NCBI GenBank assembly: GCA_037143575.1
Contig: JBAWYM010000003.1
Coordinates: forward strand, 1-52,004
Length of the DNA: 52,004 nt
Origin: Candidatus Peregrinibacteria bacterium
GTDB lineage: Bacteria > Patescibacteriota > Gracilibacteria > Peribacterales > Peribacteraceae
Reading direction: 5' to 3'
Part shown: piece after piece, positions 1 to 52,004 of the stretch
How positions within the stretch are numbered: the stretch's first letter is position 1
Layout: every line of letters begins with the position of its first letter
Program-made: the position numbers and the translations under genes
The notes under the pieces: generated by a model
What the model was told of the DNA's origin: nothing
The model's input: only the letters and a program-made list of their open reading frames with translations
Database searches by the model: none

Positions 1-18
1 TCTTTCCCTACTCAAATC

Positions 19-276
19 ATGATTGTTTCACCAACCAAAAAAGTTACCAGAGCCGCATTGTGTCACAATTCTTTCCGTACTCGCTGCAGTTCGTCGGCTG
101 CGCATGTTCTCAGAATGATCGCGATACATTTGGGAGTTCCCATCGATGTATCTGATGTTTCTCCTCAAATCACACCGGTGGAGATGATCGACAAATTGGA
201 GGAGGCAATTCAGAGAAAAATTGATTCTCTTGTTCCCAGCGAAGAACGTGCGGATTTTGCATTGGAGAAAGTCTGA
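19..276 (+). CDS. Hypothetical protein, probably the 3' end of a gene starting before the window
   Basis: ORF at the window edge ending 43 nt before secA; no recognisable motif. Confidence 0.3.
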   Translation: MIVSPTKKVTRAALCHNSFRTRCSSSAAHVLRMIAIHLGVPIDVSDVSPQITPVEMIDKLEEAIQRKIDSLVPSEERADFALEKV

Positions 277-319
277 GGAACTCGTGATTCTTCCAGTCAC
301 TCTGCTACTCTAGTTCTAC

Positions 320-3070
320 ATGGGTGTTATCGACGTCATGAACCGTATGCTCGGCGACCCGAATGAGAAGGAGCTCAAAAAGCTTCGTCCGATTGTGCCG
401 CTGGTGCGCGCTGCAGGAAATACACCGGCGATCACGGGGCTGACGCTCGAAGATTTGCCCAAGAGAACAGAGGAATTCAGGAAACGGATTGCAGCAGGGG
501 AGTCCCTCGATGCCCTTCTCCCCGAGGCCTTCGCCGCTGTCATCCGCGCATGTGAACTGATTAAGGGAAAGACCGCCACACTCGGAAAGCAGACCTTCAT
601 CTGGAACATGGTGCCCTTCGATGTGCAGATCATTGGAGGAGCTGTGCTCCATCAGGGCAATATCGCGGAAATGCGGACGGGGGAAGGCAAAACCCTTGTG
701 TGTACTTTGCCGGTGTACCTCAATGCACTGACGGGGAAAGGCGTGCATGTGGTGACGGTGAACGACTACCTCGCCAAGCGCGACGCGCTGTGGATGGGCA
801 TGCTCTACGAAGCGCTGGGACTCACGGTGGGGACGATCGTCCACGAGAAAACCAATGACGAACGGAAGGCCGCCTATGCCTGTGATGTGACCTACGGAAC
901 GAACAACGAATTCGGTTTCGACTACCTGCGCGATAACATGGTGGGCTCACTCAACCGTCAGGTGCAGCGCGGACTGCACTACGCCATCGTCGACGAAGTG
1001 GACTCCATTCTCGTCGACGAAGCGCGGACCCCGCTCATCATCAGCCAGCCAGCGGAGGAATCCACGGACAAGTACCGGCAGTATGCGATCCTGGTGAAGA
1101 ATCTCGAAGAGACCACGCACTACACCAAAGATGAGAAGCAGCGCACCGCTGTCCTCACAGAAGATGGTGTGAAGAAGATGGAGGAGCTCCTTGGAGTGGA
1201 AAATATCTACACGGACAAGGGATTTTCGGAAGTGCATCACATCGAGCAGGCATTGCGAGCGCATGCGATTTACCTGCGCGACGTCGACTACGTTTCCAAG
1301 GACGGTGAGATCATCATCGTGGATGAATTCACCGGCCGCCTTATGCAGGGACGCCGCTACAGCCATGGCCTGCATCAGGCGATCGAAGCGAAGGAAGGCG
1401 TGGAAGTGCAGCGCGAATCCAAAACCCTCGCAACCATCACCTTTCAGAATTACTTCCGCCTCTTTTCCAAGCTCGCTGGCATGACGGGAACGGCGAAGAC
1501 TGAGGAGGAGGAATTCGAATCGATCTACAAGCTTCGCGTCATCATTGTTCCCACAAATATGCCGATGGTCCGCAATGACCGCGCCGATGCGATCTACCGG
1601 ACGGTGGAAGCGAAGTTCAAGGCAGTCGCGAAGATCGCGAAGGAGAAACACACCAAAGGCCAGCCCGTGCTCATCGGCACGACGTCCATCGAGAAGTCCG
1701 AAGCTATGAGTGCGCTGCTCAAAATCGAGAACGTCCCGCACTCCGTCCTCAATGCCAAGCAGCACGAGAAGGAAGCCGAGATCGTGGCGGGCGCGGGGCA
1801 GAAGGGCTCCATCACCATCGCGACGAACATGGCCGGACGCGGAACGGACATCAAGCTCGGTGAAGGTGTAGCTGAGGTCGGCGGTCTCTGCATCCTCGGC
1901 ACGGAACGCCACGAAGCCCGCCGCATCGATAATCAGCTGCGCGGCCGCTCCGGACGTCAGGGCGATCCGGGAGAAAGCCAGTTCTTCGTCTCCATGGAGG
2001 ATGACCTCATGCGCCTCTTCGGCGGTGACCGGCTCAAGTCCATGATGGAGAGATTGCACGTTCCCGACGATGTGCCACTGGAGAACGGCATCGTGTCGCG
2101 CTCCATCGAAGGCGCGCAGAAGAAGGTGGAAGGCCACAACTTCGATATCCGCCGCCATGTGGTGCAGTACGACGACGTGATGAACAAGCACCGCCATATC
2201 ATCTACGGACGCCGGCAGAAGATCCTGGAACGGCTCGCGGAGTCGGAAGGAAACCAAAATATTATGACCCAGCAGCACCCCTCCGTGGGTGCGGTGTCTG
2301 CACCGGAACCCCATCCCCTCCACGAGGACATCCTCATTGCCATCGGAAATGAAATCCGGTCTCTCGCAATGACGCACTCGACGAATGACGATCCGACGGA
2401 ATGGAACTTCACCGCCATCCGCGACAACCTGATCGCGCTCCACCCATCCTTCGGCGATGTGATCACGCTCGAGAAACTCCAGACCTTCAGTGAGCGCGAC
2501 GAACTCTCCGAAGCCCTCACCAAAACCGTCCAGGCGTTCTACGAGGAGAAGTGCAAGAGCGAGAAGCCCGATACCGTCGCCCAGGCCGAACGCATTGTGA
2601 ATCTCCAGTCCATCGACACGCACTGGATGGACCACATCGACGACATGTCGCATCTCCGCGAACAGGTGGCCTTCGCCGGCTACGCTCAGCGCGATCCATT
2701 AATCGAATACAAGGACCAGGGCTTCCGCCGCTTCCAGCAGCTCATCGCGACGATCGACCGGACGATCGTCAATACCCTCCTCCAAGTCGACTTCGCCGCC
2801 TTCGAGCCGCGTGTCTTCCAAATGCAAACGGAGGAAGAAATGCAGAACCTCCAGACGAACGAAGGACAGATCGAGGGATCACTGACTGGTGGAGCGTCCA
2901 CCGATAAGTTACAAGCCATCAGCGAGGGGAATGCTCCGGCGCTGTCTGCGGCACTGAAAACTCAAAATACGAAATCGACGGCTGCGAGTGCGCAGAGAGT
3001 TGGGAGAAATGATGCGTGTCCGTGTGGCTCAGGAAAAAAATATAAGAAGTGTCATGGGAAGGAAATTTAA
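320..3070 (+). CDS. secA: Preprotein translocase ATPase SecA
   Basis: MRTGEGKT Walker A, DEVDSILVDEARTPLIIS, ATNMAGRGTDIKL, RRIDNQLRGRSGRQGDPG and C-terminal SEC-C motif GRNDACPCGSGKKYKKCHG. Confidence 0.99.
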   Translation: MGVIDVMNRMLGDPNEKELKKLRPIVPLVRAAGNTPAITGLTLEDLPKRTEEFRKRIAAGESLDALLPEAFAAVIRACELIKGKTATLGKQTFIWNMVPFDVQIIGGAVLHQGNIAEMRTGEGKTLVCTLPVYLNALTGKGVHVVTVNDYLAKRDALWMGMLYEALGLTVGTIVHEKTNDERKAAYACDVTYGTNNEFGFDYLRDNMVGSLNRQVQRGLHYAIVDEVDSILVDEARTPLIISQPAEESTDKYRQYAILVKNLEETTHYTKDEKQRTAVLTEDGVKKMEELLGVENIYTDKGFSEVHHIEQALRAHAIYLRDVDYVSKDGEIIIVDEFTGRLMQGRRYSHGLHQAIEAKEGVEVQRESKTLATITFQNYFRLFSKLAGMTGTAKTEEEEFESIYKLRVIIVPTNMPMVRNDRADAIYRTVEAKFKAVAKIAKEKHTKGQPVLIGTTSIEKSEAMSALLKIENVPHSVLNAKQHEKEAEIVAGAGQKGSITIATNMAGRGTDIKLGEGVAEVGGLCILGTERHEARRIDNQLRGRSGRQGDPGESQFFVSMEDDLMRLFGGDRLKSMMERLHVPDDVPLENGIVSRSIEGAQKKVEGHNFDIRRHVVQYDDVMNKHRHIIYGRRQKILERLAESEGNQNIMTQQHPSVGAVSAPEPHPLHEDILIAIGNEIRSLAMTHSTNDDPTEWNFTAIRDNLIALHPSFGDVITLEKLQTFSERDELSEALTKTVQAFYEEKCKSEKPDTVAQAERIVNLQSIDTHWMDHIDDMSHLREQVAFAGYAQRDPLIEYKDQGFRRFQQLIATIDRTIVNTLLQVDFAAFEPRVFQMQTEEEMQNLQTNEGQIEGSLTGGASTDKLQAISEGNAPALSAALKTQNTKSTAASAQRVGRNDACPCGSGKKYKKCHGKEI

Positions 3071-3164
3071 TCGCAGTTGGGATTCACGAATCCCAGTTTC
3101 AAAATCAATGGTGATAGGAATGAGCCTTCTCAAATATAACAAGAATCCAGAATACTTAATGCTC

Positions 3165-3716
3165 TCACCTGTCTTTAGCGCCAATATTATGAATAAGAAA
3201 ATCTGCAAGAACATACTTTTCTGAAAATTGATTATTTGGACGATCAATACCAATCCACAGAATAGGCGGGCGATAAGCCGCAGTGAGTTCAGTAATAAGC
3301 CTGTCAAAATGAGACCGTATTTTCCCAACATCCCCCTTTCTTCTGAATGAACAATCATCAATCGCATTAAAAAGTATCAAACCATTGGTATAACTATAAA
3401 ATTCTGCATTTTGGTCCATCCGCACCATCATCGTTGGTGTATTATCCTCATCGATACAACCTCCCATAGACCCAGTCGCGATCCTTTTCTTGTGAAGTAA
3501 TTGTATAAGTCTGCATGAAACCCAGGTCTTCCCAACCGTTGGAGCGGCTCCATTGATCGCAACCACACCCTGAAGCAATCCTGTATGCTTCCTACGATGC
3601 TCTTCCATCATCAATTCAATTCTCGTAACAATAGGAAATAGAGCTTCGACATCGTCTTTACCAAGATTGATAGTTTCCGGAGAGGCCAATGAGGTTTGAA
3701 ACGCGGGGTTTCCCAT
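3165..3716 (-). CDS. AT-rich hypothetical protein with a possible degenerate P-loop
   Basis: Open frame (track ORF 3165-3767; start placed at MGNPAF, 3716). VVAINGAAPTVGKT resembles a Walker A strand-loop. Visibly AT-richer than flanks. Confidence 0.55.
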   Translation of the reverse strand: MGNPAFQTSLASPETINLGKDDVEALFPIVTRIELMMEEHRRKHTGLLQGVVAINGAAPTVGKTWVSCRLIQLLHKKRIATGSMGGCIDEDNTPTMMVRMDQNAEFYSYTNGLILFNAIDDCSFRRKGDVGKIRSHFDRLITELTAAYRPPILWIGIDRPNNQFSEKYVLADFLIHNIGAKDR

Positions 3717-3849
3717 TAGATATACTATCTTACAATACATCATCGAATTTGCAATATCGGAACTCACATTCCAAGCTGGAGCAATTTTGAGGCTATACTT
3801 CGCTTAAGATCTTCGTTGTAGTTCTCATAATATCTCTCTCATCCCTAAC

Positions 3850-4818
3850 ATGAAGCTCAAAGACATTATCGGCCACGAAGACATCCGCGAGGCGCTGAGG
3901 CTGGACCTAGAGACCGGCAATGTATCGCATGCCTACCTCTTCGAGGGACCCATACACCTGGGGAAGATGACTGTTGCACATCAGTTCGCAGCGGATCTCC
4001 TCACGTGGGGATTGAGTCCGGAGGAGCGGAAGCACGTCCTCCACGACTGCGAGCGCCTCACCCATCCCGATCTTCTCGTCCTCGATCAGCTCTGGATCGA
4101 AGAGAAATCAGAGAACTGGGAGCGGATCGGCGAAACGTCCAACGCGCCGCAGCTGCATCGGAGTAAGAAGCCCACCGCCAAGACCGACACCATTTCCATC
4201 GAAGATATCCGTGCGCTGCAGGAACTCTTGTACGAAACACCTGCCGGGAAATTCCGCGTGTGCATCATCCGCTCCATCGAGCGCATGCAAGAAGCCGCCG
4301 CTACGACCCTCCTGAAAATTCTGGAAGAGCCCCCCGCTCCGGTGGTTTTCCTCTTCACCACCGCATCCCTTCAGTCCCTCCTCCCCACTATTATTTCCCG
4401 CATGCGTATGTTGCGGTTCCACCCTCTTCCGCAGTCCAAGCTCTCGCCGCTCCTCGCACTGACTCCGGAGGAAGACCGGGAATTTATTCTCCACGTGGCA
4501 CAGGGTGCACCGGGCATTGTGCAGATGCTCAAGGGTGACCCGGAGGCGCTCCGCAATCACCGGCTCCTGCACACGAAAGCGCTCTCCTTCTGGCGGACGA
4601 GCTCCATCAAAGACCGCCTGCACATCCTGCAGCCACTCACTGAACGCGGAGAGGCATCGGAGGAGCTCCTCCTGCATCTCGCACTAGCCCTGCGGGAGCA
4701 TCAGGAAATGAGTCCTGTTCATGCACCGGCATTTGCGAAGCTGGTCGCCGGATTGAGGACGAATGCGCACAGGGGATTGATTGCGCAGAGGTTTGCGTTT
4801 GAAGTACAAGCAAAATGA
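3850..4818 (+). CDS. holB: DNA polymerase III subunit delta'
   Basis: IIGHE...SHAYLFEGPIHLGK, HPDLL, ISIEDIR, AATTLLKILEEPP, LLPTIISR clamp-loader motifs. Confidence 0.9.
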   Translation: MKLKDIIGHEDIREALRLDLETGNVSHAYLFEGPIHLGKMTVAHQFAADLLTWGLSPEERKHVLHDCERLTHPDLLVLDQLWIEEKSENWERIGETSNAPQLHRSKKPTAKTDTISIEDIRALQELLYETPAGKFRVCIIRSIERMQEAAATTLLKILEEPPAPVVFLFTTASLQSLLPTIISRMRMLRFHPLPQSKLSPLLALTPEEDREFILHVAQGAPGIVQMLKGDPEALRNHRLLHTKALSFWRTSSIKDRLHILQPLTERGEASEELLLHLALALREHQEMSPVHAPAFAKLVAGLRTNAHRGLIAQRFAFEVQAK

Positions 4819-4940
4819 CCAAGTACCAAATCCCAAGTACCAAGGAAGAACCAATATTCAAATCAAAATAATCAGATTTCGGAATTGGTGATTGAGATTT
4901 GGAAATTCCCTGGTCATTGTGATTTGGGATTTGGTCCTTC
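4814..4940. repeat. Heptamer tandem arms (AATGACC/AAGTACC ... TGGTCAT/TGGGATT) forming an imperfect inverted repeat
   Basis: aatgacc aagtacc aaatacc aagtacc overlaps the holB stop; tggtcat tgtgatt tgggatt tggtcct precedes the next gene. Confidence 0.85.
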
Positions 4941-4994
4941 TTTTCCCACTACCTGCCTTGTTCAACAGGGATTCGACGGGTACCCTTCTCCTTC

Positions 4995-5759
4995 GTGATC
5001 TACGTCTACGTCCTCTTCGGCTCTCTTTTGGGCATTCTCCTGATCCTGGGGAGTCGTGTCCTCCTTCGCCATAGCGCGGTACGACACTTCGTACGGGGCA
5101 TTCGTCAGCGCACAGATCTCGCAGAGGGACGAGGTAGCGTGATCCTTGAGGAGACCATTGTGGAGAAACCCCGCAAGAGTCCGCGCATCTCGGCCATCGA
5201 ACTCCAGCAGGTGCGCTCTCTGGCCCGGGATGCCGAGAAGGCCATTGCGCAGAACAAAACGGATGAAGCGGAACGGCTCTTCATTCAGGCCCTCACCATC
5301 AATAGCAAAGCCTATGAAATCCAAGCGCAGCTCGCCAAGCTCTACCTTCATACGAACCGCGACCACAAAGCCGAGGCGATGTACCGCGAATTACTCCAGC
5401 ACAGCGACGACGTTTCCTATCACGCCAATCTAGGACTCGCCTATCACCGGCAGGGGAAATATGTGGATGCCTGCCATGCGTATCAGGAAGCGCTGAACCG
5501 CGATGCCAAGAATCCCGAGCGCAGCGCCGCCCTCGGCCGCGCCTGCATCGCCGCACAGCGCTACCCCGAGGCCGCCCTCCTCCTCGAAAAAGCCGTCGCG
5601 AGAATGTCCAAAGACACGACACTGATGCACCTCCTCGCAGAGTGTTACCTGCAGCTGGGGCACAAGGACAAAGCAGAGGAAGTGTACCGGCGCATCAATA
5701 AGCTGGAGCCGTATGATGAGGCGGTGAAGCAGAAATTGAGCGCGCTGTCGAAAGGATGA
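4995..5759 (+). CDS. Membrane-anchored tetratricopeptide repeat protein
   Basis: N-terminal hydrophobic helix followed by TPR-like units (ANLGLAYHRQGKYVDACHAYQEAL; LLAECYLQLGHKDKAEEVYRRI). Confidence 0.85.
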   Translation: MIYVYVLFGSLLGILLILGSRVLLRHSAVRHFVRGIRQRTDLAEGRGSVILEETIVEKPRKSPRISAIELQQVRSLARDAEKAIAQNKTDEAERLFIQALTINSKAYEIQAQLAKLYLHTNRDHKAEAMYRELLQHSDDVSYHANLGLAYHRQGKYVDACHAYQEALNRDAKNPERSAALGRACIAAQRYPEAALLLEKAVARMSKDTTLMHLLAECYLQLGHKDKAEEVYRRINKLEPYDEAVKQKLSALSKG

Positions 5760-5767
5760 AGCGAGAA

Positions 5768-5855
5768 AGTTATTGGTTGATTAGTTTTTAGTTATTAGTT
5801 TCTTTCTATGAGGATCATCACAGGAAGTAACTATTAACTAATAACTAGTAACCAG
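5768..5855. repeat. TAGTTAT heptamer inverted arms between convergent genes
   Basis: agttattggttgattagtttttagttattagtt ... aactattaactaataactagtaacc. Confidence 0.85.
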
Positions 5856-5866
5856 AAACTACATCA

Positions 5867-6151
5867 TCAATTCTCCAGCACTTCGACCTCCACATCCCCC
5901 TGCACGATCGCTTGGCACCCCAGCCGCTCCGTGGGATCGGTGACGCCGAGATTTTCTTCTTGTCCTGTCCGCTCCCCGAGGTGCTCGCCGCCTTTGCGAA
6001 TCTTGCACTTACACGTGGTGCAAAATCCATTGCCACCGCAGGCTCCCTCCATGGGAACACCCTTGGCCTGGGCGATGGTGAAGAGCGACTCTCCTTCGGC
6101 CGCCTCGACGACCTGAGGCTTTCCTTTGATGATGTAGGTGATGGTAGGCAT
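5867..6151 (-). CDS. 2Fe-2S ferredoxin (adrenodoxin/Fdx type)
   Basis: GACGGNGFCTTCKC ... RLGCQ cysteine pattern; 94 aa. Confidence 0.92.
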   Translation of the reverse strand: MPTITYIIKGKPQVVEAAEGESLFTIAQAKGVPMEGACGGNGFCTTCKCKIRKGGEHLGERTGQEENLGVTDPTERLGCQAIVQGDVEVEVLEN

Positions 6152-6202
6152 GGCAGCAGTATGCAGGAAGCAGTATCAAAAGAAAAAGCCTTTCGAAGAA
6201 AC

Positions 6203-6234
6203 CCTTAATACTTAATACTTGATACATAATACTT
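6203..6234 (+). repeat. TAATACT heptamer tandem array directly before the sufC ATG
   Basis: cttaatacttaatacttgatacataatactt-ATG. Confidence 0.8.
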
Positions 6235-7020
6235 ATGCGTCCTCCTCTCCTATCACTGAGCAGCTTCTCCGTCTCTGCCTCATCAAAGGAGATCATTCAT
6301 GCTCTCGATCTCACGATCAAGGAAGGCGAGGTCCACGCAATCATGGGGCCCAATGGTTCGGGAAAGTCCACGCTCGTCACAGCACTCATGGGCCATCCGT
6401 CCCTGACGATCACCGCAACGAAGGCGACGTTTCGCGGAAAGAATCTCCTCACGCTCGCAGCGCACGAACGGGCGGAGGCAGGGCTCTTCCTCGCCTTCCA
6501 GCACCCGCGGGAAATCGGCGGGGTGAGCCTGCGAAGCTTCCTCTACGCTGCGTTCAGCGCCCAGATGAAAGCACGAAGTCCCAAGAAGCAACTCTTCTCC
6601 CCCATCGTCTTCGCGGAATTGCTGGAAAAGAAAATGAAGCTCCTGCATATGGACCCGGCATTGGCTGAGCGCGCGGTGAATGTGGGATTTTCGGGTGGGG
6701 AAAAAAAGAAAGCCGAGGCACTGCAGCTCCTCATTCTGGAGCCGCGCCTCTCCCTTTTGGATGAAACGGATTCCGGTCTCGATCTGGATGCTCTCAGGAT
6801 CGTTGCGGAAAATTTGAAGATCCTCCGGACATCCCGCGCAAAAAATCAGCCGCCCTTCTCCGCCATCATCGTCACCCACCATGCGCACATTCTCGATTTC
6901 CTGAAACCGGACAGAGTGCACGTGATGGTGAAAGGGAGGATTGTGAAAAGTGGCGGGAGGGAGTTGGTGAAAAAACTGGAGAAGGAGGGGTACGCAAAGT
7001 TCAAAATGGAGAATGTATAA
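6235..7020 (+). CDS. sufC: Fe-S cluster assembly ATPase SufC
   Basis: GEVHAIMGPNGSGKST, GLFLAFQHP, VNVGFSGGEKKKAE, LDETDSGLDLDAL, KPDRVHVM. Confidence 0.96.
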   Translation: MRPPLLSLSSFSVSASSKEIIHALDLTIKEGEVHAIMGPNGSGKSTLVTALMGHPSLTITATKATFRGKNLLTLAAHERAEAGLFLAFQHPREIGGVSLRSFLYAAFSAQMKARSPKKQLFSPIVFAELLEKKMKLLHMDPALAERAVNVGFSGGEKKKAEALQLLILEPRLSLLDETDSGLDLDALRIVAENLKILRTSRAKNQPPFSAIIVTHHAHILDFLKPDRVHVMVKGRIVKSGGRELVKKLEKEGYAKFKMENV

Positions 7021-7090
7021 TGGAGAATGTAGAATTCTCTTTCAAATACTACATTCATTCTACATTTTACATTCTCCATTCTACATTTCC
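7003..7090. repeat. AATGGAG/AATGTAG heptamer hairpin element overlapping the sufC stop
   Basis: aatggag aatgtat aatggag aatgtag ... cattcta catttta cattctc cattcta; shares two 19-nt exact matches with the 16S insertion. Confidence 0.9.
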
Positions 7091-7132
7091 CCGACTATCG
7101 TGATACAGTTGTATCCCTTCCCCACCCCCTTT

Positions 7133-7885
7133 ATGGAAAACGATTGCTGCAAGCCCCACCACGCTCACGCCTGGATCCTCCTCGTCACGGTCATCCTCGC
7201 TGCTGGCGCGTATCTCGTCGGTAAAGAAATCGAAGTGCGCGGCTATACACCGGTCACGGTGAATGTCGATGCCGAAGGAAAAGTCACCGCTGTCCCGGAT
7301 ATCGCCGAGCTGCAATTCGGCGTACAGACTGCCCGCCAGAAATCCGCGCAGGCTGCCATGACCGAGCTCAAGACGAAGATGAATGCCGTCGTGGATGCAG
7401 TGAAGGCACAGGGCATCGAAGCTAAAGACATCACCACACAATCTCTCAGTCTCCTTCCCGTCTTCGACTACACGGACGGCAAACAGGTCCCGCAGGGCTT
7501 CGAAGCGAGCCAGTCACTCGTGGTGAAAGTCCGCAAGCTCGACTCCATCGGTGATATCTTGAATATCGCAGTCGCCAAAGGCAGCAATCAAATCGGGAGT
7601 GTCTCCTTCACCATCGATAACCCCACGCTATTGCGCAGCCAGGCCCGGACCCTCGCCATCACCCAGGCCAAAATCAAGGCTCAAGCATTGGCGTCGGAGC
7701 TTGGTATGTCGCTGGGCAAGATCAAAGGCTTCAGCGAAGGATCCGCCGGGTATCCTCCGGTACCGATGTACCGCAATACGATGATGAAATCGGACATGGC
7801 TGGCGCAGTCGCCGAGAGTGTGCCGGTCCCCACGGGCGAGCAGGAGATCGCGGTGAATGTGACGGTGACGTATGAGTTGCGGTAG
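7133..7885 (+). CDS. SIMPL domain (DUF541) protein
   Basis: TM helix, then VDAEGKVTAVPDIAELQFGV ... AQALASELGMSLGKI ... VPTGEQEIAVNVTVTYEL. Start placed at MENDCC. Confidence 0.92.
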   Translation: MENDCCKPHHAHAWILLVTVILAAGAYLVGKEIEVRGYTPVTVNVDAEGKVTAVPDIAELQFGVQTARQKSAQAAMTELKTKMNAVVDAVKAQGIEAKDITTQSLSLLPVFDYTDGKQVPQGFEASQSLVVKVRKLDSIGDILNIAVAKGSNQIGSVSFTIDNPTLLRSQARTLAITQAKIKAQALASELGMSLGKIKGFSEGSAGYPPVPMYRNTMMKSDMAGAVAESVPVPTGEQEIAVNVTVTYELR

Positions 7886-7980
7886 GTTTGAAAGGTTTTG
7901 AAGAGGTTAGAAACGCCTGAAAGGTTTGATAAGAACTACCTTTCTGGCTTTTCTAACTTTCTCCAAACCTTTCAAACTTC
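7884..7980. repeat. Two inverted copies of a ~45-nt 9-mer-based element (AGGTTTGAA...)
   Basis: + copy 7884-7931 follows the SIMPL stop; - copy ~7939-7979 overlaps the microprotein stop. Confidence 0.85.
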
Positions 7981-8118
7981 CTCGTCGTCGTCCTCCTCTC
8001 CCAACAAATCGCACGCACAATGCGTCTCCTCACACCCGCACCCGCCGCACTCCGGGCAGATATCTTCGCGACACAGATCACAGAGTACCGGGGGCTTCTT
8101 CGGGGAAAGAGTTTTCAT
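7972..8118 (-). CDS. 48-aa Cys-rich microprotein with acidic tail
   Basis: MKTLSPKKPPVLCDLCREDICPECGGCGCEETHCACDLLGEEDDDEEV: 8 Cys in CxxC/CxC pairs; pyrimidine-rich leader like neighbouring genes. Confidence 0.6.
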   Translation of the reverse strand: MKTLSPKKPPVLCDLCREDICPECGGCGCEETHCACDLLGEEDDDEEV

Positions 8119-8266
8119 GGAAGAAGGGTGAATGGGAGGAGTATTTTCTCTCTGAATAAGGATAGGAATCAAGAGGGCAACGGGAAATGGCTTCGAATAG
8201 CTCAATACCTCTAAATCTCTCAGGCCTCATTCACTTCATCCAAACTTGAAAGCATATCCTCCTCGC

Positions 8267-8755
8267 TCATAGACCAAATGGTTTCAGTTTTTCGTCCATT
8301 CTCCCCAATTTGTTAAATAGCCAAACAATTGTCACCTCAGGATCATTCCAACTTCGCGAAATTGCACCTCTGAATGTGCTATTTTTCCCTTCATAAATTT
8401 TCGCATTGTCTATTTCAAAATGAATACCAGGGACATTTTTTAAAGTAACGGAAATTGAACCATCCTTTCTTTCTTCAAAGAGAACGGATTCGGCATTCTT
8501 CCCAATGTACTTCTGCAACAATTGATCCAATCCCTGCCTGCTGAAGTTCTTCAGCAAGTTCCTTTCAAGCTTGTCCCGACTCAGATACATATTGACCATT
8601 TTTTTGGGATCTTTCAGGTTTACCAGCATTTCACGAGCCTCCTTTTCACTTTGTGAAATCATTACCAAGCGGAATGCAAAATCCTTTGCAACTTCTTTGT
8701 TCTTTTCGGCAATTCTTTCTTTCGATTCAGAGATGATGGGTCCGGTTTCTGACAT
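8267..8755 (-). CDS. AT-rich hypothetical protein
   Basis: 162-aa Lys/Glu-rich ORF from MSETGP, with TGTTATAAT upstream in an AT-rich stretch; no recognised family. Confidence 0.6.
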   Translation of the reverse strand: MSETGPIISESKERIAEKNKEVAKDFAFRLVMISQSEKEAREMLVNLKDPKKMVNMYLSRDKLERNLLKNFSRQGLDQLLQKYIGKNAESVLFEERKDGSISVTLKNVPGIHFEIDNAKIYEGKNSTFRGAISRSWNDPEVTIVWLFNKLGRMDEKLKPFGL

Positions 8756-8825
8756 TTGATGTGTTTGTGATAATAATATTATAACATTATTAAATATATG
8801 TATCAATCTGCTTGCTTTGAGTGCT

Positions 8826-8874
8826 ACCAAGCCTTTCAGGCCTTTCTAACCTCTTCCAAACCTTTTCAACCTCC
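8826..8874 (-). repeat. Third copy of the AGGTTTGAA-based element
   Basis: Reverse complement aggttgaaaaggtttggaagaggttagaaaggcctgaaagg aligns with 7884-7924; follows the permease stop. Confidence 0.85.
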
Positions 8875-8879
8875 GTCAC

Positions 8880-10097
8880 TCACTCAAACCTCAGCGCCTC
8901 AATCGGATGCAACTTCGCGGCCTTCTGCGCAGGATAGAGGCCAAAAACCACTCCTGTCCCCACGGCCATACTCAGCGCCAAGAAGACAGAAAGCGGAGTC
9001 AGGGAGAACGGGAACGTCCCGAGGAAGCGTGCGGCGATGCGGGCGAGGATGAAGCCCATGGTTGTCCCACCGATGAGACCGATGATGCCGCCGATAAGCG
9101 TGAGCGTGACGGCCTCGAAGAGGAACTGGAAGAGGATATCGCGGTTGCGCGCACCCACGGCTTTGCGCAGTCCGATTTCCTTGGTCCGTTCGGAGACCGA
9201 CACCAGCATGATATTCATGATGCCGATCCCGCCGACCACGAGGGAGATGCCGGCGATAAGGCTCAAGAAAATGGAAATCGAGAGCGTCACCGTCGAGATG
9301 ATATCCATCGCCTGCGAGAACGACCGCGCGATGAAGTCATCCTTGGCAGGATCATCGGTGGGATTGGTGATCTTATGCCGCTGACGAAGGAGCGACTTGA
9401 TGTCGATTTCCGTGAAGGTGATATCACCGACGGACTGCAGCGAAACGTAGTCGACGAACTGGTACTTGCCGGTCATCACCTTGGCCACGGTGATAGGGAT
9501 ATAGACCTGCGCATCCAGATTGGCGGTGAGCGCGGAGCCGAAGGACAGGAGAACGCCCACGACCGTGAACTTCTGATCCCCAATGGAGATGCGCTGCCCC
9601 ACGGGATTCTGATTGGAGAAGAGATCGGTGGCCGTCTGGCTGCCGAGGACGGCGACATTGCTCGCTCCCTTCACGTCCCCGTCGGTGAGGATGCGGCCGT
9701 GGTCGAGCTTGAGAGAAAAGTTGTTGAAGATCTCCTTGGTCGATCCGAAGATGGTCGGCTTCTTCTCCTCTTTGCCGTACTTCACCGGCTGCCCCACGAA
9801 GACGACTGGCGCGGCACTGGTGACTGTCGAGAGCTTGCTCAGCGCATCGAAGTCCGCATCGGAAATGCTCTCGGTGGCCTTGCCAAATTCCTGCAGTCCC
9901 TTGGCATGGATCTCGAACGTCGCGGCGCTGAAGGTCTCCACCTGACTCAGGATGTACCCGCGGAAACTCGCGCCGATGCTCACCATCAGCACCACCGACC
10001 CCACACCAATGATGATGCCAAGCGTCGTCAACAGTGACCGCGACACATTGCGCGTCATGCCTTGGGTGGCCGTCTGGAGGAGATCGTGGAGCAACAT
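8880..10097 (-). CDS. MacB/FtsX-family ABC transporter permease
   Basis: RSLLTTLGIIIGVGSVV, GGIGIMNIMLVSVSERTKEIGLRKAVGA, PAQKAAKLHPIEALRFE. Confidence 0.95.
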   Translation of the reverse strand: MLLHDLLQTATQGMTRNVSRSLLTTLGIIIGVGSVVLMVSIGASFRGYILSQVETFSAATFEIHAKGLQEFGKATESISDADFDALSKLSTVTSAAPVVFVGQPVKYGKEEKKPTIFGSTKEIFNNFSLKLDHGRILTDGDVKGASNVAVLGSQTATDLFSNQNPVGQRISIGDQKFTVVGVLLSFGSALTANLDAQVYIPITVAKVMTGKYQFVDYVSLQSVGDITFTEIDIKSLLRQRHKITNPTDDPAKDDFIARSFSQAMDIISTVTLSISIFLSLIAGISLVVGGIGIMNIMLVSVSERTKEIGLRKAVGARNRDILFQFLFEAVTLTLIGGIIGLIGGTTMGFILARIAARFLGTFPFSLTPLSVFLALSMAVGTGVVFGLYPAQKAAKLHPIEALRFE

Positions 10098-10146
10098 TCT
10101 ATTCTTGGGAGCGGGATTCCTTCCCGCGGGCATCGACTATAAACAA

Positions 10147-11382
10147 TTATTCATACCTCAGCGCCTCAATCGGATTCAATTCCGCAGCTTTCTTCGCCGG
10201 ATAAATCCCGAAGACCAACCCCGTGCCGGCAGCGGTAATTAGGGCAGCAATCGTCGCAATGATATTGATTCCAAACACATAGTCCGCGAGGAACTTTTTC
10301 GCGATCGCGACGATGAGAATATCCAGACCGATACCGATGACCGTCCCCACCAGTCCGCCAATGAATGTCAGGACAACGGCTTCGACCACGAACTGATTCT
10401 GGATATCCCGCGGACGAGCTCCGAGCGCTTTGCGCAGCCCGATCTCGCGAGTCCGTTCCGTCACCGCGACGAGCATGATATTCATGATCCCGATCCCACC
10501 GACCACAAGGGAAACCGCCGCAATCATCGTGATGAAGAGCGTGAGACCGAGGGACACAGACGAAAGAATCTGCTGCGCCTGATCTGCAGTCCGAACGAGA
10601 AAATCATCATTCGCCGTTCCTCCGTCTTCCGGGAGCGAAATCGTATGACGTCTACGCAGCAGACCTTGCACATCGGCGACCGCATCCTGCAAATCCGCGA
10701 CCGACGTCATGGTGACCATATCTACGTACGAATGCTGTGTGACGATCTTGGCGATAGATAGCGGAACGATCACCCTCTTGTCCATATTCTGAAAGAATTG
10801 AGACCCGACGGCCTTGAGGACGCCGATCACTGTGTACTTACGCCCTCCCACATCAATGCGCTGCCCGAGCGGTTCGCCATTCCCGAAGAGATCGATGGCC
10901 GTATCCGGTCCGATGACGGCAACTGCACGACCCGCCGCTTCGTCCGCATCATCATGCAATCGTCCTGATGTCACCTCCACCTTCTGATTCTGGTAATTCG
11001 CCGGGAGTGTCCCCACGATCCGCGAATCGGACGTCTCCTTCCCGAAAGACACATCCCCCGTCACGAAGACCATCGGAGAGACGTGGGAAACCGTAGAAAG
11101 ACGCTGCAAAGCATCGACATCAGAGAATGTGAGTGCCTTGAGATCGGAATTGAGCCCGCCTCCACCACCTTCCGGCCCCTTATTCCCCGGCCACAGTGCA
11201 ATCGTCCGGGGACCCAAAACACTGATTTGCCCCAGAATGACACCCTTCATGCTCTCCCCGATGCTCGTCATGAGCACGACAGCCCCAACTCCGATGATGA
11301 TCCCGAGCATCGTGAGGACCGCACGACTGCGATTCACCGTGACGGCTTTGAGCGCGATAGTGATGGTGTCGGTTATGAGCAT
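10147..11382 (-). CDS. MacB/FtsX-family ABC transporter permease
   Basis: RAVLTMLGIIIGVGAVV, GGIGIMNIMLVAVTERTREIGLRKALGA, PAKKAAELNPIEALRYE. Confidence 0.95.
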   Translation of the reverse strand: MLITDTITIALKAVTVNRSRAVLTMLGIIIGVGAVVLMTSIGESMKGVILGQISVLGPRTIALWPGNKGPEGGGGGLNSDLKALTFSDVDALQRLSTVSHVSPMVFVTGDVSFGKETSDSRIVGTLPANYQNQKVEVTSGRLHDDADEAAGRAVAVIGPDTAIDLFGNGEPLGQRIDVGGRKYTVIGVLKAVGSQFFQNMDKRVIVPLSIAKIVTQHSYVDMVTMTSVADLQDAVADVQGLLRRRHTISLPEDGGTANDDFLVRTADQAQQILSSVSLGLTLFITMIAAVSLVVGGIGIMNIMLVAVTERTREIGLRKALGARPRDIQNQFVVEAVVLTFIGGLVGTVIGIGLDILIVAIAKKFLADYVFGINIIATIAALITAAGTGLVFGIYPAKKAAELNPIEALRYE

Positions 11383-11387
11383 CTTGA

Positions 11388-11477
11388 GGGATCGGATGGA
11401 TGGAATGGACGGACAGGTTGCTAGTTATTAGTTACTAGTTTTTGGTTTTCTTCGGCTTCCTCGGTTTCATTCCGTTA
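11388..11477. repeat. Stacked short tandem arrays (GGATGGAAT-like, TAGTTAT, TTCTTCGGC-like)
   Basis: ggatcggatggatggaatggacggacagg / ctagttattagttactagtttttggtt / ttcttcggcttcctcggtttcattccg. Confidence 0.7.
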
Positions 11478-11529
11478 TTTCTTTATTCTCTTATGCCAAT
11501 CCACAGGAAGCATCCCGCGCTGGTTTCTG

Positions 11530-12333
11530 TTATTTCAACTCCACCGTCTTCGATGCAATCCTCCGCACGAACGTCCCGTCGGAGATTCCTGCAGCGGGCG
11601 GCAGGGCCTTGGAATCAGCAGAACGCTCATCCGCGACGATGCGCCCGTCGTGGATCTTGATGATGCGTTCGGCGTGCTCTGCTGTGGTCCGCTCGTGAGT
11701 GACGAGGATGATCGTATGCCCCTCACTGTGGAGCCTCTGGAGAATCTCCATCACCTGCTTGCCCGACGCCGAATCCAGATTCCCCGTCGGCTCATCGGCG
11801 AAGATCACCTCGGGCTCGGTGACGAGGGAACGGGCGATGGCCACACGCTGCTGCTGGCCACCGGAGAGCTGATTGCTGTAGAAGAGCGCTCGCTCGCCAA
11901 GCCCCACAGAGCGGATCGCGGCCAGTGCCTTCTCTTTGCGCTCACTCGGACGAAAGGCGGAATTGTAGAGAAGCGGGAGCATCACGTTATCCAGAACCGT
12001 CGTACGCGGCAGGAGATTGAAGGACTGAAAGACAAATCCCACGCTTTCGGCGCGAATGCCGGCGAGGTGATCTTCCGTCTGCTCCCCGGTCTGCTCCCCC
12101 TTGAAGCGGTACTGGCCGGTGGAAGGAACGTCGAGGAATCCGAGAATGTGCATCAGTGTCGACTTCCCGGAACCCGACGGACCCATGATGGAAACGAATT
12201 CCCCCGTACGGATCGTGAGGTTTACATCGAAGAGCACGGGGGTTTCCACGCCGTCATTGAGGTACGCCTTATTCAGCGCGATGATCTCGATGAGCGGAAG
12301 GGGCTGGCCGGTAGGCGTGGATGTGGAAGACAT
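11530..12333 (-). CDS. ABC transporter ATP-binding protein (MacB/LolD type)
   Basis: [38 protein letters not shown]. Confidence 0.96.
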
Positions 12334-12379
12334 AAAGGGTGAAGATGAAGGACAAACGACTGAGAAAGTGTACCAAATT

Positions 12380-12426
12380 TTGGCTTGGTCATTCCTTGGT
12401 TATTGGGATTTGGTCCTTGGTCATTC
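12380..12426 (-). repeat. AATGACC-family heptamer arm after the membrane fusion protein stop
   Basis: Minus strand gaatgaccaaggaccaaatcccaataaccaaggaatgaccaagccaa; same family as 4814-4940. Confidence 0.8.
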
Positions 12427-12434
12427 CCCCCAGA

Positions 12435-14222
12435 CTACTTTTTAATGAGCACCACCACGGTCTCCCCTTCACTAACCCCACTCACCACCTCCGCATCCGT
12501 ATCCGATTCCATGCCCGTGGTCACCGGCTTCTCGACGACGTTTCCCTTGTCGAGAATGCGGATAATCTTGGTGCCGTCGGGGTTCTGGATGATGGCACGG
12601 ACAGGGACTAGAAGGACATTCCTGCGCTCACCAGTGATGATTTCCCCGTCACCCGTCATGCCGATTTTGAACTCGGTGTGCGGGTAGGCGAAGTTGAGGG
12701 TCACGCGGTACTTGGAGACGCCGTCTACGAGCGTGGGTCCGGGTTCCGTGGAGCTCACCTTCAGCGCGTAGTGCACACCGGGGAACGCATCGAGCTCGAT
12801 GGAACCGGTCTGCGTGAGGACGACCTTGGGAATGTCCACCTCGGAGAGGAACATCTCGATACGGTACGGGGAAGTACCAAGCATGGTAACGGAATGACTG
12901 GCGTTGGCGGGATCACCGGTAAATTCGCCGAGCTTGTAGTCGATCTTGGTAATGACGCCGTCAGCGGGAGCACGGATGATGGAATTTTCGAGCTGTGCCC
13001 TTGCTCGGGCGACATTCGCCGCTGCGGCGTTGGTCGAGGCCTGGGATGCGGCAATCGTCGTATCGCGAGGACCGGCCTTCTTGAGGGCGAGCTGGGCCTC
13101 CTGCGAAGCGAGGAGCGCAGTATTGGTATTCACAGCGGACTCGGCAGATTGCGCCGCACCCCGGGATGCCTCGAAGTTGGCCTGCTCACTGGTGAGGCTC
13201 GTGTCGTATCCGGCGGAAGCATCCTGGAGAGACTTCGTGGCACTGTCGAGAGCGGTGAGAGCGGCCTGCACTGTCGCCTTCTGCGTGGCGATGGATGTTT
13301 TGTCGGCATCCCGCGAAGACGCAGGGAAGCTGCCCGTGAGAGGGAGAGATCCGACGATGTCGTAGAATTTCTGCAGGGCAAACGCCCCATCGGCTGTCGC
13401 TGCGCGGGCGGTCTGTAACGTCGCGAGAGCGTCTTTGAATGTGGCGAATCCTCCGGCAGACTGCATCTGTGCAGCCGCGAGTCCCGCCTTGGCGGAAGCC
13501 ATCCTCTGCAGTGAAATCCCCCAGTCTGTGGTCGCATACTGCTGTGCGAGAATCTGAATTGTCGGATCCGTGACGATGGAATCGAGGGAGGAGATCGCCG
13601 ACGTGGAGAGCGCGATCTGCTGCTGACAGATACTCACGGCCGTCTGAATGTACCCCGCGAGATTGGTGGTCGCCTGATTCTTGATCGCATCTAGGCGATC
13701 GCTGGATGCCTTGAGCTTGTCCTTCGCACTCTGGAGATCGGCCTTCGCGGCGTTGAGCGAAGCGCGGCTGCTCTCTACGTTCGCCTCAGCGATGGCGATA
13801 TCCTCTGAGCGCGTCCCCTGCTGCAATTCCTGAAGCCCGGCCAGCGCCTGCGCATACTGTGCCGATGCGGCAGCGAGATCCGCGGACTGGGAGCCATTGC
13901 GCAGACTGACGAGGAGCTGACCTGCAGAGACACGATTCCCTTCCTTCGCGGCAACGTTCTGCACAATCCCCGTTGTCGGGAACTTGAGATTGAGCGCCTG
14001 ATCCGACGTGACCGTTCCCACCGCCTCCACCTTCTGCACCAGATCTCCGCGCTTCACGATCGCCGTGATGTACTGCGGGGCAACGGGACGGAAGAGTGCG
14101 TAGAGGAACCACACGACGAGCAAGAGAACGATGCCGTAGATCGTCGTGAGGATCGGATGACTGACGGCGTAATGCTTGATCCAGCTGGCCGGTTTCGTGA
14201 AGATTGCAAGAATACCTACCAT
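12435..14222 (-). CDS. Efflux membrane fusion/adaptor protein (MacA/HlyD family) with a long coiled-coil
   Basis: N-terminal TM, VKRGDLVQKVEAVGTV, Ala-rich helical hairpin, IRAPADGVI, GMTGDGEI, VSGVSEGETVV. Confidence 0.92.
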   Translation of the reverse strand: MVGILAIFTKPASWIKHYAVSHPILTTIYGIVLLLVVWFLYALFRPVAPQYITAIVKRGDLVQKVEAVGTVTSDQALNLKFPTTGIVQNVAAKEGNRVSAGQLLVSLRNGSQSADLAAASAQYAQALAGLQELQQGTRSEDIAIAEANVESSRASLNAAKADLQSAKDKLKASSDRLDAIKNQATTNLAGYIQTAVSICQQQIALSTSAISSLDSIVTDPTIQILAQQYATTDWGISLQRMASAKAGLAAAQMQSAGGFATFKDALATLQTARAATADGAFALQKFYDIVGSLPLTGSFPASSRDADKTSIATQKATVQAALTALDSATKSLQDASAGYDTSLTSEQANFEASRGAAQSAESAVNTNTALLASQEAQLALKKAGPRDTTIAASQASTNAAAANVARARAQLENSIIRAPADGVITKIDYKLGEFTGDPANASHSVTMLGTSPYRIEMFLSEVDIPKVVLTQTGSIELDAFPGVHYALKVSSTEPGPTLVDGVSKYRVTLNFAYPHTEFKIGMTGDGEIITGERRNVLLVPVRAIIQNPDGTKIIRILDKGNVVEKPVTTGMESDTDAEVVSGVSEGETVVVLIKK

Positions 14223-14366
14223 AGAGAGATATTATACCACGTCATACTTTCTGTGTCTTGCATTTTTTGGAGATTTTTCCTGTTTGAGCCTTAATATGCA
14301 AAGTTTATGATATAGAGAAAATATGAGGGATAATAAACGGGGGATAACGGAGTATCGAAATAGTCG

Positions 14367-14400
14367 AACCTTTACAACCCTTAGAACCCTTACAACTTTC
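14367..14400 (+). repeat. AACCCTTAC 9-mer array before sufB
   Basis: aacctttac aacccttag aacccttac aactttc. Confidence 0.75.
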
Positions 14401-14423
14401 CTTTTTCACCTCGTCATACCCCA

Positions 14424-15812
14424 ATGCCTTCCCCCACGCTCCAAAACGCCCTCAATCAGGCAAACCCCTCCCCCTACGCGACTGAAAAACAGCGCGGTAT
14501 TTCTGAAGAACTCGTCCGACGTATCAGTGCAGAAAAGAATGAACCGCAATGGATGCTCGAACATCGGCTGCAGTCCTTCGCACTTTTTCAGAAGATGAAG
14601 CGACCGACGTGGGGACCGGACATCAGGAACCTCCACTTCGAAGACATCCTCTTCTACGCGACTCCGGGAGTGGAGCAGACCGATGAATGGAAGGAGATCC
14701 CGCCAGATATCCGCCGCGTCTACGATCGCCTCGGCATTCCGGAAGCCGAACGCCGCATGCTCGCCGGCGTGGGTGCGCAATACGAAAGCTCCGTGATCTA
14801 CCACCGACTCAAAGAAGAATGGACGAAGAAGAAGGTGATCTTCCTCGATATGGATGAAGCGGTGAAGCAATACCCAGAGCTCGTGAAGGAGTACTTCATG
14901 AAGTGCGTGCCGCCGTCCGATCACCTGTTCGCGGCTCTGCATGGGGCTGTGTGGTCCGGAGGGACATTCCTCTATGTACCGCGCGGTGTGACCGTTACCG
15001 AGCCCCTTCAAGCGTACTTCCGAATGAACGCACGCGGCATGGGACAGTTCGAACACACGCTGATCATCGTGGATGAAGGTGCTGATGTGCACTACATCGA
15101 AGGGTGCTCGGCGCCGAAATATGGGACTTCAGCACTCCACGCCGGATGCGTAGAAATCTTTGTGAAGCCAAGTGCCACCATGCGCTACTCGTCCGTGGAA
15201 AATTGGAGTCGCGATACGTACAACCTCAATACCAAGCGTGCGATCGTGGAGCGCGAGGGGACGATGCAGTGGGTGGGAGGAAATTTGGGAAGCGGCGTCA
15301 CCATGCTCTATCCCTGCTCGATGCTCACCGGGGAATATGCCCGCTGCGACCACCTGGGGCTGGCCTTCGCCGGAGAAGGACAGTGGCAGGATACAGGAGC
15401 GAAGGTGATGCATTTGGCTGCGCATACGACGAGCTCGGTAGTGAGCAAGTCCGTAAGCAGCCACGGTGGAAGAGCTGTCTACCGTGGCCTCCTCTCTGTG
15501 GCTCCCGGAGCCCACGACTGCACGGCGAGTGTGAACTGCGATGCGCTCCTCCTCGACTGTTTCAGCGCAACCGAAACCATCCCCGACATGCGCATCCGCA
15601 ATAATGAAGTGACGATCGCCCACGAAGCCAAAGTCGGTCGCCTCTCGGATGACGATCTCTTCTACCTCATGTCCCGCGGTCTCACCGAAGAACGTGCACG
15701 GGCCATGATCGTCAACGGCTTCATCGATCCGATCGTGCGGGAATTACCGTTGGAATACGCGGTCGAAATGAATCGGCTGATTGAATTGGAAATGGAGGGA
15801 TCAGTCGGGTGA
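14424..15812 (+). CDS. sufB: Fe-S cluster assembly protein SufB
   Basis: GVGAQYESSVIY, AVWSGGTFLYVP, GQFEHTLII, HYIEGCSAP, FYLMSRGL, ELPLEYAVEMNRLIELEMEGSVG. Confidence 0.98.
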   Translation: MPSPTLQNALNQANPSPYATEKQRGISEELVRRISAEKNEPQWMLEHRLQSFALFQKMKRPTWGPDIRNLHFEDILFYATPGVEQTDEWKEIPPDIRRVYDRLGIPEAERRMLAGVGAQYESSVIYHRLKEEWTKKKVIFLDMDEAVKQYPELVKEYFMKCVPPSDHLFAALHGAVWSGGTFLYVPRGVTVTEPLQAYFRMNARGMGQFEHTLIIVDEGADVHYIEGCSAPKYGTSALHAGCVEIFVKPSATMRYSSVENWSRDTYNLNTKRAIVEREGTMQWVGGNLGSGVTMLYPCSMLTGEYARCDHLGLAFAGEGQWQDTGAKVMHLAAHTTSSVVSKSVSSHGGRAVYRGLLSVAPGAHDCTASVNCDALLLDCFSATETIPDMRIRNNEVTIAHEAKVGRLSDDDLFYLMSRGLTEERARAMIVNGFIDPIVRELPLEYAVEMNRLIELEMEGSVG

Positions 15813-15834
15813 AAGCCAAAATAATCACCACCAG

Positions 15835-16103
15835 CAGAGCAGGTCTTCGACCTGCGGATTCAATGGTAGGCATTGAATGCGGTTCGCCTGTCCTGTTTAC
15901 CCTGAGCCTGTCGAATGAGAGCCGAGTCCAAGGATCGACCCGCGGGACTACACCAAAACACCATTGAACGGCCACCCTTACGATATTTTTGCCACATGGA
16001 AAATGAATGCCCACGAAATCTTGTGAACATACAACCCGCAAAATACCCCATTGTCATCTACAATAGTGCCCATGTGCAGATCGCGGGTCGAAGACCCGCT
16101 CTG
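15835..16103. mobile_element. REP-doublet/MITE-like element, copy 1
   Basis: Inverted ends cagagcaggtcttcgacctgcg ... cgcgggtcgaagacccgctctg; homologous to 50425-50638. Confidence 0.7.
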
Positions 16104-16128
16104 AGAAATATTTTATGGACATTCACCC

Positions 16129-16998
16129 ATGAAGTCGCAGAAACGAATCCCCGGCCCCACCCCCTTCTCCGGCCCCTGGGAGAACGCACCGGCATGGGTG
16201 AAAACTTCGAAAACAATTATGCAATGGCATGCAAAGGGAACGACATTCGGAGATCACCTCATCGTGATACCGGCAAGCCATTCCCGTAGGACAGGAACGT
16301 TCCTGTTCTACGGGAATGATGCCTGGACCCGCCTCCTCCTCTACGCCGGAAAGAACGCTGAAGTATCCATCGCCGTCGAACTCAACGACGATGCGAACGA
16401 AAATGCGTTCACTTTCGACTGCATCCTCGAACGTGCCGCGCACCTCACGGTAACCTTCATGAAGGGCAAATCCGGAAACCCAACCATTCGCCAATCCGCC
16501 ACAGTCGGGAAGGACGCAACGCTCAACCTCACGAACATCACCCAGGGCTCCTGCATACATACCCTGCAAGCAGACGTTACGGGAGAGCACGGGGAACTGA
16601 ATATCGACTGGACCGTCCACACCGGGAAAACCATGCACTGTAACCTCTCAGCCTGCACCGAATTCCACAAAAAATACGGAGGAGGAAAGACCATCATCCG
16701 CGGAGTCTGCGAGGGATCGTCGGTGCTGAAATCGCGCGGCACCATCGTGATCGGCAAGAAGGCGACGGGCTCGGAAGCGCATCTGGATCAGAAGATCCTC
16801 CTCCTGGACTCCACCGCCAAAGCCGACGCGATTCCGGAAATGAAGATCGAAACGAACGATGTGAAAGCCAGCCACGCCTCCACCGTCTCGCGCATTGCAC
16901 CGGAGGATCTCTTCTACTTCAGCTCGCGAGGCATCAGCGGGAAGCAGGCGAGGAAGATGTATGTCGAGGGGTTTTTGGCACAGAGAACCACCCATTGA
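16129..16998 (+). CDS. sufD: SufD-family Fe-S assembly protein
   Basis: C-terminal ILLLDSTAKADAIPEMKIETNDVKASHASTVSRIAPEDLFYFSSRGIS...MYVEGFL. Start uncertain. Confidence 0.88.
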   Translation: MKSQKRIPGPTPFSGPWENAPAWVKTSKTIMQWHAKGTTFGDHLIVIPASHSRRTGTFLFYGNDAWTRLLLYAGKNAEVSIAVELNDDANENAFTFDCILERAAHLTVTFMKGKSGNPTIRQSATVGKDATLNLTNITQGSCIHTLQADVTGEHGELNIDWTVHTGKTMHCNLSACTEFHKKYGGGKTIIRGVCEGSSVLKSRGTIVIGKKATGSEAHLDQKILLLDSTAKADAIPEMKIETNDVKASHASTVSRIAPEDLFYFSSRGISGKQARKMYVEGFLAQRTTH

Positions 16999-17182
16999 CA
17001 GACTCAGGGTAAATTCTGCCGGGAAAAATCCACAGCATTGTAGACCCCAGTACGCCCCACTTCACTTCGTTTCGCGGTGCTTCGCGGGGCGGGGAAGTCT
17101 TTCGGCACAATCAATTCACCTGATTGAAGGCGAATCAAAGCTTCACCCTTCGACAAGCTCAGGGTGAATTTTGCACAGCAAA

Positions 17183-17209
17183 ATTCACAACATCGTAGAG
17201 TAGAGAAGT
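17183..17209 (-). other. 16S precursor trailer strand of the processing stem
   Basis: 27 nt complementary to 19110-19136, with one G-U pair in the RNA. Confidence 0.85.
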
Positions 17210-17359
17210 CTTCCGGGCCTCTCACCATATCCGCAAGCGGATATCGTGAGAGGGTGCTCCCCAGGCAATCGGAGTACATGACGACCATTGAGCACAGGCC
17301 GTAGCATGTGTTTTCCGTGCGATCGCAAGCGATCGACGGAACCAGAGATATTCCCTGGT

Positions 17360-18991
<1,632 letters not shown>

Positions 18992-18997
18992 AAGAAT

Positions 18998-19052
18998 TGA
19001 ACCTAGTTTAGTAGCTCCGCCTCGTTGAGGCGGAGAAAAATGAACCTAGTTT
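18998..19052. repeat. GTAG-REP palindrome flanked by 12-bp direct repeats
   Basis: tgaacctagttt-a-GTAG-ctccgcctc-gtt-gaggcggag-aaaaa-tgaacctagttt. Confidence 0.75.
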
Positions 19053-19109
19053 CATTTCAAAAAAAATTTACGAGTCCTATGCTTCCTCCGTGAGGAGAAA
19101 GATAGGCAC

Positions 19110-19136
19110 ACTTCTCTACTCTACGATGCTGTGAAT
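19110..19136 (-). other. 16S precursor leader strand of the processing stem
   Basis: Pairs with 17183-17209. Confidence 0.85.
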
Positions 19137-19294
19137 GAGCGGATGAACACCACCCTTTGATGTCATCTCGAGCGTAGTCGAGAGACGAAGGGTGAATTCC
19201 GAAGTTACAACGTCGGGCTCCCGTTTCCCTTATTCTTGTGTGAGGGACATAGAGCCACAAAACCACTCGATCCCAAGAGGATCAGAGCCGAGTC

Positions 19295-19322
19295 ATTGTA
19301 GGAGAAGGAATTCCCACGTCAA
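19295..19322 (-). promoter_or_regulatory. Sigma70-type rRNA promoter
   Basis: TTGACG-16 nt-TACAAT on the minus strand, ~300 nt upstream of the 16S. Confidence 0.75.
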
Positions 19323-19363
19323 GAATAAAAGGGAATTCTTGGAGACGATCTTCCGACCGACCA

Positions 19364-20176
19364 TCACACCGTCACCCAAGGACGCCCCAGAGTATCCGCG
19401 GGATGTCCTCTCCCGGGAATGCCTTTGTACGCGGGTCCATGAAAGATCTGCGGAAATGATGGAGGAGCAAAATGACCGGGAACGAGCTCCTGGAGGACGA
19501 AAAACGAATTCACACCACAACGGTCGGTCCCGATGAGCACATACCCTTTCTCTCTCCCCAGATTCTCCAGGGCACGCAAACTCGCCCCCTGATAATCCGT
19601 TTTGTCCCACACAAAAGATGCGCTGTACGGAACCGTCACGCTCAGATCCGAACCCTTGTTAGCGTTGTACTCCATTATCACGACTCGTGGTCGGAAGTGT
19701 GTAATGGCTTTCCAGACCCAGTAGTCATTCCCATCAATATCGATACTCAGGAGATCGAAGACTTGCGGGACGGCATACTTCTGAAAAAGGAACTCGATGT
19801 TCTCCGCGGTAATGAACTCCCGCTGCACGCCGTTCTCCACCGGCCACTCCTGCCCATCCATCAGCAGCCCCGTCCATCCCTGATGCTTGAGGAGATAACG
19901 GCAGTTACACTCCAGCCCATCCTCCACACCGAACTCCACACAGTATTTGTTCGTCGTTCCGATCATCGCAAAGATTGCAGCGATCATCCCATCTTCGCCA
20001 TTCTGGGAAAATTCGTGACGCTCGATGAAGGGAATGCGTCGCTGAAAGAGGGAGAGATCACCAATCGGTCTCCCGCTCCAGTGCAACATGTGAAGGGTGA
20101 CGTGCGCGTGGAACCACCCACGTAACCAGTCGAGGGATTTGCGAGCACGCTTGCGGAGGCGAATAACAAGAGGCAT
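19364..20176 (-). CDS. FkbM-like methyltransferase-family protein
   Basis: FSQNGEDG, CVEFGVEDG, GWTGLLMDG, FDLLSIDIDGNDYWVW. Start placed at MPLVIR, which has TACTCT 6 nt upstream. Confidence 0.75.
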   Translation of the reverse strand: MPLVIRLRKRARKSLDWLRGWFHAHVTLHMLHWSGRPIGDLSLFQRRIPFIERHEFSQNGEDGMIAAIFAMIGTTNKYCVEFGVEDGLECNCRYLLKHQGWTGLLMDGQEWPVENGVQREFITAENIEFLFQKYAVPQVFDLLSIDIDGNDYWVWKAITHFRPRVVIMEYNANKGSDLSVTVPYSASFVWDKTDYQGASLRALENLGREKGYVLIGTDRCGVNSFFVLQELVPGHFAPPSFPQIFHGPAYKGIPGRGHPADTLGRPWVTV

Positions 20177-20278
20177 ACCGGAAGAGTAACGGATTATCCG
20201 AATATCCGGAAACGCGAATGATCTCCTTCTCCATTGCCCTGATATTCCGCTACTCCGGTATTCCGCTACTCTACCCCC

Positions 20279-21400
20279 ATGCACATCTGCGTTCTCGCAA
20301 CGACACTCGATGTCTACAAAGGAGGGAATCATCTCCCGCTTTTCGCTGCACTTCCGGAGATTTCTTTTACGATTCTGACGCAGCGAGTCATACCACAATC
20401 AGCTCCGCTCCCGCCCAACGTGCAGGTCGAACTCCTCCCGCGCAGGAGCGGTCCGTATTACTACGGTATTGCGGACTGGCGCTTCGCACGGAATGTCCTT
20501 GGTACGTACCCACCGGAGCACGCATTCTGGAAACAGTTCGATCTCATCCACCTCAATCAGACGCTCCATCCTTCGCTGCTGCGTCTGGAGCAATCCGGTC
20601 GTTCTGTACTGTACGCGGTCCATCATCCGGTCTCGGCCGATCGCGAAGTCAGTCTGCAGGAGAGCACCCTTTTCCCCCGGCTGCTCTGGTGGATGCGCTA
20701 CGCGCCACTCATTCATTGTCAGAGGAAAACGTGCCGGAATGCTCAGCACATCATGACGGTCTCGGCAACGGTCGTCGATCGTCTCTGCCGGGACTACAGC
20801 TGCGATCGGGAGAAGATTACTGTCGTGCCCAATGGCGTCGATGGGGAGCTCTTCACTCTCGGCGATCAGGAGCCGGAATTCGATGCCTGTGCGGTGGGAT
20901 CCTTTCTCCATCCGCGCAAAGGATTCCCCTACCTTCTGGAAACATACCGCGGTCTTGCCGCAGCGGGAAAGCGCATCGCCGATATCGGTAAGCGCTCCGC
21001 AGAACAGCGACGACAGCTCGCAGAGATTCCCGGTGTGACGATCTTCGGCACAGTCGATCAGATGACGATCATCTCGCTCATGCAACGATCCGCCGTACTC
21101 CTGTCGACATCCTTGTATGAAGGCTTCGGCCTCTCTCTCATCGAGGCACTGGCCTGCGGGAGGCCGGCGTTCGCTTTTGATGGAGGGGCCGTAGGGGAGG
21201 TCCTCCGAGTAATTGATCCTGTATTGGTCATCCCCCTCCGATCAGTGAATATCCTCATCGATCGGGCCCTGTGGTACATCCACCTCTCTCCTGAAGAGAG
21301 CCGCAGGCGTGGAACCAACTATCGACAGAGCGTGCTACATCTCTATTCTTTGAAAAAATCGGCAGACACTTTGGCTCGACTATACACATCCCTTCATTGA
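20279..21400 (+). CDS. Glycosyltransferase family 4
   Basis: VVPNGVD, HPRKG, SLYEGFGLSLIEALACG. Confidence 0.93.
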   Translation: MHICVLATTLDVYKGGNHLPLFAALPEISFTILTQRVIPQSAPLPPNVQVELLPRRSGPYYYGIADWRFARNVLGTYPPEHAFWKQFDLIHLNQTLHPSLLRLEQSGRSVLYAVHHPVSADREVSLQESTLFPRLLWWMRYAPLIHCQRKTCRNAQHIMTVSATVVDRLCRDYSCDREKITVVPNGVDGELFTLGDQEPEFDACAVGSFLHPRKGFPYLLETYRGLAAAGKRIADIGKRSAEQRRQLAEIPGVTIFGTVDQMTIISLMQRSAVLLSTSLYEGFGLSLIEALACGRPAFAFDGGAVGEVLRVIDPVLVIPLRSVNILIDRALWYIHLSPEESRRRGTNYRQSVLHLYSLKKSADTLARLYTSLH

Positions 21401-21516
21401 CTTCTCCGGCGGGTGCCTCCTCCCGAGGTGCTCAGAGTCTGCGAAGTCCCTGCCGAAGAATGAACGCCCGCCCGCTTGTCAATCGCATGCTTCTCGGATA
21501 GCTTCCAGAGCGAAGC

Positions 21517-23334
21517 ATGCGGCAGAAAACCTTTTCCACCATCGGCAAAATTTTTTCCATTCTCCGGGGAATCAATATCCATCCCTGGTATTTGATCATC
21601 CCCGTTGTCTTTTCTGTTTCTTCGGCAATTATCGAAGGAATCAGTGTCGGCCTCCTCATCCCCATGCTCAATGGATTAATGACGAAGAACTTCAGTTTTC
21701 TGAAGACGACGAAAGGACTGAGCACGCTCCTGGAACTCTTACCCACCTCCATCACCTCTTCAAATCGGTCCCTGCTCATTTTGCTCCTCTGCATTTTCGT
21801 CAGTTCCGTCATCCTCAAAAATATCTTTCGGTATCTGTCGGTCCTCGGCATGTCCTATATCGCCACACGCTCTCATCACCATCTGCGAAAAGTCATGTTC
21901 GGTCGTTTCCTCACCTTCGGAAAACTCTTCTTCGACAGGACGAGCACGGGTCACCATACCACGATTTTCTCGGAATTCAGCTATGACGCCCTCCGGCCCA
22001 TCTTTCAAATTAATAAATACATCAATGCTCTCTTTTCGCTCCTCGTCTATCTCCTCGTCATGTGGACGATTTCCTGGAAAATTACGTTCTTCGCCCTCCC
22101 GCTGTTCTTCATCCTCAACCTCGTCGTAAAGAGAATTATCAGGAATATCAAGGGCTACTCCGTTTCTCTCGCCCAGAGCGGCAGTGACCTCGGAAAGAAA
22201 ACCGTGGAAATTCTCTCGACGCTCCTTCTTGTGAAATCGTACTGCACCGAAGATGCCGAGAAGAAGCACTATGCCGAGATCAGCGACCGGAAGGCGCGTC
22301 TGGATTACCGGATCGCCGCAACCCAGGAATTGATTTTCCCGTTGCAGGAAATAATCACACTCCTCGCTGCCCTGCTTCTCTTCGCAGGAATGCTCTACCT
22401 CATGTCGCATGAACAAACGAGCTCCTCGTCCTCGTTCATTGTCTATTTCTACCTCGTCATCAACTCTGCAAATAAGTTCGGAACGCTCTCGAATATCCAG
22501 AGTGTCATCGCAAGCGCGGAAGGTGCTCTCAACGAAGTCATGGGAGTGTTTGATGACACAGGAAAAGAGCATGTCGAAGGCGGAGGAGAAGAGTTTACCA
22601 GTCTCAGCAGGGAAATTGCCTTCCGCAATCTCAGCTTCATTTTCCCCGGAGGGCGCAAAGTCTTGGATGATGTGTCCTTCACGATCAATAAAGGGGAAAT
22701 GGTCGCGATCGTCGGACCGACCGGTGGCGGGAAAACAACCATCATCAACCTGCTCATGCGGTTCTATGATTGTCCTCCGAATTCACTGTTCATCGACGGA
22801 AAGGACATCCGCTCTTTCACGATTCCTTCTCTCAGGAAACACGTCGCCCTCGTGAGCCAGGAAACGCAACTCTTCCATTCTTCCCTCTTTCAGAATGTGA
22901 GTTACGGCCTCCCTCACGTCACCGTTACACAGGTGGAGAAAGCCGTTGCCCAGGCACGACTCACAGAGTATATCCGTACCCTCCCCCTCGGGCTGCAGAC
23001 TCTCGTCGGAGACCGCGGCGTGAAGCTCTCGGGTGGCGAGAAACAACGGGTCTCCATCGCACGAGCGCTTCTGAAGGGATCGGAAATTCTGATTCTTGAT
23101 GAAGCAACGAGCTCATTGGATAGCGGAACGGAACATCTGATCCAGGAAGCGATCAACGAGGCGATCAAAGATAAGACCGCAATCGTCATCGCCCATCGTC
23201 TTTCGACGATACAACACGCCGATCGCATCGTCGTCATCGACCACGGACACGTGGCGGAACAGGGGACGCGCGAAGAACTCCTCGCAAAACACGGAATCTT
23301 TTACGATCTTTGGGAACAGCAGAAATTCGTATGA
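21517..23334 (+). CDS. ABC exporter, fused permease-ATPase (MsbA/PglK-like glycan flippase)
   Basis: TM domain plus GPTGGGKT, LSGGEKQRVSIAR, LDEATSSLD, IAHRLSTI. Confidence 0.92.
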   Translation: MRQKTFSTIGKIFSILRGINIHPWYLIIPVVFSVSSAIIEGISVGLLIPMLNGLMTKNFSFLKTTKGLSTLLELLPTSITSSNRSLLILLLCIFVSSVILKNIFRYLSVLGMSYIATRSHHHLRKVMFGRFLTFGKLFFDRTSTGHHTTIFSEFSYDALRPIFQINKYINALFSLLVYLLVMWTISWKITFFALPLFFILNLVVKRIIRNIKGYSVSLAQSGSDLGKKTVEILSTLLLVKSYCTEDAEKKHYAEISDRKARLDYRIAATQELIFPLQEIITLLAALLLFAGMLYLMSHEQTSSSSSFIVYFYLVINSANKFGTLSNIQSVIASAEGALNEVMGVFDDTGKEHVEGGGEEFTSLSREIAFRNLSFIFPGGRKVLDDVSFTINKGEMVAIVGPTGGGKTTIINLLMRFYDCPPNSLFIDGKDIRSFTIPSLRKHVALVSQETQLFHSSLFQNVSYGLPHVTVTQVEKAVAQARLTEYIRTLPLGLQTLVGDRGVKLSGGEKQRVSIARALLKGSEILILDEATSSLDSGTEHLIQEAINEAIKDKTAIVIAHRLSTIQHADRIVVIDHGHVAEQGTREELLAKHGIFYDLWEQQKFV

Positions 23335-24053
23335 CGACAATGCCAGATGCACTCATCCGCCCATGGGCAATCATTCCTGCGCGCGGAGGATCCAAAGGGA
23401 TTCCTCACAAGAACATTGTCCCTTTCCGCGGGAAACCGTTGTTGTGTAGCACGATAGCAACCGCCCTGTCCTGTCCCTCGATTGGGAGAATCATCGTTTC
23501 GACCGATGATCCCGAAATCGCCGATATCGCCCGTCGCGCCGGAGCGGATGTCCCAATCCTCCGCCCGCACGCGCTCGCCCTTGATGATACCCCGGATTTC
23601 CCTGTTTTCGCACACGTCATTGACTGGTATATGAAGCATTCCGAAGCCCCGCCTGATGCGGTGATTTGGCTGCGACCCACCTCTCCGCTGCGCTCGGTCG
23701 AAGATATTGAGGGTGCGTTCGCTTTGTTCATGAGCACTGGAGCTGATGCCGTTCGTTCCGTTACGGTGAGCCCGCATCATCCCTACTGGATGAAGCATCT
23801 GGATCAGGAGCACCGCCTGACCCCTTTCTCCCCGGAAGGGAATGAACGTACACACCCTCGAAGGCAATCTTTGCCGGATGTCTATCTGCTCAATGGTGCG
23901 GTCGACATCATCCGTACGACCTCGGCCATTGCAACTGGCGAATTGTGGGGTGGAGATGTCCGGGGATATGTCATGCCATTCGAAAGGTCGGTGGATATCG
24001 ATGCGCGGGAAGATCTACAATTGGCGGAGGAAATCGCCTCTCACATTCTATGA
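23331..24053 (+). CDS. CMP-nonulosonate synthetase (NeuA/PseF/LegF family)
   Basis: AIIPARGGSKGIPHKN, LRPTSPLR, YLLNGAV, SVDID. Confidence 0.93.
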   Translation: MTTMPDALIRPWAIIPARGGSKGIPHKNIVPFRGKPLLCSTIATALSCPSIGRIIVSTDDPEIADIARRAGADVPILRPHALALDDTPDFPVFAHVIDWYMKHSEAPPDAVIWLRPTSPLRSVEDIEGAFALFMSTGADAVRSVTVSPHHPYWMKHLDQEHRLTPFSPEGNERTHPRRQSLPDVYLLNGAVDIIRTTSAIATGELWGGDVRGYVMPFERSVDIDAREDLQLAEEIASHIL

Positions 24054-25111
24054 CCCTCATACCACTGAACATCGGCAATCATACAATTGGGGGGTCGGCC
24101 CCCGCTTTTATTATCGCCGAAGCAGGAGTAAATCATAATGGATCACTCGAGGATGCCCTTGCGCTTGTACGTGCGGCTAAAAAATCAGGAGCGGACTGTG
24201 TGAAATTCCAAACTTTCCAAGCAAAGAATCTCGTCCTCCCTGATGCGCACAAAGCGGCGTACCAGCTCCTCACGACCGATGCGGAGGAATCCCAGTCGAC
24301 AATGCTGCGGAACCTTGAGCTCTCCGATGAGGCATATCCCATTCTCCTCGAGAAATGCAAGGAAGAGGATATTCTCTTCCTCTCCAGCCCCTATTCGATT
24401 GAGGATGTCGAATTATTGGACCGGTTGCCAGTGATGGCGTTCAAGCTCGCATCGATGCATCTCTTTGAACATTCTTTTCTCCAGCATGTTGCACGGAAAG
24501 GGAAACCGGTACTGCTTTCGACGGGCATGGCAACGCAGCAAGATGTCACAGCAGCGGTTGCTGTATTCCGTTCTGAGGGGAACGACCAACTTATTCTTCT
24601 CCAGTGTACGACAAACTATCCGACCCAGGCCACCGATGCGAATGTCCGCGCGATGCGAACGATCGGCGAGACATGCGATACGCTCTTCGGGTTTTCCGAT
24701 CATACCGAAACGGACACTGCAGCGATTGCGGCAGTCGCCCTGGGGGCGAGTGTCATTGAAAAGCACTTCACTCTCGATCATGATCTTCCGGGTCCCGATC
24801 AATCTTCCTCTTACGATCCCCGGGAGTTCGCACGCTATGTTCGTGTTCTCCGTGAAACTGAATGTGTTTTGGGATCGGGCATCAAGGAACCGTGTGCGGC
24901 GGAAATGCGAAATGCACCTAATATGCGTCGGAGTATCGTTACGGCGACCGCGCTCCCGAAGGGAACTGTTCTCACGGAAAAACACCTCACATTCAAACGA
25001 CCGGGAACCGGAATTCTTCCGTCAGATCTGCCGAAAATAATCGGCAAGAAGGTTCGAAGGGATCTTCCTGCCGATACTCTTCTCTCTCCTTCAGATATTG
25101 GGGGCCTCTAA
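24050..25111 (+). CDS. Nonulosonate synthase (NeuB/LegI/PseI family) with SAF domain
   Basis: IIAEAGVNHNG, VKFQTF, LSTGMAT, QCTTNYP, GFSDHT, IEKHFTLD, KRPGTGI. Confidence 0.95.
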   Translation: MTLIPLNIGNHTIGGSAPAFIIAEAGVNHNGSLEDALALVRAAKKSGADCVKFQTFQAKNLVLPDAHKAAYQLLTTDAEESQSTMLRNLELSDEAYPILLEKCKEEDILFLSSPYSIEDVELLDRLPVMAFKLASMHLFEHSFLQHVARKGKPVLLSTGMATQQDVTAAVAVFRSEGNDQLILLQCTTNYPTQATDANVRAMRTIGETCDTLFGFSDHTETDTAAIAAVALGASVIEKHFTLDHDLPGPDQSSSYDPREFARYVRVLRETECVLGSGIKEPCAAEMRNAPNMRRSIVTATALPKGTVLTEKHLTFKRPGTGILPSDLPKIIGKKVRRDLPADTLLSPSDIGGL

Positions 25112-25199
25112 AAACCAAACAGGGTCTCTTGCTGCTCAGCGGAAAAGTCTTTAGCCTGAAGCTCAGAGGACTTGTTCGCATCTTCTACTCTCGATAACA

Positions 25200-26108
25200 A
25201 TGGCTTTTCATTGCATGCTCTGTCATTCAACGGCTTCCCCGTCCTTGGTAAGTGCTTCCCTTCGGGATGATCCCTCCGAAGCGTTTCGGATTGTTCGATG
25301 CTCCAGTTGCGGCCTCATCCAGATGTCCCCTCTCCCAACGGTCGAGGAAGACATGCTTTTTTACAGAGAAGATAAGCAACTGACAAATTTAATAACGCAT
25401 GCGGAATACGCGGACCTCCGGAAGAGAGATCGCGAGGATACCCTGCGACGTATCGCTTGGCTGAAGGCCAAATACCCCCCAAGTGCCAGTACGCGTTTGC
25501 TCGATGTGGGTTGTGGGTATGGCTTCTTCGTAGACGCAGCAGCTGAGGCCGGATACTCAGCCGAAGGCATCGATCTCAATACACCCTCTATTGCCATTGC
25601 CCGTGCCCATGGCAACAATCTGTACATCGAAGGTGTGGTGAATGACGATTTTGCAACGCGGAATCGTGGCTCCTATGACATCGTGACGACATTCCATGTC
25701 CTGGAGCATCTCACGGATCCTGTTGCATATCTGCGCCGCCTTGGGCTCCTCGTCAAACAGGGCGGACTTCTGGTGGTGGAAGTGCCCAATGCAGATGACG
25801 CGCTTCTGGCGCACAATCCCGCATATAATGCTTTCTACTGGCAGCGTGCACATTTGAGTTACTTCACTCCGATGACGCTTCGCGTTGCGCTGCGCGCCGC
25901 CGGTTTTGGACAGGCGGAGGTTGAAAGTGTGCAGCGGTACGGCATGAATAATCTCTTCCATTGGATCACGCACAATGCACCGCAGTTACACTGCCCGACG
26001 TTCCGTACAGAGCATCCACTCTTACAGTCCCTGGAGCAGTATTACCGGCAGGAGCGGGAAAGATCCCTTGCGTCGGATACGCTTCTGGCTGGTATCTTGA
26101 TGGCATAG
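25200..26108 (+). CDS. Class I SAM methyltransferase with N-terminal Zn-binding CxxC motifs
   Basis: CMLC...CSSC, LLDVGCGYG, FHVLEHL, VEVPN. Confidence 0.88.
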   Translation: MAFHCMLCHSTASPSLVSASLRDDPSEAFRIVRCSSCGLIQMSPLPTVEEDMLFYREDKQLTNLITHAEYADLRKRDREDTLRRIAWLKAKYPPSASTRLLDVGCGYGFFVDAAAEAGYSAEGIDLNTPSIAIARAHGNNLYIEGVVNDDFATRNRGSYDIVTTFHVLEHLTDPVAYLRRLGLLVKQGGLLVVEVPNADDALLAHNPAYNAFYWQRAHLSYFTPMTLRVALRAAGFGQAEVESVQRYGMNNLFHWITHNAPQLHCPTFRTEHPLLQSLEQYYRQERERSLASDTLLAGILMA

Positions 26109-26135
26109 TACCGCAGGTATCAGTATTCTCTCATC

Positions 26136-26606
26136 ATGGAAGATGAATCGCTCTCGATCGATGCCCTCTGCATTCCAGATATTGCTGAACTATCAGATCT
26201 CATCCTTGATGACTCGCCGGACTATCGCGCCCACTTCATTCCCTTCCCATTCGATCGTGCGGCATTGCTCAGCCGCATGACATCAGCACAAAAAGATCGC
26301 TATTGGGTCATTCGGGTTCGTGGACGCATCGGCTGCTTCTTCATGCTCCGTGGTTTTGATGAAGGGTTCGAACGTCCGTCGTTCGGGGTGTATGTCGGCG
26401 AGCATTTTGCAGGATCCGGACTGGCAGGACTTGCCTTGCACTACGTGCTTTCCTGGTGCCATCTCCATTCCGTCGCATCCGTGATGTTGAAAGTGCATCC
26501 CGAAAATTCCGCGGCCCGTCATATCTACGAGCGTGCCGGATTCACGTTTGAAGGCGTATGTCCGCAGACCAAGCACCATATTCTTATGAAAGTACTTCAC
26601 TCATGA
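26136..26606 (+). CDS. GNAT-family N-acetyltransferase
   Basis: FAGSGLAG, LKVHPENSAARHIYERAGF. Confidence 0.85.
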   Translation: MEDESLSIDALCIPDIAELSDLILDDSPDYRAHFIPFPFDRAALLSRMTSAQKDRYWVIRVRGRIGCFFMLRGFDEGFERPSFGVYVGEHFAGSGLAGLALHYVLSWCHLHSVASVMLKVHPENSAARHIYERAGFTFEGVCPQTKHHILMKVLHS

Positions 26607-26610
26607 GTTC

Positions 26611-27444
26611 ATGACTGCAATCTATGCTTCCACTGCGTGCCTTGGCGGAGAGCAACCACTCGGTGATCGGCTGAAGCTCTACCGTGAACATGGGATTACT
26701 GCTATTGAACTCGGCGCACACGTCACCATTGCCGGAGAGCTTCCCCCTCATGTCTTGGAGGCTGGTTCCTATCTTCTGCATAACTACTTTCCGCCCCCCG
26801 CGGAGCCGTTCATACTCAACCTTGCCTCTGCAAATGAAGCCATCCGGCAGCGGAGCATCACACTGGTGAATAACGCCCTCGCGATAAGCGCCTCCCTAGG
26901 GGCGCCGGTGTATTCCGTTCATGCCGGCTTTGTCACGGACCCGACGCTGGACTTTGTCTTCCCTTTGCCGTCCTCGCCGCAGTCGGCGCATGAGGCATTG
27001 CGTCGTTTTGCCGATAGCGTCCGCACAGTTCTGCCTATTGCGGAACAGAACGGAGTGAAGTTGCTTATCGAAAATAATGTTTGTGAACCGAAGAATCGCG
27101 GGAAACTGCTCCTGCAGACCCCCGAGGAATTCCAAGAGTTCTTCCACATGATTTTCTCTCCGCAGCTTGGCATCTTGGTCGACACGGGGCATCTGAATGT
27201 CACTGCCAAAACATTCGGTTTCGATTGTATGGATTTCATCGATGCGCTCTCTCCCAAGATCGGAGCGTTTCATCTTCATGATAACGATGGCAGTGCCGAT
27301 CAGCACCGTCCTGTGAGCGCAGGAGGCTGGGTGACGGACTTGCTGCAGCAAGCGCAGTTTCGCACGATCCCCTGGATCGTGGAAGCGAAGTTTCCCGGAC
27401 CGGAGTTGCTTGCCGCACATATTGCCTTGCTTGCAGACCTCTAG
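26611..27444 (+). CDS. Sugar phosphate isomerase/epimerase (xylose-isomerase-like TIM barrel)
   Basis: LHNYFPPP, SVHAGF, LLIENN, LVDTGHL, FHLHDNDGSADQH. Confidence 0.82.
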   Translation: MTAIYASTACLGGEQPLGDRLKLYREHGITAIELGAHVTIAGELPPHVLEAGSYLLHNYFPPPAEPFILNLASANEAIRQRSITLVNNALAISASLGAPVYSVHAGFVTDPTLDFVFPLPSSPQSAHEALRRFADSVRTVLPIAEQNGVKLLIENNVCEPKNRGKLLLQTPEEFQEFFHMIFSPQLGILVDTGHLNVTAKTFGFDCMDFIDALSPKIGAFHLHDNDGSADQHRPVSAGGWVTDLLQQAQFRTIPWIVEAKFPGPELLAAHIALLADL

Positions 27445-27531
27445 AGAACGCAACCACTTCTCTTGGTGATGAGGGAGAAGTAACCCGAGGATTTTCCGCG
27501 TAGGAAGGTTCCTCAGGTATACTGCTGGCAT

Positions 27532-28974
27532 ATGTTTTCTGAGGATCAAGTCCGAGCGATGTGCATGTCTACGGATGGCACGATCCGCGATGCGATGCGG
27601 ACGATCGATCGGGCCAGTGTGGGCGTTGCGTTTCTGATAGGAGCAGATGGGCGATTTGTGGGATTAGTCACGGATGGGGATCTGCGTCGCGCTCTGCTCA
27701 AGGGCCAAGGTTTAGATGCGCCTGTTGCCGATGTGGTACGTCCCGTTTCGGTTACGGCGCGCATCAGTGATTCCCCCGAGTCGATCGCAGAGCTCTTCCG
27801 GGAAGAGGTACGTCTTATCCCACTCCTCGATACTGCTGGCAAAGTGGTGAACGCGGCGGCTTTCGATCAGCGGATTGCGCTTCCTGTGGCCTCCCCGTGG
27901 ATCGGGGAGCGGGAGTTACAATACGTCACGGAATGCGTGGTCAGTGGCTGGATTTCTTCAACGGGCCCCTTCGTGCATCGGTTCGAGGAGATTTTTGCGC
28001 GCTTCTGCGGGGTCAAACATGCCATTGCAGCTTCCAATGGCACCACGGCACTGCACCTGGCCATGTTGGCACTCGGTATCGGTTCGGGCGATGAGGTGAT
28101 TGTCCCATCGCTCACATTTATCGCCACGGCGAATGCCGTCACGTACACCGGCGCCACTCCGGTTTTTGTCGATTGTGATCCGGACACGTGGACGATCGAT
28201 ATTCCTTCTGTGGAAGCTGCGGTGACTTCACGCACTCGCGCCATCATCCCTGTGCACTTGTACGGCCACCCAGCCAATATGAAGCCCCTTCTTGCGATTG
28301 CAAAGCGCCACAAGCTCGCAGTGGTGGAAGATGCCGCCGAAGCGCATGGCGCCCTCTTCGATGGTAAGTCCGTGGGGAGCATCGGCGACATCGGGATTTT
28401 CAGTTTCTACGGCAATAAGATCGCCACAACGGGAGAAGGGGGGATGCTTGTGACGAATAATGACGCAGTTGCGGACAAAGTGCGGATTCTGCGAGACCAC
28501 GGGATGACACCCGGCCATCGCTATTGGCACACGATTCTTGGGTATAATTATCGTCTTACCAGCCTGCAGGCGGCTCTGGGGGTGGCGCAGATGGAGCGAA
28601 TCGATGAAATCATCCAAGCGAAATTACAAATCGCCAATCTGTACAAAGACGGACTGAAAAATATTCCCGGAATCACTCTGCCCGGATGCGCATCCTGGGC
28701 GCGCAATGTCTACTGGCTCTACTCCATCGTGATCGATGGGGAGAAATTTGGTCGATCCAGAGACGAGGTGATGCAGCTTCTGCAGAAGCAGGGAGTCGAC
28801 ACGCGTCCGTTTTTCCCGCCACTGCACCGTCAGCCGATCTATGCCAATGATCAGCATTTGCCCGTGAGTGAACGGCTGTCTGACACGGGGTTGAGTCTCC
28901 CTTCCTCTTCACACTTAAGGACGGAGCAGATCCTTCGCGTTTGCGAAGCGATTGCACAGTTGCAACGCAAATAG
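27532..28974 (+). CDS. CBS-domain + DegT/DnrJ sugar aminotransferase (perosamine-synthase-like)
   Basis: GLVTDGDLRRALL (CBS), then GWISSTG, NGTTALHLA, EDAAEAHG, FSFYGNKIATTGEGG, GYNYRL. Confidence 0.92.
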   Translation: MFSEDQVRAMCMSTDGTIRDAMRTIDRASVGVAFLIGADGRFVGLVTDGDLRRALLKGQGLDAPVADVVRPVSVTARISDSPESIAELFREEVRLIPLLDTAGKVVNAAAFDQRIALPVASPWIGERELQYVTECVVSGWISSTGPFVHRFEEIFARFCGVKHAIAASNGTTALHLAMLALGIGSGDEVIVPSLTFIATANAVTYTGATPVFVDCDPDTWTIDIPSVEAAVTSRTRAIIPVHLYGHPANMKPLLAIAKRHKLAVVEDAAEAHGALFDGKSVGSIGDIGIFSFYGNKIATTGEGGMLVTNNDAVADKVRILRDHGMTPGHRYWHTILGYNYRLTSLQAALGVAQMERIDEIIQAKLQIANLYKDGLKNIPGITLPGCASWARNVYWLYSIVIDGEKFGRSRDEVMQLLQKQGVDTRPFFPPLHRQPIYANDQHLPVSERLSDTGLSLPSSSHLRTEQILRVCEAIAQLQRK

Positions 28975-28980
28975 CAGCGC

Positions 28981-29769
28981 TTAGGATCGGTCGATGCGGA
29001 TGAATGCCCACGGCTCGATGATGGAACCATTGACCTGCTGGCCGCCCAGAATTTTGGTCAGATCTGCCGGCTTGGTTTTATCCGGCCAGTGAGCGGTGGT
29101 GAGTGCCTTCGGATTGAAGTCGCGATCCTGTTCAATGCTGCAATTGGCCACATCGGGCAATGTAGAGCATATCCATCGCACGTATCTCTCCGAGTAGATA
29201 TTAAAATAGTGGAATCGCAACGGCTCACCGTCGGCATCAAAGAGCGGATCCTCTGCGCCCGTCACTTCCTTTTCCCATTCGCGAACTTGTTTGATGCGGA
29301 AGCTCTTTTCTCCGACCATCGTGCGGATGAGAAGGGTCCGCTCCGTTGCGCGCCAGAGCTCCCGTATGGCGGGGAGAATGCGAGGCAAATGGAGCAATAC
29401 GTTCATGCAGAGGACGATGTCGAATGACTGGTTTTCTACCGGCAGCGCTTCAATATCTCCGCGACGGAAACTGGCATTCGGATCATTGCTGAACGCCTTG
29501 CCGGCAAGTTCCACATAGAACTGCGTGGCATCGATTCCTGTGTAGAAAAACGGAACAGAAATAGCATTCCGCAGGGAGCGCAGATAGTGGCCTGCCCCGC
29601 AGCCGACATCGAGAATCGTATTCCCTTGTTTCACGATCTTCTTCAGGCGACGGGCGGCGGCCTTGCTGCTCTCCATTTCGGGTGCCTCTCCCGTAGCCCT
29701 CTTATAGAGCACTTCTCCGTAGGATTGCATGTCATCCCAGATTTTCCAGGAATCATCATTCTGCGTCAT
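28981..29769 (-). CDS. Class I SAM methyltransferase
   Basis: ILDVGCGAG, GDIEALP, FDIVLCMNVLLHL. Start placed at MTQND. Confidence 0.85.
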   Translation of the reverse strand: MTQNDDSWKIWDDMQSYGEVLYKRATGEAPEMESSKAAARRLKKIVKQGNTILDVGCGAGHYLRSLRNAISVPFFYTGIDATQFYVELAGKAFSNDPNASFRRGDIEALPVENQSFDIVLCMNVLLHLPRILPAIRELWRATERTLLIRTMVGEKSFRIKQVREWEKEVTGAEDPLFDADGEPLRFHYFNIYSERYVRWICSTLPDVANCSIEQDRDFNPKALTTAHWPDKTKPADLTKILGGQQVNGSIIEPWAFIRIDRS

Positions 29770-29814
29770 GGAGACATGATACCATGCGTACATCTCCATC
29801 ACTCATTATTTTCC

Positions 29815-30963
29815 ATGGAAAGACACAATACAAGCATTGAGTACGGCCTTCCCGAAATAGTGCGCTTCTGCACAAAATGCACCATCAGCAATCAGAGGCC
29901 CCGAATCACCTTCGATGCACAGGGTGTGTGTAGTGCCTGTCGTTATGCGGAATACAAGCGAACGGTTGACTGGAAATTACGTGAGAAGGAACTCCGGGAA
30001 CTCTGTGACCGTCATCGGAAGAACGATGGATCTTTCGATGTCCTCGTCCCGGGCAGCGGAGGCAAGGACGGTTCATATGTCGCGCACCAGCTGAGAGAGG
30101 TGTATGGCATGCATCCCCTTGCCGTCACCTGGTCGCCCTTGCTCCGTACCGATATCGGACGTCAGAATCTGGATCGGTTTGTGGAATCCGGATTCAACCA
30201 CATCCTCTTTACGCCGAAGAAGAGTTCAAGTCGCCTGCTCACGAAACTCTCGTTCATTCACATGGCAGATCCGTTCCAGCCATTCATTTACGGTGTCTAT
30301 AATTTCCCGCTGCATATCTCCGTAAAGTACAACATTCCCCTGATCATGTACGGAGAAAATGGGGAAGTGGAATACGGCGGCGACATGAAAAACGCCTATA
30401 AGCCGACGAGGGAAGTCACAGATCAAGATAAACACTACTTCTCCGGAAAACCACCCGAATTCTGGAAAGAGTTGGGGGTTACGGATACGGATTTGTACCC
30501 GTATCTCCCGCCATCTTTTTCCGAAATCCAGAAAACCAAGCTAGAGGTCCACTTCTATAGTTACTACAAGTTCTGGGACCCGCAGGAGAACTTCTACTAT
30601 TCCACACAACACACAGGATTCACTGCGAATCCCGAACGAACCGAGGGGACGTATTCCAAATACGCAAGTCTCGACGATAAGTTGGACGGTTTCCACTTCT
30701 GGATGGCCTTCATCAAATTCGGCATCGGAAGGGCTACCTCCGAAACGGCACACGAAATTCGCGACGACAAGATCACACGCGAAGAGGGAGTTGCTCTTGT
30801 TCGAAAATTCGACGGCGAATTCCCCCGGAAATATTTCAAGGATTTTCTCGAGTACTGCGATATCACGGAAGAACAATTCTGGGAGGTAGCTGACAGCTGG
30901 CGCTCACCACACCTCTGGGATCGTGTGAATGAAGTTTGGGAACTGAAGCACCGGGTGTCGTAG
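29815..30963 (+). CDS. N-acetyl sugar amidotransferase (WbuX/PseA-like, PP-loop)
   Basis: CTKC..RPRITFD..CSAC, SGGKDG, SKYASLDDK, KFGIGRA, ITREEG. Confidence 0.92.
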   Translation: MERHNTSIEYGLPEIVRFCTKCTISNQRPRITFDAQGVCSACRYAEYKRTVDWKLREKELRELCDRHRKNDGSFDVLVPGSGGKDGSYVAHQLREVYGMHPLAVTWSPLLRTDIGRQNLDRFVESGFNHILFTPKKSSSRLLTKLSFIHMADPFQPFIYGVYNFPLHISVKYNIPLIMYGENGEVEYGGDMKNAYKPTREVTDQDKHYFSGKPPEFWKELGVTDTDLYPYLPPSFSEIQKTKLEVHFYSYYKFWDPQENFYYSTQHTGFTANPERTEGTYSKYASLDDKLDGFHFWMAFIKFGIGRATSETAHEIRDDKITREEGVALVRKFDGEFPRKYFKDFLEYCDITEEQFWEVADSWRSPHLWDRVNEVWELKHRVS

Positions 30964-30964
30964 A

Positions 30965-31600
30965 CTATCCGATACTCCGCACAAATCCTTCGACAATGCG
31001 CAGTCCTTCCTTCCCGCTCTTTTCGGGATGGAACTGACAACCAAGGATGTTTCCGCTTCTGATAGCAGACGAAAACCGCACCCCGCCATACGTCGTCTCC
31101 GCAAGAACGTGGGCCCGCATCTGTGGTCGGAGAATGTAGGAGTGGATAAAATACATTTCGGTGCCGGGAGTTATTCCTACGAATGCCGTACCGTCCCACT
31201 GCCCTTTGTCCGGAAGATCAATGGCATTCCAACCCATATGCGGTATTTTTACCTTTTCTTGCAGAGCCGGAAAATGAACGACCTCTCCCGGAATGATCCC
31301 AAGCCCCGGCCACTCCCCGAATTCCCATCCCTTTTCCAGCAAGAGTTGCGCACCGAGGCAGATCCCAAGAATAGGCTTCCCTCCTTTCGCCGCTCGCAGC
31401 ACCTCGGGAAGCAGATCACGCTTCTCCAATCCCTCCATTCCGGCCTGGAATGCGCCCTGCCCGGGCAATACCAATGCCGAGGCCGTCCGAAGGACTGCCG
31501 GGTCTTCGCTCATGACGACATCCTGAGAGAACAAACGCATCGCCTTCATAATGCTGTACATGTTGCCAACCCCGTAATCGACAATGCAGATTCGCGTCAT
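30965..31600 (-). CDS. HisH-like glutamine amidotransferase (glycan-modification paralog)
   Basis: DYGVGN, LPGQGAF, GICLGAQLL, PHMGWN, QFHPEKSG. Confidence 0.93.
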   Translation of the reverse strand: MTRICIVDYGVGNMYSIMKAMRLFSQDVVMSEDPAVLRTASALVLPGQGAFQAGMEGLEKRDLLPEVLRAAKGGKPILGICLGAQLLLEKGWEFGEWPGLGIIPGEVVHFPALQEKVKIPHMGWNAIDLPDKGQWDGTAFVGITPGTEMYFIHSYILRPQMRAHVLAETTYGGVRFSSAIRSGNILGCQFHPEKSGKEGLRIVEGFVRSIG

Positions 31601-31603
31601 ACA

Positions 31604-32362
31604 TCAGGAGGAACGAATGGGAAGACCACAACGTGATAGCTCTCGCTTGAGTGGGCCAATCGAGCATTCGTCATAATGCAGTATAGTGGCGAGCGCGACG
31701 GCATCGGCGCCGGTTTCTATCGCGGCAAACAGCGATGCGGAATCCCGTGCTCCGCCATGTGCGATCACCGGGACGGTCGAAATTGCTGTAACAGCGCGGA
31801 TGAGATCGAGAGCATACCCCATTCGCGTTCCGTCACTATCGACTGATGTGAGAAGGATTTCCCCGATTCCAAGATCAAGAGCTTCCCGTACCCAGTCGAT
31901 GACGTTCCTTCCCGAGTGTTCGCGGCCCCCCTCCGTGTACGCCTCCCACCATCCTTCCGGTGTGCGCTTGGCTTCTACGGACAGAACAATACACTGAGAT
32001 CCAAATTGTCGGACAGCTTCCGCAATCAAAGGAGGATTGCGAATGGCATATGTATTGATGGCAATTTTGTCCGCTCCTGCACGGAGAAGGTTCGTAATAT
32101 CGTGAAGGGATTGTATCCCCCCTCCCATGGTGAGAGGAATGAAGAGCTCATCTGCCACTGTCCGCATGAGAGCGAAATCCGGACTCCGACCGTACAGACT
32201 TGCAACGGTATCCATGATGATCATCTCATCTGCACCCTGTTCGAAGTATTTCCTCGCCATATCTTGCGGCCTTCCGACAACACGCAAGCCTTCCATATGA
32301 ATACCTTTGACAATACTCGATCCCTTCACATCAAGCCGCGGGATAATGCGTATCTTCAGCAT
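31604..32362 (-). CDS. HisF-like cyclase (glycan-modification paralog)
   Basis: RIIPRLDVKG, VKGIHMEGLR, ASLYGR, LTSVDSDGT, VIAHGGA. Confidence 0.93.
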   Translation of the reverse strand: MLKIRIIPRLDVKGSSIVKGIHMEGLRVVGRPQDMARKYFEQGADEMIIMDTVASLYGRSPDFALMRTVADELFIPLTMGGGIQSLHDITNLLRAGADKIAINTYAIRNPPLIAEAVRQFGSQCIVLSVEAKRTPEGWWEAYTEGGREHSGRNVIDWVREALDLGIGEILLTSVDSDGTRMGYALDLIRAVTAISTVPVIAHGGARDSASLFAAIETGADAVALATILHYDECSIGPLKRELSRCGLPIRSS

Positions 32363-32373
32363 ATTCTGAATAG

Positions 32374-33084
32374 CTACTCTTTATGAGCGGCCTTCTCCTC
32401 CCCTTGATTCTCCAGAGGAAGTGGCTCAATGAAAATCACACCACGATTCCAACCTGTTGCTCGAGTGTTATACCAATACTTCCACTGTTGTTTCCCAAAA
32501 GCCTCATCGAGTGCCGGAGTCACATACGCAAGATCCAGCGGTTGCCCGAGATAAGAATCAAAGCCGAAATCTGAATGGGGAACAAAAAAATCATGAATAA
32601 CGATGATACATTTTCGTATCCCCGATTTTCTAATTTCCTGTATTTCATCAAGTATCGGCCAATAGTCATACCAATGAGCATCAAGAAAGAACAAGACGGG
32701 AGAAGTGATCTTTGGAATGAGTTCACGGAGAGCATTCGGTGAATTGTCGATATGCAGTTGAATATTCGAAAATTTCCGAAAGCTCTGTCGGGCCTTTGTC
32801 GCAAATTTTTCTTGTATTTCAATGGTGTGGACACTCGGGATCCTGCGTGCCAACCACCGTGTAGTTTGGCCAAGATATGTTCCTGTTTCCACCGCGGTCT
32901 GAATCCCCTGTTCGCGAATCAGCGCATCCATCCTCCTTGCCAGAAACCAATCTCCATTGAACGCAGGATGGATATTTTTGAATATCCATCGTCCGATTTT
33001 CAGCGCTCTCCGCTGCACTCTCCAGATGATATGATTCAGGAAACGCATATGGCATACGTACAATAGAGCATTTTTCGTGAACAT
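32374..33084 (-). CDS. Putative methyltransferase-like protein
   Basis: VETGTYLGQT, VLFFLDAHW, IVIHDF; AT-rich. Confidence 0.7.
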   Translation of the reverse strand: MFTKNALLYVCHMRFLNHIIWRVQRRALKIGRWIFKNIHPAFNGDWFLARRMDALIREQGIQTAVETGTYLGQTTRWLARRIPSVHTIEIQEKFATKARQSFRKFSNIQLHIDNSPNALRELIPKITSPVLFFLDAHWYDYWPILDEIQEIRKSGIRKCIIVIHDFFVPHSDFGFDSYLGQPLDLAYVTPALDEAFGKQQWKYWYNTRATGWNRGVIFIEPLPLENQGEEKAAHKE

Positions 33085-33148
33085 TCACGAACATGAAACA
33101 TGTTTTCGATTATGTATTTTCTTGACTCATTCCCGCATTACGCATTGA

Positions 33149-34759
33149 ATGCCGGCCATGAATATTCCAGAAAAGTTTTTAGAGGCGAATAGGGCTTTTT
33201 GGTTGAAGTATGCTTCAATGCCCAGTCGTCATCTATTACTATTGGAAGAATCGAAGCTGGGTGCACTCGCACACGTGCATGGAGTATGTTGCGTGTTACT
33301 GCATCAGTCACGTGGTTTGACCCCTTGCTGCCTTGGTTCCGACAAAGACGCAGATTTTTATCGTTCCTTTGTTCCTGTGGCGCAATCGAAAACTATTTCT
33401 CCTATCACAAAAGTATTCCGCATATACCTGATTATTACCTCAGCCTTCAAATTCCTCCATCTGTGGTGGACCGGAAACATTCTTGGCTTCTCCTACGATG
33501 GAATTCGATATGGTGATCTCATCTATGATGAATATCTCGCACGATTCCAGGTTGCGACTATTCGTAGGATTGATTTCGGATTATTCAGAATCATTCGCGA
33601 TCTGTTGGTGCGACACCAAAAAATATATCGAACACTCAGAAGCGATTCCTTCGAAGCAGCTCTCGTGTCTCATCAGGTCGGAATCCGATCAGGAGTCATC
33701 CTCCGGGTTGCCTTGAAGTATGGTTACCATGTCTATCTTTGCAATAGCCTCCAAGATTTCTCTCTCATTGAAATGAGGAGTACTGAAGATGCCTACAACA
33801 GCCCCTATGCTCCGACAAGAGCTGATATCAACACGATTCTTAGGGTATTCGATGACGAAAAAATGGGCAAAGCTTTTCGCTACGAATTCGACAGACAAGT
33901 AACGGGCAAGGGAAATATCAATGCCGCGTATGCGTATTCTTCAAAAAATAAATTATATGCGAATCGTGAGGAGTTCTCCAAAGATTTCGGTCTCGATTGC
34001 ACCAAGAAAAATATATTCATCATGCTCCATGCAATGACAGACTTTCCGCACTCACATTTCCGAAGCCGCATGCTTTTCAGAGACTATTACGATTGGTTCT
34101 ATCGGACATTAATTTACGCAAAAACTGATACTTCCGTAAATTGGATCTTTAAACAGCACCCTTCTATCGCATATTACCCAACAAAAGATGTGGATTTTGA
34201 TGCCCTCTTTGAAGAGGTTCCACCCAATGTGGTCTTCATTTCAGGCGATCACCAAATCGATACACGCAGCCTCTCTTCTTGCGCAGACTGCATTATCACA
34301 TGCCTCGGATCTGCAGGATTCGAACTTCCGGCTATGGCTGGTATCCCTTCCATCGTCGCAGGCGAATCCGAATATTCCGGCTACGGATTTACGCTTGAGC
34401 CGAAATCAATCCCTGATTATTTCCGCCTTCTCTCCACGCTTCACAAATTACCATCACTCACGCAGGAACAAGGGCGCAGAGCCCAGGCAATGTATCTCTA
34501 TACTCATAAACTCTGCCTTGGGACTCTTTCTTGCTGCAAAAACCTCTCTCTCCATGAGCAAAAATCCGGACAGTCGGATCCATTCTGGAACGCCATTCTG
34601 GAATTGTATGAACGGAAAAAAGATACGATATATTCGGAGATGCGGGAGTATATCTCTCAGCTCTCTCTCGATGCTTGTACGAAGCTTCCTCCGTTCGATA
34701 TCTCTCTCCACAAGTTCATGTCTGAGATTCATTCCACGGCTCCAGAACTTCACACGTAA
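33149..34759 (+). CDS. Putative GT-B glycosyltransferase (capsule-biosynthesis/nonulosonate-transferase-like)
   Basis: 536 aa; [31 protein letters not shown] resemble the KpsS/sialyltransferase-like C-terminal fold. Confidence 0.6.
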
Positions 34760-34797
34760 TCAATCCGCTCTTCACTTCGGATAGAGTATGCTGCATT

Positions 34798-35760
34798 GTG
34801 GATATGCATGAAATACGCGTTCTCCTCACCGGCGGCCACGGCTTTCTCGGCGAAAATGTACAGAAGACGCTCCGTTCCCACGGCTTCAAAGGCATCATCA
34901 CACCGTCGCATCAGGACTTTGATCTACGAGATGGAGAGGCGGTGAGAGCAATGTTTCTGAAAACCAAACCCACGATCGTCATTCACCTCGCCGCCTCCGT
35001 CGGTGGGATCCGTGCCAATCAGGAACATCCGGGGGATTTCTTCTACGACAATCTGATGATGGGTATGCAGACGATGCACGAAGCGTACAAAGCAGGAGTG
35101 GAAAAATTCGTCGCCATCGGGACGATCTGCGCCTATCCGAAGATGACACCAGTCCCGTTCAGGGAGAAAGATCTGTGGAATGGTTACCCGGAAGAAACCA
35201 ACGCACCCTACGGACTTGCCAAGAAAATGCTCCTCGTCCAGGCTCAAGCGTACCGACAGCAATACGGCTTTAATGCGATCTACCTCCTCCCGGTAAATCT
35301 CTACGGTCCGGAGGACAACTTCGACCCTGTGAGCGCCCACGTCATCCCGGCGATGATCTACAAGATGACCGAGGCGAAGGAGCACAAAGAAGAAGAAGTG
35401 ATTCTGTGGGGGGATGGATCGCCGTCCCGGGAATTCCTCTACGTCTCTGATGCGGCGGAAGCGATCGTCCTCGCGACGGAGAAATACGACGGACCGGAGC
35501 CGGTGAACATCGGCACGGGCAAGGAAATCACCATTCATGATCTCGCATCCCTCATCGCAGAGAAAGTGGGATTCACCGGGAAGATTACGTGGGACCCCTC
35601 CAAGCCCAATGGTCAGCCCCGTCGCTGCCTCGATGTCTCACAGGCAAAGAGGCTCTTTGCGTTCACGGCACAGACGGAGCTCTCCGAAGGGCTCGACCAC
35701 ACAATCGCGTGGTACCGGGAAGCGAGTAAGTGGGTCGGGAATAAGGGAATATGCGAGTAA
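34798..35760 (+). CDS. fcl: GDP-L-fucose synthase
   Basis: [61 protein letters not shown]. Confidence 0.95.
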
Positions 35761-35923
35761 CCGGAAACCTTTCAGGCCCTTGTCCGGCGAAACCCCGCGG
35801 GCGTAGTCGGATCTCTAACCTCTTTCCTTTCCTCTCCAACCTCATGCGGGTAGTCCTTCGACCCCGCTCAGGGCAGGCAACCCGCGCTCAGGAAAAAAGA
35901 ATTACCCCGCGCCTATCAAAAGA

Positions 35924-36766
35924 ATGTTCACTATTGCAACTCTCCCCAAGCCCTTCATCGGGCACATCGGCATCATTCAGCGCAATGCCATCGGTTCGTG
36001 GCTGCAGCTCCGTCCGAAGCCGCAGATTATCCTCTTTGGGAATGAGGAAGGAACCGCGGAAATCGCAGAAGAATTCCACCTCCAGCACATCCCGAATCTT
36101 GAGGAAAATGCGTTTGGTATGCCCTACCTCTCCGATGCGATCCGACAGGCGGAAGCAGCGACGGAGGACGAGTTCCTGTGTTTCACCAATTGCGACATCC
36201 TCCTCTTCCCCACCATTGCCAATGCTTTCAGCCGGGTCCGTCAGCACTTCGAACAATTTCTCCTCGTAGGAGAGTGTATGAATCTGGATGTGCGTACGAC
36301 GATCGATTTTTCTGCCCCGCAGTGGCAGAACCGCATCGAACAGGAAGCCCGGTCGCACGGGAAGCACCGCGGGGTCAACGCCGACTACTTCTTCTTCCGG
36401 CGCGGCATGTACCGCGACATCCCTCCCCTCATCCACGGAAGGGCCTTCTACGATAACTGGATCCTCTATGAAGCCCGTCGTTTGCACCTGCCGGTAGTCG
36501 ATATCACGCCCATCGCGCGGGCGATCCACCAAAATCATTTCTACGGACATGTTCCAGGTGAAACACTCCAGTCACACAAGGGAGTGGAGGCTCACGAAAA
36601 TCTCCGCATCCTCGGAGGGTACGATCACGCGTACTGGATCTCGGACGCGACGCACTGGCTGACCGCACACGGCTTGAGGCGAAACTGGCTGGGAACGCTG
36701 CTTCTGCGACAACGGTGGAAGGGACTTCGGAGATGGATGGGGAGGATGATGAAAGTTGTTAGTTGA
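35924..36766 (+). CDS. Putative glycosyltransferase-like protein
   Basis: PKPF..IQRNAIGSW, FTNCDILL, DYFFF, YDNWI, AIHQNH; lies inside the glycan cluster. Confidence 0.65.
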   Translation: MFTIATLPKPFIGHIGIIQRNAIGSWLQLRPKPQIILFGNEEGTAEIAEEFHLQHIPNLEENAFGMPYLSDAIRQAEAATEDEFLCFTNCDILLFPTIANAFSRVRQHFEQFLLVGECMNLDVRTTIDFSAPQWQNRIEQEARSHGKHRGVNADYFFFRRGMYRDIPPLIHGRAFYDNWILYEARRLHLPVVDITPIARAIHQNHFYGHVPGETLQSHKGVEAHENLRILGGYDHAYWISDATHWLTAHGLRRNWLGTLLLRQRWKGLRRWMGRMMKVVS

Positions 36767-36836
36767 TAGTTATTTAGTTATTAGTTTGGCTTCGATAAGC
36801 AAAAAACTAATAACCAAAAACTAATAACCAAAAACT
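36756..36836. repeat. TAGTTAT/AACTAAT heptamer inverted arms
   Basis: ttgttagttgatagttatttagttattagttt ... aactaataaccaaaaactaataaccaaaaact. Confidence 0.85.
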
Positions 36837-36884
36837 GCTTGTACATCTCACACTTCCTCGCCGCACCGTGTACCATACGACTGC

Positions 36885-37922
36885 ATGTCAACGAAACGCG
36901 CATTGATCACCGGCATCACCGGCCAGGACGGATCGTACCTCGCGGAATTACTCCTGCAGAAAGGATACACCGTCCACGGCATTATCCGGCGCGCTTCCAC
37001 CTTCAATACCGAGCGTATCGATCACCTGTACCGCGACCCGCATGAGGAAGGAGCCCGAATCCGGCTGCACTACGGAGATCTCAGCGACTCCAGCAACCTC
37101 GCACGGTTGATCGAGGAAATCCAGCCGCACGAGGTCTACCACCTCGGCGCGCAAAGCCACGTCCGCGTGAGCTTCGACATTCCCGAGTACACCGCGGATG
37201 TCACAGGGCTCGGGACCATCCGCCTCCTCGAGGCCATCCGCCGCTCCGGCATTCCCATCCGCTTTTACCAGGCAAGCAGCTCCGAAATGTTCGGGAAGGT
37301 GAGCGAAGTGCCGCAGCGGGAGACAACACCCTTCTATCCGCGCAGTCCCTACGGAGTCGCCAAGGTCTTCGCTTACTGGGCAACAGTGAACTACCGCGAG
37401 AGCTACAATCTCTTCGCCGTGAACGGTATCCTCTTCAACCACGAGTCACCGAGGCGCGGCGAAACCTTCGTCACCCGTAAGATCACGCGGGCCATCGCAG
37501 AGATCGCGAATGGAAAAGAGGAAGTACTGTACCTCGGGAATCTGGAGGCGAAGCGTGACTGGGGCTACGCACCGGAGTACGTAGAGGGAATGTGGCGAAT
37601 GTTGCAGCAGGACACCCCTGATGACTACGTTCTGGCAACCGGCAATACAACATCCGTACGTGAGTTCCTCGAGCTTGCTTTAAAATGCGCAAACATTCCA
37701 TTTGAAAAATCGGGATCGGGAAAAGATGAAATATACACACACACGAAAACAGGGAAAACTCTCGTCGCGATCGACCCACGCTATTACCGCCCCGCCGAAG
37801 TAGATCTCCTCATCGGCGACCCATCGAAGGCGGAGAAGAACCTTGACTGGAAAGCGATGACGACGCTCCCGGAACTGGTGAAGATCATGGTTGAAGCCGA
37901 TCGGAAAGCGCTCCATCGCTAA
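36885..37922 (+). CDS. gmd: GDP-mannose 4,6-dehydratase
   Basis: [60 protein letters not shown]. Confidence 0.98.
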
Positions 37923-37957
37923 CCTCCCTGCTCCCTATTTCCTTTTCCCTTCCCCCT

Positions 37958-39310
37958 GTGAAATCCTCCTACGTTCACCGGCAATCGAAGAGGAGATTCT
38001 TTCCGGCAGCCTCCATCCACCGGGAGCGGAAGCAGTGGGGCGAAGAGCACTGGATCGCCAACAAGGAATACTGTGGTAAGAAGCTGCTCCTGAGGAAGAA
38101 CCGCGTCTGTAGCATGCATTCTCACCGGGAGAAGGATGAAGTCTTCTACCTGCAATCCGGCAAAGTCCTGATGGAACTCGGCGGAGAGCGTTTCGTCCTG
38201 CAGCCGGGGGATTTCGTGCACGTGCCGACGAATACTCCGCACCGCTTCACGGGACTGGAGGCCAGTGAAATCTTCGAATTTTCGACGAACCACCGCGAAG
38301 ACGACAGTTACCGCAGCACCACCTCAGGGCACATTGAGCAGGAGCGCTTCGATCGTCAGTCGAAGCTCGTGGAGCGCTTCCGGAAAACGAAGGTCCTCGT
38401 CGTAGGTGATGTGATGCTCGATACCTACCTCTCCGGTTCGGTGGACCGGATCTCTCCCGAAGCCCCGATCCCCATCGTGCACTTCCAGAAGAAGACCTCC
38501 TTCCCAGGAGGCGCGGCGAATGCGGCACGAACGGTGGCCGCCCTCGGTGGACAGCCCACCCTTCTCGGAGTCCGCGGTGACGACACGCCGGGAAGAGAAC
38601 TGGAAACGCTCCTGAAGAAAGACGGGGTCCGTGTACGCCTCCTCGTCGATGCTCAGCGCGCGACCACGCAAAAACAGCGCATCGTCGCAGGGAATGCTCA
38701 CCAGATCGTCCGGCTCGATACTGAAGAGAACACCCCGCTGTCAGCACCCCAGGTCCGCTCACTTCTGCGTCATATCGAAACACTCCTGAAAACCCACGAT
38801 GCCCTCCTCCTCTCCGACTACGCCAAAGGCCTCTTTTCCCCAGCCGTACTGCGGTCCTGCATCGCCATTGCCCGACGCCAGAGGAAACCCGTTATTGTGG
38901 ACCCCAAGCCCATCGATGCCTCGTACCTCTCCTCTGTACAGGGAGTGACGCTGATCACCCCCAACCGCAAAGAAGCCCTCCTCCTCTCCGGACGGGGGAA
39001 TGGCACGCCCGAAACTATCGGAAAAATCCTGGCTACCAAGCTGAAGGCCGCTGTCCTGCTGACGCTCGGAGCGGAGGGAATGCTCCTCATTCAACCGGGC
39101 AAAGCTCTCTGCCGTCTCTCCGCCTGTGCAAGGGAAATCACCGACGTCTCGGGGGCAGGAGATACGGTCGCAGCCGTCATCACCATGGTCCTAGGACTGA
39201 AGGGAGACCTGGTAGATGCCGTGGATCTCGCCAATCGTGCGGCGGGAGTGGTGGTGGGAAAGGCGGGAACAGCGACGCTCACTCCGGCAGAACTTCTGGA
39301 AGTATTATGA
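37958..39310 (+). CDS. Fusion: cupin domain + heptose-7-phosphate kinase (HldE/RfaE domain I, PfkB)
   Basis: SMHSHREKDEVFY..PHRF cupin, then VVGDVMLD, RISPEAPIP, GGAANAA, SDYAKG, DVSGAGDTV. Confidence 0.9.
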   Translation: MKSSYVHRQSKRRFFPAASIHRERKQWGEEHWIANKEYCGKKLLLRKNRVCSMHSHREKDEVFYLQSGKVLMELGGERFVLQPGDFVHVPTNTPHRFTGLEASEIFEFSTNHREDDSYRSTTSGHIEQERFDRQSKLVERFRKTKVLVVGDVMLDTYLSGSVDRISPEAPIPIVHFQKKTSFPGGAANAARTVAALGGQPTLLGVRGDDTPGRELETLLKKDGVRVRLLVDAQRATTQKQRIVAGNAHQIVRLDTEENTPLSAPQVRSLLRHIETLLKTHDALLLSDYAKGLFSPAVLRSCIAIARRQRKPVIVDPKPIDASYLSSVQGVTLITPNRKEALLLSGRGNGTPETIGKILATKLKAAVLLTLGAEGMLLIQPGKALCRLSACAREITDVSGAGDTVAAVITMVLGLKGDLVDAVDLANRAAGVVVGKAGTATLTPAELLEVL

Positions 39311-40299
39311 AATTCCTCATCCTCGATTTCGACGGAACGCTCATCCCGGATAGTCAGGGAAAAGCCTACGATCCAGCATCCATGACGCTGCTCCCCGGTG
39401 TAGGAGAGGGCCTCCGGATACTTCGGAATGCGGGCATGCGCTTTTTCATCGTCTCAAACCAGTCCAAAATCGGACGGGGAACCTGCACGGAAGAAAATGT
39501 CCAATCTGCGCTCAATGAGTGCGCGCAGCTCCTCAAAAACGAAGGAGTCATGATCGAGGCATCGCGCTTCTGCCCGCACCATCCGGAGGACGATTGTGAC
39601 TGCCGCAAACCAAAGACCGGACTGTGGACGTCACTCTGCGAAGAACACCCAGAACTCACCGCTGATGAGACGATCATCATCGGGGACAAAGACTCCGATA
39701 TACGGTTTGGGGAAACGATCGGATGCCGCACAGCGCGCATTCCCTCTCAGCAGTATCCAAACCAAACCAACGCAGATTTTACCGGGCACAATCTGTCAGA
39801 GATCGCCGGTCAGATTCTCTCCGCAAAGGAAGAACTTTCCCAGTATTCCCTCACCACTGCCATCACATTCGCGGATCGCATGCATGCCGAGGGGAAAACA
39901 ATCGTCACGACCAACGGAGCGTTCGATCTCCTCCACGCGGGACACCGGTTCCTCCTCTCGGAGGCGCGGAAGAATGGAGATATCCTCATCGTCGGCATCA
40001 ACAGTGATGCGTCCGTACGGCGACGCAAGGGAGAGGGCCGACCCATCGAACCCCAGAATATTCGTGCGCGGAACGTCGCACGCCTCGCAGACTGCGTCTT
40101 CATCTTCGATGATGATGATCCGCGTCCGTGGCTTTCGCAGATTCGACCCCAGATACACGTCAACGCCGCAACGTACGGCGAACAATGTGTTGAACGATCC
40201 GTGCTCGATACCATCGGAGCCACACTCGTCCTCGTGGAAGTGAAGCCGGAGCTCGGCTCCACCACGGCAATCCTTTCGAAGATTCACCCTTCTGAATAA
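39307..40299 (+). CDS. Fusion: GmhB-like HAD phosphatase + heptose-1-P nucleotidyltransferase (HldE/RfaE domain II)
   Basis: LDFDGTL, VSNQS, CPHHPEDDCDCRKP, IGDKDSD, then TNGAFDLLHAGH, GINSDASVRRRKG..RP, GSTT. Confidence 0.9.
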   Translation: MKFLILDFDGTLIPDSQGKAYDPASMTLLPGVGEGLRILRNAGMRFFIVSNQSKIGRGTCTEENVQSALNECAQLLKNEGVMIEASRFCPHHPEDDCDCRKPKTGLWTSLCEEHPELTADETIIIGDKDSDIRFGETIGCRTARIPSQQYPNQTNADFTGHNLSEIAGQILSAKEELSQYSLTTAITFADRMHAEGKTIVTTNGAFDLLHAGHRFLLSEARKNGDILIVGINSDASVRRRKGEGRPIEPQNIRARNVARLADCVFIFDDDDPRPWLSQIRPQIHVNAATYGEQCVERSVLDTIGATLVLVEVKPELGSTTAILSKIHPSE

Positions 40300-40302
40300 C
40301 CC

Positions 40303-41430
40303 ATGATCCGGGCATTCCTCCTCGGCACACTCACTACCCTCAGCCTCCCCTGGCTCCTCCTCATTGCGTGGATGCGCTCACTCTTTCCGTCAATACAACG
40401 CAATGTCCTCATTATTCAGGCTGCCAAAATCGGGGACCTCGTCTGCATGACGCCGCTCTTCCGGGCTCTCCATGAACATGGAGATCGCGTAACGGTTCTC
40501 TGCCTCAAGCGCACTGCAGACGTGCTCATCGATAATCCCTGTGTTGCTGCGGTAATCCCTATCGATGATCCAGAGTACCGGGGATGGAGAGGATCACTAC
40601 GTCTGTGGTACACGCTCTTCTTCGGTCAATTCTCTGTAAGTCTCGTACCCTTTCCTGGGTCTTCTTTGAGCATGGTAGGTCTGTGGTCAGCCTCTCCCCT
40701 CAGGATCTACACTCGAGGACGAATGATGAGTCGGATGGAACGATGGTTCCGTTCCTGCTACACAGAACACCTGCACTACCAACGGCACACACGGACTTTC
40801 ACGCACTACATGGCACTTGCACGACTCATCGGAGCTGCACCTGTGCTCTACCGTCATGAATGGTATGTGAGTCAGGAGGAAGAAGCCTTTGCCGCGCATT
40901 GGATCAAGCAGCAGAGCTTTGCGCCTGATCAGAAATTTGCCGCGATTGCCCTCCGCGCCGGCAATGCGCTCAAAGAATGGCCGATTGAACGTTTCGTTGC
41001 TGTCGCACGGCACATCATCAGTCACTATTCCCTCTCTGTGCTATTCATCGATACGAATCAAACGATCACCGCGAAGGCCATAGCCCTCCTCGCAGACCCT
41101 TCGCATTCCGCGCAAGCCTTCGACCTTTCCCTGCGCCATCTCGCAGCGATCATCAAACATGCCTCGCTCTTCGTTTCGGTGGATACGGGGCCTCTCTACA
41201 TCGCCCATGCACTTGGAGTGCCGGTCGTGGATATCATCGGCCCCGTAGATTCGATAGAACAACCACCTATCCCGGATGAACGCGTAGCTCTCGTCCTGCC
41301 GCCTCCGCCTTGCGCCCCGAGCTCCTTCGTCGCTGATACACTCCGCACCTCTACCCCGGAACAACAGGCTGCCCTGGAAAGCACGACTGTGGAAATGGTA
41401 ACGGAGGCGATCGATGGAATCCTCGGCTGA
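40303..41430 (+). CDS. Glycosyltransferase family 9 (heptosyltransferase-like)
   Basis: KIGDLVCMTPLFRAL, KEWPIERF, VSVDTGPLYIAHALGVP. Confidence 0.9.
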   Translation: MIRAFLLGTLTTLSLPWLLLIAWMRSLFPSIQRNVLIIQAAKIGDLVCMTPLFRALHEHGDRVTVLCLKRTADVLIDNPCVAAVIPIDDPEYRGWRGSLRLWYTLFFGQFSVSLVPFPGSSLSMVGLWSASPLRIYTRGRMMSRMERWFRSCYTEHLHYQRHTRTFTHYMALARLIGAAPVLYRHEWYVSQEEEAFAAHWIKQQSFAPDQKFAAIALRAGNALKEWPIERFVAVARHIISHYSLSVLFIDTNQTITAKAIALLADPSHSAQAFDLSLRHLAAIIKHASLFVSVDTGPLYIAHALGVPVVDIIGPVDSIEQPPIPDERVALVLPPPPCAPSSFVADTLRTSTPEQQAALESTTVEMVTEAIDGILG

Positions 41431-41578
41431 TCCCCGAATTCTCGTATCGTTTCTACGAAATCAAGAGGATCATCCCATGATTGACGGATGGGTAGTGGAT
41501 TTCCAGCATTCATACCAAATGACAAACGAAAGGATACGAATAGCGAGGGAGCGAATCGCTCTGCAGAAAGCAGGGATT

Positions 41579-42298
41579 CTATTTTCCACGAGGTCGAAAT
41601 CGTATCCTCAAAATGGCAACAAACCCCTCCAGGATTTCATGCAGCCCGAAATTGGATGTCCCCCGCGCCCGATCGTAAAACGTAACGGGGACTTCTCCGA
41701 TGCGCATATTGTTCCGGTACAGCTGATAAGCTGTCTCGGAAAGGACAACGTAGCCTTTCGATTGGATGTCCTCCGGACGCAAGGATTCCAGCGCCCGCCT
41801 GCTGTAGCAACGAAATCCATTGCTGTAATCGGTGAGCGGGATACCGAGAACGAGACGCGCGTAGGTATTCGCGAGCACGCTGATGATCCTTCTCCCCAAG
41901 CCCCTCTGGTGCATGACCGAACCGGCGAGATGGCGGGAACCCGTCACGAAATCACATGTGCGTATCGTATCGAGAAATAATCGAATATCTTCGGGCTGAT
42001 GTGAGAAATCGGCATCCATTTCGATCACCTGTTGATAGCCATGCTGTAATGCGAAGGAAAACCCTTCCAGTACAGCTGATCCTCTGCCGTTCTTCCCCTC
42101 CCTGCCGATGAGTATCAATCTCTCTCCATATTCCTTCTGACGGTCTCTCACGAGATCCTGAGTACCATCCGGCGAATGATCATCGACGACCAGTACATCA
42201 ATAGTCGGATACAGGGCAAAAAGTCGCTTCAGGAGCTCATCGATATTCTCTTTTTCATTGTAGGTGGGGATGATGATGAGCGTCGGAGCGTTTGGCAT
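41579..42298 (-). CDS. Polyprenol-phosphate mannose synthase-like GT2
   Basis: IPTYNEKENI, VDDHSPDGT, EMDADFSHQP, GSR, DYSNGFRCY, FYDRARGTS. Confidence 0.92.
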   Translation of the reverse strand: MPNAPTLIIIPTYNEKENIDELLKRLFALYPTIDVLVVDDHSPDGTQDLVRDRQKEYGERLILIGREGKNGRGSAVLEGFSFALQHGYQQVIEMDADFSHQPEDIRLFLDTIRTCDFVTGSRHLAGSVMHQRGLGRRIISVLANTYARLVLGIPLTDYSNGFRCYSRRALESLRPEDIQSKGYVVLSETAYQLYRNNMRIGEVPVTFYDRARGTSNFGLHEILEGFVAILRIRFRPRGK

Positions 42299-42356
42299 AC
42301 CCCTCAGAGTAGAGAATAGAGTATGAATTGCAAAGGAAACATGTTCAGCCTCATGT

Positions 42357-43229
42357 TCAGCCTCTCACCATCATCTGAGCGAGATCGGGGAAAGTTACTG
42401 TAGGTAACCAGCCGAGTGTGCGCATTGTTTCAGGGTTGGAAACCAGACACCGATACTCGGGCTGGAACCCTTCCAAGAGTGCCACATGCGGCCTCCAGTC
42501 TCTCCCGATGATCTGGAAGCACTCATTGAGCCAGTCTTCAATCGAATACGCAATGCCCGATCCTATTGCTGCTTCGAATACCTGCTCTTGGTTCATGAGC
42601 GCGAACATTCCCCGTACCGCGTCACCGGCAAATACCCACTCCTTGCGTACCGCAATATCCCCGAGCTGAATCTTCTCGGTGCTTCCAGCGGCAATGCGCT
42701 GCGCTGCCTGCGCAATCAATTGACTGACGTGCCGCTTGGGACGATGTGTACTCTCATGGTGAAAGAGGTATCCCACGTACACTCTCATCCCTCTCGAACG
42801 GTAGTAACGGGCAGTATACACCGATTGAATGCGCGCGAGAGCATACGCACTACTCGCCTCGAATGGGTCGCTTTCGGAAATCGGCTTTCCCACATTCTTG
42901 AACTGAACGCCGCTACCCGTGATGAAAATCTTGGCAAGTGGGCAGAAAACCGCACTCGCCTCAAGAATATTCACCGTACCATTGGCGATCGTAGCGAGAT
43001 TCTCCTGGAGCGCCTCCGGTCCGGTCGTCGAATTGCCAGCTAAATGAAAAATATACTCCGGTTTCTGCTGCTGCATGAGGTCCCTCACTTGCGAGGAGGA
43101 AGAAACATCTGCATGAATCCAATCCCCAGATCGTGAAACTCCAACAGGTTCAATCCCAAATTCTCTGCACAACCGCGCAAGATAATATCCGTCCTGGCCG
43201 TTGGCACCGAAAATGAGGGCGGTAGTCAT
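42357..43229 (-). CDS. GDP-mannose dehydratase-like SDR (divergent Gmd paralog)
   Basis: GANGQDGYYL, GYLFHHES, LGDIAVRKEW; the catalytic region reads YALAR rather than YxxxK. Confidence 0.8.
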   Translation of the reverse strand: MTTALIFGANGQDGYYLARLCREFGIEPVGVSRSGDWIHADVSSSSQVRDLMQQQKPEYIFHLAGNSTTGPEALQENLATIANGTVNILEASAVFCPLAKIFITGSGVQFKNVGKPISESDPFEASSAYALARIQSVYTARYYRSRGMRVYVGYLFHHESTHRPKRHVSQLIAQAAQRIAAGSTEKIQLGDIAVRKEWVFAGDAVRGMFALMNQEQVFEAAIGSGIAYSIEDWLNECFQIIGRDWRPHVALLEGFQPEYRCLVSNPETMRTLGWLPTVTFPDLAQMMVRG

Positions 43230-43239
43230 AAGTACTGTG

Positions 43240-44496
43240 TTACCCCTTCACAATCTCTATTTCCGGCAGTGGGAAGATATATCCGATTCCCTTCGCGAGT
43301 TGCTCGCGTTCCCGCTGCACAAATTCCTCGCGGAAATGCCAGGGGAGCACGAGATAGAAATCGGGGTTCATCCGTCTGGATTCCTCTTCGCTCACGATAG
43401 GGATGTCCGTCCCAAGCGTCTTCGCACCGTACTTGTCGGGGTTTCTCTCAGCGGCGACATCGATGATGCTGTGATCGATACCGCACCACTGGAGAATGGT
43501 GTTTCCCTTGGTCGAAGCACCGTAGATGTGAATACTCTTCCCCTCTTTCTTCATCTTCTTCAACAGCGCATTCAATTCCTTTCGATGCTTTTCGATCCTC
43601 TCTTGGAAATGAACGTAAGGCTTGTCGGTATCCAGCTCGAGATCAAACTCCTGACGCCTGAGCGCGTTCACATTTTCGGTGAAAACGGGTTTCATATACT
43701 GAAAGCAGTCCGTGTGCGTTGCGAAGCAGCGGATGCTTCCGCCATTAATGGTATTCAGCTCCACGTTCACGATCTTCAATCCGGCTAATTTCAGCATGTA
43801 TTCGATCACCGCAAGGCTGTAATACTCCAGATGTTCATGACAGATAGTATCGTACGAGTTCAACTCCAGCATGGACGGCATATAGGACATTTCGAAGATC
43901 CAGAGCCCATCCTGAGAGAGGGTCTTCTTGACGGCCCGCATGAAGCTGACGGGATCCTCCAAGTCATAGAACATGGCGATCGACGTGATGAGATCGGCGG
44001 TCTTCCCTTGCATTTTTTTCGCGAGCTCCTCGGAAGGGAATATATCCTGCACCACGTGAAGGTTGCCGGTGATTCCTCGCACGATATCAGATGGATCGAC
44101 CCCAAATCGCTCGAAGGAATCCGGGTAGAAATTCAGGAGGGTCCCGTCATTGCATCCGATATCGAGGACACAAGCTTTCTGCTTCCCGAAGAGCTGCAAT
44201 GCCTGATTGGCAATGCCCTGAAGGTGGTTACGCATGGTTTCATTCGTACCGGAACGGTACCAGTACACCGAGTAAAGAATGCTCGGAGGCACCGTGTATT
44301 CCATCTGCAGAAGTCCACACGCGTGTTCATCCTTCATCGGATCGCAACGAACGAGAGATGTGGGGATTTGCCGCATCGGTGGAGTGTTCTCTCCTTTTAC
44401 AAATGACCCCTGCAGGTACTGCTTTCCAAGATCAATGACATGCGTGAGACTCGATGAGCCGCACACGCGACAGGTGGTTCTTCGAATCAAGTGCAT
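43240..44496 (-). CDS. NDP-sugar C-methyltransferase family
   Basis: CRVC, LDIGCNDGT, YDTICHEHLEYY, GGSIR, YGASTKGNT, VLPWHF. Confidence 0.88.
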   Translation of the reverse strand: MHLIRRTTCRVCGSSSLTHVIDLGKQYLQGSFVKGENTPPMRQIPTSLVRCDPMKDEHACGLLQMEYTVPPSILYSVYWYRSGTNETMRNHLQGIANQALQLFGKQKACVLDIGCNDGTLLNFYPDSFERFGVDPSDIVRGITGNLHVVQDIFPSEELAKKMQGKTADLITSIAMFYDLEDPVSFMRAVKKTLSQDGLWIFEMSYMPSMLELNSYDTICHEHLEYYSLAVIEYMLKLAGLKIVNVELNTINGGSIRCFATHTDCFQYMKPVFTENVNALRRQEFDLELDTDKPYVHFQERIEKHRKELNALLKKMKKEGKSIHIYGASTKGNTILQWCGIDHSIIDVAAERNPDKYGAKTLGTDIPIVSEEESRRMNPDFYLVLPWHFREEFVQREREQLAKGIGYIFPLPEIEIVKG

Positions 44497-44687
44497 ACAC
44501 GTAAAAGTATACCCCTCGAGACGAAGCAATGACTAGACATCTCGCTCAAAACCGATCACACCTACGGCAAACTGAAAATTAAAAGATAGTATTACCGGCT
44601 AAATATTTTCTCCGTCCAAAGCGAAAACATCCGATGATCCTCCGATCTATCGGTGTTGATCCACGTACGAAGCCATATCGACAATTT

Positions 44688-46679
44688 CTACTGAGGAAAG
44701 GAAATCTCTCCGCCATTATCATAACCTACAGCACTGTTCTCATACACGATCGGATACTCCTCCCCTCCCCGATAGACCGGTCTCCAGAGCGTGGAATCGC
44801 ATTCCTGCTTGAACCATGTGGATTGCCGCTCGGTGGGAACGACGAGATAGCGGACTCCGAGAGCTTCGAGAGAATCTGAGGAGCAGTGTTCGTTGGCGGA
44901 GCGAAGAAAGGCTTCCTTCTCCGGAGCAGGATCACTGATGCTACCGAAGCCAAGCGCAAACCGACCGGTGGAAAACATCAGGGAAAGTCGATCATGCTCC
45001 ATTTTTTTGTTCTCATCCTGCCAGGTACTGACAAAAAAATAGTCCTCGAGCGTTGTATGATTGCGTATCCAGAAATACATGTTCTCCTGTGCTAGAGCCA
45101 CCTTTGGCATGGAAGGAAAGAATTCGGTGTACTCCAGACGCAAGGTTGGAAAAACAAGGCGCACAGTGGCATTGAGTGTCCCTGCAATGAGGAGCAGCGT
45201 GACGATGATGACGCCGAATTTGCGCAAGCGTTGAATCGCGAAAAATGTGTCCCAGAGAAAAAGCGCTATAAGAAGCGAACTGAGGGAGAAGAAAATGTAG
45301 AAGAAGCGCAGGAGCTGCCCCTCCATCCATGGGTAGGAAAAGACAAGGGGAATCAGGAAATGGACAATGGCGATCATGCCGAGCAAAAGCGGAAAAATTG
45401 AAATATTTTTTTTGCGCCAGAAGAAGCAGATTGCGAGGAGAAAGAGAAGAATATGCGGACCGTAATCACGGAAAAATAACAGGCTCCCGAGTGCAATGGA
45501 AGCAGTATTAGAAGTATTGATCGCACCAGTCAGATTCCAAGCGAAGGCTCCGGAACCCGTGGCTCCCTGGAGTTGGGTCAACGGTCCTCCCTGGGTAATG
45601 GCAATGAACAAGACGGGCAATCCGAAAGCGGCACAGATGAGAAGGAATCCCATTGTATCGCGTCGGCGCAGCAGAAAAACGATTGCCGTGAAGGACAGGA
45701 GGCAGGCGAGAAGAACAACCAAAGATGTTTCCATGGTGATCGCCAATGCTGCCCCGAGCACAATAGCCGATGCAATCCAGAGAAAAACCGACTTCTCCCT
45801 GGGAGAATCAAGTACGTGCTGCAGACTATAGAGGAGTCCAAAGAAGTACGCTCCCCCGACGGAAATGTTGCGCTGCCCCAATTCCATAAGCAGAGGTTGG
45901 GCATGCATGTTCCGGAGCATGGGAGTCAACCATTGAAAGGGCGAAGGGCTGATGGAATACACGATCGCAATTCCGCGGATGTAGTAATCGAAGAGATCGC
46001 GCACCAAGAAAAAACCGTTCAGCCAGAAGAGACCTGCGGCAGCGAGAGACATCACGGCAGCGAGAACAGCGGCCCCCCATGAGCGTCTGAGTCGCCATGC
46101 CAAAGCTCCGGCGAAAAAGAGAATACCTGCCGTCGCGATAGGGGGAAGAAAAGACTGAGACTGTGCCAGAGTTAAGCCGGTCATAAACGTACTGTTCGCC
46201 ACCAGCAACGCAGATCCATAGTGATAACCCGTACGCTCCCATGGAATATCAGGTTCTCGAACTGGAAAATCCCCTGCAACGATGAGCGCCGGAAGAGCAA
46301 AGTGTGGAGGAGTCCATTCGTCACTCCCCCGGTCACGTGCATAGGCGAGAGCAACCAATAAAAATACTCCAATAATGAGCAAGAGGGCCTTCCTCGGAGG
46401 TATTTCCAGTGTGGTAGATAACCGCCGAAAACTTCCCCATCCCCTCAGGAGAATAATCGCACAGAGGAGAAGTACGAGGAGATACGTAACAACAAAACTC
46501 CTGGTAATCGGCAGCACATAGCCAAGAGCATTGCTGACAACCATAACGAAAGCCGGTCCCGCCAAAAATGAAAATCCTATGATGCCGAAGAGATCGCGCA
46601 CTTTCAGTATACTGATCGCAAGCAGAAACCCGAAGAGCGCAAGTGTGCCGAAGTAAAGGATCGCGAATACCGCTGTCAT
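44688..46679 (-). CDS. Large polytopic membrane protein, possible GT-C glycosyltransferase
   Basis: Many TM segments, DEW...H and YHYG motifs in the first loop, soluble C-terminal domain. Confidence 0.65.
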   Translation of the reverse strand: MTAVFAILYFGTLALFGFLLAISILKVRDLFGIIGFSFLAGPAFVMVVSNALGYVLPITRSFVVTYLLVLLLCAIILLRGWGSFRRLSTTLEIPPRKALLLIIGVFLLVALAYARDRGSDEWTPPHFALPALIVAGDFPVREPDIPWERTGYHYGSALLVANSTFMTGLTLAQSQSFLPPIATAGILFFAGALAWRLRRSWGAAVLAAVMSLAAAGLFWLNGFFLVRDLFDYYIRGIAIVYSISPSPFQWLTPMLRNMHAQPLLMELGQRNISVGGAYFFGLLYSLQHVLDSPREKSVFLWIASAIVLGAALAITMETSLVVLLACLLSFTAIVFLLRRRDTMGFLLICAAFGLPVLFIAITQGGPLTQLQGATGSGAFAWNLTGAINTSNTASIALGSLLFFRDYGPHILLFLLAICFFWRKKNISIFPLLLGMIAIVHFLIPLVFSYPWMEGQLLRFFYIFFSLSSLLIALFLWDTFFAIQRLRKFGVIIVTLLLIAGTLNATVRLVFPTLRLEYTEFFPSMPKVALAQENMYFWIRNHTTLEDYFFVSTWQDENKKMEHDRLSLMFSTGRFALGFGSISDPAPEKEAFLRSANEHCSSDSLEALGVRYLVVPTERQSTWFKQECDSTLWRPVYRGGEEYPIVYENSAVGYDNGGEISFPQ

Positions 46680-46795
46680 AAGACCACAGGAGAATATCAC
46701 CTTACCGACAAGGGAGAAATGTTTCTATCGTGAGAGAAGCGTGAAGAAAAAAGGAAGACCAATGATCCTGACGGGAAGATCCGTTCTGCCATTTT

Positions 46796-48064
46796 TCACA
46801 GAGCGCTATACCCAAGCCCCTTCTCTCTGATCTCCCGCCCCGGCAGAATCGATTTCAAATCGAACACCATGCCTCCCGGCACCAGCGCCTTGGCAAATGT
46901 CTCAACGGTATTCGAAAGATATTCCCGATGCGGCACGAGGAGTACGATGGCATCGTACGGACCAGAATTCAGAGACCCGACCTTCATTGATTTTTTCTCG
47001 ATGCGATCCACAGAGACGAAAGGATCATGGACCTCAACCGCACATCCAAGCCGAGAAAGATGAGACACCACATCGTCGCTCTTACTATTGCGGGTATCCG
47101 GAATATTCTCCTTGAACGTGAGACCGAGGACGAGAACCCGCGGAGATTTCTTTCCACGAAGAGCACCGACAACCCTGTCGGCGACATGCGCACTCATCGA
47201 GTCGTTGACGGATCGCCCTGCGGTGATCACATGCGTCTCCATCCCCAGCTGCTTCGCCTTCTCCACGAGATAGTACGGATCCACACCGATGCAGTGGCCG
47301 CCGACAAGGCCAGGGACGAATGGGAGGAAATTCCACTTGGTCCTGGCCGCCTCCAGCACATCCTTCGTCTCGATCCCAATACGATGGGAGAGGAGCGCGA
47401 TTTCGTTCACAAAGGCGATATTGAGATCCCGCTGCGCATTCTCGATCGCCTTGGCCATCTCCGCTACTTTGATCGACGGGGCACGGTGAATGCCTGCTGT
47501 GATCACCGAACCATAGAGCTCGGCAACGATCTCCAGTGTTTGAGCGTCTTGCCCCGAAACGATCTTCTTGATCTTCGTGATCGTATGTTCGCGATCCCCC
47601 GGATTCACCCGCTCAGGAGAATAGCCCAGCGTGAAATCCACTCCGCTCTTCAGCCCGGATTCCTTTTCTAAAATCGGCCCGCAAATTTCCTCCGTCGTCC
47701 CCGGCCACACCGTCGATTCGTAAATGACAATGGCTCCCTTCTTCAGATACTTCCCAACAGTCCGGCTTGCGCTCTCCACGGGACCGAGATCCGGCTTGTT
47801 CGCATCATCCACCGGAGTCGGGATTGCAAGAATGATAATATCTGCATCGGCAATAACGGCTGGATCGTCGCTGAGACGGAGGGTGACCGCTCCCAATTGC
47901 TCCGGCGTCAATTCTTGCGTCCAGTCCTCGCCATTCTGCAAAGTAGCAATGCGCTCGGCGGAAATGTCATAGCCAATGACGGTGTATCCCTGCTGCGCAA
48001 AGGCATGGGCGAGCGGAAGCCCGACATAGCCGAGTCCAACGATGCAGAGGGTGGGGCGGTTCAT
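46796..48064 (-). CDS. Nucleotide-sugar dehydrogenase (WbpO/TviB-like)
   Basis: GLGYVGLPLA, YESTVWPG, SPERVNPGD, ENAQRDLNIAF, GLVGGHCIGVDPYYL, GLTFKEN. Confidence 0.95.
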   Translation of the reverse strand: MNRPTLCIVGLGYVGLPLAHAFAQQGYTVIGYDISAERIATLQNGEDWTQELTPEQLGAVTLRLSDDPAVIADADIIILAIPTPVDDANKPDLGPVESASRTVGKYLKKGAIVIYESTVWPGTTEEICGPILEKESGLKSGVDFTLGYSPERVNPGDREHTITKIKKIVSGQDAQTLEIVAELYGSVITAGIHRAPSIKVAEMAKAIENAQRDLNIAFVNEIALLSHRIGIETKDVLEAARTKWNFLPFVPGLVGGHCIGVDPYYLVEKAKQLGMETHVITAGRSVNDSMSAHVADRVVGALRGKKSPRVLVLGLTFKENIPDTRNSKSDDVVSHLSRLGCAVEVHDPFVSVDRIEKKSMKVGSLNSGPYDAIVLLVPHREYLSNTVETFAKALVPGGMVFDLKSILPGREIREKGLGYSAL

Positions 48065-48213
48065 CGGGAGAGATAGTACACAGGGGAGGAGAGAGAAGAA
48101 ACCCAGGAAGTATGAAGGGATAAGTATCCAGTAGTAAGGGATCACTGGACAAGCCCATACCCCATAATACTTACCCCTAACGCCCATCTTCGCTACTCTG
48201 CTCCCACTCCTCT

Positions 48214-48660
48214 ATGCCACCCTTCCTCCTCCGCCTTCGCGCATTCGTCTCGGCACATCGACATGGACACTGGTTTGTCGGAAAGGCAAACGGCACCCGT
48301 GTGCAGTTCTTCCGTTACTTCTTCGTCGGAGGATCATCAGCGGTGGTGGACTTCACGGTCTACGTAATCGTCCTGAAGTTCGGCGTGCACTACCTCGTCG
48401 CCAAGCTCATCTCCTACTGCTTCGGATTCACGTGGAACTACCTGCTTTCCATCTTGTGGGTCTTTGAAAGCAGTCGCGCCTTCCGCAAAGAGATCTCCGT
48501 AGTGTTCTTCATTTCCCTTCTGGGTCTGCTCTGGACAGAGCTCCTGCTCTACTTCTTCGTCGATACCCTGAGCCTGGGGGCCATCGTCGCGAATATCATC
48601 GCCACCTTCCTCGTGCTCTTCTGGAACTTCGGAGCACGGAAGATGTGGGCGTTTAAATAA
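48214..48660 (+). CDS. GtrA-family flippase-like protein
   Basis: QFFRYFFVGG..VDF, four TM helices, WNFGARKMWAF. Confidence 0.9.
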   Translation: MPPFLLRLRAFVSAHRHGHWFVGKANGTRVQFFRYFFVGGSSAVVDFTVYVIVLKFGVHYLVAKLISYCFGFTWNYLLSILWVFESSRAFRKEISVVFFISLLGLLWTELLLYFFVDTLSLGAIVANIIATFLVLFWNFGARKMWAFK

Positions 48661-48789
48661 TAAAAGCCCAGCGCGGGATTCTTCCCGCGGGAAGTGGGGC
48701 TTTACGCTGCAGAGGACGAATTGATGATGAAGGTGAAATCCCCCCATTCCCGTTTCTTCTCTCTCTCATCTTTCTCTACACTCTCCCCG

Positions 48790-50478
48790 ATGCCCCGTAT
48801 CGCCATCATCGCCGGCGCAGGACCTGCAGGGCTCACGGCAGCCTACGAGCTCCTCAAGCGGACTGATATTCATCCGATCGTCTGCGAGGAAACAGAAACA
48901 ATCGGCGGGATTTCGCAGACATACGTCTACAAGGGCAATCGTATCGATATCGGCGGACACCGGTTCTTCAGCAAGAGTGATCGGGTGATGAAGTGGTGGT
49001 TCAATATCCTCCCGCCTCAGGGCAAACCTTCTGCGGATACCATCGAGAAACATCATGAAATCGAGTATGTCGCAGAGTCTATTCTCGAATACTTGTGCCC
49101 GGAATGCATCTCAACGCCCAGCGCCCAAAGCACTATCCCCACCTCAGTTCTCCGCACATCCCCTGACCCCGAAACCGAGAACGATGTCCTCCTGCAACGA
49201 CCGAGGCTCAGCCGCATCTACCATCGGCACCACTTCTTCCCCTACCCCATCTCCATCACGCTCTCTGTGGCCTTCCGCTTGGGGTTCTTCAATACCTTCA
49301 TGATCACCCTGAGCTACATGAAGGCGCAGCTCTTCCCGCTCAAGGACGAAACGTACCTCGACGCCTTCTTCCGCAATCGCTTCGGCCGCCGCCTGTACGA
49401 AACGTTCTTCCGGGACTACACCGAGAAGGTCTGGGGGATTCCCTGCTCACAGATCCGTGCCGACTGGGGAGCGCAGAGAATTAAAGGCCTTTCCCTGCGC
49501 CGCGCCGTCCTCCACGCCCTTCAGGATCTCCTCAGCAGTGAATTCAAAAAGAAGCAGCAGGAACGCGAGACATCGCTCATCAGTCGCTTCTACTATCCCA
49601 AATTCGGCCCGGGACAGATGTGGGAAACCGTCGCAGCCCAGATACAAACCTGTGGAGGAGAGGTGAAAATGCACTGTCGGGTTTGCGGAGTACACACACA
49701 CCATGGAGTGGTCACGAGCGTGACCGTGGAAGACGTACAGACAGGGCATCGGGAAGAAATCGCCTGCGACTACTTCTTCTCCACCATGCCCGTGAAGCAC
49801 CTCATCGGCATGATGTCACCGCATCCTCCCCATCACGTCGTAGAAGTCGCTGAAGGATTACCCTACCGCGACTTCCTGACGATTGGATTGCTCTTAAAGA
49901 AGCTCTGCGTCCGGGAAGGGCGATCCGTCAGCACCGCAGTCCCGGACAACTGGATCTACATTCAGGAAGCAGGGGTGCGAGTCGGGCGCGTGCAGATCTT
50001 CAACAACTGGAGCCCATATATGGTGGCAGATCGCAAGAGCACCGTGTGGATCGGGCTCGAGTACTTCGTGAACGAAGGTGGTGATCTGTGGGTGATGGAT
50101 GATCAGAAACTCATCGATCTCGGGATCGGAGAAATGGAGAACATCCACTTCCTCAAGAAAGAGGATATTTTGGACGCCTGCGTTTTGCGCATGCCCAAGG
50201 CCTATCCAGCGTACTTCGGCAGCTATCCGCAGCTCTCCGTCGTCCAGCAATTCGTCGAGCAGTACCCCAATCTCTTCCTGATCGGCCGCAACGGCATGCA
50301 CCGCTACAACAACCAAGACCATTCCATGCTCACGGCAATGATCGCGGTGGATAACATCGTCGCGGGGAGGACGGACTCATCGAACCTGTGGGAGGTGAAT
50401 ATCGATGATGATTATCATGAATCTCAGAACGGGTCTTCGACCCGCGGACTGAAACCCGGAACTATTCGCCTGTCCTGA
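48790..50478 (+). CDS. NAD(P)/FAD-dependent oxidoreductase (UDP-galactopyranose mutase/HemY-like superfamily)
   Basis: [51 protein letters not shown]. Confidence 0.9.
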
Positions 50479-50638
50479 GTCGTGTCGAAGGATCGACCTG
50501 CGGACTAAAACTGAAGCCTGAATCCCGGAATTTGCCTGTCCACAACCAGACCGAAGGACGATCTTCATGATATGCTCGATTTCCCCACATTCGTGAAAGG
50601 GCTCGCCATTGTAGTCCGCGGGTCGAAGACCCGCTCTG
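50425..50638. mobile_element. REP-doublet/MITE-like element, copy 2
   Basis: cagaacgggtcttcgacccgcggact ... GTAGtccgcgggtcgaagacccgctctg; supplies the oxidoreductase C-terminus. Confidence 0.7.
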
Positions 50639-50639
50639 C

Positions 50640-51098
50640 TCAGCGCATGAGAGTAATTTCCTCCCCATTCTCTGCCCCAGAAGCCGCGATGATCACGATG
50701 GAGCCATCGAGAGCGACGGTGTAGCGCGTATCATTGCCCAATGCCCCAGAGGGATCGGAGGGAATGGCGGACAGCCCCGAAGACATCAGCACATCGAGAT
50801 CACACCCATTACTCACACCGGTACAATGCGATCCCCCCACGCAGATCGGATGGACGATTGCCTCTCCAGCAGCGAGACACGCCGGCCGAACTCCGTCATG
50901 GTCATTGGTAGATGTGGTAATCGCACGGAGGATGGTATTCACATCCGCAATGCGCTGCATATTGCGGAGTTCTGCCGTATCCGTGCTCTGCAGTGGCCAG
51001 AAAATGAACAAGAGCATCACCACTGCCATGAGGAGAAGTGCAGCAGGAACGACCCACCGGGGCAGCGATTCCAAACGTATTTGAAGATAGTCCGCCAT
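50640..51098 (-). CDS. Pilin-like protein lacking the prepilin cleavage motif
   Basis: LRNMQRIADVNTILRAI, IPSDP, AENGEEITLMR align with the adjacent pilin. Confidence 0.75.
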   Translation of the reverse strand: MADYLQIRLESLPRWVVPAALLLMAVVMLLFIFWPLQSTDTAELRNMQRIADVNTILRAITTSTNDHDGVRPACLAAGEAIVHPICVGGSHCTGVSNGCDLDVLMSSGLSAIPSDPSGALGNDTRYTVALDGSIVIIAASGAENGEEITLMR

Positions 51099-51104
51099 AG
51101 AACA

Positions 51105-51171
51105 TCAGCCTAGCGCCGAAGAAGGGAGATACACAAGATGAACAAGGGAATGCAGGATGAATTGCGTAGTT
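51105..51171 (-). promoter_or_regulatory. Duplicated pilin promoter region, copy 1
   Basis: Near-identical to 51854-51920; TTGTGT...TAGGCT, 8 nt before the ATG. Confidence 0.7.
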
Positions 51172-51245
51172 CTTCTCGTAACAAAAATAAACGACCGTGC
51201 AGCAAGCTGCGGGGTATGGAGCCCAACGAAAATAATCCTGTAACG

Positions 51246-51274
51246 AAAAGACCCTCCCGGAGGAGGGTCTTTTT
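51246..51274. terminator. Intrinsic terminator downstream of the pilin
   Basis: aaaagaccctcc-cgga-ggagggtctttt perfect hairpin with A/T tails. Confidence 0.85.
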
Positions 51275-51295
51275 CCTGAGCCAAGGAACAATGGT

Positions 51296-51802
51296 TTAGC
51301 GCTCGGCGGAGATGGTCACGCCATTCTCGACAGGAGCTGCGGTCGTGATCTTGATGCGGTTGGTACTCGTGCGCTCGATCCTGTAGCCGGTCTTCGTGGC
51401 GTCACCGGCGAAGTACGGATCAACCGGAGGAGCAACGATATACGATCCAGTGAGGAACCAAGGACTCCAGTTGGTCGCAGTGCAGGTAACAGGAGTAACA
51501 TCAGCCCCGTCTTTATCCTTCGTCCTACAGATGTCAGTAGCTGTAAGGGGGATGGTGGAACCGGTACGACTAACTGCGGGGCCATTGGGGAGCTTGCTCT
51601 TGTCGATCGACCACTGATAGACGGCATTCAGGATGGTATTCACATTGGCCTTGCGCTGAGCGTTGCGCGCGTCGGCGAGCTGCTTCGTCGGGTTGATGGC
51701 GACGATGACGATGGAAGCGAGGATGGCGATGATCCCGATAACGAGGAGGAGCTCAATCAGGGTGAAGCCCTTATGAGCCCTTTTGAGGAAGAAAGTTTTC
51801 AT
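51296..51802 (-). CDS. Type IV pilin (prepilin N-terminal cleavage/methylation motif)
   Basis: KGFTLIELLLVIGIIAILASIVIVAINP..ARNAQRK. Confidence 0.93.
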   Translation of the reverse strand: MKTFFLKRAHKGFTLIELLLVIGIIAILASIVIVAINPTKQLADARNAQRKANVNTILNAVYQWSIDKSKLPNGPAVSRTGSTIPLTATDICRTKDKDGADVTPVTCTATNWSPWFLTGSYIVAPPVDPYFAGDATKTGYRIERTSTNRIKITTAAPVENGVTISAER

Positions 51803-51853
51803 AAGAAGAGGGGAGAGAAAGGAGGATATTTGAAAATATTCCACTATAGAGCT

Positions 51854-51920
51854 TCAGCCTAGCGTTGAAGTAGGGAGATACACAAGATGAACAATGGAAT
51901 GCAGGATGAATTGCGTCGTT
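51854..51920 (-). promoter_or_regulatory. Duplicated pilin promoter region, copy 2
   Basis: Near-identical to 51105-51171. Confidence 0.7.
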
Positions 51921-51954
51921 TGAATCACCGGATTTCTTACTGGAGTAACGGTTG

Positions 51955-52000
51955 AGGAGCAGATGAATGTTACCACCTAAGGAGCAAATGAACGTTACCA
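51955..52000. repeat. 21-nt direct repeat pair, period 25
   Basis: aggagcagatgaatgttacca / aggagcaaatgaacgttacca. Confidence 0.7.
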
Positions 52001-52004
52001 GATA

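Follow-up and report, generated by a model that had tools for sequence, protein, structure and literature searches.

Polarised 7-9-nt repeat arrays in a Peribacteria genome as candidate arms of stem-loop elements with and without a four-helix-bundle gene

Why do short tandem arrays of several unrelated unit families sit at gene ends? The question is raised by a stretch of 52,004 nt (the window) from a Candidatus Peribacteria genome of 1.64 Mb, in which a first-pass annotation had read such arrays as possible empty cassettes or, alternatively, as a UTR signal system. We assign a probability of roughly 0.6 to the reading that the arrays are the arms of insertion-type, IVS/STRR-like stem-loop elements, putative substrates of RNase III.

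Arrays and hairpins in the window

Of the 14 named sites, 12 hold real arrays: By Tandem Repeats Finder (TRF) or direct reading they occupy 4814-4844, 5768-5852, 6204-6235, 7005-7087, 7884-7929, 8828-8872, 11417-11440, 12384-12430, 14367-14396, 18704-18768, and 36750-36836. Most are the two arms of one hairpin, composed of a C-poor tandem arm of 7-9-nt units, a non-conserved loop, and a complementary arm. The window holds six ORF-less hairpins, one of them in the 16S rRNA gene; the five others (4821-4939, 5784-5852, 7004-7088, 7886-7977, and 36773-36832) reach RNA folding z-scores of -3.7 to -9.0 against 200 shuffles. The two sites that did not hold up lack a TRF row: the 'TCCCTnn' array at 37924, which is unstructured (z -0.7), and the 'CATAC 8-mer' arms at 48107-48186 (z -0.34; 65 of 200 shuffles fold equally well). 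The array at 18693, assigned to a protein-gene boundary, lies inside the 16S rRNA gene instead. The features are:

4814..4939: ORF-less hairpin, AATGACC/ACCAAnT family, arms 4821-4874 and 4886-4939 (TRF period 7; MFE -40.8, z -3.71); the 5' arm begins inside the stop codon of holB (4816-4818), while the TPR gene is preceded by the 3' arm, of TTGGTCA type.
5768..5856: ORF-less hairpin, TAGTTAT family, in the convergent TPR/ferredoxin junction (TRF 5781-5801 and 5828-5852; MFE -32.6, z -6.84).
6204..6235, plus strand: solo G-free array of CTTAATA units (TRF, 4.6 copies), unstructured alone, adjoining the sufC ATG (6235), with a degenerate partner of GCAGTAT type at about 6152-6178.
7004..7088: ORF-less hairpin, AATGGAG/AATGTAG family (TRF, inverted-repeat arms; z -6.83), its 5' arm containing the sufC stop codon (7018-7020); unit family shared with the IVP cassette on contig C68.
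7884..7977: ORF-less hairpin of 9-nt AGGTTTGAA units with 40-nt arms, 85% complementary (MFE -47.5, z -8.99), directly 3' of the SIMPL-gene stop (7883-7885); family common to the IVP cassette on contig C40.
7972..8830, minus strand: low-GC segment between the 7884 and 8828 arms (GC 0.437 in 8001-9000), with a Cys-rich ORF of 48 aa (about 7972-8118) and, at 8267-8755, an orphan ORF.
8828..8872: second 3'-type arm, of AACCTTTCA units, pairing with 7884-7928 (score 32.5, gap 899).
11417..11440: solo array, TAGTTAT family (TRF and direct reading), upstream of the start (11382) of a minus-strand macB-like gene.
12384..12430: solo TTGGTCA array (minus-strand reading AATGACC; TRF 12384-12404), downstream of the HlyD-like stop (12435) and ahead of the ABC gene start (12333).
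14367..14396, plus strand: solo G-free 9-nt array, AACCCTTAC (TRF), 28 nt upstream of the sufB ATG; the IVP cassette on contig C13 has a 3' arm of this family.
17359..18991, minus strand: 16S rRNA gene (1463 bits, model 1-1533), the sole copy found in the assembly.
18663..18813, minus strand: 150-nt insertion at the 16S helix 10 tip, where the model has 3 positions (z -4.48).
36750..36836: ORF-less hairpin, TAGTTAT family (TRF, inverted-repeat arms; z -4.22), with the stop of the upstream ORF (36764-36766) within the 5' arm; gmd starts at 36885.
37924..37957, plus strand: pyrimidine-rich 'TCCCTnn' spacer, array unsupported.
48107..48186: claimed 8-mer arms at a divergent junction, unsupported.

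The arm at 8828..8872 matches 7884-7928 better than the local partner of the latter does, and the segment enclosed between them may be non-IVP cargo; no family was assigned to its ORFs, and a search among relatives returned the segment itself alone.

Genome-wide census and gene-carrying counterparts

A genome-wide scan for periods 7, 8, and 9 against a shuffle null, as the first-pass annotation had suggested, places the arrays above chance: TRF gave 365 period-7 rows versus 28 in a local-block shuffle, 149 versus 33 for period 8, and 212 versus 39 for period 9. The period-7 rows are enriched in spacers, 205 of the 365 being mostly intergenic in a genome that is ~81% coding. A reverse-complement partner within 1.5 kb exists for 195 of 729 arrays (2 in the reversed-sequence control), which reduce to 128 non-redundant pairs; the 101 with a loop of at most 100 nt make up the hairpin set, whose stems in transcripts are predicted to pair over about 17-52 positions (median 32). 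Beside these 101 ORF-less hairpins the genome contains 8 filled versions and about 200 solo arrays, the latter looking like decayed or half elements with the left/right topology of the hairpins. The hairpins fall into ~55 unit families, and the same families recur across numerous unrelated loci and several genera.

In the filled version, tandem 7-9-nt arms surround a ~360-nt PF05635/TIGR02436 gene for a four-helix-bundle (rRNA-IVS) protein. The first-pass annotation had mentioned heptamer flanks around such genes, and this link is borne out: Complementary tandem 7-9-nt arms bracket all eight PF05635 genes of this genome. Arms also flank the gene at 22 of 28 assessable loci drawn from 28 other Peribacteria-class genomes, where the controls reach 14.5 at most, and at 9 of 13 loci in three Bacteroidales genomes and one Gemmatimonadaceae genome. 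It was also right that no such gene lies in the window, all eight matches being on other contigs; three filled cassettes match window unit families (AATGTAG, AGGTTTGAA, and AACCCTTAC). Protein similarity and arm similarity are correlated across 36 cassettes (Mantel r=0.315, p<=0.0005) and within the Peribacteria class alone (r=0.281, p<=0.001; composition-only control r=0.053), and seven of the eight closest cassette gene pairs have no flanking gene in common. Arms and four-helix-bundle gene behave as one heritable unit: Related genes have related arms in unrelated contexts. It counts against the insertion-type reading that none of the three largest ORF-less families (TAGTTAT, ATTTGCG, and AATGACC) is represented in this genome by a gene-carrying copy. 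When genomes were compared for an association of the four-helix-bundle gene with array density, period-7 rows amounted to 22 per 368 kb versus 45 per 300 kb, and strong period-7-to-9 arrays to 16 versus 20 (Mann-Whitney p=0.44).

No mobilising enzyme was identified: The PF00078 reverse transcriptase has 0 matches in the genome, and the 7 Y1-transposase-like matches are not array-flanked. A diversity-generating retroelement was rejected on the same absence of PF00078 and on Avd scores (NF033474) of 26.9 and 41.3 bits, below the cut-off of 80.

Orthologous junctions and rRNA insertions

Whether related genomes differ in the occupancy of the same site had been named beforehand as decisive, and they do, both at orthologous junctions and in the 16S gene. 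The junction between frr and the next gene, filled here, is a bare spacer in 10 of 19 syntenic relatives; 4 of them have ORF-less hairpins there, of four different units that all differ from the family found here, 3 have solo arrays, and 2 have other inserts. Polymorphism among relatives extends to the sufC and TPR/ferredoxin junctions, and in two relatives sufC itself contains arrays, which keep the reading frame and fall in a surface loop of the protein. Orthologous sites gain or lose elements, and the tolerated sites are spacers (from or in the stop codon), variable rRNA helix tips, and, in two relatives, the SufC loop. Differing units at one junction could reflect fast in-place turnover instead of repeated insertion. 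The description of the window sites as empty cassettes is strengthened by this filled, empty, or bare polymorphism together with the occurrence of the same arms with and without the gene.

The apex of the 16S insertion (18690-18772) is an AATGTAG-family tandem-arm hairpin. Most relatives lack this insertion, and by our reading the flanks of helix 10 are 3-26 nt apart in 34 of them; a few others have tandem-arm hairpins of other units in 16S helix 10 or helix 6. In the genome's own 23S rRNA, 8 model positions of helix 9 are likewise replaced by an insert of 144 nt with arms of the AATGTAG family. Both inserts are predicted to fold into long helices and are ORF-less, none of the eight PF05635 genes being located in an rRNA gene. 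An RNase III gene is present in the genome. Four metatranscriptome runs, made up of contigs from a mixture of organisms, did not reveal this one. The 150-nt helix 10 insert is at odds with a survey that reported no 16S insertions in Peregrinibacteria (PMC11270868). One relative, in which the four-helix-bundle gene went undetected, has a heptamer hairpin in its 16S gene.

Polarity, alternative explanations, and known systems

The polarity claimed for the arrays is real as far as arm order is concerned: The C-poor arm comes first in 89 of the 101 hairpins (G>C in the 5' arm in 89, G<C in 9, equal in 3), and solo arrays follow suit, with G>C versus G<C at 68 to 30 on the left side and the reverse at 65 to 25 on the right (p=1e-8). 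It is not linked to gene sense, the palindrome being strand-symmetric: In tandem junctions, solo arrays favour neither orientation relative to gene sense (53 vs 67), and hairpins are spread as junction types are available, without preference (divergent in 20 of 91 assignable hairpins versus 222 of 1202 junctions genome-wide). That a stop-side arm and a start-side complement are seen at all junction types follows because this is automatic for any inverted repeat in a spacer. Moreover, the hairpins do not differ in stability between sense and antisense (27 vs 28), arm complementarity is not hairpin-specific (own 0.517 vs cross 0.570), and TTTT follows 7 of 101 hairpins at a background of 5%. As sense-strand bias, arm-specific complementarity, U-tract, and junction-type preference are all lacking, no selected RNA signal is indicated, and the suggested UTR signal, taken as a selected one, is not supported by stability or complementarity. 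Intrinsic terminators were dismissed on the background-level U-tract and the undepleted divergent junctions.

Three other explanations have to be weighed. In the first, the elements are REPIN-like and are mobilised in trans by the genome's REP-associated tyrosine transposases (IS200/IS605-type, Y1), which would work on hairpins of single-stranded DNA. The elements are indeed multi-copy extragenic palindromes, and the 1.6-Mb genome has 7 PF01797 matches, of which four are small ORFs standing alone (147-230 aa). RAYT genes are typically flanked by their own REPs; here, none of the seven has an array closer than about 1.1 kb, and tandem-repeat arms of variable copy number in dozens of families are unlike REP. 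With the co-varying four-helix-bundle cargo left unexplained, we regard this origin as very improbable. The same low odds apply to arrays as multi-site platforms for an RNA- or DNA-binding regulator of cold-shock or S1 type that controls translation starts and transcript ends. Positions speak for it, since 3'-type arms end 20-80 nt upstream of starts at 45 of 95 start-side ends and 5' arms start -10 to +20 nt from stops at 51 of 87 stop-side ends, and the available text of PMC4679880 makes a comparable proposal for TAACTGA repeats; ~55 families in one small genome, the missing sense bias, arrays inside rRNA and one coding region, and mostly bare orthologous junctions in relatives speak against it.

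The remaining alternative, that simple-sequence repeats arose in place by polymerase slippage, were then selected in spacers into RNA 3'-end or processing structures, and received the gene as a later lodger in their loops, is unlikely but deserves more credit. Heptamers are reported to be the commonest long simple repeats of bacteria, for which slippage was hypothesised (Mrazek 2007, as cited in PMC4679880 and PMC4692102). In 3 of the 19 syntenic relatives, a junction that is bare apart from this has a solo array of 2-4 units directly after the stop, and array-free spacers are likewise C-rich upstream of starts. In addition, hairpins of four different units occupy the TPR/ferredoxin junction, each in another of four species, which suggests positional conservation. 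Slippage in place is, however, at odds with unit families common to many unrelated loci and several genera, with arm similarity that co-varies with the enclosed gene across unrelated contexts, and with 144-150-nt inserts in rRNA helices of 3-26 nt in relatives, and the selection it invokes with the absence of compensatory own-arm matching, sense-strand stability bias, U-tract, and junction preference described above.

Under the insertion-type reading, an element would comprise a C-poor tandem-unit 5' arm and a complementary 3' arm, enclosing a short loop, a four-helix-bundle gene, or, once in the window, a low-GC orphan segment. RNase III, as with rRNA IVSs, probably cleaves the folded stems, whereby the insert would leave the pre-rRNA and mRNAs would be cut or end-capped. 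As a guess at how the elements spread, the four-helix-bundle protein, a distant relative of the retroelement accessory protein Avd, might recognise the repeated units of its own arms. We infer that the elements persist mainly as selfish or neutral passengers and not as a selected UTR code. More tentatively, gene and arms could represent an unrecognised class of mobile cassette in CPR, Bacteroidota, Gemmatimonadota, and others, whose protein recognises its own arms, with the heptamer/STRR repeats listed unexplained for decades as ORF-less derivatives or solo arms and classic rRNA IVSs as copies in helix tips.

To our knowledge, heptamer spacer repeats and rRNA IVSs with an ORF have been described for some thirty years without a mechanism or function. 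Here, the two appear as one system, in which the same arms occur with and without an ORF, in spacers, in both rRNAs, and in a protein loop, at sites that are filled, ORF-less, or bare. This makes the purpose of heptamer repeats testable through own-arm binding by the four-helix-bundle protein, RNase III cutting, and the origin of new copies. Because the arms contain stop codons, the inserts affect rRNA-based detection and gene calling.

REP, BIME, and REPIN elements and MITEs are multi-copy extragenic palindromes whose ORF-less copies outnumber the gene-carrying ones, as is the case here; MITEs additionally have conserved terminal inverted repeats, a target-site duplication, and a conserved interior. 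The present elements differ by arms of variable-number tandem units and by Y1 genes without flanking elements, so that REP/REPIN with RAYT was rejected on the seven unflanked PF01797 matches. MITEs were rejected as well: Loops and flanks differ between all copies within a family, and reading the flanks of family copies by eye revealed no target-site duplication, conserved terminus, or conserved loop. Cyanobacterial STRR repeats and their units are counted with the polarised heptamer repeats. Such arrays are already known from Xanthomonas (GGGAATC) and Nostoc (GGGGAYT), and we found the link to cassettes and rRNA nowhere in print. According to the accessible part of PMC4692102, they share with ours the period of 7, a ~90% intergenic location, frequent convergent pairs with one array per strand, the G-rich strand pointing away from the neighbouring ORF end, and a position near ORF ends, where arrays following a stop are on the coding strand and those preceding a start on the non-coding one. 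That study examined a single G-rich unit in each genome for its G-quadruplex formation, whereas here ~55 families mostly lack G-runs, which are absent from the major families TAGTTAT, AATGTAG, ATTTGCG, and AATGACC, so that these are not G-quadruplex-forming units. 'S23' does not occur in that part of the text, which therefore draws no link to the four-helix-bundle gene. The TAACTGA repeats of marine Beggiatoaceae, cyanobacteria, and Bacteroidetes are likewise tandem heptamers in spacers, often just before starts and patchy across phyla; in the available text of PMC4679880, which contains neither 'four helix' nor 'S23', they are described as direct repeats, apart from one indirect pair, and are read as regulator-binding sites.

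For the rRNA IVSs with an S23p/23S_rRNA_IVP ORF known from Leptospira, Coxiella, and Salmonella, excision by RNase III is reported (PMC4990558, in its accessible part); such excision is without re-ligation. In contrast to them, most copies here are located in spacers between protein genes, those in rRNA lack an ORF, and both arms consist of tandem 7-9-nt units of many families. In both systems, a stem-loop replaces a variable rRNA helix tip, which here means the classic IVS site of 23S helix 9 and also 16S helix 10, some copies carry a four-helix-bundle ORF, and the distribution among relatives is sporadic; moreover, tandem heptamers stand at the 5' border of one described IVS, at its cut site (same source, same part).

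Tandem-arm hairpins in the window and across the genome

Tandem Repeats Finder returned 31 rows in the window; together with direct reading of the sequence, it places short arrays at the following positions:

Arrays in the window
4818, 5781/5828, 6204, 7005/7056, 7884, 11417, 14367, 18704/18736 and 36754/36802: rows of period 7 or 9 (Tandem Repeats Finder)
12384: heptamer array, covered by a period-11 row (Tandem Repeats Finder)
8828: array found by direct reading

In an inverted-repeat scan of the window, five of the array sites proved to be the paired arms of one hairpin each, in which a tandem 5' arm, a loop and a complementary 3' arm follow one another:

Hairpin arms in the window (5' arm / 3' arm)
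4821-4874 / 4886-4939
5784-5800 / 5836-5852
7004-7035 / 7057-7088
7886-7925 / 7938-7977
36773-36787 / 36804-36832

Folded as RNA, these hairpins reach -21.8 to -47.5 kcal/mol; relative to 200 dinucleotide shuffles, their z-scores lie between -3.7 and -9.0. Two further arrays that the first-pass annotation had claimed, at 37924 and 48107, did not hold up: the segments 37918-37960 (z -0.7) and 48100-48190 (z -0.34) are unremarkable in folding. Its guesses for the neighboring genes (secA, holB, a TPR protein, ferredoxin, sufC, SIMPL, macB-like permeases, sufB/D and gmd) agree with Pfam. The window also contains a larger enclosure: the best partner of arm 7884-7928 is 8828-8872 (score 32.5), and the low-GC segment between them contains two ORFs, one Cys-rich and 48 aa long, the other an orphan. 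For the ORF at 8267-8755, a possible cargo in the window, no family and no relatives were found.

Two other inverted repeats were noted in the window. A 26-nt repeat at the end of the 48694-50478 gene (50425-50450 / 50613-50638; 96% complementary, 162 nt between the arms) lacks tandem substructure and is thus another type of element. A sufD-like ORF (16129-16998) contains a near-perfect palindrome of 20+20 nt (16279-16318) whose halves adjoin without a spacer.

The window corresponds to contig C3 of an assembly of 1.64 Mb in 85 contigs, whose nearest SufC loci among public genomes belong to Candidatus Peribacteria (54-61% identity); a metagenome scan yielded no SufC closer than 64% identity and no strain-level relatives. 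A genome-wide scan for periods 7, 8 and 9, which the first-pass annotation had put forward as a check, gave row numbers far above those of a null shuffled within 100-nt blocks:

Tandem Repeats Finder rows in the genome, observed vs shuffled
Period 7: 365 vs 28
Period 8: 149 vs 33
Period 9: 212 vs 39

According to gene calls from our own codon model (1287 genes, 81% of the genome, starts unrefined), 205/365 period-7 rows lie for the most part in intergenic DNA. Merging yielded 729 arrays of period 7-9; for 195 of them, a reverse-complement partner scoring at least 14 was found within 1.5 kb, compared with 2 in the reversed-sequence control. They form 128 non-redundant pairs, and in 101 of these the loop is no longer than 100 nt. 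These 101 hairpins have a median arm of 30 nt, a median loop of 30 nt and a median of 32 paired positions; about 55 unit families are represented among them, of which TAGTTAT (13), AATGTAG with its variants (11), ATTTGCG (10) and AATGACC (7) are the largest. The repeat arrays are a real and abundant feature of this genome.

Several individual arrangements were also recorded. At C40:12241-12848 (L086), nusB has AATGTAG-family hairpins on both sides; the next gene encodes RNase III and is directly followed by a four-helix-bundle cassette. At C11:1417-2129, rpsL (ribosomal protein S12, by eye) lies between two hairpins of one 8-nt family (TAGCTTnT), both of which begin in the stop codon of the preceding gene. 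On C4, one and the same hairpin with 9-mer arms occurs together with its flanks twice as reverse complements (6198-6280 and 43401-43483), which points to an inverted duplication of larger extent in this contig. In a 750-nt spacer on C25 (5200-5800), a longer composite repeat (GGGGGAATGTGTATG...TTTGTTT... paired with ...AAACAAAAACACACACATCCCTCTCCC) is present in several copies; it is unlike the heptamer-arm hairpins.

Four-helix-bundle cassettes, their ORF-less counterparts and rRNA inserts

PF05635 (23S_rRNA_IVP) has eight matches in the genome, each of which exceeds the family cut-off. None is located on C3, as the first-pass annotation had stated for the window, and its statement that heptamer repeats flank four-helix-bundle genes was borne out: complementary tandem arms bracket 8/8 of these genes. 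All four that were scanned against NCBIfam correspond to TIGR02436 ('four helix bundle protein'), two of which also match the retroelement protein Avd, weakly and below its threshold; one four-helix-bundle protein has a solved relative (2rld, E 3e-33). Three cassettes share their arm families with ORF-less hairpins or solo arms of the window:

Arm families common to cassettes and window
C68 cassette: AATGTAG arms, as at 7004-7088 and in the 16S insert
C40 cassette: AGGTTTGAA arms, as at 7884-7977 and 8828
C13 cassette: AACCCTTAC arms, as at 14367

Of 61 Peribacteria-class genomes searched (our own among them), 45 contain PF05635, and the copy number reaches 24 in a genome of 1.1 Mb. From a survey of one locus per genome (n=29, one of which was too near a contig end), complementary flanking arms with a score of at least 15 were obtained at 22/28 loci (controls at most 14.5), and the upstream arm has G>C in 27/28. 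In three Bacteroidales genomes and one Gemmatimonadaceae genome, 13 of 17 matches were examined, three broken or partial ones and one weak one being excluded; arms scoring at least 15 flank 9/13 loci and a further one reaches 14.0, and the G>C polarity was not seen at these 13 loci. Across 36 cassettes, protein similarity correlates with 5'-arm similarity (Mantel Spearman r=0.315, reached by 0/2000 permutations, p<=0.0005), as it does within the Peribacteria class (27 cassettes, r=0.281, p<=0.001); letter-shuffled arms gave r=0.053. Among the eight most similar gene pairs checked, seven have only the gene itself in common, and the eighth has a homologous neighborhood, yet with the genes on opposite sides of frr. 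Gene and arms behave as one unit.

Polymorphism between filled and empty sites among relatives was found at the junction of frr and the next gene, which carries a four-helix-bundle cassette in our genome and is syntenic at 19 of 29 relatives' loci:

State of the frr junction in relatives
ORF-less tandem-arm hairpin, four different unit families: 4 of 19
Short solo array directly after the stop codon: 3 of 19
Bare spacer: 10 of 19
Other insert: 2 of 19

Moreover, the TPR/ferredoxin junction has hairpins of four different units in four species, and the spacer after sufC has a hairpin in some species and is plain in others; the elements are gained and lost at orthologous sites. Arrays also occur in frame inside sufC of two Peribacteria (L007:10581-10645 and L008:775-807), where they add about 11-13 residues to a surface loop that is the same in both; in L007, a purine-rich array runs straight into a second one whose family is different and not complementary to it.

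The array at 18693 had been taken for a gene-boundary array; it lies within the 16S rRNA gene (17359-18991, minus strand), where 150 nt at the tip of helix 10 replace three model positions. By our own reading of coordinates, the two 16S flanks of this site are 3-26 nt apart in 34 relatives. Genome G025 has a similar-sized 16S insert with GAATTAT-type arms, and 16S tandem-arm hairpins of other units occur at helix 10 in G058 and G044 and at helix 6 in G003, G014 and G051. The 23S gene of our genome (C7:35995-40580, i.e., L123:1501-6086) measures 4586 nt against a model of 2925 positions and has a 144-nt insert with AATGTAG arms in helix 9. It additionally contains a group I intron (L123:2624-2885) and further insertions; the 16S gene (C3) and the 23S-5S genes (C7) are on different contigs. 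A survey of CPR rRNA insertions reports none in Peregrinibacteria 16S and records IVP ORFs in some CPR rRNA insertions (PMC11270868). Contigs of the four metatranscriptome runs compared with the 16S gene were short pieces from many organisms (best shares 0.31-0.39, no long low-difference piece), so missing cover over 18703-18763 says nothing on excision.

Polarity of the arms and tests for a selected function

The first-pass annotation had held that, in gene sense, one arm follows stop codons and its complement precedes start codons. Since an inverted repeat reads alike on both strands, this holds by construction in every junction type and is trivial for any palindrome; solo arrays in tandem junctions show no sense-strand preference (53 vs 67). 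What stands is a compositional polarity: in 89/101 hairpins the C-poor arm lies on the 5' side, 9 are the other way round and 3 are tied, and most exceptions belong to the AATGACC family (0/7 G-first, six C-first, one tie). Solo arrays obey the identical left/right rule in all junction types (left G>C 68 vs 30; right G<C 65 vs 25; Fisher p=1e-8). Background skew accounts for only part of this polarity: array-free spacers have a C excess ahead of start codons and no skew following stops, and array-bearing spacers are in addition G-rich following stops. Stop codons as the cause were rejected: although stop triplets number 237 in 5' arms vs 144 in 3' arms of the 101 hairpins and 5' arms block all three frames in 28/101 (10.3 +/- 3.0 when shuffled), the rule is weaker than G>C, and the blocked-frame count is higher in the 5' arm in 48, higher in the 3' arm in 17 and tied in 36. 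Repeat addition at two break ends from independent templates was rejected as well, as adjacent arrays of unrelated families lack a convergent bias (by our own reading about 4 GC, 4-5 CG, 8 GG and 4 CC).

The alternative that the arms are a UTR signal system found no backing, every test for a selected function being negative or neutral. The assignable hairpins occupy junction types (tandem:divergent:convergent 55:20:16) in proportion to the junctions of the genome (756:222:224). Strand-specific RNA selection was rejected, with 27 hairpins of tandem junctions more stable on the sense strand and 28 on the antisense strand (Wilcoxon p=0.22). A 5' arm is complemented no better by its own 3' arm than by those of other family members (mean 0.517 vs 0.570), with evenly spread own-partner ranks; TTTT follows 7/101 hairpins against a background of 5%; and neither loops nor flanks are conserved within hairpin families of this genome. 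At 51/87 stop-side ends, the 5' arm starts between -10 and +20 nt relative to the stop, and the arm itself sometimes provides the stop codon, as for sufC at 7018-7020.

Possible processing and relation to known systems

By analogy with rRNA intervening sequences, RNase III, which the genome encodes, would cut the hairpins in transcripts. PMC4990558 describes such intervening sequences as RNase III substrates, one of them with tandem heptamers at the 5' cut site. No reverse transcriptase match (PF00078) was found in the genome, and none of its seven Y1-transposase-like matches is flanked by arrays. Two Y1-like ORFs were recorded for their domain context. A 1063-aa leucyl-tRNA synthetase ORF (C41:1315-4503, minus strand; L119) has an in-frame stretch matching PF01797, the Y1 (IS200/IS605-type) transposase family (C41:3094-3435, 67 bits); an essential enzyme thus seems to have a domain inserted into it. 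A 440-aa ORF (C42:11321-12640, minus strand; L120) combines an N-terminal Y1-transposase-like domain with a C-terminal region that, judged by eye, is similar to a HAM1/RdgB-type nucleotide pyrophosphatase.

Searches of the full-text literature for a prior link of heptamer repeats to the four-helix-bundle/IVS protein, or for repeats in Peribacteria, yielded only a Coxiella IVS study as relevant; most subscription journals and curated family texts were outside their reach, and prior mention is possible. The repeat arrays as such are of a known kind: in PMC4692102, the GGGAATC repeats of Xanthomonas and the GGGGAYT repeats of Nostoc have the same topology as those described here. The term 'S23' is absent from the text of both heptamer-repeat papers (PMC4679880, PMC4692102). 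The new part is the tie of the arrays to four-helix-bundle cassettes and rRNA intervening sequences, with alleles that are filled, ORF-less or bare.
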